Source of the DNA: a virus
Taxonomy: Duplodnaviria > Caudoviricetes
Strand: one strand, 5' to 3'
Length of the DNA stretch: 62,504 bases
Virus record (IMG/VR): IMGVR_UViG_3300005914_000007
Span: 1-62,504 of that record
Shown here: positions 1 to 62,504 of the stretch, one piece after another
Layout of the letters: each line of letters opens with the position of its first letter
How positions within the stretch are numbered: the first letter of the stretch is position 1
Notes under the pieces: generated by a model
Database searches by the model: none
The model's input: only the letters and a program-made list of their open reading frames with translations
Told to the model about the DNA's origin: nothing
Translations under genes and position numbers: made by a program

Positions 1-2405
1 CCCGTGGCAATCATAGCATAGTTACCAATAGCAATCGAATTGCTTGAAAATGATGCACTAGGATCAATACCTGTATTCGAACCTAAAAATATACTATGAC
101 TAGCTCCATCACCACCAGCACCAAACCCAATGGATACATTAAAATTACCTTCCGATGAATTCCCACCTGATCCAAAGCCAATAAATACGTTATTACTTCC
201 AATAGTGTTATCAACACCCGATGAATATCCCATAAATGTATTATTATTCCCAGATGTATTTACAACTCCAGAATCTCTACCCATAAATGAATTTTGTATT
301 CCTAGGTTATTATTATAACCGGCTCTTGACCCAACGAATGTATTCAAACCACCAGTCACATTTGAGAATCCAGCAGAATATCCAATGAAAGTGTTACAAT
401 GACCTCCGATGTTTGCATTACCAGCCAAAGAACCCATGAATGTATTAAAATTACCAAAACCGTTACTATTACCAGAATCATTACCAACGAATGTATTATC
501 AACTCCGATGCAGTTATTAGCACCAGAATGATATCCGAAAAATGAATTCCTAGATACTGTGTTCTTCCTTCCCGCACAACGACCCACGATTGTATTCTGA
601 AGTCCATTAGTATTTGAACATCCTGCCCCGCTTCCCACAAATGTGTTATCACTACCACCTAGATTTCCAGAACCAGTTTCATAACCGATAAATACATTCC
701 CATCACCAGTTTCACTAAACTGTCCAGCAAACGCACCAATAAATGTATTTAGGAAACCCGTAGAATTTGTTAAACCAGCACCCTTACCGATAAATACATT
801 ACCAACACCGCTTGTATTTCTCAACCCAGCCTCTTCACCAATAAAAACGTTGTAATCTCCTTGGCTTACTTTACCAGCATTACTACCAATAATAACTGAA
901 CCAGTTGTACCAGTAGTATCTTTCCCGGCATTTCTACCAATAAGTACAGAATCGAATACAGCAGTCGAGGCCGATCCGGCACCAACACCTAAATAAACAT
1001 ATCCATTACCAACATTAGAATTCGTTTTCCCTGTTATATAAATAGATTCATTCGAAACATCTATATAATCGATAGCAGGACCAGTTGCTCCCGTTGATCC
1101 AGTTACACCACTTGAACCAGTTGCTCCAGTTGATCCAGTTACACCACTTGGACCAGTTGCTCCAGTTGATCCAGTTACACCACTTGGACCAGTTGCTCCA
1201 GTTACACCACTTGGACCAGTTGCTCCCGTTGATCCAGTTACACCACTTGAACCAGTTGAACCAGTTGCTCCCGTTGATCCAGTTACACCACTTGGACCAG
1301 TTGCTCCCGTTGCTCCAACAGGACCAATAGCATCATATACTTCTAGATTACCAGGATTAGATATCGTAGAACCGGTAGCTGAAATTAATGAACCATTAAC
1401 AACAACTACTCTAGCAAACGTTCCTATATCCAATGTACCGAATACATACATATCTCCATATACAAAATATGTTTGATAATCATCAACTCTTAATGTTTCA
1501 CCCACACCTATTGTGTGTTGTGGATATACTGGTGTCGTTGGTGTCGTATACATAATTATACTCGAACCAGTAGAATAAACACCAATCCCAGTTCCTCCGG
1601 AAATATCAATCTCAACAGTTCTTGTTCCAAGACTTTGTTGTGTTATGTTTATTCCAGTTCCTCCAATAACATCTGAAACAAGATTAAATTGTTGTACAGA
1701 GGCACTTCCTATATTATTAATTGTACCAGAACCACTTATAGTACCGTTTAATAATACTACTTTACCATAGTTATTTAACAATCCATCAATCTGTAAATCA
1801 CCATATGATAAATACATTGATTGAGTGGAGACGCTTACAGTAGTTCCTGATGGTATATTCCACTGTGGATAAAGTGGATCATCTACGAATTCTTGTTTTG
1901 ACCATGTTGTATCTAGATATGTGTAAATTGGACCCGGTACATCATCAACTCTCACAGACATTCCCTCGGTAGGTATTGTATAAGTCCAAGTACCACTAAA
2001 TTGAGCAATTTGATTATCTTTACCCAACCATCCATTTATACCACCGAATATGAGATATCTATCTCCGTTACTCGGAACTAATACTGATGGATCATCAGTT
2101 ATAGATATGACCGAATCTTGCCACTCGTTCATAGAACTATCACCAATAGCAAGTAACTGCCAATTTGAATTATCAAAAAGATCCGTTGTTACTAACTGTT
2201 TAAGTTGATAGAATTCATCACTAGCTTCTGTATAAACTAACATACCAAATTCTCTTCGGTCAGTTGGTATTTGATTACGTCCAGCTAAATCATCAACTGA
2301 ATGAAGACCACCTCTTATCTCATCAGCAAATGCCGTTGGAATTGTCATACCAGTTGATAAAGGTCTTATTGGTGAAGATACCAGTGTTCCAATGTTATTT
2401 GCCAT
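1..2405 (-). CDS. Tail fibre / receptor-binding protein (runs off window start): DUF2793-like N-domain, collagen segment, beta-helical N-x-F-x-G-x-x-A-G repeats
   Basis: Open frame read by hand from ATG 2405 ([15 protein letters not shown]); [22 protein letters not shown] motif; G-X-Y repeats; many NTFVG..AG repeats; absent from ORF track because no stop in window. Confidence 0.8.
1078..1325 (-). repeat. Collagen-coding tandem repeat ([12 protein letters not shown] units)
   Basis: ccagttgctc/ccagttgatc/ccagttacaccacttg units repeated in 9-nt registers. Confidence 0.95.
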
Positions 2406-2447
2406 TTAATATAATTATTTTATCTATATATTAAACGTTGTAATCTA

Positions 2448-3026
2448 TTAACTGAAGTCGGTGGGTAAATCGAATGTTTCTATTTTATCACCAAAACGTA
2501 TTATAGTTTTATTGATTAATTTTTTCATATTATACAATACTAATACACGCTCACCCCATACAAAGGCATTTTCAACTATTTGATAATCAATTCCTTGTTC
2601 CAAAAAGAATTGAACTAGTTCTCCCGTTCTACTAGGTCTAAGTGCATCATTATTAATTAATGAGTTATTTAATATGTAAGCTTTAACAAAACCACCACGA
2701 TTATGTAGGTCAAGTGATTTATTAACATCTTTTCGTTTTCTACTCACCACATTATTAGAAACAAATCTTTTAACATCATCTATACTTATTTTAACATCAT
2801 TAAGATCGGTTCCCTCTTCGATGGTTACCTTATACATTTTACGACCTCCCTTAGCGTATTTCTGAGCAGTTTCATAATGTGTTGTTAAATATAATCCAGG
2901 ACCAGATTCATATCGACCCCTTTTCTGTGTTTTTTTATCATACGATTCTTCAAGAATTCCACCATGCCAAAATTCCATCGCCAATGAGATTTTTTCAAAA
3001 ACTTTATATCTTTTTAAAAAATTCAT
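2448..3026 (-). CDS. ADP-ribosyltransferase-like protein
   Basis: FWHGG...GPGLYLTT..ETAQKYA...GERVLV resembles the H-Y-E ART fold. Confidence 0.55.
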   Translation of the reverse strand: MNFLKRYKVFEKISLAMEFWHGGILEESYDKKTQKRGRYESGPGLYLTTHYETAQKYAKGGRKMYKVTIEEGTDLNDVKISIDDVKRFVSNNVVSRKRKDVNKSLDLHNRGGFVKAYILNNSLINNDALRPSRTGELVQFFLEQGIDYQIVENAFVWGERVLVLYNMKKLINKTIIRFGDKIETFDLPTDFS

Positions 3027-3067
3027 AATCTATATATTAAACATATATTAATGAATTCACTTCTTTA

Positions 3068-3110
3068 TGAACTACACATCAGCTAAAGACTGATGTGTTT
3101 TACGTTCCGT
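3068..3110 (-). mobile_element. 43-bp IS200/IS605-type mini element (left tip + hairpin + right tip)
   Basis: ACGGAACGTAAAACACATCAGTCTTTAGCTGATGTGTAGTTCA, near-identical to 12476 and 54256 copies. Confidence 0.7.
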
Positions 3111-3967
3111 TATATAAAGTGACCAATATTATCCCATAGAAATTTATAAACATCATTCACATCATATCTAACAACAATTATATCTATAAATATTTCCTCA
3201 CATAATTCAGTCCGTTTATTATTTAGTTCACATAAATTTTTATAAGTTTCTTTACCACCATACAATTCGATTGGTTGATAATTCTGCCTTGTTCTAAAAT
3301 CAATCACCTTACCAATAGAAGGAATATAAAAATCAAATGTTATATCAGTGGAATTGAATACATGATTTCTAGAATATGTAAGATTGTATCTATCTAAGAA
3401 TTTCACAATATCAGATACACTATCAAATTCAGAACAATCTTTACAATGTGTGAAAGAATTCAAATGTGATGATGCCTTTATTTCAATCTTTCCATGTTTA
3501 CTACAAACCAATTGTATCTGTGAATTTAAATTCGTATAATCATCTAATATATAATTATATTGATACTGATATATCATATTAGATCGATTTATGAAATTTT
3601 CAGCATCAACTCTATTAACAATATGACCTTTTAGATGTGATTTAGCCATCTGGTTCACATATCTATCTAAATGTGTGTCAAATATAGACACTGTTTTATT
3701 CATTCCATCAAATACACATCTATCATATATAAATCTATCTTTCCAAATTAATTGTGATTGTTCGATGAATTGATTATTACTCATCTTAATAGGAGTCTTC
3801 TCAGGAGATTTACCAGACAAGTGTTTACCTGGTGTCTGATAATACATTTCATCACCGTATATGATACATACAGGTGTTCTGTAATTGATATAATTTACCT
3901 CCGAATAATCATATTTATATCCCCACGTTAATTTAGCCTTTCTTAAGAAATTTCTTTTTTTACTCAT
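3110..3967 (-). CDS. Homing-endonuclease-like protein (DUF723-like repeats + degenerate Vsr/DUF559-type nuclease)
   Basis: KYDYSEVNY..C..HG..HL repeats; FDFYIP...IDF C-terminal domain. Confidence 0.6.
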   Translation of the reverse strand: MSKKRNFLRKAKLTWGYKYDYSEVNYINYRTPVCIIYGDEMYYQTPGKHLSGKSPEKTPIKMSNNQFIEQSQLIWKDRFIYDRCVFDGMNKTVSIFDTHLDRYVNQMAKSHLKGHIVNRVDAENFINRSNMIYQYQYNYILDDYTNLNSQIQLVCSKHGKIEIKASSHLNSFTHCKDCSEFDSVSDIVKFLDRYNLTYSRNHVFNSTDITFDFYIPSIGKVIDFRTRQNYQPIELYGGKETYKNLCELNNKRTELCEEIFIDIIVVRYDVNDVYKFLWDNIGHFI

Positions 3968-4038
3968 TTGATTATCAGTCTTTATGTATATATAAGTTAA
4001 TTCACACCCCCTTGAAAATTCTTTCCCGACTCGATTTG

Positions 4039-4065
4039 AAACAGAGTGTGTTTTATTTGATATAT
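4039..4065 (+). promoter_or_regulatory. Putative middle promoter AAAC-N17-ATATA
   Basis: Same spacing recurs upstream of about 10 replication/metabolism genes. Confidence 0.55.
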
Positions 4066-4085
4066 ATTAAAAAGAATGAATTTAA

Positions 4086-5303
4086 ATGGCTAAAAAACAA
4101 AGTAAAAAAGAAGGGTTCTCATTCTCGAAAGTGGGCGACCTATTAAATAGTATTACATCGAAAGTTGCAATTGTGATTGAAACAGAAGCAAAAGAAAAGA
4201 AGTTTATCTCAACAGGAGTATATCTCTTAGATGCCGCACTCTCAGCACGTATGTTGGGTGGTGGTATCGAATATGGTAAAATATTCACCGTAGCAGGAGA
4301 CTCAGGAACTGGAAAATCTTTCGTAGCATTATCGGCTGCTAAAAACGCACAAAGAGATGGTATGGGTGTTATTTACATCGATACCGAATATTCAATTCAA
4401 TTTGGTGACTTACCAAATTATGGTATTGATAATGATCCTGAAAAATTCAAATTGGTTAGGTCAAATAAAGTTGAAGATATAAATATTCTACTTTCCCAAT
4501 TATTGGATGAATTAAAACAAGAGAAGTTGAAGAATGGTTCTATACAACCGTTCCTTATTGTACTTGACTCACTTGGTCAAATGTCTTCTAATAAAGAAAA
4601 GACTGACTTACTTAAAGGTGATCTCAAAGTTGATATGACAAGAGCTAAAGCAATGGCTGCAATGTTTCGTTCAATTAACAGTGACCTTGGGTACTTGAAT
4701 ATACCAATGATTGTGTGTAACCACGTATATCTAGAACAAGGATCGATGTATCCTCAACAAATACTTAAAGGTGGTAAGGCTCTTGTTTATTCAAGTTCTG
4801 TTATCGGTATGATGAGTAAAGCTAAATTGAAGACTGGTCAAGAAGATGATATGGACCTCGGTGCATCAGGTATCGTAGTGACATTCAAAACTGCCAAAAA
4901 TAGATTGGCTAAACCAAAGAAAATAAAATTCGAAATATCTTTTGTATCAGGTTTGAATCCTTTCACTGGATTAGATGCTTTTTGCCAACCAGAGTTCTAT
5001 GAAGAAATTGGGATTGCTAAAGGTAAAGAAGAAGTTGATAAAAGTACGGGAGAAATTACTTTCAAACCAGGTGGTGTAAGATGGTATGTAAGACACCTTG
5101 GGAAGTCAGTATTCACCAAGGATTTATTCAAAGCTAACGTATTCACAGATGAAGTTATGAAGAAAATGGAGCCGATTGTAAATGATTATTTCAGATACCG
5201 ATCAATCGATGAAATCGAAGATGCTGTAAATGAATTTGATGATATTCAAGAAGATGATCCAACAGATTATGACGAGTTTAACGCTGATGAATTATTTCAA
5301 TAA
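4086..5303 (+). CDS. uvsX: RecA-like recombinase
   Basis: ISTG..LD..LS, Walker A GDSGTGKS, YIDTE, VLDSLG, GGKAL.Y. Confidence 0.93.
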   Translation: MAKKQSKKEGFSFSKVGDLLNSITSKVAIVIETEAKEKKFISTGVYLLDAALSARMLGGGIEYGKIFTVAGDSGTGKSFVALSAAKNAQRDGMGVIYIDTEYSIQFGDLPNYGIDNDPEKFKLVRSNKVEDINILLSQLLDELKQEKLKNGSIQPFLIVLDSLGQMSSNKEKTDLLKGDLKVDMTRAKAMAAMFRSINSDLGYLNIPMIVCNHVYLEQGSMYPQQILKGGKALVYSSSVIGMMSKAKLKTGQEDDMDLGASGIVVTFKTAKNRLAKPKKIKFEISFVSGLNPFTGLDAFCQPEFYEEIGIAKGKEEVDKSTGEITFKPGGVRWYVRHLGKSVFTKDLFKANVFTDEVMKKMEPIVNDYFRYRSIDEIEDAVNEFDDIQEDDPTDYDEFNADELFQ

Positions 5304-5453
5304 ATAATAGTAATTATGAAAGTCGTATTATATAAAACAAACAAAAAAGGATTAGTCCAATATCGTTATAGAGGAAAATTTCTATTCAAGGCTGGTAGTA
5401 GTAATGTCACAAACACAAAATACAACTTTCAATGATATTATTTGATTTATATG

Positions 5454-5497
5454 ACGGAACGTAAAACACACAAGTCTTTAGCTTGTGTGATGTAAGT
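5454..5497 (+). mobile_element. IS200/IS605-type left-end copy
   Basis: ACGGAACGTAAAACACACAAGTCTTTAGCTTGTGTGATGTAAGT; perfect hairpin, different 3' tip from the 43-bp copies. Confidence 0.65.
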
Positions 5498-5516
5498 AAG
5501 TATAAATCAAATCATT

Positions 5517-5542
5517 AAAAGCCCTCAGAGATGAGGGCTTTT
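5517..5542. terminator. Intrinsic terminator, possibly bidirectional
   Basis: AAAAGCCCTCA-gaga-TGAGGGCTTTT. Confidence 0.8.
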
Positions 5543-5550
5543 AATTTTTT

Positions 5551-5937
5551 ATGTATATATTTACAATGTGTATACAAAAATGTCATAAAGAAAAACTGAA
5601 CATGAGAACAACATACGGAAATCACGGAAATATCTTTGAAGACCAATACAAATATATGGAGTTTAGATTACTGGCTAAAAAGTCAGGAAAACTTAATACT
5701 TCCGATGAAGATATTAGTCAGTTAGAAGACCAAATGAAAGAAATTAGAAAACAATTCAAAGTTGACGAAAAAATAGAAAAAGTAGAACAGACAGAAGAAG
5801 TTGTACTTCTATCTAAGATTTCAAAACTAGAAAACACATTAAATAATAAAAAATTCTTAGATAATGTAAGTGATTCGGTTAAAGACGTTAAAGTTAAAGA
5901 ACTTGAAAAATTAAAAGAAGAACTTGAAAAGTTTTAA
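5551..5937 (+). CDS. Coiled-coil protein, C-terminus resembles ValRS tRNA-binding arm (start may be 5602)
   Basis: LLSKISKLENTLNNKKFLDNVSDSVKDVKVKELEKL. Confidence 0.45.
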   Translation: MYIFTMCIQKCHKEKLNMRTTYGNHGNIFEDQYKYMEFRLLAKKSGKLNTSDEDISQLEDQMKEIRKQFKVDEKIEKVEQTEEVVLLSKISKLENTLNNKKFLDNVSDSVKDVKVKELEKLKEELEKF

Positions 5938-5967
5938 GAAATGTAAGTTGTAGTTCATACTACAACA

Positions 5968-6204
5968 TTATAAATATTTATTGTAAGTTCCACCGATATT
6001 ATTAGTAGTTACTAAGTAATTTTTAGGTCCAGTAATTCGATAGGGACTTATTTTTGAAATCTGATTAGGGTACTTTGTGAAATACTCTACTAGTTCTTTC
6101 TTAATATCATATTCGTCTTGCTCATTATCAATATCCATCATAAGTGATAGCTTATACCAATTGTTATCTACGTAGTTCTGTATTTCTGAAGGTGTATGTT
6201 CCAT
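5968..6204 (-). CDS. Hypothetical protein
   Basis: ORF track; co-oriented with upstream gene. Confidence 0.65.
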   Translation of the reverse strand: MEHTPSEIQNYVDNNWYKLSLMMDIDNEQDEYDIKKELVEYFTKYPNQISKISPYRITGPKNYLVTTNNIGGTYNKYL

Positions 6205-6230
6205 AAAGTAAATAAAAAATTAGATAGTTA

Positions 6231-6932
6231 TCATGATGTTACATGTTTTTGACTCGGATTCATACCGATAAATCCCAACTCTGTTTTTTTAACTTCTTCA
6301 CATCCAAGAATTTCTTTCAAAACCTCGGTAACTTTTTCGTGTGTTAAGAACTCCTCACAATATTTTGCCAATTTATTCTCATCTAAGAATTTACCAATTT
6401 CTAATTCCACTGAAAATCCCTTTACTTTAACTTTCGATGTCTTAACAGATTCTTCAACCATACCTTTCATATTTTCCGTAATAGCCGTTATATCATCTTT
6501 CGTGAATACAACACAATCACTATCAGAAAGAATACCATCAACATTAAACATATGTTTTGCCGGATTGGTCACATTTATTCTACTCAAAGATGTATCAAAG
6601 GCATCGGCCAAAATTTTCTCGTGTTGTAAACCGGCATTTGGTAAGTTACTATAAACATCAACCTCATTATTCTCAATAGATTCTGATACGAAACTTTCAA
6701 ATGTTAAAACTTGATCTATTTCCATAGAAACTCTATCATTGATTATATCATCTATAACACGACCGATAAGGTTTATGTCTGATAGACCATTCTTTTCTAA
6801 GAATGAATCAACTCTCGATTTACTTAAATATTTTTTAAGCTTTGATGGCTTTATATTCCATTCTTCTAAATAAGCATCAATGTACTTATTAACAAGATCA
6901 TAGTACTTATTTAGATCTTCTCGTGTCTTCAT
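6231..6932 (-). CDS. Hypothetical late protein (start revised to MKTREDL)
   Basis: ATG follows a TATATA box; internal LTFESFVSES motif. Confidence 0.7.
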   Translation of the reverse strand: MKTREDLNKYYDLVNKYIDAYLEEWNIKPSKLKKYLSKSRVDSFLEKNGLSDINLIGRVIDDIINDRVSMEIDQVLTFESFVSESIENNEVDVYSNLPNAGLQHEKILADAFDTSLSRINVTNPAKHMFNVDGILSDSDCVVFTKDDITAITENMKGMVEESVKTSKVKVKGFSVELEIGKFLDENKLAKYCEEFLTHEKVTEVLKEILGCEEVKKTELGFIGMNPSQKHVTS

Positions 6933-7018
6933 ACAACTATATATAAAATACACAAACCTTAAAACCTTCACAAAATTAAGTGTATAATAATAAATTAACT
7001 AAATTAATATTAAACTAA

Positions 7019-7213
7019 ATGAAGACTAAATTAAACCAAGTACAAATAGACTTTCTTACTGACCAACCAGAAACTGGAATGGGATATCAGAAAGTCAATA
7101 TCGTAATGAGTGATGATAATACCATTGATAATGTTACGGTTCTCAATTCAGAGTATTTAGAAACAGATGAGAACATTGACATCAATGAGATTACACACAT
7201 TACTCTAGTGTAA
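7019..7213 (+). CDS. Hypothetical protein (PETGMGYQ motif)
   Basis: ORF track. Confidence 0.7.
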   Translation: MKTKLNQVQIDFLTDQPETGMGYQKVNIVMSDDNTIDNVTVLNSEYLETDENIDINEITHITLV

Positions 7214-7464
7214 TAAAAAAGATAAATTAAATATTAGGAGGTAAAGATTGGGATTTATACATAGGGTTTGAGAGATGTGGATACACAAAAACATTTTTGT
7301 TCTTGTGTCGAAACACGAAGACAAGAGTAACGATTTTACCGATTACTCATCATCTTTATTTTCATTGCTTTCACCATACATGATATTTGGAAAACCACAC
7401 TATAAGTCGGGTTTTTTGTGCAATGTGGATTTTTAATATATAGAAACAAATCCAATCAAACTGA

Positions 7465-8370
7465 ATGTTTTTATCAGCCTCTAAATCTTATCATAACCGA
7501 AAACCGGTCGAGTTCATTATAAAGGAATCTTATAACAATCTCAGAGAAGACCGTGAGTTCATACCAAGATTTTCGTTTAAGGATATAACTGAGTTTAAGA
7601 ACATACCTATAAACGAACCAGTAAAGTATAACCAAGATATAATGGTCAAAGCTATCAAGTATGGTATGATTTTCTTACTAAACTATAAAGGTGAAGAAGA
7701 TAACCACTTCTCCGGACACGAAAGAGTAATATATCCCATGGTTATGGGTCGATCATCAAAGGGTAAGGTTTTGTTAAGAGGTTGGCACTTGAATGGATGG
7801 TCAGTATCTAAGAACCGACACATCAATAAAATATGGAGGTTATTCCGAGCCGATAGAATACTATCAATGACATTTACTGGATCATTCTACCGTTTGGCCC
7901 CACAAGGTTATAAAATGTATGATAAAGGAATGAGAGGTGGTATAATTGCCAGTGCTGATTTTAATGCAATCCGTAGAAATCAACAGGCTCTTGTTAAAAA
8001 GAATCACTTACAGAACAGAGATGAAGTATCACTTGGCACAGACGATAGAAAATTTGCAACTATACGTATAACACAAACAGATTCAAAGCTAGATTTAAAA
8101 GCAGCCGATGAGAATCCATACATAAACAACTTAAAGAGTGTTGATAATGTACGTATTAGTTTTCTGAAGTCAATATATGGATCACAGTATATAGCTGTAT
8201 TAGGAGCAATCGGAAGACCTGGTAACACAATTAAAGTATTAACCGATGCTGGTGATAACTTAGGAATTTATAAAGTATTAGACTCAACTACTGGTGCGGT
8301 ATTGAAGAATGTTAAAAATGTCAAGGGTAATAATATATACGACCTTTATGTTTTTGATAAGAAATTGTAA
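7465..8370 (+). CDS. WYL-domain-like protein
   Basis: ERVIYP..G...LLRGW...WRLFRADRILS. Confidence 0.6.
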   Translation: MFLSASKSYHNRKPVEFIIKESYNNLREDREFIPRFSFKDITEFKNIPINEPVKYNQDIMVKAIKYGMIFLLNYKGEEDNHFSGHERVIYPMVMGRSSKGKVLLRGWHLNGWSVSKNRHINKIWRLFRADRILSMTFTGSFYRLAPQGYKMYDKGMRGGIIASADFNAIRRNQQALVKKNHLQNRDEVSLGTDDRKFATIRITQTDSKLDLKAADENPYINNLKSVDNVRISFLKSIYGSQYIAVLGAIGRPGNTIKVLTDAGDNLGIYKVLDSTTGAVLKNVKNVKGNNIYDLYVFDKKL

Positions 8371-8399
8371 ACATTACCGTATAACAATATATAACAAAC

Positions 8400-8891
8400 A
8401 TGCAGGCATATAGTCAACAAGAATTAGATCATATAAAGAAAGTAAAAGATAAGAATGACCGATTAGAAAACTTTTTTCTTCAAAAAAGAGAAGTATGGTC
8501 CAAAGATTTAAAACCTCTTTTCGAAGTAGTCAAACTCCAACTAACACGGGAAACATCTATACGTATCACAGAAACACAATCACTAGCTTTGGCTTACCGA
8601 CAGAGAGCAAATGAACACATTTCCGAATTTCTAGACAAACGATCTAGACAAGATGTCAAAATAAAGAAACTAAAACAAGACAAGTTCTTATTTTACGCAA
8701 CCGGATTTGGTGTAAAGACCAATTATGGTGAAAAACAAATTCTTATCGAAGCTCACTTGGGTGAAGAACAGAGAAATATGGAAATTATTGAAAATTATAT
8801 TGAATTTCTTAGATTGATGAATAAAAACCTTGAAGCATTACAATACACTATTAAGAACATCATCGAACTTTTCAACATACTATCTAGATAA
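8400..8891 (+). CDS. UvsY-like recombination mediator
   Basis: Helical 163 aa, EKQILIEA...IEFL...LQYTIKNIIE pattern; middle promoter upstream. Confidence 0.5.
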   Translation: MQAYSQQELDHIKKVKDKNDRLENFFLQKREVWSKDLKPLFEVVKLQLTRETSIRITETQSLALAYRQRANEHISEFLDKRSRQDVKIKKLKQDKFLFYATGFGVKTNYGEKQILIEAHLGEEQRNMEIIENYIEFLRLMNKNLEALQYTIKNIIELFNILSR

Positions 8892-8926
8892 TTTGAACTT
8901 TTCAAAACACAACACATATATTATAC

Positions 8927-9235
8927 ATGATTTACATTGCTAAAAAAGATATTTATATACTCGATAAAGTAATATTCAGTGAGGGTGAAGAAATACTAGT
9001 TGAGAATAATATCGTTAAGAAAAATTCGGATGGTATAAAAATATCATTACCACTAGAAGATTTTAAATCAGATTTTTATATAAAACACAAAACTATTGAT
9101 GTTAAATTTAAAGAATTAGATCAGACCGATGAACAAGTTTGTACGTGGAGATTACAGTTGGATGTCAAAACTACACGCACAAAGGCAAAAGAAATTGAGA
9201 AGTTTCTGAGAGAAAGCTTGGAATCAATGATTTAA
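8927..9235 (+). CDS. Hypothetical protein
   Basis: ORF track. Confidence 0.7.
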   Translation: MIYIAKKDIYILDKVIFSEGEEILVENNIVKKNSDGIKISLPLEDFKSDFYIKHKTIDVKFKELDQTDEQVCTWRLQLDVKTTRTKAKEIEKFLRESLESMI

Positions 9236-9252
9236 TTTATAATTTTGTAACG

Positions 9253-9855
9253 ATGAAGTTACACATAATTAGAAGTGGAGATTTAATAAAACCATTACCT
9301 ATACCTACCAAAGACGGGAAGTTTGTTATGAAGATGTCTGTCAGATATGTATATGCTGATACTTCTTTAATTTACGATAAAAACGATTTTCTAATGAGAC
9401 TTTATCAGAAAGAAAGAAAGACAAAGGGAACATTAAATATCCGAAGTACACCAATAACAACTAGACATTTTATATGTGTCACTATTAATAATGAAATAAA
9501 ATTCCTATCCCTTGGTAGATCACTCAATATAATGTTGAATGATTATATTTGTGATGTGAACAGTAAAGGACACATTTCAGTAGATATTAAACACAGTAAA
9601 CAAGGATATCTCATATTTGATGGATCTCGTGAAATTGCTATTAGAGGTCATGAACCACTAGTCGATTCAACAGAACTACAAGATTGGGCTGATTATGTTA
9701 GAGAGAATCAAGATTCGTATTTAGAAGATTATATAACCAAACGTAACCTAAGCAGTCAAGAATCCGAACTCGAAAAAATATATTGGCCAGGGTGTCTGAA
9801 CGAACTTATACAAGATGATAGAAACTCAAAACTTGGAAATATACTAAACATATGA
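9253..9855 (+). CDS. Hypothetical protein with C-terminal RNSKLGNIL motif
   Basis: ORF track; TAATTTTG box at 9240-9247. Confidence 0.7.
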   Translation: MKLHIIRSGDLIKPLPIPTKDGKFVMKMSVRYVYADTSLIYDKNDFLMRLYQKERKTKGTLNIRSTPITTRHFICVTINNEIKFLSLGRSLNIMLNDYICDVNSKGHISVDIKHSKQGYLIFDGSREIAIRGHEPLVDSTELQDWADYVRENQDSYLEDYITKRNLSSQESELEKIYWPGCLNELIQDDRNSKLGNILNI

Positions 9856-9919
9856 TTTACATTATAATCATACTTTAATAAACAATTAATTTACAAATTA
9901 ATATAAAAGACAAATCAAC

Positions 9920-10825
9920 ATGATAGATACCGAAGATTACACAATAGGAGTAGTAGTTGCAAGATTACAAGTTGATGATATACATGAGGGACATCATTAT
10001 ATAATCAAACAAGTTTCTGAAAACCACGGTAAGATTATCATTTTTCTTGGAGTACCGGAATTTGTAGGAAACTTAGAAAATCCACTTGATTTCAATACAA
10101 GAAAATTAATGGTACAAAAGGATTATCCTAATGCCGTCATAATGTCATTGCCTGACCAAGAAACAAATACAAGATGGGCATCTGAATTAGATAGACGAAT
10201 AAGAGAGGTTTTCCCAGAGTCACAAGGTGATGTATTAATGTATGGATCAAGAGATTCGTTCATCCCATCATATAAGATTGGTGGTGGTTCATTCGAATCA
10301 ACCGAATTAAAGCAACTTGGTACTTATACAGGTACCGATATCAGAAAGAAAATATCAGAAGTTAGTATAGCAACACGAGATTTTAGATATGGATGTATCT
10401 ATACGGCATACAATACTCCACCACGAATCATGCCAGCAGTTTATATCGTTCCACAAAAGAATGGTAAAGTATTATTGGCTAAAAAATTCTTCGATACGAA
10501 ATATCGATTCATTGGTGCAATTGTTAAAGAAAATAAAAATACATTAGAATCTATCGGTAAATCCATACTATCTGATAAAATTGGACTGATGGAAACCGAT
10601 GAATTTAAATATCTATTCTCCTCAAATATGAATGATTGGAGAGTAAGGTCAAGTCGTGATAGTATCATGGCAACAGTATTCGAGACTAAATTACTTTATG
10701 GACATCCACAACCATATAATGGTTATGAAGAAGTAAAAGAGTTTGAAATGAAGGATTTGAAAAAAGAAATAATGATTGATTCACATCAACCATTACTAGA
10801 AGAATATCTTAAAATAAAAAACTAA
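9920..10825 (+). CDS. nadM: NMN adenylyltransferase fused to degenerate Nudix domain
   Basis: ARLQ...HEGH, NPL.F..R, GSRDSF, TGT.IR; Nudix-like C-half; adjacent to nadV. Confidence 0.85.
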   Translation: MIDTEDYTIGVVVARLQVDDIHEGHHYIIKQVSENHGKIIIFLGVPEFVGNLENPLDFNTRKLMVQKDYPNAVIMSLPDQETNTRWASELDRRIREVFPESQGDVLMYGSRDSFIPSYKIGGGSFESTELKQLGTYTGTDIRKKISEVSIATRDFRYGCIYTAYNTPPRIMPAVYIVPQKNGKVLLAKKFFDTKYRFIGAIVKENKNTLESIGKSILSDKIGLMETDEFKYLFSSNMNDWRVRSSRDSIMATVFETKLLYGHPQPYNGYEEVKEFEMKDLKKEIMIDSHQPLLEEYLKIKN

Positions 10826-10830
10826 TTGTT

Positions 10831-12426
10831 ATGAAAAGATCATTAAAGAGAAGTATTAAACGAAGGTTCGAAGCAGCCATACAATCAAAAAATTTCGATG
10901 AGTTTGTTGAATTACAGCCATTGATAGAGAAATTGTTCGATAAACCGAACAATCTAATTTTACTCAGTGATGGGTATAAGTATTCACACCAAAAATTCTA
11001 TTCAGATAAACTTGAAAAAATGGGTTCGTATCTAGAATCGAGAGGTGGTGAATTCTCAGAAACAGTATTCTTTGGACTTCAGTATTTTCTAAAACATTAT
11101 CTTGAAGGTATAGCAATAACGGCAGATGATGTTGATGAAGCACACGACTACCTTGGTACAGAATTTGGGATATTTGGACGTGATGGTGTGTTCGATCGTT
11201 CAAAATTCGATTACATTGTTAAAGAACACGGTGGGAAACTACCAATCAGAATCAAAGCTGTTCCCGAAGGTACAGTTGTTACAACGAAGAACGTACTTCT
11301 ATACATTGAGAATACTGATCCAAATTGTGCTTGGCTTACCAACTTCCTCGAAACACTCATTCTGCAAGTGTGGTACCCAATCACGGTAGCAACACTTTCA
11401 AGAGAAGTTAAGAAACTTGTTAAATCAGCTTTTGATGAAATGACTGACTTACCAGTTGAAACGAAGAATTTCTTGATGGAATTTGTTCTAAACGACTTTG
11501 GTTTCAGAGCATCAACATCAGTTCAATCGGCTGGAATCGGTGGGGCGGCACACCTATTGAACTTCTTTGGTTCAGACACAACGGCAGCATCTAAACTTAT
11601 CAGAGAATACTACAATACGGATTTGATTTATGGAAAAACTGTTCCAGCAACAGAACACTCTATTATGTGTCTCGAAGGTAAGGAGGGTGAGGCTAATATG
11701 ATGAGAAGAGTCCTAGAAGAGTTTCCGGACCATATCGTAGCTTGTGTGTCTGATACGTATGACATTCAGAACGCTGTTGATAACATTTGGGGTAAAGAGT
11801 TGAAGTCAATGATACTCAACAGACCCGAATTACCGGGTAATCAACTTGTGATTCGTCCTGATAGTGGTCATGTTATTAACACATTGATTACAATATTCAA
11901 ATCACTCTTCTCATCATTTGGATATACAACGAATACAAAGGGTTATAAAGTATTACCTCCACAAGTTCGAGTTATTCAAGGGGATGGTGTAAACATCGGT
12001 TCAATTGATGAAATATATGACATGTTACGAAGAGAGAAGATTTCTCCTGAGAACCTTGTTTTTGGTATGGGCGGTAAACTACTACAGGCGGAGATTGATA
12101 GAGACAAACAGAATTTTGCAACTAAGGCTTGTTACGCTATCTATGACGGTGAAGAACGAAATGTTGTTAAGAGCCCGACTGAAATAGATGAGAACTTCAA
12201 AACTTCACAATCATTCAAGAAGTCAAAACAAGGTATTCCAAAACTTGTTAAAGTAACGGATGGATATATCACTGTTACATCTACTGATTCAACATTTGAT
12301 GATGTAATTGATGAAATGGAATGGGTATATGAGTACGGTGTTATTCTTAAAGAATTAAAATATGAGGATATACGAGAGAGAGCATCAATTAACGATATTG
12401 TAACAGAAGTTTCAGAATTGGTATGA
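10831..12426 (+). CDS. nadV: Nicotinamide phosphoribosyltransferase
   Basis: SDGYKYSH, FFGLQY, DFGFR, PATEHS, VSDTYD, IRPDSG, IQGDG, FGMGG. Confidence 0.96.
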   Translation: MKRSLKRSIKRRFEAAIQSKNFDEFVELQPLIEKLFDKPNNLILLSDGYKYSHQKFYSDKLEKMGSYLESRGGEFSETVFFGLQYFLKHYLEGIAITADDVDEAHDYLGTEFGIFGRDGVFDRSKFDYIVKEHGGKLPIRIKAVPEGTVVTTKNVLLYIENTDPNCAWLTNFLETLILQVWYPITVATLSREVKKLVKSAFDEMTDLPVETKNFLMEFVLNDFGFRASTSVQSAGIGGAAHLLNFFGSDTTAASKLIREYYNTDLIYGKTVPATEHSIMCLEGKEGEANMMRRVLEEFPDHIVACVSDTYDIQNAVDNIWGKELKSMILNRPELPGNQLVIRPDSGHVINTLITIFKSLFSSFGYTTNTKGYKVLPPQVRVIQGDGVNIGSIDEIYDMLRREKISPENLVFGMGGKLLQAEIDRDKQNFATKACYAIYDGEERNVVKSPTEIDENFKTSQSFKKSKQGIPKLVKVTDGYITVTSTDSTFDDVIDEMEWVYEYGVILKELKYEDIRERASINDIVTEVSELV

Positions 12427-12475
12427 GAACATTTGATTCAAGTGATATGACAAGATGGGATAAAAGGTTTATATG

Positions 12476-12518
12476 ACGGAACGTAAAACACACAAGTCTT
12501 TAGCTGATGTGTAGTTTA
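12476..12518 (+). mobile_element. 43-bp IS200/IS605-type mini element
   Basis: ACGGAACGTAAAACACACAAGTCTTTAGCTGATGTGTAGTTTA, within a broken small ORF. Confidence 0.7.
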
Positions 12519-12634
12519 TGAAATTAAACGTATTTCGTCTAATCACGGGAAACCATTATATTTGATGATACATATGATGAACAACCGGAGTTTTTAACCA
12601 AATCTAGAATTTCTAAATTAGAAGATTTGTTAAA

Positions 12635-13408
12635 TTAACTATCAAAATCGATAGAGTTACCAAACTCATCTTCATCACCGGTATTCTGTGAATCTCTTTC
12701 CGTAGGATTAACTAAATCCGAGTCTTCATCATCCAAGTTATCCATATTATTAACATATTTTTCTAGATGATTGAAAGCTGTATCGAAGGCTTCCATAACT
12801 TGTTTTGGTTCTGTTCCATACAAACCCATAATATCATCACCAAGTTTTATTATCTCACTGGAAAGTCTTTCATCAGGTATATCGAATAATAATTTATCTA
12901 CAATAAACTCAGTAACCTTTTTATCATAAGGTCTTAGAACATTTTCTAATTCGGCAACAAGTCTGTTCATATGGTCTTTTGAGTAATCCGAGTCTCGTGA
13001 GTAAGCATCAAAATGATTTTGAATACTTTCAATTTTACTTTTAATGTCTTGAATAGAGTGTCTAGTAATCGAACTGTCATAATGGCCGTTTTCCGACACA
13101 CCTAGAATTCCTTGAACACTCTTTTCTATTATTTCAAGACCTTCTTCTACACTTTTAATCTTTCTTTTATTTTCATTCTCTTTCACATATCCTTTTTCGA
13201 CATCCATTTCACACACATAAGAACTATCAAGTTTTAACTTATCATGACTCAAATATACATGTAATAACCCATTTTCTTGGATATCCCAGTGAAATATATA
13301 TTTTTCGAAATTAGAAACAAGATCTTTTATTTCCGACATTTTAGCATCGATTAAATCACTAAATTCATTAGTTTTATATTCGTTGAATGTTATTAAATAT
13401 TTATACAT
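12635..13408 (-). CDS. Hypothetical protein, CTS-like N-terminus
   Basis: MYKYLITFNEY; acidic tail. Confidence 0.75.
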   Translation of the reverse strand: MYKYLITFNEYKTNEFSDLIDAKMSEIKDLVSNFEKYIFHWDIQENGLLHVYLSHDKLKLDSSYVCEMDVEKGYVKENENKRKIKSVEEGLEIIEKSVQGILGVSENGHYDSSITRHSIQDIKSKIESIQNHFDAYSRDSDYSKDHMNRLVAELENVLRPYDKKVTEFIVDKLLFDIPDERLSSEIIKLGDDIMGLYGTEPKQVMEAFDTAFNHLEKYVNNMDNLDDEDSDLVNPTERDSQNTGDEDEFGNSIDFDS

Positions 13409-13418
13409 AACTATTAAT

Positions 13419-13757
13419 TTATTTTATAGCTCCACGAACAGCCTTTTCAATAACATCAAGACAATCTCTTAAATTATTAACATCTACACGCTCACCATTT
13501 TCGAATAAGATAGATGATTGACCATTGATGGTCCATTCCTTGCTTCCAAAACTTGGATTACTAATATCGGTTAAGGAACACACCATCTCAAAAGAACTCC
13601 CAGTTGGATCCTTTTTCGTACATGTGAATAGAATATTTCCCTCAGCATTAGATGATAAAGATTCTAATTCTTGAAATCTTGATTTCATAAGTTTTGTTGC
13701 GTCTACAACACTATCCCCATATTCCTCAAAAAATTTTATCAATCTACTCATAAACAA
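13419..13757 (-). CDS. Hypothetical protein, related to N-half of 12635..13408
   Basis: MSRLIKFFEEY; both share M..i..l.s and ...L(D/E)(V/I)IEK(A/S)V.G. Confidence 0.7.
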   Translation of the reverse strand: MFMSRLIKFFEEYGDSVVDATKLMKSRFQELESLSSNAEGNILFTCTKKDPTGSSFEMVCSLTDISNPSFGSKEWTINGQSSILFENGERVDVNNLRDCLDVIEKAVRGAIK

Positions 13758-13800
13758 ATCCTATTTTAAAGTATATATTAAGTATAAATAACCACAATAA

Positions 13801-14580
13801 ATGACAACTAAGAATATCACATTCGAATTCGTTCCAGAGAACTTTGATGAGTTTAGAAGAAAATTAAAAGATTTGACACGTTTGAGCGATAACATTAAGT
13901 TATCAATAACTGACGATAAAATATTTATATACTCAATATTAGGCTCATCTCAGATAGTATTGGCTATGAAATCTTACCAATTGGATAGAATTGATTTCAT
14001 AGAATCAAATAACAGTATCGAACACACAATCGATTGTATTATACTCGGTGCTAAGAAATTTGTTAAGAACATAGATTTTGTTAAAACGAATGAGAAGATT
14101 AAATGTAAGGTGACCTATAAGATATTTGATGATGATAGAACTGAGGTTAGACAATTTCAATTAACTAGTGGTAAGTTAAAATTGAAAGTAGAAACCGGAG
14201 ATAGAAATGAGATTAAGAATATAACAAAGGAACAGATGAATGAAACTTTGGATCCAAGTAAAAAAGAATGGAGCTTTGATGTTAATGAATCTGACTTCAC
14301 CGATATTTCAAAACTTTCCAAGATAAATACAGATGAGTCCAAAAGAATATTGAATATTAATGCCGAAAACAATACCGTTAAATTGTCCGAAGACGGGTTG
14401 TGGGAAATGGAGGTCGCTGATACAGATCAACCAGACTCTCATATAATGATTAATAAGAATCATCTACCTATGATTGATACATCAGGTACAGATATTACTT
14501 TCAACGTATTTAGGAACTTTATATTCGTTGAGGGAGAGAATTCTAAGCTAATGATAAGCTTCGAACAGACATTTAATTAA
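13801..14580 (+). CDS. Sliding clamp (gp45/PCNA-like)
   Basis: 259 aa acidic two-domain alpha/beta pattern in a replication context. Confidence 0.55.
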   Translation: MTTKNITFEFVPENFDEFRRKLKDLTRLSDNIKLSITDDKIFIYSILGSSQIVLAMKSYQLDRIDFIESNNSIEHTIDCIILGAKKFVKNIDFVKTNEKIKCKVTYKIFDDDRTEVRQFQLTSGKLKLKVETGDRNEIKNITKEQMNETLDPSKKEWSFDVNESDFTDISKLSKINTDESKRILNINAENNTVKLSEDGLWEMEVADTDQPDSHIMINKNHLPMIDTSGTDITFNVFRNFIFVEGENSKLMISFEQTFN

Positions 14581-14742
14581 AATAAACAAAAAAGGACGTA
14601 ATAAGATAAATAGTTATCTAGAAACTATCAAATATTAAAGTTTATCATCAGTTAAAAATACAACATATTAAAACAAAAATAACAATATAGACATAATTAA
14701 GTATATCATTACATAGAGAGGCTCTTAAGTAATATATAATTT

Positions 14743-14970
14743 GTGATTGAACATAAGTTATATAATACTTTCGTCTATTATCTCGAAGATAAAAAAAGAC
14801 ATTTAAAACTAACACATACTTGGCTTATTCTAGCCAAAGTATCTGAATTTAACTTTTATACTTTCTTATACGAATTCAAAACAGATTTAAATCTAAGAAC
14901 TCGAATAATCGAAACACATCGATTAGAAAAACTAAACCAATTATTATATGAAGTTAATAGATCAGAGTAA
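14743..14970 (+). CDS. Hypothetical protein
   Basis: ORF track; RLEKLNQLL near C-terminus. Confidence 0.6.
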   Translation: MIEHKLYNTFVYYLEDKKRHLKLTHTWLILAKVSEFNFYTFLYEFKTDLNLRTRIIETHRLEKLNQLLYEVNRSE

Positions 14971-15286
14971 TCATATCAAATACTATGAGGGATTAGATGT
15001 AAATAGAATGAAAAACCATCCAAACGATGGATCAAAAGGACTGATGATAATATTTTTTGACTCAATGGAGAAGGAACAAAAGAAGTATGAACGATCTCGG
15101 AAAATATCAAACATATTATGGAGTGAGAATTATACTAATTTCAATAATCTAATTGATAGTTTAAAAAATAGTTACTTAGTTATATACGAAACAAAAGGAT
15201 ATACCGATGTCACATACCGAGGTGTTAAAAGTAAAATGGAGACACAGGGATCAACCTGGTCGGCTATATCTGGTATCGCATATTAA
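14948..15286 (+). CDS. Hypothetical protein
   Basis: ORF track. Confidence 0.65.
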   Translation: MKLIDQSNHIKYYEGLDVNRMKNHPNDGSKGLMIIFFDSMEKEQKKYERSRKISNILWSENYTNFNNLIDSLKNSYLVIYETKGYTDVTYRGVKSKMETQGSTWSAISGIAY

Positions 15287-15297
15287 ATATATAACAT

Positions 15298-15768
15298 ATG
15301 AGACATCTAATGAGATATGAAGGATTTTCACACTCTGACCGGGCCGATGAGGTGTTAGATAAGATACATAAATATGGTATAGAATCCATAACACCTGAAG
15401 AAAGACAGTTCATGGACTCATATAAAACTGGTGAGGAGGAAGAAATACATCACAAATTAACAAAGATGGAAAACGAAGTAGTCTTTGAACATGATACCTT
15501 ACCAATAAAGTTTCAACTTAGTGAGGTAAAATATTTAGGTGAAATTAAACAACTAATCGGAATTATTTACGTATCAGATATAACGCTTGATAACGGCAAA
15601 GAGATATCTGGGAGATTAGAGGGTATGATTATTACCAATGATCAGACTGGTGAGATATCTGCCGACTTTTCAAAAGATGAATATGATATATTTGACTTCT
15701 GTGAAGGACTTGAACACGAACTAGATTCTTTTTTAGAGTATGTCGTAAGTGAAGTTGAGTCAATGTGA
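15298..15768 (+). CDS. Hypothetical protein with DUF6576-like DEVLDKI..G.ES.T.EE..F motif
   Basis: Motif; MRHLMRYEGF start after AATATATA. Confidence 0.7.
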   Translation: MRHLMRYEGFSHSDRADEVLDKIHKYGIESITPEERQFMDSYKTGEEEEIHHKLTKMENEVVFEHDTLPIKFQLSEVKYLGEIKQLIGIIYVSDITLDNGKEISGRLEGMIITNDQTGEISADFSKDEYDIFDFCEGLEHELDSFLEYVVSEVESM

Positions 15769-15787
15769 GAAAAATTAATATTAATTA

Positions 15788-16600
15788 ATGGGTAGAATTA
15801 TAGAGAGCACTACACAAGGAGAGAGTATCGATAAAGATGATTTGTTTCACAAGATACGACCACTAGGAAGGTGGATAAGTAAAGAATTAGGTATGAGAGA
15901 TGTTATTGATGAAATGACATTACCACACAGAACACCACCCCCACAAAAACAATTAGATAAATTCTATAAAGGAATAGAGATTCTGGAACGAACATCCATG
16001 CCACTTAACTTTATCAGAACACAGAAGAACCGCTCAAAAGATATGATGTTGGTTTACAACGAAAAAGGCAAATGGGACTATGTTAACAAGTTAAATACAA
16101 ACTATTCCGATACAGCTTTACTATTAGCCGAATTAATAGTTAGGATTTTCAATGATAATCCGGTCAAAGGACTCGAAGCCTATAAAGAAATTTTACAAAA
16201 TCCAAAATTAGGATTACTTAAATTAAAGCCAATAATGAGTGAGTTATTTAAGAAACATTTCACATTTACTGACCTACAAGCTTCTGTTAACGAGATTAAG
16301 AAATTCTCTAAGAGAGGTGAGGAAGCTGAGGAAACAGTAATTGAGTGGTTGGAATATTTAGGATATGAAATTGCATACACTGGTGGTAATGGAGATATGA
16401 TTGATATGTTATTCGGGACAGATATTATTGTTAGAACACCCGATCATAAATATTTCACAATACAAGTTAAGAAATCAAAAATGGATTTAAATGAATTAGA
16501 TTATCTACACGTAGATTGGATAGTATTTGTTGAGCCAGTTATAAGTGTTTATAACAAGGTTTCCGGAGTTGAGATACCGGAACATGAGTTGATGGTATAA
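15788..16600 (+). CDS. PD-(D/E)XK nuclease-fold protein
   Basis: G..AE....L...GY...D...G.DII...IQVK. Confidence 0.55.
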   Translation: MGRIIESTTQGESIDKDDLFHKIRPLGRWISKELGMRDVIDEMTLPHRTPPPQKQLDKFYKGIEILERTSMPLNFIRTQKNRSKDMMLVYNEKGKWDYVNKLNTNYSDTALLLAELIVRIFNDNPVKGLEAYKEILQNPKLGLLKLKPIMSELFKKHFTFTDLQASVNEIKKFSKRGEEAEETVIEWLEYLGYEIAYTGGNGDMIDMLFGTDIIVRTPDHKYFTIQVKKSKMDLNELDYLHVDWIVFVEPVISVYNKVSGVEIPEHELMV

Positions 16601-16638
16601 CCATCAACTCATTATTTAAATAAATAAAATTAATAATT

Positions 16639-17106
16639 TTGAATATTATAAAATTAGTATATTGGATATACAAAGAAAAAAGTCAACATTTCATATCAGT
16701 TCAATCACATATATGGGATAAATGGAAAATATTAATTTCGATAGCTATTTGGATGAATCCAAATTACAAGAAATCTATAATACATCGTAAAAGGTATAAA
16801 AGATTACGAAATTTCGTTGTTATCGGACTCAAATGGAGTGGTAAAAACGTAAAGAGAAGAACTTCTGGGTACGCCAAGGAGTATATCAAAAAACACCGAA
16901 ACACACACTGTGTATACTGTGAATGTAGTATTACCGAAGAAAACGCCACAACTGATCACATTATACCCATATCAAAAGGTGGTAATAACTCAAAAGTTAA
17001 TCTAATGATATGTTGTTTTGATTGTAACAATGACCGCGGAGATTTAGACTATTCAAAATACTTATCAAAGAAAAATCCAAATAGAAAGGCAGATGATTTC
17101 ATTTAA
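16639..17106 (+). CDS. HNH endonuclease
   Basis: CVYC...TTDHIIPISKGG.N...NL..CC..CN. Confidence 0.85.
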   Translation: MNIIKLVYWIYKEKSQHFISVQSHIWDKWKILISIAIWMNPNYKKSIIHRKRYKRLRNFVVIGLKWSGKNVKRRTSGYAKEYIKKHRNTHCVYCECSITEENATTDHIIPISKGGNNSKVNLMICCFDCNNDRGDLDYSKYLSKKNPNRKADDFI

Positions 17107-17146
17107 CCAGAATACCTATTTTTAATAATCTAATATAAAATTCATA

Positions 17147-17440
17147 ATGTATGATAGGAGATATATGGATTTATTCCTTAGTGATAAACCATTAGTGTGG
17201 CGTGAAGATTTTGAACAACATTCCGAGTATTTTATAAAAATAGATTTATCAATTGTTGAGATGATTTACAAACCAAAATTCTCAGAAAAGATAATCGGAA
17301 TTACGCAACACAATCGAGTGATTAATATATTTTTCGTGACGACATCGGGGATCCAACGAATGTGTACTAAATATATCCGAACCGACAGATTCAAATCACT
17401 ATATAGAAATATAGTGATAGATAAACTACTCAACAGCTAA
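17147..17440 (+). CDS. Hypothetical protein
   Basis: ORF track; stop lies inside the IS end. Confidence 0.6.
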   Translation: MYDRRYMDLFLSDKPLVWREDFEQHSEYFIKIDLSIVEMIYKPKFSEKIIGITQHNRVINIFFVTTSGIQRMCTKYIRTDRFKSLYRNIVIDKLLNS

Positions 17441-17455
17441 AGACTGATATGTTTC
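17422..17455 (-). mobile_element. Degenerate IS200/IS605-type right end
   Basis: GAAACATATCAGTCTTTAGCTGTTGAGTAGTTTA. Confidence 0.55.
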
Positions 17456-17501
17456 TATACCACAAGGAAAGAGTATAGGAAATTAGCATTATATGAGATT
17501 C

Positions 17502-19160
17502 TTAATTTTTCAAATCGATATCTTCATTAATAAATACCCATTTAGAACTACCACAATCCCACAACCTAAAATACCCCCTTTCATGCATTATTTCAATCTC
17601 TGTTTTGTGTATATCATACCCCTGAGAAACCAATTTATCCTTTCTGAAGTTAAATCTGTGACACCTTCGTTTATCAACTACCCAATAATAATTTGGTACT
17701 GTATTTGAGATGCGTTTAAACCCAATCATTTTATACAATGATCCATCATATCTAGATGTGTCAGCGTAGCTTATTATACACAGTGGTTTGTAATTTTTCA
17801 AAAAATATTTGAATAACCTGGAAGCACCACCAACAACAACAGTATTAATCTTATTACAAAATCTTAACATCTCATAATGACCTTCAACAGAAGAGTGACC
17901 AAGTGATTTACGCAAATTTCCAAAATTCATAAAACAAACCAATTCATCATTATGGAATAGTCCTAATTTTACTTTTGATCCTATAAACCCCTGTAAGTGA
18001 TTGGTATCTAAAAACTCACGTATAATATTATTATCTTTAATCAATCTAACTTCACAAGTTCTACCATATATTCTTTTGGGTGTTTTACCAATCTTATTTA
18101 GGATTATGGATTTAACTATATCCGTTTTATAAACCCAATCATCTTCCCATATATGTAAAAGTTTAATACCATTATCCTCACAAGATAATGTTTTGTCTAA
18201 ATGATATGTATTTTTTTTATATATCTCAGAATGCCAATATAACCCGTTGAACTCAATACCAACCTTTAAATCCGATATATATATATCCAATTCCATACCA
18301 GATAAGACAGTTCTATTATTCAAATCACAACTGATGTGTTCGGATATGAAATTAAACACTTCATTTTGTTTTACATTTTGTTTTAAAGGATTACAACCCG
18401 TACAAACCACATCACACTTAAATATCCTTTTATTTCTCAAAGATGTTAATATTTTAAAGTCATTTTTACACTCAATACAATTTATCACATACTCACCATT
18501 TTTGGATGATTTTAAAACACCAATATCCGATAGTTTTTCATACATTTTTTCATACCACTTTTCACGAACTCCTTTCTTAAAATCTTCCGTCTTTGAAAAA
18601 TTACACACACCATACCTATACATGCACGTATTAACCATCTTATTCAATATGTCTGGATTCATAGATGGGTACTCATATCCAAATTTTTTAATATTCGTAT
18701 TTTTCACCTTATCCTTAACCTTCTTAGATGATGATGGATACCTTACCCCATATTTAACAAGTGATGTTTTTCCGGCCAGTTCCCTATTGTTATAATTACC
18801 ATCACCATATTTATTATATTTAGTCTCCTTTATAATACTTTTAACGGATTCGATTTGGAATGTATTCTCAACTCCATATTTTCGTAAATTAGTTTCCTTG
18901 GTTTTTATCAACACACACACCCGTGAACAGGCAAATTTAAATTCACCAACATTTGTCTGTTTATTATAATCTTTAATAGATATTTCTTTTTTACAAGAAC
19001 AGTAATCACATTTAGCGTTAATTTTAATACTGGATCCCTTTGTTATATACAAACTGGATACCGTAACAAAATCACCAATCGATCCATAACCCAGTATATT
19101 ACTATAATAGGACACATTCTTATTGGATAATTTAATTCTAATATCTTCTGGTATTATCAT
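17502..19160 (-). CDS. Homing-endonuclease-like protein (Zn finger, T..KYG repeats, Vsr/DUF559-like nuclease, GNAT-like C-domain)
   Basis: ELDIY...IEFNGLYWHSE...HIWEDDW; NHLQG...RFC...VVGGASRL...SYAD; paralog of 43209 and 57076. Confidence 0.75.
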   Translation of the reverse strand: MIIPEDIRIKLSNKNVSYYSNILGYGSIGDFVTVSSLYITKGSSIKINAKCDYCSCKKEISIKDYNKQTNVGEFKFACSRVCVLIKTKETNLRKYGVENTFQIESVKSIIKETKYNKYGDGNYNNRELAGKTSLVKYGVRYPSSSKKVKDKVKNTNIKKFGYEYPSMNPDILNKMVNTCMYRYGVCNFSKTEDFKKGVREKWYEKMYEKLSDIGVLKSSKNGEYVINCIECKNDFKILTSLRNKRIFKCDVVCTGCNPLKQNVKQNEVFNFISEHISCDLNNRTVLSGMELDIYISDLKVGIEFNGLYWHSEIYKKNTYHLDKTLSCEDNGIKLLHIWEDDWVYKTDIVKSIILNKIGKTPKRIYGRTCEVRLIKDNNIIREFLDTNHLQGFIGSKVKLGLFHNDELVCFMNFGNLRKSLGHSSVEGHYEMLRFCNKINTVVVGGASRLFKYFLKNYKPLCIISYADTSRYDGSLYKMIGFKRISNTVPNYYWVVDKRRCHRFNFRKDKLVSQGYDIHKTEIEIMHERGYFRLWDCGSSKWVFINEDIDLKN

Positions 19161-19237
19161 ATACTATATATTAAAAAATACATACTCATATACCCGTATA
19201 TACACCAATTACACATATACATATCTCACAACACCAA

Positions 19238-20416
19238 TTAAAAATCATTCTCACGGAATTTTCTTTCATAATCAATCTCTTCACGATTGGGTTTCCACTT
19301 ATTTTTGGGTATCCACTTAGCATCGAAAACATCATCAGAGAAATAATTTTCTAATTTCAATTTACTATATGGTAGTGGGACCAATTCAGCTAACTTATTC
19401 AAATCTTTAACCTGAGAGATTCGGTGGTATAATTTATATGGGTCAGAACCTTTCTTACGTTCTACAATATCTTCGAATAGTTTCAACCATAAGAATATAT
19501 GACCACCCATAGATATCTTCTCTAATGACTTCTTAAACCCTGCTGAATCATTATCATAGAAGTACTGCAAGTCGATATCATTACTTTCGAGGAATTTGAG
19601 GTCGGTATTAACACCCACAACTCCGATAGAATTTGGATAAAATAACGCATCTAAATATCCCTCGAACAGAGTTACCGTAGAGGATAGATTAACATTGAGT
19701 ATATTGAAGAAATAACTCAACTTGTTATAAACAATCATTTGATGAGCATCCATTTCATTATCAGGATTTACCCATTCAGATAATGTCTCATAATTATAAA
19801 TTACAAAGAATCTCCTTCTACCCTTTCTTAGATTCCTAACTTGAATACCCAATACCCGATCCTCTCTACGATTCAATAGAACAATAACATGTTCAAATCC
19901 TTCATCACCCTTCGAATACTTTGCTTGATAGATGTTGGTGTGTTTATCCTCAGTGATACCACGACCAGTTAGGTATTTATATATTCCACCATTTTTAACG
20001 ATAGGTTCAAAATCATATATTGGACTCACCTTCTTAACATTGAAGGCGTGTGTCAGTTCTTCGAGTGATATTAAATCATCAAACTTAGTATCGATGAAAT
20101 CGTCCTGATAATCATTATAGGTTATGTTATTATTGAGATGTTCAATAATCTCCATTTTCTTATCAGGGTCCAAGACTTCATTAAAATCTTTAGCAAACTT
20201 ATCGAATCCCGTTTTTTTATCACAACGAAAACACACAAACAATAATTTATTATAATAAACATTACCTCTTTTTTTCGTTTTAGTTCTACCTTCATGGCAA
20301 TATGGACACCTAAACTGCACACGGTCATGGTGATGTGTTATCACAACCCGCTCCATTCTATCCGAAAATTCCTTATTTATTATGTTCGTTACTATACTCT
20401 GTATGTACTTTTCCAT
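19238..20416 (-). CDS. DNA primase (gp61-like)
   Basis: RCPYC..CFRC zinc ribbon; TOPRIM FEGYLDA, YDND.AG, KDLN. Confidence 0.88.
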   Translation of the reverse strand: MEKYIQSIVTNIINKEFSDRMERVVITHHHDRVQFRCPYCHEGRTKTKKRGNVYYNKLLFVCFRCDKKTGFDKFAKDFNEVLDPDKKMEIIEHLNNNITYNDYQDDFIDTKFDDLISLEELTHAFNVKKVSPIYDFEPIVKNGGIYKYLTGRGITEDKHTNIYQAKYSKGDEGFEHVIVLLNRREDRVLGIQVRNLRKGRRRFFVIYNYETLSEWVNPDNEMDAHQMIVYNKLSYFFNILNVNLSSTVTLFEGYLDALFYPNSIGVVGVNTDLKFLESNDIDLQYFYDNDSAGFKKSLEKISMGGHIFLWLKLFEDIVERKKGSDPYKLYHRISQVKDLNKLAELVPLPYSKLKLENYFSDDVFDAKWIPKNKWKPNREEIDYERKFRENDF

Positions 20417-20425
20417 ATCAATTAT

Positions 20426-20644
20426 ATGATTTGTGTAAATCTAAGTTTCAAATATAATATATGTATTGAATATGATGGCGAGCATCATTTTAAAAGTGTT
20501 TCTAAGTATGGTGGTGAAAGTTTTCTAGAAAAAGTTAAAAAGTACGATAAGATAAAAAATGAATGGTGTTCGAAAAACAAAATCAGATTAATAAGAATAC
20601 CATATACTGAGAAATCTAGAATATTTGAAGTATTGAATGAGTAG
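20426..20644 (+). pseudogene. C-terminal remnant of Vsr/DUF2726-like endonuclease
   Basis: IEYDGEHHF...DKIKNEWC...IRLIRIPY with no N-terminal part. Confidence 0.65.
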
Positions 20645-20648
20645 TTGC

Positions 20649-30348: not shown

Positions 30349-31809
30349 TTAAGTTATTTGATTACTAGGTAATAAATCAACTCTATTCTCATCATATTTT
30401 ATTCTAATAACACTTCTTATCAATTTCGTTGATCGTGTCTTCTTATAAACACCATCACCCTCACTACTACCTTTCTTATTGGTATTGCCTTCCATGGTTG
30501 ATATTTTGTTATTCTTTATATCACTCAATGAAATACCGATGTGGCTAAAATTAAATACGATTATATCACCAGGTAATATTTTTTCAAATGGTGGTTTTAG
30601 TACATCGACAAAATTTTGATTCTGCCGAGCCCAGTTCTCGAAATCATATGCTCCGGCAGTTTTGGGTAATGTGAATGAATATTTAATATTATCCATATTA
30701 GAAACTGCCTTAAAACAGAAACACACAAAGGCGGCACACCATGGCCAACCAGGTCCAGGAATTTTACTAGGTTTTAACCATGTAGAAGCTTGGTAGATAT
30801 AAATATCCTTACCAGTATTGGAATTCTCTGGGTCTTCACGAACACCTTCTTGCGTAAGACTCACCTCAACTATATTTTTAGCAAAGTCACTTATAACACC
30901 ACCAGATGGTCCAACCTTTTCATCAACATAAACAGGAGCACTCTTTACAACTTCAATAGTTGGATCTTCCGTAACATTTGCATCGTTATTAGGATCTAAT
31001 AATGGAACGTAACCAGGTACATCATCATCAAATGCCATCGAAACTTGTGAAACTTTTTTAGTCGATTTCCAATCATCTCCAATAACTTGATCACTTTTTC
31101 TATTTGAAGCATTATCACTAACAGTCTTTATCTTAGAATTACTATTAGTATAGACATTATTTGATAAGAACTTTGGATCACGTAATTCAAAATACTCATT
31201 CAATACGTCTATAAATCCTGGCATTGGTTGAACTGGAGCACCCTGATTACCCATATATGGACCACTACCCAGTCCGGCCAATTGTTTTATGAATTTATCC
31301 ATCCATTTCATGTAATTAGTACCCAAGATAACTTGTTGGTCAGCATTGGCATCACCAAGTGATAATTTTGAGTAATTATCCTTTAAATTTATATCGATTG
31401 TTGAATTTTTAATATTTATATTGTTGAATTTATAATCCATCATCAATCCCTCATCATCGTTCGAATATATCTGTGTCTTGTGGTCAAACAACATTGTCTT
31501 CATGGACTTATATCCTTGTTCTGACAAATCCTTTAATTTGTTTTCTAGATTCATATTATAATGATCAGCAAAGATATATTCTGGTTTATAAATATTACCG
31601 GAATCAAAAACACAAGTGAGAACCTTACCAACTTCTGGTACATTAAACTCATTACCATTTATATCTTTCCATGGTGATGCCCATGGAATATCATCAGTCG
31701 GAATATCATCAAAAACATCTAATATTCTTATACGACATCTACCGAGTCGTTTTGGGTCAATATTTACCTCGACCACACCTATATAGGTTTTAGATTTATT
31801 GATTTGCAT
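30349..31809 (-). CDS. gp5-like baseplate spike with C-terminal CHAP peptidoglycan hydrolase
   Basis: GVVE...DP..LGR.RIR..F....PWA OB-fold; PWCAAFV, HIGI, EGNT. Confidence 0.85.
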   Translation of the reverse strand: MQINKSKTYIGVVEVNIDPKRLGRCRIRILDVFDDIPTDDIPWASPWKDINGNEFNVPEVGKVLTCVFDSGNIYKPEYIFADHYNMNLENKLKDLSEQGYKSMKTMLFDHKTQIYSNDDEGLMMDYKFNNINIKNSTIDINLKDNYSKLSLGDANADQQVILGTNYMKWMDKFIKQLAGLGSGPYMGNQGAPVQPMPGFIDVLNEYFELRDPKFLSNNVYTNSNSKIKTVSDNASNRKSDQVIGDDWKSTKKVSQVSMAFDDDVPGYVPLLDPNNDANVTEDPTIEVVKSAPVYVDEKVGPSGGVISDFAKNIVEVSLTQEGVREDPENSNTGKDIYIYQASTWLKPSKIPGPGWPWCAAFVCFCFKAVSNMDNIKYSFTLPKTAGAYDFENWARQNQNFVDVLKPPFEKILPGDIIVFNFSHIGISLSDIKNNKISTMEGNTNKKGSSEGDGVYKKTRSTKLIRSVIRIKYDENRVDLLPSNQIT

Positions 31810-31829
31810 GATTTATATATTGATTAATA

Positions 31830-33581
31830 TCACCCACCAGTGATCGTATTAGTTAATACATCTCCTCCAAAATCTCTAAGAGAGTTTCTAATATCAAAAA
31901 AGAATTGGTTTGACACACCATCGACAATCTGTGATTGATAAACATTTGTTGGAGCTGGCATCCTACCTATACCCATCGAATTTCTAAGTTGGTCCAGTGA
32001 GTTGTTTATTAGTGAGAACTGTGTATTCAATTGCCTTTGAGCCTCTTGTAAGGCAGCATTTTTTAGTCCGTTTAATAATCTGGATGTTGCCGAAGTCTTT
32101 TGGTCTTTTGAGTAAGATTCTAACGCTACTGGTGTTCTAGTATCACCTTCATTCACCTTCATAACAGAACCATTTGGTGAAGAGTCTTTCAGTTTCCAAT
32201 TTCCGACATTTAAAATAAATCCATTTCTTCTCGGAATAACAACCGATGGATTAATTGGTTGTGGAAATATTGAGTAATCATATAATTCCTTATAAGTATC
32301 CTTTGCAGGATTATACCTGACAAAAGACACGTTTGAATATTTATAAGAAATCTGAGTTGACCACTTATCCATAGATACTGGCTTAGTAGATAAATCAATC
32401 GAATTCGGATGTACTGGTTTATCAAAAAAGAACTGACACTCATACACATAATAGACATATTTGGATAGGTTTGCTTTTATCATTTCTAATTTGGATAAAT
32501 TATCTTCAACAGAAGCTCCCTTCTTAATCTGGACAAAATTCCTCATCTCAGAAACATTTATCTTCATATCAAAACGAAGTAGGTTTTCTGGACATAATGA
32601 TTTACCATTAATCTTTGACCAATATAACTTTTTATATAATGAGTATAATGTACCCATATTTAAAGTAGTATCTTCGTAAAATTCAAAAGTTAAATTCTCA
32701 CTTAAATAATCTACAAATGCCTTTTGTTTTCCCGGTGTGTTACCTTCTGATAAATTATCAAGACCTGATACACCACGAACGTAGTAGAATTTATTTCTAT
32801 TCTCACCTTCAATTCCATAATCTGTCTTAAAAATAGATTCGGGCTCTGATCCAATAAAGTCTATACTTCTTGTGAATCTGAAATACTTACTCAATTCTCT
32901 AACAAACTCATAATATATAACAAGTCTTTCAGACATCTCATCATCTAATCCGTTTGACCATTCACCCAATAAAAATTCTTCTAGGTTACCATTTAAAAGA
33001 GGTGAATTATCCACATCAATAACCACATCGAATCCAAAAAATACGGGATCCTCATTATCATGATTTGAAATAAAATCACCTTCATCATAATTCCATATAC
33101 GTGACTTACTTTGTTCGAATGAATTTATATTAGTTGCTGTATCAAATGACTGTAAAACAGTTCCAGCCTCATCTGCACGTAATTTATACTTAAAATCACT
33201 TGTCGATATATCACCATAATTATCATAATCACCATCCGTCCCAGCCAAACTTTTATATGCATCCAATGTATTCCTCATTTCAGATGTGTCTGGTGGTAAT
33301 ATTTTAAACTCTGGACTATCACCAGACCACTCAGAACTCACCGTCTTATAGTATTCAATAGGTGTGAAACCCGGTGATTGACTTTTCGTTTTATCAGTTA
33401 ATGTTTCCACTAACGAAACCATACCCTTACCATCAGGATTTCCCGTTCTATTATTAACGTGCTTATTAGATGGATGATTCTTATCGTTCAAACCAGGTCT
33501 TTGCCCAGCTCTTGGATTACCAATAGCGTCATTTAGTTTATTACCTGCTGTTTGAAAAAAATTGTTTAGACCGTCTGCCAT
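31830..33581 (-). CDS. Probable structural protein (tail-tube-like fold)
   Basis: Late promoter, next to gp5; LTFEFYED..Y..W....PENLLRFDM.I. Confidence 0.45.
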   Translation of the reverse strand: MADGLNNFFQTAGNKLNDAIGNPRAGQRPGLNDKNHPSNKHVNNRTGNPDGKGMVSLVETLTDKTKSQSPGFTPIEYYKTVSSEWSGDSPEFKILPPDTSEMRNTLDAYKSLAGTDGDYDNYGDISTSDFKYKLRADEAGTVLQSFDTATNINSFEQSKSRIWNYDEGDFISNHDNEDPVFFGFDVVIDVDNSPLLNGNLEEFLLGEWSNGLDDEMSERLVIYYEFVRELSKYFRFTRSIDFIGSEPESIFKTDYGIEGENRNKFYYVRGVSGLDNLSEGNTPGKQKAFVDYLSENLTFEFYEDTTLNMGTLYSLYKKLYWSKINGKSLCPENLLRFDMKINVSEMRNFVQIKKGASVEDNLSKLEMIKANLSKYVYYVYECQFFFDKPVHPNSIDLSTKPVSMDKWSTQISYKYSNVSFVRYNPAKDTYKELYDYSIFPQPINPSVVIPRRNGFILNVGNWKLKDSSPNGSVMKVNEGDTRTPVALESYSKDQKTSATSRLLNGLKNAALQEAQRQLNTQFSLINNSLDQLRNSMGIGRMPAPTNVYQSQIVDGVSNQFFFDIRNSLRDFGGDVLTNTITGG

Positions 33582-33647
33582 GTTATATATATTAAGAATG
33601 AAACTTCTTCAAGAAACCAGTTTCAGAATAAAATATATAATGAAGTT

Positions 33648-35027
33648 ATGTTGAAAAAATATTTTGAATTTATTGTTGAATCGAACAGGAAAGATTATTC
33701 CAATAATAGCCTTATTGACGAGATTTGTATATCAATGGTATTATTGAATAATGAATTTTTAGACGATATTTTGGACCAAGGTCAGAAAGCTAGATATTCC
33801 GAAAACTCAGATGTCTTTGTAAACGACCTCAAAAACCTTGTTATGAGTAAGAATCGGTTGAAACTGGGTAAATTCTTTAATGATAAGTGTGAAGAAGATA
33901 CCGACCTTTCCAAACTTAAGTTTGTCTTTGATGATATTGATTTCAATATAGAAAGAGATTGGTCTAAATTAACCAACAACAGATTAATTGCTAGAAACAT
34001 AATAGATAAACTGCTGGGTGATGATAAATTATTACCTAGTCAAATAAAAAGTATTTATTGGTTGGGTCCGAATAAAGATGATGATCACCAAGAAGATATT
34101 GTAATTGAGGATATAACTGGTAAACAATTTTCACTTTTCTTAAATAAAAACATGCAAACACAAAGAACATCAGCTTTTAACACATTTGCTGATGAATTTA
34201 TCGGTACTGATACACAAAAACTATATGATGATGAGAATATTAAAAAGTGGAATAAATTAACACAAGAATTTGTAAGAATAACTTACGAAAACGCAACTAA
34301 GGCCGTACAAGCACACATAGAGAAATTCATTGATACAAAGAGAATTGACTCAATTGGATATTTTGAATTTTTTAATATAAGACACCGTGATCCTAGATAT
34401 AAACATCTTGGTGAATTGATGCCCGAATTTGATAAAAATATACTTATGTTCTCAGACTTACTTAAAATGGTTTGGAAATCTCCTGAACTATTGTTACAGA
34501 ACTATGAAAAGGCTAAAGATGAATGGAGTGAGGTTAAAATAGTTATATTGAATTCTAGAATACTAGAACACATATTCACATCATCTTTGATTGAAAATAA
34601 AAGTGAGGAAGTTGAAAAGTTAGATGATGGTTACAAACGATCATCTGGCTCTTTGAAAATGAAATTAATGAAAGTTTTTGTTGAAAAACTTAGATGTTTG
34701 GAAAGGCCAGTATATTATCTTTCTAAGAAAGGAGATGAGCTACACAGAATCCCATCAAGAACATTTTTCCGAGTTAATTATGATAATATAGATATAGACT
34801 TTGACTACCATGTAAAATTTGAGAAAAGTACATCAGAAGATGAACTCAATGACTTCAATATGAAAGTCCGTATGTCATTAAATGATGATGAGCTACTAAC
34901 ATTTAAGATTTTGGTTAAATTCACAGGTGCTGAGTTCTCAAATAGGTTAAGTGCCAAGTATAAATTTGACATTCCAAAAAACTTTAATTACATACTAAAT
35001 AAAATTGAGCAAGAAGAAGAAGTTTAA
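33648..35027 (+). CDS. Hypothetical protein, CTS-like N-terminus
   Basis: MLKKYFEFIVES. Confidence 0.8.
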   Translation: MLKKYFEFIVESNRKDYSNNSLIDEICISMVLLNNEFLDDILDQGQKARYSENSDVFVNDLKNLVMSKNRLKLGKFFNDKCEEDTDLSKLKFVFDDIDFNIERDWSKLTNNRLIARNIIDKLLGDDKLLPSQIKSIYWLGPNKDDDHQEDIVIEDITGKQFSLFLNKNMQTQRTSAFNTFADEFIGTDTQKLYDDENIKKWNKLTQEFVRITYENATKAVQAHIEKFIDTKRIDSIGYFEFFNIRHRDPRYKHLGELMPEFDKNILMFSDLLKMVWKSPELLLQNYEKAKDEWSEVKIVILNSRILEHIFTSSLIENKSEEVEKLDDGYKRSSGSLKMKLMKVFVEKLRCLERPVYYLSKKGDELHRIPSRTFFRVNYDNIDIDFDYHVKFEKSTSEDELNDFNMKVRMSLNDDELLTFKILVKFTGAEFSNRLSAKYKFDIPKNFNYILNKIEQEEEV

Positions 35028-35053
35028 TAGATAGTTCAAAATAAAACCTATTT

Positions 35054-36376
35054 ATGCCTTCCAATCCAAGTACTGTCGGTCTAGAAGATAATATTGATAA
35101 ACTCAAAGGAATGATATTTGATGGTGACTCATCAGCAAGTATTGTGAATGTAATTGTGGCTTCATTCCTTTCTTATGAAGAAATAGCTAAGAAAATAATC
35201 GCATCTAAAAATCCAGCAATGTCAAAAGAGCATATTGATTTGATGATAGATGGTCCTGATGAAGAAGATGAAACACCAGAAGGTAAGGCATCACAGTTCC
35301 TAAAAGGCCAAGATAAAGAAAAAGCATTATCTGGTTCGGTTAATACCAATCTTAAAAAACTTGTATTCCCATTAGAAGGTAGAATATTAAGCGAGCCAGA
35401 TGATTTTGATGATGAAGATGATGAAGATGAAATAGTACCAGAGAACGAATCAGAAGTTAAGAGACAGGAACGACTAAAACGTAGAGAAGAGAAAAATATT
35501 GAAAGAGAGAAGAAACGTGTGGAAAGAAAAGCCGAACGACAAAAACAAAAAGAGAAAGCAAAGGCAAACGCTAAGGAGAAAAGAGACCAATTCATTGAAG
35601 AAGCTAAGAAGATAGTGGCCGATGTTAAGAAAGCTCTATTCAAGATAATATCAGAACAGAAGGCTCTTATGCAAGACCTTATTAAATCAGTTATTTCATT
35701 TGGAGTTAGTATTCCGGCAATGGCTGTTATGGTTGCGGCTCCACCGTGGAATGTACCTGCCGCAATAGCCTTAGTACTCAACATAATAGAGGTTTTGAGT
35801 AAATTGGCTAAAAGGTTGACTAATGTGGTTGATTATCTTGATCCACTTAAACAATTAACATTATTGTTACCGACTGCGGTTTTCACCGTAATAACGATGC
35901 CATTGAATATTGCTATACTAATAATGATTGGTATCTACACACCAATTGCTAAACTCAAGAAAGGCATTGATTCGATACTAGCATTTCTTATGAAATTAAT
36001 AAGTCCATCAAATCTTGGTAATGTAATTGATAAGATAAAGGCACAAATACGTAAGAAAGAGAGGGAGAAAGACCGAAGTGATGATGAGGACGATAGAAAT
36101 ACATTAGATGGTGAAATTTTAGATTTGAAAAATCAACTTGGTGATATAGAGAATGGATATGATTTCACATTCACGGAAGCTGACCTTAGTAAATTCACAC
36201 AAACAGAAGATATATATGAAGAGATAAAGACTGTTCAGAAACTAGCAAATGACATTGTTTATGTATATGATGTTAAGTTACCAGACGGAACAACACTTAC
36301 AAACCTAAGTCTGGAAGATTTAGAAGGAATTAAAGAAAGGTATGATGTAGTATTCAATAATCAACAAAGTGAGTAA
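35054..36376 (+). CDS. Coiled-coil protein with hydrophobic helices
   Basis: Charged helix followed by hydrophobic segments. Confidence 0.75.
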   Translation: MPSNPSTVGLEDNIDKLKGMIFDGDSSASIVNVIVASFLSYEEIAKKIIASKNPAMSKEHIDLMIDGPDEEDETPEGKASQFLKGQDKEKALSGSVNTNLKKLVFPLEGRILSEPDDFDDEDDEDEIVPENESEVKRQERLKRREEKNIEREKKRVERKAERQKQKEKAKANAKEKRDQFIEEAKKIVADVKKALFKIISEQKALMQDLIKSVISFGVSIPAMAVMVAAPPWNVPAAIALVLNIIEVLSKLAKRLTNVVDYLDPLKQLTLLLPTAVFTVITMPLNIAILIMIGIYTPIAKLKKGIDSILAFLMKLISPSNLGNVIDKIKAQIRKKEREKDRSDDEDDRNTLDGEILDLKNQLGDIENGYDFTFTEADLSKFTQTEDIYEEIKTVQKLANDIVYVYDVKLPDGTTLTNLSLEDLEGIKERYDVVFNNQQSE

Positions 36377-36406
36377 ATCTAAGTATAAATAAAAATAACA
36401 AGAATT

Positions 36407-36631
36407 ATGGCAAAATCTAAACATCGAAAGAATCACAAGAAAAAACTTAATGAGAGAAAAGAAAACATTGAAAATACTAAGAAAAGAATGGAGAAAATGA
36501 AGAGAGAATTCATTAAAAACTTAATTGAACAAGAGAAAAATAAAGGTATGTTTGATAATATGCCAGAAGGACCAACAGTTGATGGACCCTTAAATAATGA
36601 CGGTTCGATAGTAGATGGACCATCTATATAG
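36407..36631 (+). CDS. Small basic protein
   Basis: ORF track. Confidence 0.7.
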   Translation: MAKSKHRKNHKKKLNERKENIENTKKRMEKMKREFIKNLIEQEKNKGMFDNMPEGPTVDGPLNNDGSIVDGPSI

Positions 36632-36654
36632 AGTTTAATAAAAGAAACCAGGAA

Positions 36655-37701
36655 ATGACTAATATTAAACTAAACATAAATAGTAACGACACACACACTC
36701 CAGACTTTTTATATGTTTGGGGTGAAATAGGTAAAAGGCCATCGAAATCATTCTTGCATCACAACATTGATGATGTATTGTTAGGTGATATTTTATCCAA
36801 AAAATTTCCAGATAGGAAATTAGAAAGCATATCATCCGATATCGTAACACTCAAAGATGATTACATCGAAAATATTAAATATTTTGTGAAATTAAATGAT
36901 GGTATATGGATAACATATATCTCAATTGATGGATATGAGAAAAAGTTCGATAGTGATATACAGATAATATATGATGTTAATCATATCGTTGTAGTTTCGG
37001 AACTAGTTAAAGAGATATCTAGTGAATCATCTGTTGATGGTGAAGTAGACATTGATCGTGAAAATCTTCTTTGTCTAAAAGAAGGATCACTAGAAACAGA
37101 ACCTATGGTTACACATTCTGATTTTGAAAACACTCATTTATTCTACACAAAGAAAGTGTATACAAAAATGAAGAAATTAGTTAAATCACTGAGCGTAGAA
37201 GATAGTGGTATTAGTATTCTTTGTGGTGTGCGTGGAACTGGTAAGACTAATTGTCTTAAATACATCTCAAATAAAACTGATGAATTATCTATTTTCATAC
37301 CGAATAACCTACTAGATCATTCTATAAATAATCCAGAATTTAGAAATCTTATATCTAGGTACCCAAAGGTTGTACTATTCATCGATGATTGTGAGTTTAT
37401 AACAAATTCACAATTCTCAAAAATGAATTATTTCACTTCTAATGTAATTCAAATGACGGATAGTATGGTAGATACTAATATACATATAGTATTAACCTTC
37501 AACGAACAGATTGATAAGATTGACCAAAATATACTCGATTCTAATCATGTCAGAAATGTTATAGAATTCGGAAAGTTATCTATTTTAGAATGTTCGGATT
37601 TGAGAGCACATTTGGAAATTAAGAAAAAAGTTGAAAGTGAAATGATATTGAGAGATGTTATTAATATTAATAAACACAAAAAATCACACATTGGTTTATG
37701 A
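36655..37701 (+). CDS. AAA+ ATPase-like protein
   Basis: GVRGTGKT, LFIDDCE, LTFN. Confidence 0.75.
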   Translation: MTNIKLNINSNDTHTPDFLYVWGEIGKRPSKSFLHHNIDDVLLGDILSKKFPDRKLESISSDIVTLKDDYIENIKYFVKLNDGIWITYISIDGYEKKFDSDIQIIYDVNHIVVVSELVKEISSESSVDGEVDIDRENLLCLKEGSLETEPMVTHSDFENTHLFYTKKVYTKMKKLVKSLSVEDSGISILCGVRGTGKTNCLKYISNKTDELSIFIPNNLLDHSINNPEFRNLISRYPKVVLFIDDCEFITNSQFSKMNYFTSNVIQMTDSMVDTNIHIVLTFNEQIDKIDQNILDSNHVRNVIEFGKLSILECSDLRAHLEIKKKVESEMILRDVININKHKKSHIGL

Positions 37702-38024
37702 GTAATATTTTAGAAAATGAAGAAATATTAGATGAATTAATGACATCAGATTTTAATGACAATCTTAAACCTGACCAGTGGAAATCATATTTATTTAATT
37801 TTCGAAAATATTATAAAACACTATACTCTAGATATAAAAGGGTTTCCGATAACTTGGAAATAAAAGAACGAGAATCATTAGAGACTATAAATAGAATGGT
37901 CAAAACCACTGACCAATTGAAATCAAAAATACTCGATTTAGAATATGATAATCTAGTAAATGCACAAAAAAGACGTTTAACTTTCAAAGAAAGATTTACG
38001 GGATGGATTAATAATGATATATAA
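37698..38024 (+). CDS. Coiled-coil hypothetical protein
   Basis: ORF track. Confidence 0.7.
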   Translation: MSNILENEEILDELMTSDFNDNLKPDQWKSYLFNFRKYYKTLYSRYKRVSDNLEIKERESLETINRMVKTTDQLKSKILDLEYDNLVNAQKRRLTFKERFTGWINNDI

Positions 38025-38047
38025 TCTATAAAAAATAATTCAATACA

Positions 38048-38263
38048 ATGGAATACGTTGATAAATATGATGAGATACTAAAACTCTTAACAGAGGAAAT
38101 AGAGATTAAAGGAAAAAAGTACCTAGCCAAAGATGAATTTGAAAAATTCTTTGTTAAAGGCAATAAAACATCTGGTACGAGAGTACGAAAAATCATGCAG
38201 GATGTTAAGTCACTAGCACAAGATGTGAGAGTAGATGTACAATCTTACAAAGACACTCTATAA
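38048..38263 (+). CDS. Hc1 / histone H1-like nucleoid protein
   Basis: KF..KGNKTSGTRVRK.MQDVK.LAQ..R. Confidence 0.75.
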   Translation: MEYVDKYDEILKLLTEEIEIKGKKYLAKDEFEKFFVKGNKTSGTRVRKIMQDVKSLAQDVRVDVQSYKDTL

Positions 38264-38284
38264 ATAAAAGAGTCTAATGAATTG

Positions 38285-38320
38285 AACCCGATGCATGAAA
38301 GTGTATCGGGTTTTTTTTTT
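38285..38320 (+). terminator. Intrinsic terminator
   Basis: AACCCGATGCAT-gaaa-GTGTATCGGGTT + T run. Confidence 0.9.
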
Positions 38321-38412
38321 AGAGTTCAATAAATTAAACAATTAAGTTTGTACACTTTGTATTTTATGACTATGTTTGTACAAACAAATATTAACACATA
38401 AAACAAACAATA

Positions 38413-38748
38413 ATGATAACAGAATTAATAATAATGGCTTCCGTAGTTGGATCAATAAGTTTCACCATAACGATGAGTTCAATGTTCCTAGGTTTTCGAG
38501 AGGCGGTATCTAAAAGGAATAAATTTTTAGAAAAGATGTTACACTGTCCTTGGTGTCTTGGACATTGGGTAGCTTTCATTGCAATACTTGTACTAGGGAA
38601 TTTTTCATTGATTATAGTATCACCGTACTGGCTATTAAATTTCTTATATACATCATTTGCTGTAATCGGATTTTCCGGACTATTTCACTACGTTCTACTT
38701 ATCGCCTACGACCCAGCTAAGAAAGCTGAGAAGTTACGTGAAATTTAA
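38413..38748 (+). CDS. DUF1360-like membrane protein
   Basis: CPWCLGHW between TM helices. Confidence 0.65.
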   Translation: MITELIIMASVVGSISFTITMSSMFLGFREAVSKRNKFLEKMLHCPWCLGHWVAFIAILVLGNFSLIIVSPYWLLNFLYTSFAVIGFSGLFHYVLLIAYDPAKKAEKLREI

Positions 38749-38809
38749 AAGAGAAAAGCTGAAAAGTCTAAGACTTAGAAACTGGTTAAATAGATTTAAT
38801 ATATAATCT

Positions 38810-39751
38810 ATGAAAAAATTCTCTACAATATCTAAAGTAAAAGTTGATCAAGAACCTAAACAGGAAAATATAGAAATATCTGAACTGAATCAACTTAAAT
38901 CAAAACTACACATGATAATGGATAATTATCTATCCGTTGGTGCCTCTGGTGCTATACATAAGACACTTGCAAACGGTACGCTTAGTGTAAAGGGTAAAGA
39001 ACATGTCGTAGAAGCCATTTTAGACATGTTTGAAGAGACTGGAAATAAAAAGACTATAAAGTTATTGGAATCAATGAAAAACGAGTCCAGGGATCACCGG
39101 TTACTAGATTCAAAGATTGAAAATCTTATGAGTGAGAATAGTAAGATTGAAGATTCGAAGTTGGTGAATACCAAAGTAAGAATTCAAAACCTATCTGAGA
39201 GATACACAAGTGACGTTGATTTTGAAGAAGTTCTATCTGTTAAAGTTAAGAACATGAATAAATCATTACTCGATTTACTTGAAAACATAGACATCCCACA
39301 CAACAGACGAACTTTGATACGTTCATACATTATTAATGAAGAAGCTGTTAAGTATGATATCGAGGCAGCTATTGTGACAATTAGAAGTTTTAATAGAAAC
39401 GATAGTGATGATTTTCAACATTTGGCCAGGGAAATATCCAAAGATCTTGGATATTCTACAATAACACAAGATAATATACAAAGAGCTTCCGAACATATAA
39501 TGGCTTCATCAGGAGGTGATAGAGTACCAGAAGATAGAACACTTGTTCGAGAATTATATCCGATATTTAATAACCGTCTAGTAAATGAAAATGATGCTGA
39601 TGAGAGTCTGTCTGTTATACAATGGGTTGAAGACAATGCACCTTTCACTAGCAACGAAGATATGATTAAGAAAATGATTGAGGGTCTTGGGATAACATCC
39701 GAAAAGGCTAAATATTGGTCAGGTGTCGTAAATGACCACGACAAGAATTAA
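38810..39751 (+). CDS. Hypothetical late protein
   Basis: MKKFS start after AATATATA; internal LLES/INEE/VNE motifs. Confidence 0.75.
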   Translation: MKKFSTISKVKVDQEPKQENIEISELNQLKSKLHMIMDNYLSVGASGAIHKTLANGTLSVKGKEHVVEAILDMFEETGNKKTIKLLESMKNESRDHRLLDSKIENLMSENSKIEDSKLVNTKVRIQNLSERYTSDVDFEEVLSVKVKNMNKSLLDLLENIDIPHNRRTLIRSYIINEEAVKYDIEAAIVTIRSFNRNDSDDFQHLAREISKDLGYSTITQDNIQRASEHIMASSGGDRVPEDRTLVRELYPIFNNRLVNENDADESLSVIQWVEDNAPFTSNEDMIKKMIEGLGITSEKAKYWSGVVNDHDKN

Positions 39752-40164
39752 TACCCAACCATTCGGATATCACAGTTGATATCACGGTCCAATACACCTA
39801 AACGTATCAAACTAATTTCAATATTATTAAAAGACTTAGTAGATATACTTTCACCAATACTATCAGAAATAATTGTAGTCAATTCTGATAGATAATACTC
39901 AGTTGTTGCGTGTGGGTTATCAGTATCTATATTAACTTTAAATCTGAATGTAGACATCTCTTCAGAATCACCATATGTCATTTCAACAGAGTCTTGTAAT
40001 CTATTCAATAACATAGCAAAGAACACTGGTGTTGATGTAATTAAATCAACATTCTCCACACCAAGTTCAGAACTAAACGAATTCTCCATTGATTTGGTAA
40101 ATATCTTAACGGATTCCTCATTTAATTGGTAGTGACTATTAACCAGTTCTAGTAATTCTTTCAC
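39748..40164 (-). CDS. Hypothetical protein
   Basis: ORF track. Confidence 0.65.
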   Translation of the reverse strand: MKELLELVNSHYQLNEESVKIFTKSMENSFSSELGVENVDLITSTPVFFAMLLNRLQDSVEMTYGDSEEMSTFRFKVNIDTDNPHATTEYYLSELTTIISDSIGESISTKSFNNIEISLIRLGVLDRDINCDIRMVGY

Positions 40165-40193
40165 AAATCTTATATAACTTAATACGAATAAGT

Positions 40194-40805
40194 TTATTCG
40201 TGGTGATCCACTGGTTTGATAATCTTAGTAGCCATCTCTTCTTTAATACGTTGATATGATACTGGTGAATACTCCCATCCATTACAACCCATATCAAGAA
40301 CTTTTCTATCATATAACCAATTCACATTCGGATTTTTAGCTATTGACTGATGTGAGTGTCCGTGTAGATGCCATGCACCATAATGTCCTTTGTTCCACGA
40401 GAATATCATATAATGACACATAACTATCGTTTGCCAACCTCTATTAGCATCTCCATCCTTTACATGTATCGTGGCTCCTCCTAGAGCCGTATCATCACCA
40501 TAGATTCGTTCGAACCTATCTAACTTCTGCATGTACTTATATCTATCGTGGTTACCCATGATAGCATGCATTCGACCATTCATCTGATCAACGATTTCTT
40601 TAGCCACTGTCCAGTGACATTTGTAATACAAATCACCGAGGAAGAATGTTAAATCATCTTTCCCGACAACGGCATTCCAGTTTTCAATGATTGCATGATG
40701 CATATCATCGACATTCTCAAACGGCCTATCATCATGCTTAATCACGTTAGCGTGACCAAGATGAAAATCCGATGCGAAGAATATATTTTGTTTATCTATT
40801 TTCAT
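40194..40805 (-). CDS. Metallophosphoesterase
   Basis: SDFHLGH, LGD, GNHD, HGHSH. Confidence 0.9.
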   Translation of the reverse strand: MKIDKQNIFFASDFHLGHANVIKHDDRPFENVDDMHHAIIENWNAVVGKDDLTFFLGDLYYKCHWTVAKEIVDQMNGRMHAIMGNHDRYKYMQKLDRFERIYGDDTALGGATIHVKDGDANRGWQTIVMCHYMIFSWNKGHYGAWHLHGHSHQSIAKNPNVNWLYDRKVLDMGCNGWEYSPVSYQRIKEEMATKIIKPVDHHE

Positions 40806-41107
40806 TTATTATTTATTTTTCCTTCTTTCGAAATTATTTCTGATGGATACTCGGTCTCATAATTCCATCTTCCGACAATAGTTACATCACTATCATCTTC
40901 AGTATACCGGAATGTCATATTACCATCAACCATATCACCGACATTTTCAATGTGTGATTCACAGAACATCACTAAGACATCCATCGTCATTATCTTATCC
41001 GATAAATATTTCTCACAAATGACCTTATCATTTTCAGGAAAGTAATTTGTTTGATGTTTACACATATACTCAATGTCGAAATATTTACGTATGTTGATAT
41101 CTCCCAT
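40802..41107 (-). CDS. Hypothetical protein
   Basis: ORF track. Confidence 0.65.
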   Translation of the reverse strand: MGDINIRKYFDIEYMCKHQTNYFPENDKVICEKYLSDKIMTMDVLVMFCESHIENVGDMVDGNMTFRYTEDDSDVTIVGRWNYETEYPSEIISKEGKINNK

Positions 41108-41109
41108 CT

Positions 41110-41721
41110 CTATTTTTGTGTTGATTCTCTAAATTGTGTCATTATACGATTTTTTTGTTCTCGAAACTCTTCATAAAGTTCCTCCCAAGTCCAATCATAT
41201 CGACTGTACAATTTATCAAATATATGATTTGCAACTGTCCAATCAGTTATAGTACCAGTCTCAGCTATTTGTTTTCCAAACATTGTAATTCTCATCGAGT
41301 GGTATAATGATTTCATACCAATGTCCCTATCACCTTGTATAATCTTCTTCTTACACTTAACCCAAGAATTGGATGATGCGTGTGAGAATGAATGTCTTAG
41401 AGTTGGTATATCGAGTGTGAATGGGAAATCACCATCTTTAATTTTAAATTCATCAGGAGCAAGAACACATTCGACCGAACCCGGTTTGTGTTGTTTCAAC
41501 TGTTTCTCAAAATCTTGTGGTGTTATTATATGTATGTTGAACAAACCTCTTCTCAATTCTAGATTTGATACTGTTCCATTTGCAATCAATTTGATATCCC
41601 AATCTGATACACCAACACGGTTCGTTTTGTAAACATTAGAACCAAATACGTAACAACCCTTTACTCTCGATGGATGCACATTAGCTTTCTCTAATATTTC
41701 TTCTAATTTAGGAATATACAT
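41110..41721 (-). CDS. Pol-beta-family nucleotidyltransferase
   Basis: FGS.VY.T....SDWD motif plus helical C-domain. Confidence 0.75.
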   Translation of the reverse strand: MYIPKLEEILEKANVHPSRVKGCYVFGSNVYKTNRVGVSDWDIKLIANGTVSNLELRRGLFNIHIITPQDFEKQLKQHKPGSVECVLAPDEFKIKDGDFPFTLDIPTLRHSFSHASSNSWVKCKKKIIQGDRDIGMKSLYHSMRITMFGKQIAETGTITDWTVANHIFDKLYSRYDWTWEELYEEFREQKNRIMTQFRESTQK

Positions 41722-41725
41722 TACA

Positions 41726-41733
41726 CAAATGTA
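41726..41733 (-). promoter_or_regulatory. Bacteroidota sigma70 -7 box TACATTTG
   Basis: Matches TAnnTTTG just before ATG; similar boxes at 9240, 22525, 38371. Confidence 0.55.
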
Positions 41734-41752
41734 ACGATATATTTATGGAGTA

Positions 41753-43135
41753 TCAAGTTTTTTTAAATTTCATCATACTTTCTTTATCAGACTTACCATC
41801 ACTATCGAATTTAGTATCGAAGAAGTTACCATAACCATTATCCGTAACGACTCTGGTTTCTGATGATATTGAGGCAAACGGTCCTAACTCACCTGATCGG
41901 AATATACCACCGACCATATCACCATTCAAAAACCCATTCATAAAATAACAGTCTTCTAGATTTGATTGCTCTACGTGACAAGCAAGTATCTTAGATTCTT
42001 TAATATCTGAATTGTGTATAGTTGATTTTGATAATTGTGAATTCGATACCTCACAACCATGGAAATTACATGTATCATAGATACCGTCTATTATCATACA
42101 ATTTATGAACTCAATCTTATTAACTGTCATTATTGATTTTATCTGTGCATCAACGACCTCTAATATTTTCCTATCAGTATCAAAATTTATGATACAATCT
42201 TTAAGATCATCAACACTCTCAATTAAATTGAATAATTGGTTAAACATACGTCCGAAGTTTGAATCAACAACCTCAAATGTACCATCTTGGTCCACTTGTA
42301 ACTCGATAGATGGAAATTCAACAATAAATTTATCAAATTTATAGAATGTTTTAAATTTATCGATATTCTCTTCCATATACTCTTCCAATTTCTTCGAATC
42401 TGATGTATCAAACGGCAGGTCAATAGAAGCATATGTATCTAGAACGAATCTATCCATGAAATATAAAATAGTGCCTATATTCTTCTCATAATCAGTACCA
42501 CCAATATACCTATACTCAATTCTCTGATCTTTTTTACTATTTGGCGTATTTATGAAGTTTATACCAAAATACTTATCATTCGGTAGCTTCATTGAATTAC
42601 TAACAGAATCTATATTCACATTAAAGAAATCATACTGTTTAAATGGTATTAGGTTTTTAACTGACTTTGAATATATGTTGTTTTTCCTACCAGGAAAGAA
42701 TCTGTATATTTCATCTTCATCAGTGTTTAATATTAATTTTAGGATATTCAAATCATTTAAATTTATATCACCCTGAAATGAAATGTTAAAGTGTAATGAA
42801 CATTTATCAGTTGTTTTACCATATCTACGTATGAAATTCAAAATCTTGGCTAGAAAGTATTTGGCCTCAACATACTGTAGTGGGCCTGTTATAAGTTCTA
42901 CCATGTTACTTCCACCGGATAAATCAGGTTCTATCTTAAAATTCTCGGCATCTGGTGTGAAACTGGAGTGATATTGTCTAAACCCATGAACCTTGACAGG
43001 CGATAGTTCCTTATTCAATATCTCCATTGTTTTATAATATGAAATATCTACCATATAAAACTCGAACTCCATACCTATTACCGCATTTGATAGTTTCTTA
43101 TGTTCGTGAATAAATTTCTCGGAATATTTTCTCAT
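41753..43135 (-). CDS. Putative amidoligase (COOH-NH2 ligase) with beta-helical C-terminus
   Basis: IGMEFEF, ELITGP, CSLHFNIS, KY..IN, IEYRY.GG. Confidence 0.75.
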   Translation of the reverse strand: MRKYSEKFIHEHKKLSNAVIGMEFEFYMVDISYYKTMEILNKELSPVKVHGFRQYHSSFTPDAENFKIEPDLSGGSNMVELITGPLQYVEAKYFLAKILNFIRRYGKTTDKCSLHFNISFQGDINLNDLNILKLILNTDEDEIYRFFPGRKNNIYSKSVKNLIPFKQYDFFNVNIDSVSNSMKLPNDKYFGINFINTPNSKKDQRIEYRYIGGTDYEKNIGTILYFMDRFVLDTYASIDLPFDTSDSKKLEEYMEENIDKFKTFYKFDKFIVEFPSIELQVDQDGTFEVVDSNFGRMFNQLFNLIESVDDLKDCIINFDTDRKILEVVDAQIKSIMTVNKIEFINCMIIDGIYDTCNFHGCEVSNSQLSKSTIHNSDIKESKILACHVEQSNLEDCYFMNGFLNGDMVGGIFRSGELGPFASISSETRVVTDNGYGNFFDTKFDSDGKSDKESMMKFKKT

Positions 43136-43208
43136 ATATTATATATTAATATTTTAAACCACAGTATCAACTATTAGTATATACCCCCATAGAAGATTAG
43201 GCACTATT

Positions 43209-44810
43209 ATGATTTTAGATAACATAGTTGATATTAAGATAAGTAAAAAAACAGTAACATATTATAAATCCAGGGGATATGATTGTAATATTGGTAAAAT
43301 TACATCTATTAAAGTATCAGATTTACAGTGTGGTAGCCATGTTAAAATAAATGTCAAGTGTGATATCTGTGAATGTGAGAAATTTATAATGTATCAAAAA
43401 TATCTCAAAAATATACAAAACCAGAACACTTATTCTTGTAGTAGTAAATGTGCTCAATTCAAGGTGAGGAAAACAACTATGGAAAAGTATGGAAGTGAAT
43501 ATTATACACAAACATCCGAATATAATACTCGTGTTAAGGAAACAAATATGTCTAAATATGGTGTTGAATTTTTCCTATCCAGTGAGTATGTAAAGGAATC
43601 AATATCCAAAACAAATTTAAGAAAATATGGATATGAAAATGTATTCTCATCCCCACATATAATAGATAAAATCCAACAAACAAATAAAAAGAAATATGGT
43701 AATATAAATCCAAGTAAAAATAGTGAAATTAAAAAAAAAATAAGCAAAAAATTAACAAAATCTTGGAAAAACAAATGTGTGGATTTCTACACCGATATAA
43801 ATATAATCAACTATGAAAATGGTGTTTATAATATATTATGTGATAAAGGACATAAATACGATATAACGAATACATTATTATGTAATAGAAGAGTTATGAA
43901 CCTAAATACTTGTACTGAGTGTTTCCCGGTATCTGATAATAAATCACAACAGGAAAAAGAACTTCTCAATTATATAAAATCGATATATGATGGTGAAATA
44001 TTGGAGAATACTAAATCAGTTATACACCCATTGGAATTAGACATATATTTACCCGATTTAAAAATGGCTTTTGAGTATAATGGGTTGTTTTGGCATAGTG
44101 AGTTGAATAAATCAAAAAACTATCATTTACGAAAAAATATATTATGTAAAGAAGTTGGTGTTGAACTGATACAAGTATGGTCTGATGATTGGGAATATAA
44201 ACAGGATATTATCAAATCAATTATACGTAATAAATTTAATTTAAACCTAAATAAAATATTTGCTAGAAAATGTACCATATCAGAAATAACACACAAAGAA
44301 TCTAAGGAATTTTTACAAAAAAACCATCTTCAGGGTAGTGTGAATTCAAAATATAGAATCGGTCTGATATATAATGATGAATTAGTATCTGTTATGAGTT
44401 TTGGTAAAACAAGGAAACCATTGGGTGAGAATGGCGATAAATATGAACTGACCAGGTTTGCTAGTGTATTAAATACCAATGTAATTGGCGGAGCTTCTAG
44501 AATACTCAAATATTTCACGAAAACATATTTAAACACATCAGAAGAAATAGTCAGTTATTATGATAAAACGTTTGGGTATAGTAATTTTTATGAAAAAATA
44601 GGATTTACCTATATCAAGGATACGAAACCTGGGTATAGTTATATAATTGATGGTATTAGACACAATAGGTATAATTATAATAAAGGTCGATTGGTTAAAC
44701 AGGGATATGATAGTGATAAGAGTGAACACGAAATAATGAAACAACGGAAAATATATAGAATATATGATGTTGGTAACATTAAGTATGTTTATGAAGTGAT
44801 GGGAACATGA
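43209..44810 (+). CDS. Homing-endonuclease-like protein (paralog of 17502)
   Basis: KYG repeats; ELDIYLPD..FEYNGLFWHSE; GNAT-like tail. Confidence 0.75.
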   Translation: MILDNIVDIKISKKTVTYYKSRGYDCNIGKITSIKVSDLQCGSHVKINVKCDICECEKFIMYQKYLKNIQNQNTYSCSSKCAQFKVRKTTMEKYGSEYYTQTSEYNTRVKETNMSKYGVEFFLSSEYVKESISKTNLRKYGYENVFSSPHIIDKIQQTNKKKYGNINPSKNSEIKKKISKKLTKSWKNKCVDFYTDINIINYENGVYNILCDKGHKYDITNTLLCNRRVMNLNTCTECFPVSDNKSQQEKELLNYIKSIYDGEILENTKSVIHPLELDIYLPDLKMAFEYNGLFWHSELNKSKNYHLRKNILCKEVGVELIQVWSDDWEYKQDIIKSIIRNKFNLNLNKIFARKCTISEITHKESKEFLQKNHLQGSVNSKYRIGLIYNDELVSVMSFGKTRKPLGENGDKYELTRFASVLNTNVIGGASRILKYFTKTYLNTSEEIVSYYDKTFGYSNFYEKIGFTYIKDTKPGYSYIIDGIRHNRYNYNKGRLVKQGYDSDKSEHEIMKQRKIYRIYDVGNIKYVYEVMGT

Positions 44811-44847
44811 GGTTGTAATATATATATTCAAAAGAGTTTTATAATAA

Positions 44848-45240
44848 TTGATGAATTTTTTCTGTGTATATTCAAAAAACCGTAAAAAGGTTGATAAGTA
44901 TTTTAAGAACAACCGTATAAGAAACAAGTATATTATCGACATAAAGAAAATTGTTGATGAAGAAGAACTTGATTTCAATGAGGATAAAACCTATCTTAAA
45001 ATATTAATATTCAATCGAATCGAACAAGCTATCCAAAGAAATAAAGATATTTATTATATTCCAAATTTCAACGAGGAGTTCTCCATAAACAAACTTCTCA
45101 ATCTCAAAAAAATGTTAGGAAAAAACGATTTCAACGTACTTGTTTTCTACAATGAGTTCAGAAAAGACCCATCAACATTATCATCAATACTCGAAAACCT
45201 TTCGAAATTTAGTAGCTCTCAAATAATAAGAGACTACTAA
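44848..45240 (+). CDS. Hypothetical protein
   Basis: ORF track. Confidence 0.65.
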   Translation: MMNFFCVYSKNRKKVDKYFKNNRIRNKYIIDIKKIVDEEELDFNEDKTYLKILIFNRIEQAIQRNKDIYYIPNFNEEFSINKLLNLKKMLGKNDFNVLVFYNEFRKDPSTLSSILENLSKFSSSQIIRDY

Positions 45241-45282
45241 GGGATTTAATTCCGATAATATATACTGAAAATATAGTTCAAT

Positions 45283-47160
45283 ATGGCATTATCTAGAAGT
45301 TCAACAGGATCACCATTAAATCTTACGGTAACTCAAATAAAATCAACAAGCGGAAAAGCTACATCATCAACACTTGGTGAGTACGCAACTGGTGATGAAT
45401 TTGAATCTATTTTTTCATCAAAAAACAAATACTACAGATTCGAAACAGAGGGTAAACAGAGAAGTGTATTATCAAAAGATGAAAACATACACACAAATGA
45501 CATTTATGAGATATCAACTAACAAGATATTACGAGAATTTGATAATATACCACACTTAAAATTAAGACCAGCAGATTTTGCATACAATAGAGATGTTGGT
45601 GTATATCCAAATAATAGACTGATAATACTCAGAAGATTTGCAAATCCAATAAACGATGATATCTATTCTATAACGAATGATAAATCTCCGGGAAAACCTA
45701 TATCAACAATAGTTGGATATGTTAAAAATACCGAAGATTTTATAAATTTCAATGTTAATGAGGAGTGGGATGTTGCAGACGCTAGTTTCAAGAAATTACT
45801 TAATAAGGTCGGTGATGATTTTGGATTCAGTAAATTCCAAATAGGTGATTTATTATCAAGTGGTAATAATATTATACCAATGCCAGGAGCAACAGAATTA
45901 TTACAAAGAAGGTTAATGGTTAAATTCGGTCTAATTGGTGAAAATGAATCGGCTGTTATACCCTCTGGTGATCCTAACTTAATAAAAGATGCTAAAATAA
46001 GAAAACTAGTAACTGATGGAACGAATGGTTCTGGATTGACTGGTAAAATATCTATTATTTTCGAAGTTACATACGAACAGAAATTCATTGCCGGAGTTGA
46101 TCCCACATTTGTCTACATGGATATATTGGGTATTCTTTTAGCAATGGGTACATCAGAGTCTAAATTTTATCTTGGTGGTGGTGGAGATACTGCACTCAAC
46201 AAGAAGATAAAAGAATTTATACACAATCCCAATGAAACAATTAAACAATTCATAAAAGCTACGATTGCAGCCTTTGGATCAGCTATTGATAAATTGAAGA
46301 ATCTTTTTAATGACAGTATAGATGAAATAGCAGATGATGGAAAACCACTAAGTGAAAAAATATCAGACGGGGCCACTGCCGCTGTTATGTTTTTGGGCCG
46401 AACAATTATTGGAGATGCGGAGGCGGCTGAGGCTGCGACAGCTGGTGTGTCACAAATACAAAGTGTGTTAAATAACGTAACAAAATATATAGCTGACTTT
46501 ATATCAGCTAAATACAGAGTCGAGGCTTTGGGTATATTCGCTGCTCTATCTGGAGCACCATCAACACCATGGCATGTTACAATCGGTAATCCATTACGAC
46601 CAACATTTTGCTCCGGTGATATGTTATGTACTAAAGTTGATATAAAACAAGGACCACAACTAAGTTTTAATGATTTACCAACATATATTACAGCAAAAAT
46701 TGAATTAAAATCTGCTAGGGACCAGGGTATGCAAGAACTATTTACGAAATTCAATTCCGGTGGAATGAGAACAGTAAGTAAAACTTCTGATGGTGTTAAT
46801 AAGAAGGGTTATCTTATACAACCCGGTACAACTTTCTGGTCAAAGGCATATGGGTTGAATGTAGGCGAAGATGGTGAGATAAGCACACTGAATGCTGATG
46901 GTTCGGTTGGTAATGTAATAGTTCCGGTAATACCAAAAACAAAGGTTAGTGATCCAGAAGTTTTGGTAGATAAAATACAACCAGAAGCAAGTTTACCTGA
47001 GCAATTTACGGAATCTGTTGCAGATGCAACTGAATATATTAAGAATGGAGTTGAATCAGTACTTGATAAAGGAAAAGAGGTTACTGGTGATGCAATAGAC
47101 TACGGTACTGAGAAATTCGAAGAGGCCAAGAGCTGGGTGGGTAATTGGTGGAATAGTTAA
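45283..47160 (+). CDS. Probable baseplate/tube-initiator structural protein
   Basis: WHVTIGNPLRP...DLPT.....L..AR; first gene of baseplate cluster. Confidence 0.5.
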   Translation: MALSRSSTGSPLNLTVTQIKSTSGKATSSTLGEYATGDEFESIFSSKNKYYRFETEGKQRSVLSKDENIHTNDIYEISTNKILREFDNIPHLKLRPADFAYNRDVGVYPNNRLIILRRFANPINDDIYSITNDKSPGKPISTIVGYVKNTEDFINFNVNEEWDVADASFKKLLNKVGDDFGFSKFQIGDLLSSGNNIIPMPGATELLQRRLMVKFGLIGENESAVIPSGDPNLIKDAKIRKLVTDGTNGSGLTGKISIIFEVTYEQKFIAGVDPTFVYMDILGILLAMGTSESKFYLGGGGDTALNKKIKEFIHNPNETIKQFIKATIAAFGSAIDKLKNLFNDSIDEIADDGKPLSEKISDGATAAVMFLGRTIIGDAEAAEAATAGVSQIQSVLNNVTKYIADFISAKYRVEALGIFAALSGAPSTPWHVTIGNPLRPTFCSGDMLCTKVDIKQGPQLSFNDLPTYITAKIELKSARDQGMQELFTKFNSGGMRTVSKTSDGVNKKGYLIQPGTTFWSKAYGLNVGEDGEISTLNADGSVGNVIVPVIPKTKVSDPEVLVDKIQPEASLPEQFTESVADATEYIKNGVESVLDKGKEVTGDAIDYGTEKFEEAKSWVGNWWNS

Positions 47161-47185
47161 TGATTAAATAAAAAATATATAAATT

Positions 47186-47656
47186 ATGAAGATATACGAT
47201 ATAGACGAACTCAAATCTACGAATGGATTTCACGACTTAACACAAACGACATTTAATTACAATATTGATGTTTTTAATGAATCTACAAGACAATATTTTG
47301 TTCGGAGAGGTGAAGAAATGAGGATTGACCTTATTTCCGACACATTATATCAGAATGTGGATAATGTTGATATATTATGTAGTTATAATAATATAGATAA
47401 TCCATTGAATTTTAAAGAGGGAGAGTTGATAATATATCCAGACTACTCGGATATAATAAACCTTAGATATGTTGATCCAGATTTACTTGAAAACGAATTA
47501 ACAACACAGTCTACATCAAAAACAACTCGTAAGGATCCAAGTAGACAAGAATATGTTGATAACAAACGGGCCCTAACACCAACACAGCTAAATCGTAGAA
47601 TATCTCCATTAAATACAGGATCCGACCAATTATCGATAGGTGATGGCCTTTTTTAA
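47186..47656 (+). CDS. gp53-like baseplate wedge protein (LysM-like)
   Basis: RIDLIS..LY.....DIL..YN.IDNP....G..I.YP. Confidence 0.75.
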   Translation: MKIYDIDELKSTNGFHDLTQTTFNYNIDVFNESTRQYFVRRGEEMRIDLISDTLYQNVDNVDILCSYNNIDNPLNFKEGELIIYPDYSDIINLRYVDPDLLENELTTQSTSKTTRKDPSRQEYVDNKRALTPTQLNRRISPLNTGSDQLSIGDGLF

Positions 47657-47666
47657 TAAATAATAT

Positions 47667-50312
47667 ATGATAAATCCAACAGACTATTCATTTGATGTAG
47701 GAATTTATACTGGTCTTACTCTACAGGGTGTTACTGATTTAGTATATGAGAAATTGAATATACTCGACCCAACTGGGTATGATCCATTATGGACAGAGTA
47801 CAACGACATAACAAGAGAGCATTTTTTCGCTCAAGCAGGTGTAGTAGGTCAGGTATATGATTCGGAAGCACTTTGGAGACAAAGCGCATCTATAAGGAAA
47901 CGACAAATACAGAAAGCACTTGAAATTATTGAATTAGTGGATGGTCCAAAATCGGCAAATCCAATACAGAAAGAAATAATTACTGAAGTAGAACCATCCT
48001 CGATAGATTCTATCGAAACAATACCTCTTGATGATGGTTTATTAGAAATATCAGAAATACAAGTAGTAAATTATGAACTAGAAAAAGATACTAATATTGG
48101 ATCACCTATATTAGAAACAAATGTAGAACCAGAGGATGTGATAGAACAACCGGGTGATGATTCATCCGAGGATGTTAAATCACAAAGTGAATCTGATTTC
48201 ATACCAGTACAACTCACAGAAGTGTCAAAACCATCTATACGGCCAATCCCAATAACTTTCAACACTGGGAATATGAGTCCCAAGGATCAGAAACAATTTG
48301 AAGTTGGTTTGGGTCAAGTACCACTCGTTTATTATAATGGTATTCACATCGAATATAATAGAATAAAAACTTTTATGTTATATCACGAGGGTATATTACC
48401 AGCATTGAAGGTTTCATTTGCAGACCAGGCTTCATTTCGTGATATTGGATTCCCAACGGATGATATTTCGATAACGGTTTATATAAATTCTCGATCCAAA
48501 TTAGTGAGGTCTATATACATGGATTTCAAAGTAACTAATATGAGAGATTCCGAGGGTATTATTTCAATAACAGGTATTACCGACATACCACAAATTTACA
48601 TAGCTAAATTTGAATCATATAATTCCAGAACATCATTAGACGTTATGAAAGAAATAGCCAAGACATGCAAACTTGGATTCCAATCAAATATAAGTTCAAC
48701 ATCTGATAAGCAGACTTGGATAAACCCAGGATTTAAAAGAAAGGCTTGGATTGAGAGTATATGTGAGAACGCTTATATATCAGATAAATCATTTGTTACT
48801 TGTTACATCGATTTCTATTACAATCTATGCTATATGGACTTAGAAAAAGAAATTGGACGAGATATATCAAAAGACCAGATGAGACTTTCAACTGGTAAGT
48901 CTGAAATTACTGACGATCCAAGAGACGAAGACACAATAATACCAGTGTTATTAACTACTGATAAATCAGCACTAGACACAAACTGTCATGTCAATAAAGT
49001 TGATATTTTGAATAGATCGACAAGAATAAGTCTAAACAGAGCATATTCAACCAAGACAAAGTTTTATGATGATATCAATAAAGAAATTTTGATATTCGAT
49101 ATTGATACTATTGCCGAAGATAAAACTAAATTAATATTAAAGGCTAAATTAAATGATTCACAATTCTATAAAGAGAATCAAAATAATGTATGGGTTGGTA
49201 AGATTGATAAATATGGAAATGGTGATGGCAATTCACACGATAATTATAATTACTCACAGATACACAACAAAGTTAATCGGACTGAATTAAACAAAATTGA
49301 TATCGATATCGAATTAGATATACCTAATTACAATTTCTATTTATTTCAGAAAATAAGATTTGAGTTAATATATGATGTGCCTGGAGCCCTATCAACATCT
49401 ATGAAACATGAAAGAATATCTGGTGAGGCTATAATAAATTCACTAGAATTCGTATTTGATGGTAATAGATTCTATCAGAAAATAGGATTGTTAAGAAGAG
49501 ATTTAGAAAAGACTGAGGAAGAAATCGAGAATACAAGTGATGATAAGAATTATAAAGAGGAGTATCAAGAAAATGATAATCCACTTGGTCCGGATGATAA
49601 TTTATCACAAGTGGAAGACCTGGAAGTTCCGGAATTAGAAGTTATTTCTCCTAAAATTGTAGAATTAGATGTTCCGAATACTATTCAAGATACTACTACA
49701 TTTATCGTAAACGAAAGGGTAATAAAAGCCATGGACCTTTTGATAAATGAACACGGATCATCTAGATATGGTGCATCAGCAATAGTAGGTAATATGCTAG
49801 CTGAAAGTAATTTAATAGTTGATACACTAGAAATAAGTTTATTAAATCAAAAAAAATCATGGAACGGTGGAGTAAGTCTTGTACAATGGACCGGAGTCAG
49901 AAGAACATCATTTGAAAAATATTTTGGGATAGCAAATAGTAGAACAGAAAGAAAAAAATTAATCGGTATTTCTAACGAAAATGTCGAAGATTATCAGAAA
50001 AAAGTAAGAGAGAAGGTTTCCTTCGAAGCGGCTATAAAGTATTATTGGGAAGAACTATCTTCTTCTGTGCGTTCCAAATTAGAAACTGCTGATGATTCCG
50101 AAAAAGCAGCCGATGCAATACTGGCTGATTTAAGACCTGGGGATTACCTTTGTTGGTCACTTTGGGATGGTAAAGGAGCTACAAGTGAATTTTGTACAAG
50201 AGGTCAGAAAACTAAGGCAGATGCTTTGATATGGAAAAACAAACAGAGAAATCACAGGGTTGAAAATTCACAGATAGCTTATAATACTTATAGTCAAAAT
50301 AGACTAGCTTAA
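47667..50312 (+). CDS. Baseplate hub-like protein with C-terminal phage tail lysozyme domain
   Basis: Hub-like middle region; GASAIVGNMLAES...LVQWTGVRR. Confidence 0.65.
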   Translation: MINPTDYSFDVGIYTGLTLQGVTDLVYEKLNILDPTGYDPLWTEYNDITREHFFAQAGVVGQVYDSEALWRQSASIRKRQIQKALEIIELVDGPKSANPIQKEIITEVEPSSIDSIETIPLDDGLLEISEIQVVNYELEKDTNIGSPILETNVEPEDVIEQPGDDSSEDVKSQSESDFIPVQLTEVSKPSIRPIPITFNTGNMSPKDQKQFEVGLGQVPLVYYNGIHIEYNRIKTFMLYHEGILPALKVSFADQASFRDIGFPTDDISITVYINSRSKLVRSIYMDFKVTNMRDSEGIISITGITDIPQIYIAKFESYNSRTSLDVMKEIAKTCKLGFQSNISSTSDKQTWINPGFKRKAWIESICENAYISDKSFVTCYIDFYYNLCYMDLEKEIGRDISKDQMRLSTGKSEITDDPRDEDTIIPVLLTTDKSALDTNCHVNKVDILNRSTRISLNRAYSTKTKFYDDINKEILIFDIDTIAEDKTKLILKAKLNDSQFYKENQNNVWVGKIDKYGNGDGNSHDNYNYSQIHNKVNRTELNKIDIDIELDIPNYNFYLFQKIRFELIYDVPGALSTSMKHERISGEAIINSLEFVFDGNRFYQKIGLLRRDLEKTEEEIENTSDDKNYKEEYQENDNPLGPDDNLSQVEDLEVPELEVISPKIVELDVPNTIQDTTTFIVNERVIKAMDLLINEHGSSRYGASAIVGNMLAESNLIVDTLEISLLNQKKSWNGGVSLVQWTGVRRTSFEKYFGIANSRTERKKLIGISNENVEDYQKKVREKVSFEAAIKYYWEELSSSVRSKLETADDSEKAADAILADLRPGDYLCWSLWDGKGATSEFCTRGQKTKADALIWKNKQRNHRVENSQIAYNTYSQNRLA

Positions 50313-50339
50313 TTGATAGTAAATCTTAATATATAGTAT

Positions 50340-50969
50340 ATGAGATTTATACACAATTATAAACAATACCAAGAATCTTTACAAATAGATACTAGATTCA
50401 ATCTTATAGATAATTTAAAAGAATCATTATCTATGTGGCATGATGTATTACTAGCTTCGATTGGAGCCGAGGAAGTTGATATGGTTGGTGAATTTCACCT
50501 AGATAAGGAAACAATGGATATGGAACTTAGTAGCCTAAATAATAGTACCGAATTTCTAAACTCATTATCTTCGATAGGTTTGAAACAATCAACGGTTGTG
50601 GAAACAGATAATTATGAAACATTCATAAACAGACCCTGTAAATTTATGTTGGTATATGATGTAAAAGCCAATGAATTAGAGACGCCAGAATATATTCTAT
50701 TTCAATCATGGGACAATGGTGAGAAGAAATGGGAAGAAACTAAACTATACAAGATAAATGGCAACATAAATGACTTCTATAATAAACTCACATCCAGAAC
50801 AATTGAAATAATTGATGGTGAGAATAATTACATCTACAGTACATCAAATGGTAATGACTGGATATTACAAAATATACAAAATCAGAATGATGATTATACC
50901 AAAACATTTAGAAAAGAAGAGTTTGAAGAATTATTGGACCGGGAAGGTCTAAAATTGAATATCATTTAA
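50340..50969 (+). CDS. Hypothetical protein, CTS-like N-terminus
   Basis: MRFIHNYKQYQES. Confidence 0.75.
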   Translation: MRFIHNYKQYQESLQIDTRFNLIDNLKESLSMWHDVLLASIGAEEVDMVGEFHLDKETMDMELSSLNNSTEFLNSLSSIGLKQSTVVETDNYETFINRPCKFMLVYDVKANELETPEYILFQSWDNGEKKWEETKLYKINGNINDFYNKLTSRTIEIIDGENNYIYSTSNGNDWILQNIQNQNDDYTKTFRKEEFEELLDREGLKLNII

Positions 50970-51510
50970 CACTCCTCTTGATATATTCTAACATAACATA
51001 ATCTTTACTATTCACATCAGCTTCCATCCACTTCCAAGTAAATGTCTTTTTTAGAAAATTTGTTCTACTTTCATATAGACTTATCCGATCATTTATTTCC
51101 TTTAACGGAATATCACTCTGTGGCATAATATCTAATGAAACTGATAGCCTAAGGAGTTCTAGATAATCACCTTTTCTATATGCCTCTGTTGCCTCCATGT
51201 ATAGAGAGTTTAATAGTTCATTAGTTATTTTATCAGGATGTGTTTCTTTAACTATCTTACGAAATAGGTCTTTGGTATCAGTGTCTTTCTGTATGGGTTC
51301 CTCTTCTATTTGTACAACTTCAGAAATTTCTTCAACTGGATTCATATATATCTCTTTTAAATCTGGATAATTATTTAACAACATATTAACTGATGTCATA
51401 AAATGTATATCAGCTTCTGATATAAGCTCGGATTGATAAATGTAATCAGCCTCCACCCATTCTAACTTTTTGAAAAGTCGTTTCACTTCTAAAAATTTCA
51501 ATTTATCCAC
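50962..51510 (-). CDS. J-domain co-chaperone
   Basis: LFRKIVKETHPDK...AY. Confidence 0.75.
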   Translation of the reverse strand: MDKLKFLEVKRLFKKLEWVEADYIYQSELISEADIHFMTSVNMLLNNYPDLKEIYMNPVEEISEVVQIEEEPIQKDTDTKDLFRKIVKETHPDKITNELLNSLYMEATEAYRKGDYLELLRLSVSLDIMPQSDIPLKEINDRISLYESRTNFLKKTFTWKWMEADVNSKDYVMLEYIKRSVK

Positions 51511-51576
51511 ATGTATTGTATTTTTTATTATAGACTATGTTGTTATAAAACCACGTAATTTTTTAATATATATCAT

Positions 51577-52437
51577 ATGTTGGATAGTTATAAGAAATTT
51601 ATGGAAAATATATATGCTCGTGAGGATATATCATCTTTGTGTAAAAAGTACGGAATCACTGATTATACAATAAATGAAGATGAGACCGTTGATGTACATC
51701 TAAGTGTTTTCATATCGAGATATAGTAATCTTAAAAGATTACCACTTAACTTCAACTCTGTAAATGGTGATTTTTTTATAGCGGATAATGCATTAGAAAC
51801 TCTACATGGATGCCCACCACACATAATAAATGTATTGTCAGCATCTGGTAATAATATAACATCATTTGAGGGTGGTCCGAAAACTGTGGGGAATTTATGT
51901 GATGTTACACAAAATAAAATCACAACATTAAAAGATTGTCCGACTATATATGGTTCCTTTTTCTGTGGTCACAATTACTTAAAATCACTCGTTGGTTGTC
52001 CTAAAATACTCAAGACTTTTGAATGTAATAATAACAATTTAAAATCGCTTGTTGGATGTGCCGATACTATAAATGGAACATTTAATTGTGAATATAATGC
52101 ATTAGTTGATTTGGTTGGTGGTCCTAAACATGTCAAAAAAAATATAGTACTAGATCATAATAAACTAACAAGTTTAATTGGATTTCCAGAACTATATTCG
52201 GAAACGGCAACACTTACATTATATAATAACCCAGTATATGATGTATATTCATTATTTAATACCATATCCGCTGCTGAATACATGAACGAGTGGGAAGTTA
52301 TTGATGTCGATAATATGCAAGTATCATATCTTAGGATTTGTGAAGTGTATAAATCTCTAGATATACCAGTATTAAAATATGAATTAGTAAAAAATCATTT
52401 CGATAACACAGAGGGTAATTACACTTTGGTGAATTAA
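51577..52437 (+). CDS. Leucine-rich-repeat protein
   Basis: 22-aa repeats N.L.SL.G.P..V.G.F.C. Confidence 0.8.
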   Translation: MLDSYKKFMENIYAREDISSLCKKYGITDYTINEDETVDVHLSVFISRYSNLKRLPLNFNSVNGDFFIADNALETLHGCPPHIINVLSASGNNITSFEGGPKTVGNLCDVTQNKITTLKDCPTIYGSFFCGHNYLKSLVGCPKILKTFECNNNNLKSLVGCADTINGTFNCEYNALVDLVGGPKHVKKNIVLDHNKLTSLIGFPELYSETATLTLYNNPVYDVYSLFNTISAAEYMNEWEVIDVDNMQVSYLRICEVYKSLDIPVLKYELVKNHFDNTEGNYTLVN

Positions 52438-52447
52438 TATATAAACT

Positions 52448-52942
52448 ATGAATATTAAAGAACTTTACAATCTTAGAGAAATTCTTGTAGAAGAAGGTTT
52501 GATAGAAGATGTTAAAGATATAGACCAGTTGATAGAAGAGAGTACATCAGCAACCGGAGGTGCAGGAGGAGGTTCTGTGATGAGTGGAGGTACTTCTTTA
52601 GCTAATTCAAGACCTGGTGGACATGGTACTATACAATCTTCACAACCAGGATCACCCAAAGGCCGTGATTGGATTAATGGCGGCTTATCAGATGGTGAAG
52701 ATGGTGATGTGAATGTTGCATTTAATCCATCAGGAGATGATCGTATCTTTCAAAAGATGCCTATGGGTAAAGGACATGGTGCTCAAACTGGTAAGAAATC
52801 CAGAGAAAAGAAACTTGATATCAAACACGTAAGAGATATACTGAAAAATCGTGGGAGTGATGGTGAGAAGCCAGGTAAAGTAATGGATTTCAATGATTTC
52901 ACCAAATCACAAATGGGTGATGTCAAAAAGTTAGATAAGTAA
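52448..52942 (+). CDS. Gly-rich late hypothetical protein
   Basis: ORF track; AATATATA upstream. Confidence 0.75.
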   Translation: MNIKELYNLREILVEEGLIEDVKDIDQLIEESTSATGGAGGGSVMSGGTSLANSRPGGHGTIQSSQPGSPKGRDWINGGLSDGEDGDVNVAFNPSGDDRIFQKMPMGKGHGAQTGKKSREKKLDIKHVRDILKNRGSDGEKPGKVMDFNDFTKSQMGDVKKLDK

Positions 52943-52943
52943 G

Positions 52944-53362
52944 ATGCCGATTATTAACAAATTCAATAGTTTTAATGAATCCACGGATAGTAATCTATAT
53001 AAGAATATACAGGATGCTTTCTCGGAGTTAATTGATGAGGGATATATGGTAAAATAGAATTAGATATAACTCAGATATCAAAACTTTCAGGAACTGATAA
53101 ACCAAAGTTCGTAAAATTAGAACACAGTAGTAAAAATCTACAATTCTTCTATGGTGATGAATGGGGTATTATTGATAATAGAAAGGAATTATGTCTATGG
53201 ATGCTTTCGGCTAGAATAAACCAAGATGAGTTGTTAGTGAAAAATCCGAAGTGGGGTAAATCTGGGAATATGTTTAAAACAACAGAACATAATAATTCAA
53301 CAAAAACATTATATTCACTTGACTTCTCACTTAATAATGAGATAACTTTTCAAGAGATTTGA
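52944..53362 (+). pseudogene. Frameshifted hypothetical gene
   Basis: MPIINKFNSFNES.. stops at 53057; another frame stays open from about 53045 to TGA 53362. Confidence 0.55.
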
Positions 53363-53391
53363 ACAATGACGGGAAAAATCCATATAAAACT

Positions 53392-53913
53392 ATGGAAGAA
53401 TTCAACGAAAAATTAATAATATGTGGTAAGTCAGGATCAGGGAAAGACTATCTACTAATAAAGCTCAGAGCGATGGGATTCAAAACCTCTATCAAAACAA
53501 CTACCAGGCCACAAAGAACAAGTGAAACAAACGGTATAGATTATCATTTTGTAACAAATAAGGCATTTAAAGACTCAGAGATGGTTGTAGAACAAACCTT
53601 TAATAATCATCAAAATGATGAATGGTTTTATGGTTTTGAACGAAAGGAATTCAACGAAAAGAATGTATTTATAATGACACCAGGTGAAGTCAGTCAACTA
53701 GATGAAAATATTCGAAAGGAATGTTTTGTGGTATATCTGAACATTGATTTAGAGACACGAAAAAACCGCCTTTCAGATAGAGAAGATATTAACGACTCTA
53801 TCCAAAGGCGGTTAGATGCTGATGAGAAAGATTTCTCATCATTTGAGGACTTTGATTTATCTATATCTGATCCACAATTCGAAGTTGAAGATATTATTTC
53901 TTTGATGTTTTGA
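53392..53913 (+). CDS. gmk: Guanylate kinase
   Basis: GKSGSGKD, TTRPQR..E..G.DYHFV, W.YG; start revised to ATG after the middle promoter. Confidence 0.85.
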   Translation: MEEFNEKLIICGKSGSGKDYLLIKLRAMGFKTSIKTTTRPQRTSETNGIDYHFVTNKAFKDSEMVVEQTFNNHQNDEWFYGFERKEFNEKNVFIMTPGEVSQLDENIRKECFVVYLNIDLETRKNRLSDREDINDSIQRRLDADEKDFSSFEDFDLSISDPQFEVEDIISLMF

Positions 53914-54181
53914 TAGCCTTAGCAAGAACGACTTCAACAAATTCACACATCTTTAAATCGTTCTCAACACAATACTTCTTCACTTCTAAGTGAATATCGG
54001 ATGAAATAGTCAAAGTTTTTACTTTTTTCTCACCTTGTTTCTTGATTATTACATCTTCTAAATTCTTCAAGTGTGATTTAACATTATTTATCTGTTCTAG
54101 TGAAAATTCAACTGCTTCTCCTGAAATCTCTTCCAGAGCCACTTCTAGATTTTCTGTAAATTCTTTTAATTTATTTCTCAT
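53894..54181 (-). CDS. Ribbon-helix-helix-like DNA-binding protein
   Basis: KTLTISSDIH..VKKYC....KM.EFVE. Confidence 0.6.
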   Translation of the reverse strand: MRNKLKEFTENLEVALEEISGEAVEFSLEQINNVKSHLKNLEDVIIKKQGEKKVKTLTISSDIHLEVKKYCVENDLKMCEFVEVVLAKAIKTSKK

Positions 54182-54255
54182 GATTTTAAATATTTATTTT
54201 TAATTATATACTTAAATAATTAAATAGTTTATATCAAGTATGGATTTTTTATATA

Positions 54256-54298
54256 ACGGAACGTAAAACACATAAGTCTTTAGCTGATGTGTAGTTCA
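54256..54298 (+). mobile_element. 43-bp IS200/IS605-type mini element
   Basis: ACGGAACGTAAAACACATAAGTCTTTAGCTGATGTGTAGTTCA. Confidence 0.7.
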
Positions 54299-54358
54299 TA
54301 CTATTAATCTAAATGTGTTTAAAATTAAATTACTATACCTATCAAATGACTCAATTAA

Positions 54359-54517
54359 TCATCTAAGATTTTTCTTACTTCCGTATGGTTTTTTAACATT
54401 TTCCTCTTTAACAACTAACTTATCCAATTTAAATACATTACATGCTTTATAAAGGTCATTACACACTTTATCCAATTCATCCCTAACGCTTAAATTTACT
54501 ATTTTTTCAGTTGCCAT
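54359..54517 (-). CDS. Small 52-aa hypothetical protein
   Basis: MATEKIVNL.. read by hand, 6 nt after upstream stop. Confidence 0.45.
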   Translation of the reverse strand: MATEKIVNLSVRDELDKVCNDLYKACNVFKLDKLVVKEENVKKPYGSKKNLR

Positions 54518-54523
54518 GTCATA

Positions 54524-54865
54524 TTATTTATTCATAAAGGATCTAATTAAATCAGTTGCACTAACGACAGCAGGTATTACTTTCTCAATGATATCCTTGT
54601 GTAAAGCATCTTTATCATTATTCAAATCTTCATTCGTCTTTAGTAATTGTGCAATCGTTTTATTCTTATCTTCTAATCTATCGGCATGTATTTTATTAAT
54701 GACACCAAATGCTGTTAATAAAAATCCAGCCAACACAACAATAACCCACCTCATCCATTCAAATCCATCACTAGTAATGGGTGGTTCGGTGATAATAATC
54801 TGAGGCATTACCAAAACTGGGAAAATAATCTGTGCAATCATAAATAAAAAAACTTTTTTCTTCAT
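54524..54865 (-). CDS. Membrane protein with coiled coil (holin-like)
   Basis: Signal-like N-terminus, TM helix, coiled coil. Confidence 0.55.
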   Translation of the reverse strand: MKKKVFLFMIAQIIFPVLVMPQIIITEPPITSDGFEWMRWVIVVLAGFLLTAFGVINKIHADRLEDKNKTIAQLLKTNEDLNNDKDALHKDIIEKVIPAVVSATDLIRSFMNK

Positions 54866-54922
54866 ATCTTTTCTTTTTATTAAACTAATGTATATATAAA
54901 AATGATATAATAGGTTTTTTTA

Positions 54923-54969
54923 ATAACTCATATGTATTATAATCTATTGATATAACTCATATGAGTTAT
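54923..54969. promoter_or_regulatory. 18-bp perfect palindrome plus 12-bp partial copy
   Basis: ATAACTCATATGAGTTAT 54952-54969; ATAACTCATATG 54923-54934. Confidence 0.6.
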
Positions 54970-55026
54970 TTAACAGAGCATTTGTGAAATTTATATATAT
55001 ACAGTAAAATAAAAATAAAAATAAAA

Positions 55027-55353
55027 ATGTCACACAAAGAAAATATAAACAAGATACACTTTGACCTTACTACCCAATTCGAAAACGTTACAATCGAAGA
55101 AAACGCTGATAGAACATTTGGAAACTATGTTAAGATAGGTGTAACAGAAGGTCTTGAGCTAACAGCCATGATTGAGAAAGTTTCAATTGAAAATGATTCA
55201 TTCAGATGGTTCTATCTATCCGACCCAGCAAATGAAAAATCAATTGTAGAACGAAAGTCAAACATACACACATTCGCCAAAGACGTAAAAGGTATTTTTG
55301 ATAATAAAAGATTTGACGAAGATTATATCAAGAGGATTGAAGAAGAAAAATAA
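55027..55353 (+). CDS. Hypothetical protein
   Basis: ORF track. Confidence 0.7.
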   Translation: MSHKENINKIHFDLTTQFENVTIEENADRTFGNYVKIGVTEGLELTAMIEKVSIENDSFRWFYLSDPANEKSIVERKSNIHTFAKDVKGIFDNKRFDEDYIKRIEEEK

Positions 55354-55360
55354 GTAAATT

Positions 55361-57076
55361 ATGAACTTTATACAGATATCATTCAATAATATAAAGGCCG
55401 AGACCGAAAGATTTCTTAGACAGGAACACAGTAAGGCTTCTCTACTTTATTCACCAGCATCACCATTTGGGCATATATTATCAGCAATACAGAATTATCA
55501 ACAGTTATCTTTCCTGTACCTTAAAAATGCTCTAAGAGGTTTTGATTTGAGTTTACCAAATTCAAATAATCCTAAGATAATAAGAAATGCTGCCATATTC
55601 GCAGGTCATAGTCCAGGAAGAGCTATCTCATCAACCGGAACCCTTAAATTGGCTGTTAAATCTGGGATAGACCTCGAAACAGAATTGAGAGGTGGTCGTG
55701 TAACACTTAAAAATAGATTATTACTGAAGAATAACACAAACGGACTTTTCTACTCACTCAATCTTGGTCAAGATAAAATAACATATCAGGTAAGTACAAC
55801 AACTCAGATATTCTTACCAATAATACAGGGTAGAAGTAAAGAAACCAAATTCACTGGTAAAGGAGAAATAAATTCTTCATACCAAGTAGCACTTAAAGGA
55901 AATCAAAACATAGAAAACTTCAATGTTGAGGTACTTGTGAATGGTCAATATTGGATAGTAAAGAAGCATCTTTATGAATTATTGCCTAGTGAAAAATCAT
56001 GCGTTGTTAAAACAGGATTTAACGATGGTATTGATGTTATATTTGGAAATGGAGGATTTGGTAAGATACCTGACATTGGATCAACAATAATAATAAAATA
56101 CTTAGTGACTGACGGTAGTGTGGGTAATATATTTAGAAGAACTCCGAACGACTGGACATTTGTTGAAGATGCACTCGATGGGTTTGGTGGTACATTAGAT
56201 GTAACATCCATTTTTGACATACTCATTTTTAATGACATAAACTTTGGTAGTGATAAAGAGAGTGTTAAATTTACTAAGAATCTATTACCAATAGCTTCGA
56301 ATAACTTTGTACTTGGATTACCACAACAATACGCATACGAGATTAAAAAATTGGGAGTTTTCTCTCATGTAAATGCTTATGAGAACGATAGTATTATATT
56401 CATCGTAGCCACACCAAACATAAGATTGTTTAAGAATAGAAATGCTGATTACTTCTCAGTTAATATCACAGCCTTTGAATTAGATGATTATGAGAAATCG
56501 AAACTTGATAAATACATCCGTGGAAATGGTAATATACAATTGACTCGTAAGTATAGAATCGATTCACCCAAGTTATCATATTACATAATAAATGTTTTCA
56601 TCGTTAGATATTCGGATGTAAATGACGATTCCGTAAATGCACAAATAACCGACATCGTATCAGAATACTTTTTGGACTTAAATAGAATAAGTAGGATACC
56701 GAAATCTGACCTTATATCAAGTTTAGCTGGTTTAAATGATATACACTCAGTTGATGTACAATTCATATCTAAGAAGAATGAAGACTATCACAGAAACAAT
56801 AAGATAAAGTCCGATAATAAATTGGCGGCATCTGAATCACGAATAGCTCCTATTGGAACCGAAATTGATCCGGATTACCAACCAGATTTGGCAGTAGGTC
56901 TTGACCCAGTACTTGGTGATATTCTCTTCGAATCAGAAGAATATCCAATTGTGAGAGGTGGTTGGTATGACCGCAATGGTGTTTATTTCTCACCAGATAT
57001 AAAAGACACTAATCTTAAATCAATAAACATAATAAAGACTGGTGTTGTTGATTCAAAACAAAGGAGTAATAAATAA
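55361..57076 (+). CDS. gp6-like baseplate wedge subunit
   Basis: A...GH.P.RA.S, FGNG.FG..P..G..I.I.YL...G..GN, G.D.ES. Confidence 0.85.
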   Translation: MNFIQISFNNIKAETERFLRQEHSKASLLYSPASPFGHILSAIQNYQQLSFLYLKNALRGFDLSLPNSNNPKIIRNAAIFAGHSPGRAISSTGTLKLAVKSGIDLETELRGGRVTLKNRLLLKNNTNGLFYSLNLGQDKITYQVSTTTQIFLPIIQGRSKETKFTGKGEINSSYQVALKGNQNIENFNVEVLVNGQYWIVKKHLYELLPSEKSCVVKTGFNDGIDVIFGNGGFGKIPDIGSTIIIKYLVTDGSVGNIFRRTPNDWTFVEDALDGFGGTLDVTSIFDILIFNDINFGSDKESVKFTKNLLPIASNNFVLGLPQQYAYEIKKLGVFSHVNAYENDSIIFIVATPNIRLFKNRNADYFSVNITAFELDDYEKSKLDKYIRGNGNIQLTRKYRIDSPKLSYYIINVFIVRYSDVNDDSVNAQITDIVSEYFLDLNRISRIPKSDLISSLAGLNDIHSVDVQFISKKNEDYHRNNKIKSDNKLAASESRIAPIGTEIDPDYQPDLAVGLDPVLGDILFESEEYPIVRGGWYDRNGVYFSPDIKDTNLKSINIIKTGVVDSKQRSNK

Positions 57077-58755
57077 TGTTAATATCTAAAACATCAATCG
57101 TTAAATCAAGAGGTAATAATAAATTATCATATTATAGTGAAGTTGGATATGATACCTCCAATCCAACTTTTGAAGTAATAATTAATGACCTATTACCAAA
57201 CTCATCTTATATAGTTGAGGTTTCATGTGATTACTGTAATGATATTATAAAAACTCCATATAAAAGGTATATTAAGAATACAACCACTTCACTTGTGAGG
57301 AAATATGCATGTAAAGGATGTGTTACTGATAAAAGAAAAGAATCTAATCAAATTAAGTATGGATGTGATAACCCAATGCAAAATAGGGAAGTGTTAGAAA
57401 AAACCAAAAATACAAACCTAGAAAGATATGGTGTTGAATATGTTTTACAATCCAAGGTTATTAAAGAGAAAATAAAGAAAACCAATTTGAAAAATAGTGG
57501 TTTCGAAAATCCATTCCAGTCCGAAATTATTAAAGAGAAAATAAAGAAAACCAATTTAGAAAAATATGGACATGAGAATCCATTCCAGTCCAAGGTTATT
57601 AAAGAGAAAATAAAGAAAACCAATTTAGAAAAATATGGTGTTGAATATTATACACAATCTGGTGAATTTCTATATGATAAAGAATTGAATAAGGAAAAAA
57701 TAAAGAAAACCAATTTAGAAAAATACGGTGGCCATCCAATGTCAAATGATATTATAAGAAGTGATTTTAATATATCAAATGATGTGAATTATTTATACTA
57801 TAATAGTGATAGTATATCAACATTTAAATGTCACAAGGGACACACATTCAGTATAAGTAGTGATAATTATTCATCACGTAAATGGTTTGATGTAAACATA
57901 TGTACGATATGTCAACCTATAAATTCATCAATATCGACACAGGAGAAAGAAGTATTTCATTTCATAACATCTGTATATGATGGTAAGGTTATTGAAAACT
58001 ACAGAGATGGTTTGGAGATAGATATTTATTTACCAGACATCCAAATTGGATTTGAATATAATGGATTATACTGGCACTCCGAGGAACACAAAAGTAAATA
58101 TTACCACATAAATAAATCTGAACATTTTATTGAAAGGGGAATACGTATAATTCACATATGGGAAGATGAATGGAAATATAAGTCCGGTATAATTAAAAGT
58201 CAGATAAAAAATTGGATAGGTTTAACAGATTTCAAAATACCCGGAAGGAAATGTAGTGTGATAGAATTAAAAAACCCATCAGACTTCCTAAAACATAACC
58301 ATATACAGGGTAAGTGTCCATCAAGTTTTAATTTAGGTCTTAAATATAATGACGAATTGGTATCCGTTATGTCATTTGATAGATTTGAAGGTCGTAAAAA
58401 AATGTTAGAGGGTGAGTGGAATCTATCTAGGTTTTGTAATCGTGAAAACACCATTGTTGTCGGTGGATTTTCAAAACTACTATCTTACTTCATTAAAAAT
58501 ATACACACCACCAGGATAATAACTTATGCAGATAAATCATGGAGTAATGGGTTATTATATGAAAGAACTAACTTCAAAATAACTAAAATATTGAAACCAG
58601 ATTATAAATATATACAAAACGGAATAAGATTGAATAAAACTAAGTATCGTAAAGGTCGATCTACGAATAATATGTCGGAAAAGCAATATACACAAAGTCA
58701 TAATATTAAAAAAATATATGATTGTGGTAAGATAAAATTTGAATTGATTATATGA
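57076..58755 (+). CDS. Homing-endonuclease-like protein (paralog of 17502)
   Basis: KTNLEKYG repeats; EIDIYLPD..FEYNGLYWHSE; GNAT-like tail. Confidence 0.75.
   Translation: MLISKTSIVKSRGNNKLSYYSEVGYDTSNPTFEVIINDLLPNSSYIVEVSCDYCNDIIKTPYKRYIKNTTTSLVRKYACKGCVTDKRKESNQIKYGCDNPMQNREVLEKTKNTNLERYGVEYVLQSKVIKEKIKKTNLKNSGFENPFQSEIIKEKIKKTNLEKYGHENPFQSKVIKEKIKKTNLEKYGVEYYTQSGEFLYDKELNKEKIKKTNLEKYGGHPMSNDIIRSDFNISNDVNYLYYNSDSISTFKCHKGHTFSISSDNYSSRKWFDVNICTICQPINSSISTQEKEVFHFITSVYDGKVIENYRDGLEIDIYLPDIQIGFEYNGLYWHSEEHKSKYYHINKSEHFIERGIRIIHIWEDEWKYKSGIIKSQIKNWIGLTDFKIPGRKCSVIELKNPSDFLKHNHIQGKCPSSFNLGLKYNDELVSVMSFDRFEGRKKMLEGEWNLSRFCNRENTIVVGGFSKLLSYFIKNIHTTRIITYADKSWSNGLLYERTNFKITKILKPDYKYIQNGIRLNKTKYRKGRSTNNMSEKQYTQSHNIKKIYDCGKIKFELII
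57451..57648 (+). repeat. 69-nt coding tandem repeat (about 3 copies)
   Basis: ttattaaagagaaaataaagaaaaccaattt recurs at 69-nt spacing. Confidence 0.85.
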
Positions 58756-58967
58756 AGAAATTTACGGAATCAACAGTTTCACACAACCAATCACACCTTG
58801 TGGAAATGTGTGATCCGGAGAGACAAGAAGCTTGGGTCGAAAGATTTCACTCATTTACATACTGGGAACTAAATTATGAATGGATTAAAACAATATCACC
58901 AACTAAGTTACAGTTGATTGGCCCAATAGATGATGGACTAGACGAATACAGACCAAATAATATATAA
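58752..58967 (+). CDS. Hypothetical protein
   Basis: MKKFTES start. Confidence 0.55.
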   Translation: MKKFTESTVSHNQSHLVEMCDPERQEAWVERFHSFTYWELNYEWIKTISPTKLQLIGPIDDGLDEYRPNNI

Positions 58968-58970
58968 GAC

Positions 58971-59225
58971 ATGTTATACGAAAGAAAAGATCTACCAGAA
59001 CTACACACATTGAAACATAGACACGATGATTTTGATGATTATGTTGATTACGAAAAGACAATATTAACGTCTTCTTTATCACCATACATATTTAATAATG
59101 AAATAATGAATGGATTTTTACTGAAGTTACAACCTCTAACAGCACTACTATTTGACCAGATGAATGTCGTTAAAAACTTTAAAAATTACACAGTGGATAA
59201 GTATTATTATAAACATAATGGGTAA
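58971..59225 (+). CDS. Small hypothetical, possibly baseplate-associated
   Basis: ORF track; follows gp6 once the endonuclease is discounted. Confidence 0.6.
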   Translation: MLYERKDLPELHTLKHRHDDFDDYVDYEKTILTSSLSPYIFNNEIMNGFLLKLQPLTALLFDQMNVVKNFKNYTVDKYYYKHNG

Positions 59226-59278
59226 ATTTAAAACCAACCACCAAAGTTAATATATAAGTATAAGAAATAATACTTAAA

Positions 59279-59923
59279 ATGTCAGAAAAGAAAAACATAC
59301 AGGGTTTCAAGAAGTTCTCTGAAATGAAGAAAGAGAAACCAGGAATTGAAGAAATCCAACCGGAAATCCAACCGGAGACAGATTCAAGTAGACCTATGAA
59401 TCCAAATCTACCAGATGAGAATAGGAAAATTGAGAAGCCAGCTTCTAGAAAGGGTATAATACCACAGGATCAAGATATTGAACTTGGTAGAACTGCAACC
59501 GAACAAGAAGATGAGGAAGAAACTAAGTTCGATGAAACGAAGGGTGTTAAATTCTACGGTAAGGTTGCTAAATTTCCAAAAGCAACAAAGGCATCGAAAG
59601 CACTTAATTTTTTAGAAAACGTTAAAATACCTAAGAATTCAATTTGGTATATTCTTGTTGAAAAACAATCAAACGAACTTCAGATGTTGAAATACAACAA
59701 TAAAAAAGGTGTTGATATGGAAAGATTTGTTACAGAACTCAAAGGTTTCTATCTAAAACAGTATGTTGAAAATCCTAAAATGACAAAATTAATCGAAAAT
59801 ATGACTGTCAAGGGAGCAAAAGACTTTTCATCTATACAAAATATTCCGAATGTTGAAATAGAGAAGGGAAAGAAGATGATTACTAAAATCACAGAAGACC
59901 TACTTAAACTACTTTCTAAATAA
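59279..59923 (+). CDS. Hypothetical late protein
   Basis: IQGFKKFSE N-terminal motif; AATATATA upstream. Confidence 0.75.
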   Translation: MSEKKNIQGFKKFSEMKKEKPGIEEIQPEIQPETDSSRPMNPNLPDENRKIEKPASRKGIIPQDQDIELGRTATEQEDEEETKFDETKGVKFYGKVAKFPKATKASKALNFLENVKIPKNSIWYILVEKQSNELQMLKYNNKKGVDMERFVTELKGFYLKQYVENPKMTKLIENMTVKGAKDFSSIQNIPNVEIEKGKKMITKITEDLLKLLSK

Positions 59924-59924
59924 T

Positions 59925-61043
59925 TTAGGTTTTATTATAATATTCTAATAAATATTCCTTATTTTTACGCTTAATCCACCTATAGCAAGTTTTACCATAT
60001 TTAATTTTAAATTCTTTAATATCCGAGCATGTGATTATAGATTCCATAGCTAAATCATCACACCAATTTACCCTATTCTTAGACAACTCACCAGTTAATT
60101 TATCAAATATTTTCATACGGTGTAGTTTATAAAATAATTTACTATTCATCTTACGTAAATCATAAATATTGTCATATTTTGATATCTCTTCTTTCATTTT
60201 CTCAACATGATAGATATTTTTATATATCACATCATAATCAACATATACATCACACACATCAATACCCAATATACATGTTAGTTGTTTTTTTATATCATAT
60301 TCATAATTATTTGAAATTTCTTTTATAAAGAAAACCATTATACCAAGTTCTTCACACATACCTTTTTTAATATTACTATTATCACCATTTCTATGCCAAT
60401 ATTTACCATCAAATTCAAATGCTATTTTAATTGAAGTGAAATACACATCCAATTCATATGGTTTAATTATTTTCCTATCATTGTACTCACATAACTCACC
60501 AAACACACTTTCTAATATGTACCGGAGTATTAATTGTGGGGTACTATATTTCCCAACATACATATGTGAACATATATCATCCAACACACCCATCCTAAGC
60601 GATGTTGTGTAGGCAACTGCATCATTTTCACAAAACTGTCCCCTCGTATAGTACTTAGATGATATTTCTTTTAATTTATCTATTGTGTATTTATAACCAC
60701 TCCTCGCCCTATTACGATCTGCTGAGATTTTTGAAATATACACATCATCTTTATATAAATTCATTTTTTTCACCATCCACCTAACTTCATCATATCCTTT
60801 ACACAACATTATAGCTATTTCTGAAGTTTCTTTTTTATTAAAATTTTCTTTCAGTAAAAAAATATCTTTATCCGACCACACATTACCAACACGTTTATAA
60901 TTTGAATCTTTTCTTAACCCCATTTTAACAGATTTGTTTAAAATCCGTCTTTTACTTTTACCCAATATATCACACAATTCATATAATTGTTTATTTGGAT
61001 AATTTAGCATTAATAATTCCACTTCATTTTCGGACCATCTCAT
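59925..61043 (-). CDS. Endonuclease-like protein (Myb/SANT-like repeats + DUF559-like nuclease)
   Basis: WS..E..LL..NY repeats; ELDVY...FEFDGKYWH. Confidence 0.7.
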   Translation of the reverse strand: MRWSENEVELLMLNYPNKQLYELCDILGKSKRRILNKSVKMGLRKDSNYKRVGNVWSDKDIFLLKENFNKKETSEIAIMLCKGYDEVRWMVKKMNLYKDDVYISKISADRNRARSGYKYTIDKLKEISSKYYTRGQFCENDAVAYTTSLRMGVLDDICSHMYVGKYSTPQLILRYILESVFGELCEYNDRKIIKPYELDVYFTSIKIAFEFDGKYWHRNGDNSNIKKGMCEELGIMVFFIKEISNNYEYDIKKQLTCILGIDVCDVYVDYDVIYKNIYHVEKMKEEISKYDNIYDLRKMNSKLFYKLHRMKIFDKLTGELSKNRVNWCDDLAMESIITCSDIKEFKIKYGKTCYRWIKRKNKEYLLEYYNKT

Positions 61044-61121
61044 AAACTATATATAAAAACAATGATCCTCCGATACTCAAAATGTTTTTAAAACATTCTT
61101 CACATATATTCATATAAATGT

Positions 61122-61847
61122 ATGGATGTTAATAAAATTTATTTAGGGGATTGTATAGATATAATGGATGATAGAATCGATGATAATTCAATTGATTTAA
61201 TTGTAACTGATCCACCATATGGTATAAATTACCAATCATTTCGAACTAATTCAAACATTATTAAAAATGATGATAATCTTCACTGGCTAGAAAACTTTTT
61301 CAAAATACTGAATACAAAAGCTAAAGACAACACACACCTTTACTGTTTTTGTGATTTTGAGATGTCTGCCGATTTCCTTATTGAGATAAGGAAATATTGG
61401 AAGGTTCGTAATATGTTGTGTATTCCACGTAAAATTAAAGGAAATGGTGGTGACCGTATATTTCAACAGCAGTTTGAAACTGTAATTTTCGCAACAAAGA
61501 AACAGGGTAGGAAATTCAACCAAACACAAATACTTAAACCCTCAGAGGGTTATTTGAAAGATAAGAGGTATAAGGCGAAAGAATGGCTTTATAGACTACC
61601 AGACCACTGGCATTGGACCACATCAAGTGAATTCAACCATACTAGACTACATCCAAACCAAAAGAATGTTGAATGTCTTAAAGATATGATATCATTATCA
61701 TCCAATCCGGGTGAAATAGTATTTGACCCATTTGTTGGTAGTGGTTCGACTTGTGTGGCTGCCAAAGAACTCAATAGAAAATATATCGGTTGTGAATTGG
61801 ATGAAAATTATTTCGAAATATCAACAAATAGACTTAACTCAATATGA
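61122..61847 (+). CDS. N4/N6 DNA methyltransferase (beta class)
   Basis: TDPPY, HPNQK, DPFVGSGST, GCE. Confidence 0.92.
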   Translation: MDVNKIYLGDCIDIMDDRIDDNSIDLIVTDPPYGINYQSFRTNSNIIKNDDNLHWLENFFKILNTKAKDNTHLYCFCDFEMSADFLIEIRKYWKVRNMLCIPRKIKGNGGDRIFQQQFETVIFATKKQGRKFNQTQILKPSEGYLKDKRYKAKEWLYRLPDHWHWTTSSEFNHTRLHPNQKNVECLKDMISLSSNPGEIVFDPFVGSGSTCVAAKELNRKYIGCELDENYFEISTNRLNSI

Positions 61848-62016
61848 ACTACACATTAGCTAAAGACTAATGTGTTTCGGGTTTCATAGAGTGTGCTTTA
61901 TTACTAAAGTCTGATTTTCTCTCCACCTTTGTATTGGACAGTCCCTGCCCAAATATTTTTAAACCTTCTTTTAGAATATTTTTACTCGCATTAATATCTC
62001 TGTCATGTGTTTCACC
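61845..62016 (-). mobile_element. tnpB: TnpB C-terminal remnant with IS200/IS605 right end (omegaRNA-sized segment)
   Basis: HDRDINASKNIL; ends GAAACACATTAGTCTTTAGCTAATGTGTAGTTCA. Confidence 0.75.

Positions 62017-62504: not shown

Follow-up and report, generated by a model that had tools for sequence, protein, structure and literature searches.

One-hairpin units and other remnants of IS200/IS605 elements in a salt-lake phage, probably formed in part by core deletion

Six loci sharing one hairpin core, together with a short piece at 5941-5958, are probably decay products of IS200/IS605 ('peel-and-paste') elements, some of them stubs formed by core deletion, in the 62,504-nt stretch of phage DNA analysed here (the window; Table 1). 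At least two, and probably three, lineages of insertion sequence lie behind these remnants. The family is in circulation among phages of saline waters, and the window comes from a large salt-lake phage, about 10% of whose genome it represents by CheckV estimate. Remnants of this kind have been known since 2011, and the present case is real but fairly ordinary.

Table 1. Element remnants and associated features in the window (LE, left end; RE, right end).
Feature	Position	Strand	Description
Terminal-only unit	3067..3113	-	ATA + LE tip ACGGAACGTAAA + one hairpin + RE tip AGTTCAT
Hairpin of 3067 unit			ACACATCAG/TCTTTAG/CTGATGTGT; both arms RE-type; -9.7 kcal/mol, z -4.3
Flank of 3067 unit	3114-3118		TTTAT
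Left end	5451..5497	+	ATG + ACGGAACGTAAA + hairpin CACACAAG/TCTTTAG/CTTGTGTG + ATGTAAGT
Flank of 5451 left end	5446-5450		TTTAT
Probable hairpin-less right tip	5941..5958	+	exact ATGTAAGT then TGTAGTTCAT
Terminal-only unit	12473..12519	+	LE-type left arm ACACACAAG, RE-type right arm CTGATGTGT, 2 mismatches; tip AGTTTAT
Flank of 12473 unit	12468-12472		TTTAT
Degenerate orphan right end	17421..17455	-	GAAAC + ACATATCAG/TCTTTAG/CTGTTGAGT + AGTTTAT
Terminal-only unit	54253..54299	+	left arm ACACATAAG, right arm CTGATGTGT, 1 mismatch; tip AGTTCAT
Right end, second subfamily	61844..61878	-	GAAAC + ACACATTAG/TCTTTAG/CTAATGTGT + AGTTCAT; -8.9 kcal/mol, z -3.8
tnpB tail	61870..62016	-	last 49 codons, GETHDRDINASKNILKEGL...SMKPETH
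GIY-YIG + NUMOD3 homing-endonuclease-like CDS	62017..62391	-	Pfam GIY-YIG E 7.9e-8, NUMOD3 E 0.0036

An earlier note on this sequence had described six hairpin copies with a common core, and all six are present: the core AGTCTTTAGCT has six exact matches in the 62.5-kb window, as LE, RE and fused forms, and ten when up to one mismatch is allowed (0.90 expected), a number reached in none of 100 shuffles, while a reversed control pattern had no match in the window. The LE tip ACGGAACGTAAAACAC occurs four times exactly in the window (0.36 expected at up to three mismatches), in all four cases directly after TTTATAT(A/G), as had been noted. A TCTTTAG loop closed by AG/CT pairs is common to LE and RE hairpins, which differ by compensatory changes in the arms, with stem pairs CAG/CTG at 3068, AAG/CTT at 5454 and TAG/CTA at 61845. 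As single-stranded DNA three of the six hairpins fold well (-9.7, -8.6 and -8.9 kcal/mol; z -3.1 to -4.3), those of the 12476 and 54256 units fold weakly (-5.4 and -5.5 kcal/mol; z -1.3 and -1.5), and the copy at 17422 has no such fold (-1.9 kcal/mol, z +0.4). Starts previously placed at 3068, 17422 and 61845 are each shifted by one, to 3067, 17421 and 61844, and the fused units, given earlier as 43 bp, measure 44 nt (ACGG...TTCAT) within those former limits and 47 nt on the boundaries used here.

Window-type LE and RE sequences bracket intact elements with tnpA (Y1) and/or tnpB in other viral contigs, which places the hairpin family in the IS605 group of IS200/IS605 (divergent tnpA, a Y1 HUH transposase, and tnpB, an RNA-guided nuclease). 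Matches to the RE pattern occur in 51 viral loci and to the LE tip in 10; in eight loci the two hairpins share a strand, with that of the LE 1226-1744 nt upstream of that of the RE. Ten full-length ORFs (374-412 aa) terminate at the RE, and every one of them has Pfam matches to OrfB_IS605, the Cas12f1-like TNB and HTH_OrfB_IS605. In one such locus, L060, TnpB matches ISDra2 TnpB (8h1j, E 2.4e-81; 8bf8 also, E about 1e-81), and the ORF at 809-1222 on the minus strand matches Y1_Tnp (E 4.4e-32), ISHp608 TnpA (2a6m, 3e-16) and chain 2xm3 (1.5e-14; record title 'TRANSPOSASE'), which we take to be ISDra2 TnpA; tnpA is also found in L037 (= L083), L041 (= L043), L059 and L079. Subterminal hairpins stand at both ends in direct orientation, without terminal inverted repeats. 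A direct connection to the window is provided by L007, where a window-type LE lies upstream of a 387-aa tnpB-like ORF, with a tblastn match to the window's tnpB tail, and where the RE hairpin is ACACATCAG/CTGATGTGT, the right arm in the fused units of the window; those at 3067, 12473 and 54253 combine the LE and RE tips of an L007/L013/L047-type element around one hairpin. The motif is the subterminal hairpin of both ends of intact tnpA/tnpB elements, and its match to the ends of intact tnpB elements bears out the derivation from IS200/IS605 ends put forward in the earlier note. Likeness to ISDra2 and IS608 extends from the L060 proteins to the similarity between LE and RE hairpins, as in IS608, whereas the phage family has its own end sequences and target motif (against TTAC in IS608 and TTGAT in ISDra2) and a divergent arrangement of tnpA and tnpB.

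The conserved left flank TTTATAT(A/G), previously put forward as a plausible fixed target motif, is real. The target itself, however, is probably confined to TTTAT, AT(A/G) being part of the element and the boundary being placed after TTTAT on sequence grounds. Among the matches listed, TTTATA occupies positions -7 to -2 at 50-52 of the 52 distinct sites of the window's subfamily, and bases farther upstream are unconserved; other subfamilies are likewise preceded by TTTATAT, with a few one-base variants, and right flanks are unrelated to left flanks, as for insertion without target duplication. In intact members the LE is inserted 3' of a TTTAT-type motif and the element terminates ...GTAGTTCAT. 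The variant TTTATAAG is limited to one interior type (8/13 vs 0/39, p 1.7e-6, among the matches listed). According to a preprint on the ISGst elements of Geobacillus stearothermophilus (Meers et al. 2023, PMC10055086), TTTAT is the TAM of ISGst2 (TnpB2) and TTCAT that of the IscB of ISGst5, many copies lack tnpA, and PATE-like derivatives and scarless excision occur. In the phage family the left flank is TTTAT and the element end TTCAT; the phage TnpB may similarly use a TAM and a guide RNA.

The window's three fused units, each an LE tip, one hairpin and an RE tip without coding capacity, agree with the PATE-like units proposed earlier, and their hairpin arms are of RE/RE type (3067), LE/RE chimeric with two mismatches (12473) and intermediate with one mismatch (54253). 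One-hairpin units make up 10 of the 85 distinct core contexts in the viral loci examined plus the window and, among the matches listed, 12 of the 52 distinct sites of the window's subfamily; arms in these 12 are LE/LE (5), LE/RE chimeric (4), RE/RE (2) and intermediate (1), and junctions fall at three or more positions. The junction type at 12473 recurs at three other sites elsewhere, and L045 contains a chimeric unit of the other subfamily. Elsewhere there is also a graded deletion series, comprising LE-RE pairs separated by 75-236 nt and forms with internal deletions. The same one-hairpin sequence is found at several sites (LE/LE type 5, chimeric type 4), and a rare 'A' before ACGG is present in 3/12 one-hairpin units vs 1/40 others (Fisher p 0.034, both among the matches listed); the repeated identical units and this enrichment would be equally compatible with the short units having been copied as such.

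In the window's subfamily LE and RE hairpins contain a direct repeat of 11 nt exact and about 27 nt similar sequence. We posit that the near-identical hairpins, sharing about 11-27 nt, act as direct repeats between which recombination or replication slippage would delete the whole interior, leaving a 47-nt unit in the manner of a solo LTR. Observed directly are ends identical to those of tnpA/tnpB elements, the chimeric arms and the varied junction positions, from which we infer the deletion mechanism behind the one-hairpin units: chimeric arms and variable junctions inside the LE/RE similarity fit repeated deletion between the hairpins, and poor folding of chimeric units is expected of relics without selection on the hairpin. 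Among the sites compared, none was found to hold a one-hairpin unit in one genome and a full or mini element in a second, so that the support for deletion in situ is indirect. Since TnpA synapsis normally needs two hairpins, such stubs would be mostly inert, and core deletion may shed an element without re-forming the TAM-plus-flank joint that is cut by TnpB. The window would then hold three one-hairpin units, one LE and, 444 nt from it, a hairpin-less RE tip, one degenerate RE, and one RE still attached to 49 tnpB codons, the 5' part of this tnpB having presumably been replaced by the GIY-YIG endonuclease gene.

A precedent comes from Haloquadratum walsbyi, in which core deletions mediated by 22-bp and 19-bp repeats produced the 52-bp terminal-only HqIRS46 and ISHwa23 forms, and the 52-bp ISHwa23 form accounts for all six strain-specific insertions, as reported by Dyall-Smith et al. 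(2011, PMC3119063). With the chimeric arms and varied junctions, this precedent supports the earlier suggestion that ends had recombined through the shared hairpin. The Haloquadratum PATEs resemble the phage units in being IS605-type fused ends of about 50 nt with near-terminal palindromes as direct repeats, and could likewise still be mobile. The host differs, an archaeal chromosome there and a large phage here, and the phage units are 47 nt long; the repeat in the phage subfamily is shorter and imperfect, which would account for the variable junctions and the chimeric, mismatched hairpins. No strain pair shows deletion in situ for the phage units.

In IS608 transposition a TnpA dimer brings two hairpins together, each of which contributes a guide tetranucleotide, and by analogy a single hairpin would supply only one guide. 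This argues against the 47-nt units being active non-autonomous transposons moved by TnpA in trans and multiplied by transposition, a reading that we regard as unlikely even though several observations favour it: among the matches listed, identical short units recur at unrelated sites (4-5 per type), one-hairpin units show an excess of the 'A' variant (p 0.034) and every such unit keeps the TTTAT flank and a TTCAT/TTTAT tip; the units at 3067 and 54253, one base apart, could be mutual copies; and Dyall-Smith et al. consider this possible for the 52-bp ISHwa23 form (PMC3119063). Junctions at three or more positions and mismatched arms in 5/12 listed units nevertheless fit recurrent formation without hairpin selection, and elements such as L059, with the same hairpin at LE and RE, would be expected to give the LE/LE type as well. 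The earlier idea that the short units are scars of TnpA excision of full elements is scarcely credible: they do sit exactly where an element would be, with both tips retained, but IS200/IS605 excision rejoins the flanks precisely, leaving a scarless donor joint (PMC10055086), and the excised circle joins RE to LE, the reverse of the order observed.

Co-option of some copies as terminators or RNA hairpin signals would be compatible with an IS origin but appears improbable. Every copy lies between genes or at the 3' end of one, the bottom-strand hairpin is followed by TTTTAC, and a simple scan flags three of six (3074-3098 plus, 5489-5467 minus and 61875-61851 minus). The flagged copies lie on mixed strands, however, those at 3074 and 5489 antisense to the adjoining genes; a strong bidirectional terminator already exists at 5514-5545; the top strand lacks a U-tract; and the stems are weak or absent in three of six, including the mismatched stems of 12473 and 54253, where the bottom strand faces the upstream gene. 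Copies are also absent from the relatives examined, and the terminator role suggested earlier finds no consistent support. The REP-like label of the earlier note also fits less well: like REP/BIME sequences the copies are short, scattered single hairpins akin to IS200/IS605 ends, but the 75 window ORFs include no RAYT-like gene, copy number is low, none of the six copies forms an inverted doublet, and the units bear both tips, LE and RE, of an element with tnpA and tnpB.

The earlier note would have been refuted by a lack of empty sites in relatives together with a lack of motif matches at intact tnpB element ends, and the matches found at such ends mean that it is not. In the one collinear relative found, G006 (65-77% nucleotide identity), the pieces that span the six sites contain no copy, and its similarity stops at the TTTAT flank (54248-54252) of the 54253 unit; four relatives at the RecA locus also have no copy. 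The closest relative has 26-78% protein identity around the copy sites, and a base-level empty site was not found among the relatives examined.

The tnpB tail previously reported at 61845 is real. It forms residues 126-174 of the ORF at 61870-62391 (minus strand) and is identical to the TnpB C-termini of L060 and L052 at 40/49 (82%) and 45/49 (92%) positions, respectively. The GIY-YIG CDS is in frame with it, and the fused frame opens just after a TAA, without ATG, GTG or TTG before residue 100. In intact elements the tnpB C-terminal region overlaps the guide-RNA scaffold. By tblastn the tail is the sole tnpB- or tnpA-like stretch with E < 1e-3 in the window, and tnpA (Y1_Tnp) was found neither in the 75 window ORFs nor by tblastn; as the window is about a tenth of the genome, the remainder may hold an intact element.

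Overlap with stop codons, claimed for four copies, was verified for three, at 3067, 17421 and 61844, and not for the fourth. The TAA (3110-3112) of the ORF at 3110-3967 (minus) falls on the LE junction of the 3067 unit; the TAA (17438-17440) of the ORF at 17147-17440 (plus) comes from the loop of the 17421 copy; and the 61844 RE includes the TAG (61867-61869) of the fused tnpB-tail/GIY-YIG ORF, its tip supplying on the other strand the TGA (61845-61847) of a DNA methylase gene (61122-61847, plus). The 12473 unit lies between convergent genes at 10831-12426 (plus; NAMPT-like) and 12635-13408 (minus). The 17421 RE is directly 3' of the stop of a DUF7487/MTES_1575 gene (17502-19160, minus) and may include about 45 nt more, up to roughly 17500, although this upstream part matches no RE type seen in other loci.

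The 5451 LE is probably not a lone end, its partner on sequence evidence being the hairpin-less tip at 5941-5958. The ATGTAAGT at 5941 repeats the 8-mer that follows the LE hairpin (5490-5497), 444 nt downstream on the same strand, and GTAGTTYAT has seven matches in the window vs 2.05 expected, five of the seven within known copies; a hairpin-less tip of ATGTAAGT plus TGTAGTTCAT was not found elsewhere among the viral loci examined. The pair encloses the terminator-like hairpin at 5514-5545 and a 128-aa ORF (5551-5937) with no Pfam match. Over 5445/5446-5497 this LE is 100% identical to the LEs of three other viral records.

The core AGTCTTTAGCT occurs exactly six times in the window and, at up to one mismatch, ten times against an expectation of 0.90, a count reached in none of 100 shuffles; its reversed control pattern has no match in the window, and the left tip ACGGAACGTAAAACAC has four exact occurrences. 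The six hairpin copies of the earlier note are thus real, and their alignment resolves the three forms it had described, namely a left end (LE; 5454), right ends (RE; 17421 and 61844) and three short fused units (3067, 12473 and 54253; copies are named by start coordinate). Each short unit combines an LE tip, one hairpin and an RE tip as proposed, with a length of 44 nt rather than 43 as originally bounded; three of the original coordinates were off by one base. Stems differ by compensatory pairs among copies, and single-stranded DNA folding found three of the six hairpins to be strong (-8.6 to -9.7 kcal/mol, z -3.1 to -4.3), two weak and one unfolded.

The repeat family is IS200/IS605, IS605 group, since intact elements with these ends carry TnpB, an RNA-guided nuclease, and/or a Y1 transposase. 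A scan of IMG/VR with the RE pattern recovered 51 loci, and with the LE tip ten; eight loci carry both hairpins on one strand, with the LE hairpin preceding that of the RE by 1226–1744 nt. All three TnpB Pfam domains are present in 10 of 10 full-length ORFs (374–412 aa) ending in the RE hairpin, one of which resembles the solved ISDra2 TnpB (E 2.4e-81). Elements of 1.73–1.74 kb have a divergent 137-aa gene between LE and tnpB, identified as a Y1 transposase (tnpA; Pfam E 4.4e-32; ISHp608 TnpA match 3e-16), and this gene was found in five distinct loci. The postulated IS200/IS605 origin is therefore borne out, the motif being the hairpin at the ends of intact tnpA/tnpB elements elsewhere. Loci with an RE and a truncated or no tnpB make up 19 of 46, one-hairpin units counted within this class. 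In L034/L053 a second RE-like hairpin ending AGTTCAT precedes the RE by ~95 nt, as if an element had landed immediately after the TTCAT terminus of its neighbour.

A fixed target, TTTATAT(A/G), had been proposed from the left flanks. The flank is indeed conserved, TTTATA before a variable seventh base being invariant or nearly so (50–52 of at least 52 sites, among those listed) with no conservation upstream of it among the same sites, but the target is more likely shorter, with the later bases belonging to the element. The seventh base is A rather than T at eight sites listed, all of one interior type (8/13 vs 0/39 for the others, among sites listed; Fisher p 1.7e-6), and the LE guide region is unchanged in these A-variant sites, which indicates that the seventh base travels with the element. 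PMC10055086 gives TTTAT as the measured transposon-adjacent motif (TAM) of ISGst2 TnpB2 and TTCAT as that of IscB from the family of ISGst2. Given the travelling seventh base and the identity with the ISGst2 TAM, the target of the window family is most likely TTTAT. Elements would then start at AT(A/G)ACGG and end in ...GTAGTT(C/T)AT, making the short units 47 nt long, and the guide of the phage TnpB would putatively start right after ...GTAGTTCAT.

Two or three IS lineages are represented in the window. The four LE-bearing copies form one subfamily, with the LE hairpin ACACACAAG...CTTGTGTG and the RE hairpin ACACATCAG/CTGATGTGT, the latter known from locus L007, where an LE of this subfamily is followed by a 387-aa candidate tnpB-like ORF. 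Copy 61844 belongs to the other subfamily (tail ...SMKPETH, arms TTAG/CTAA), and 17421 is degenerate and matches none of the RE types found elsewhere. The tnpB tail reported at 61844 was confirmed, the last 49 residues of its ORF sharing 82% and 92% identity with the C-terminal ends of TnpB proteins. The first 125 residues match GIY-YIG and NUMOD3; a homing-endonuclease-like gene is joined in frame to the last 49 tnpB codons, with the junction at a common G-E-T-H. The frame opens just after a TAA and has no ATG, GTG or TTG before residue 100, and may therefore represent a pseudogene or be translated from a non-standard start codon. The fusion is absent from all other loci examined; the sole match, in L055, lies on the strand opposite to the RE of that locus. 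A degenerate LE at ~62400–62470(-) was unconvincing, consisting of a forced alignment and a 13/14 match of TAAAGGGGTAACC only. Beyond the tail, no tnpA or tnpB fragment was found in the window at E <1e-3, and none of its 75 ORFs has a Pfam match to Y1 transposase or TnpB. The 443-nt segment behind an LE (Table) may represent cargo, or may have entered a terminal-only unit secondarily; no homologue of its ORF is present at the corresponding position of G006, a collinear relative of the window.

Chimeric arms and a graded deletion series fit the earlier suggestion that ends recombined through the shared hairpin. Within the window, unit 3067 has two RE-type arms, 12473 an LE left arm and an RE right arm with two mismatches, and 54253 intermediate arms with one mismatch. 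The subfamily was pooled from the window, the viral loci and a metagenome scan (at least 132 pattern matches; among those listed, 51 true and 81 chance 16-mers), giving at least 52 distinct sites, with one-hairpin units at 12 of those listed; their arms are LE/LE in five, chimeric in four, RE/RE in two and intermediate in one. Locus L045 holds a chimeric one-hairpin unit of the other subfamily. Elsewhere, forms grade from full elements through two-hairpin minis (cores 75–236 nt apart) and shorter internal-deletion forms to one-hairpin units. These arm types and this series are the pattern expected if LE and RE hairpins act as direct repeats, deletion between which would leave a one-hairpin unit. 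The same core-deletion route is described for Haloquadratum, where, according to PMC3119063, deletion between 22-bp and 19-bp palindrome repeats reduced HqIRS46 from 390 bp and ISHwa23 from 1500 bp to terminal-only PATEs of 52 bp, gene-less IS-derived elements whose mobility the authors left open there. The window units are real and well explained; remnants of this type are known, but a phage is a less common host for them. A literature search, largely below full-text depth, turned up no publication describing one-hairpin remnants of IS605 elements from phages. Among gene-less derivatives, minis of ~250 nt (L112, L129, L210, L170, L164 and L171 in metagenomes) are abundant at many different sites and consist of a window-type LE, a tnpB 3'-end remnant (likely the guide-RNA scaffold) and an RE; L193 (~150 nt) and L206 (~110 nt) are shorter internal-deletion derivatives.

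Two other readings had been offered. That the short units are excision scars is unlikely, since TnpA excision is scarless according to PMC10055086. Co-option as terminators would fit the overlap of copies with stop codons, which we find at three copies rather than four (3110–3112, 17438–17440 and 61845–61847), and a simple terminator scan does flag three copies; these, however, lie on mixed strands, two are antisense to neighbouring genes, and the gene-facing units form weak stems, leaving co-option unsupported. Relatives were searched for empty sites. Copies are absent from the pieces of G006 (151.9-kb record, 65–77% nucleotide identity, found via a methylase search) covering the six sites, and from four more distant relatives of the RecA locus, L219–L222 of the viral collection (61–77% identical). 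A base-level empty site was found neither in relatives nor in public contigs, the metagenome scan or a flank search; in relatives this is because intergenic DNA is too diverged, that of G006 being unalignable with the window and flanking proteins 26–78% identical. At 54256, similarity to G006 ends with TTTTTAT, but an additional gene occupies this place in G006, which therefore does not qualify as a clean empty site. What looked like an empty site for the L081 unit proved to be a fortuitous match within AT-rich DNA. No relative of the protein encoded by 3110–3967(-) was found in the viral collection, and a 24-mer at 8526 retrieved no sister assemblies from metagenome contigs.

Contigs of four salt-lake runs compared with positions 1–20000 break at the repeats (ends 3060/3081, 5473/5552 and 12496/12558), and none bridges an empty or longer site; joints 3068/5457 and 3118/5445 were rejected as variants, their short sides of 29–30 nt lying within repeat sequence. 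Summed contig depth in these runs is 2–13 times higher in the copy-bearing bins (5337–6003 and 12007–12673), which indicates that the community carries these end sequences in far larger numbers than the phage itself. The RE pattern occurs at 10 loci in ~185,000 species genomes (one genome per species) versus 51 viral loci, suggesting a mainly phage-borne IS605 lineage, although the pattern is narrow and exact. All ten lie on MAG contigs whose taxa are unrelated; one is evidently the same contig as a viral record (same 30,817 bp, same context).

Identical stubs, as one-hairpin units may be called, occur at 4–5 sites each and one variant is weakly enriched in stubs (p 0.034; both among sites listed), which keeps continued stub mobility in view, although we consider it unlikely. 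Following the published homing model, a stub would never re-form the TTTAT-plus-flank joint targeted by the guide RNA and should thereby go unpunished by TnpB; co-infecting genomes still carrying the element could not cut it. The joint proposition that the lineage lives mainly in phages, that its 47-nt units are mobilised in trans and that core deletion is an escape from TnpB seems doubtful to us. If true, the 47-nt derivatives would be about the smallest transposable DNA known, and core deletion would be the phage's escape from TnpB-enforced retention, a point that bears on how genomes rid themselves of TnpB-protected elements. No new kind of element is revealed; rather, a large phage genome records repeated IS605-type invasion followed by loss, probably through hairpin-to-hairpin core deletion, a route first described in haloarchaea, and the related loci supply a collection of phage-borne tnpA/tnpB elements whose ends are defined and whose motif is probably TTTAT.

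Table. Selected genes and other features of the window.
Feature	Position	Strand	Remarks
Large ORF, probably fibre protein	3-2405	-	Runs off window; DUF2793 match; collagen triple-helix repeats at 1042-1385 (9-nt period across ~340 nt)
443-nt segment	5498-5940	+	Between LE and hairpin-less RE tip; flanked by two ATGTAAGT copies
Strong bidirectional terminator-like hairpin	5514-5545		Within 5498-5940 segment
128-aa ORF	5551-5937		Within 5498-5940 segment; no Pfam match
Cytidylyltransferase-like and NAMPT-like genes	9920-12426	+	Side by side
DUF7487 gene	17502-19160	-	Orphan RE directly downstream
DUF7487 gene	25083-25472	+	
71-aa ORF	38048-38263	+	Resembles chlamydial histone H1-like Hc1 (Pfam E 5.8e-14)
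DUF7487 gene	43209-44810	+	
Intergenic inverted repeat	54863-55029		79-nt arms, 71% complementary, 9-nt gap; ~560 nt from unit 54253
DUF7487 gene	57076-58755	+	
GIY-YIG/NUMOD3-tnpB tail fusion ORF	61870-62391	-	

The window, a complete IMG/VR record of 62,504 bp, represents ~10% of a genome (CheckV estimate) and is present in 24 public runs, all labelled salt lake metagenome. Pfam matches among its ORFs include phage-type genes (RecA-like ATPase, UvsW-like helicase, tail lysozyme, ClpP, NAMPT-like, DNA methylase, HNH, GIY-YIG and four DUF7487 genes). Rfam assigned the window to no family at gathering score, and seven related loci to none at E <=0.1. The cytidylyltransferase-like and NAMPT-like genes may together serve NAD salvage; the counterpart of the NAMPT-like gene in G006 is just 26% identical. 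The Hc1-like ORF is unusual for a phage. The four DUF7487 genes are paralogous; two include an MTES_1575 nuclease-like part, and 69-bp internal repeats (57396–57648) are common to these paralogues and other viral records. The DUF7487 gene with an orphan RE has no LE upstream at 19161–19237 and no match in the equivalent position of G006, its DNA matching a different part of that record.
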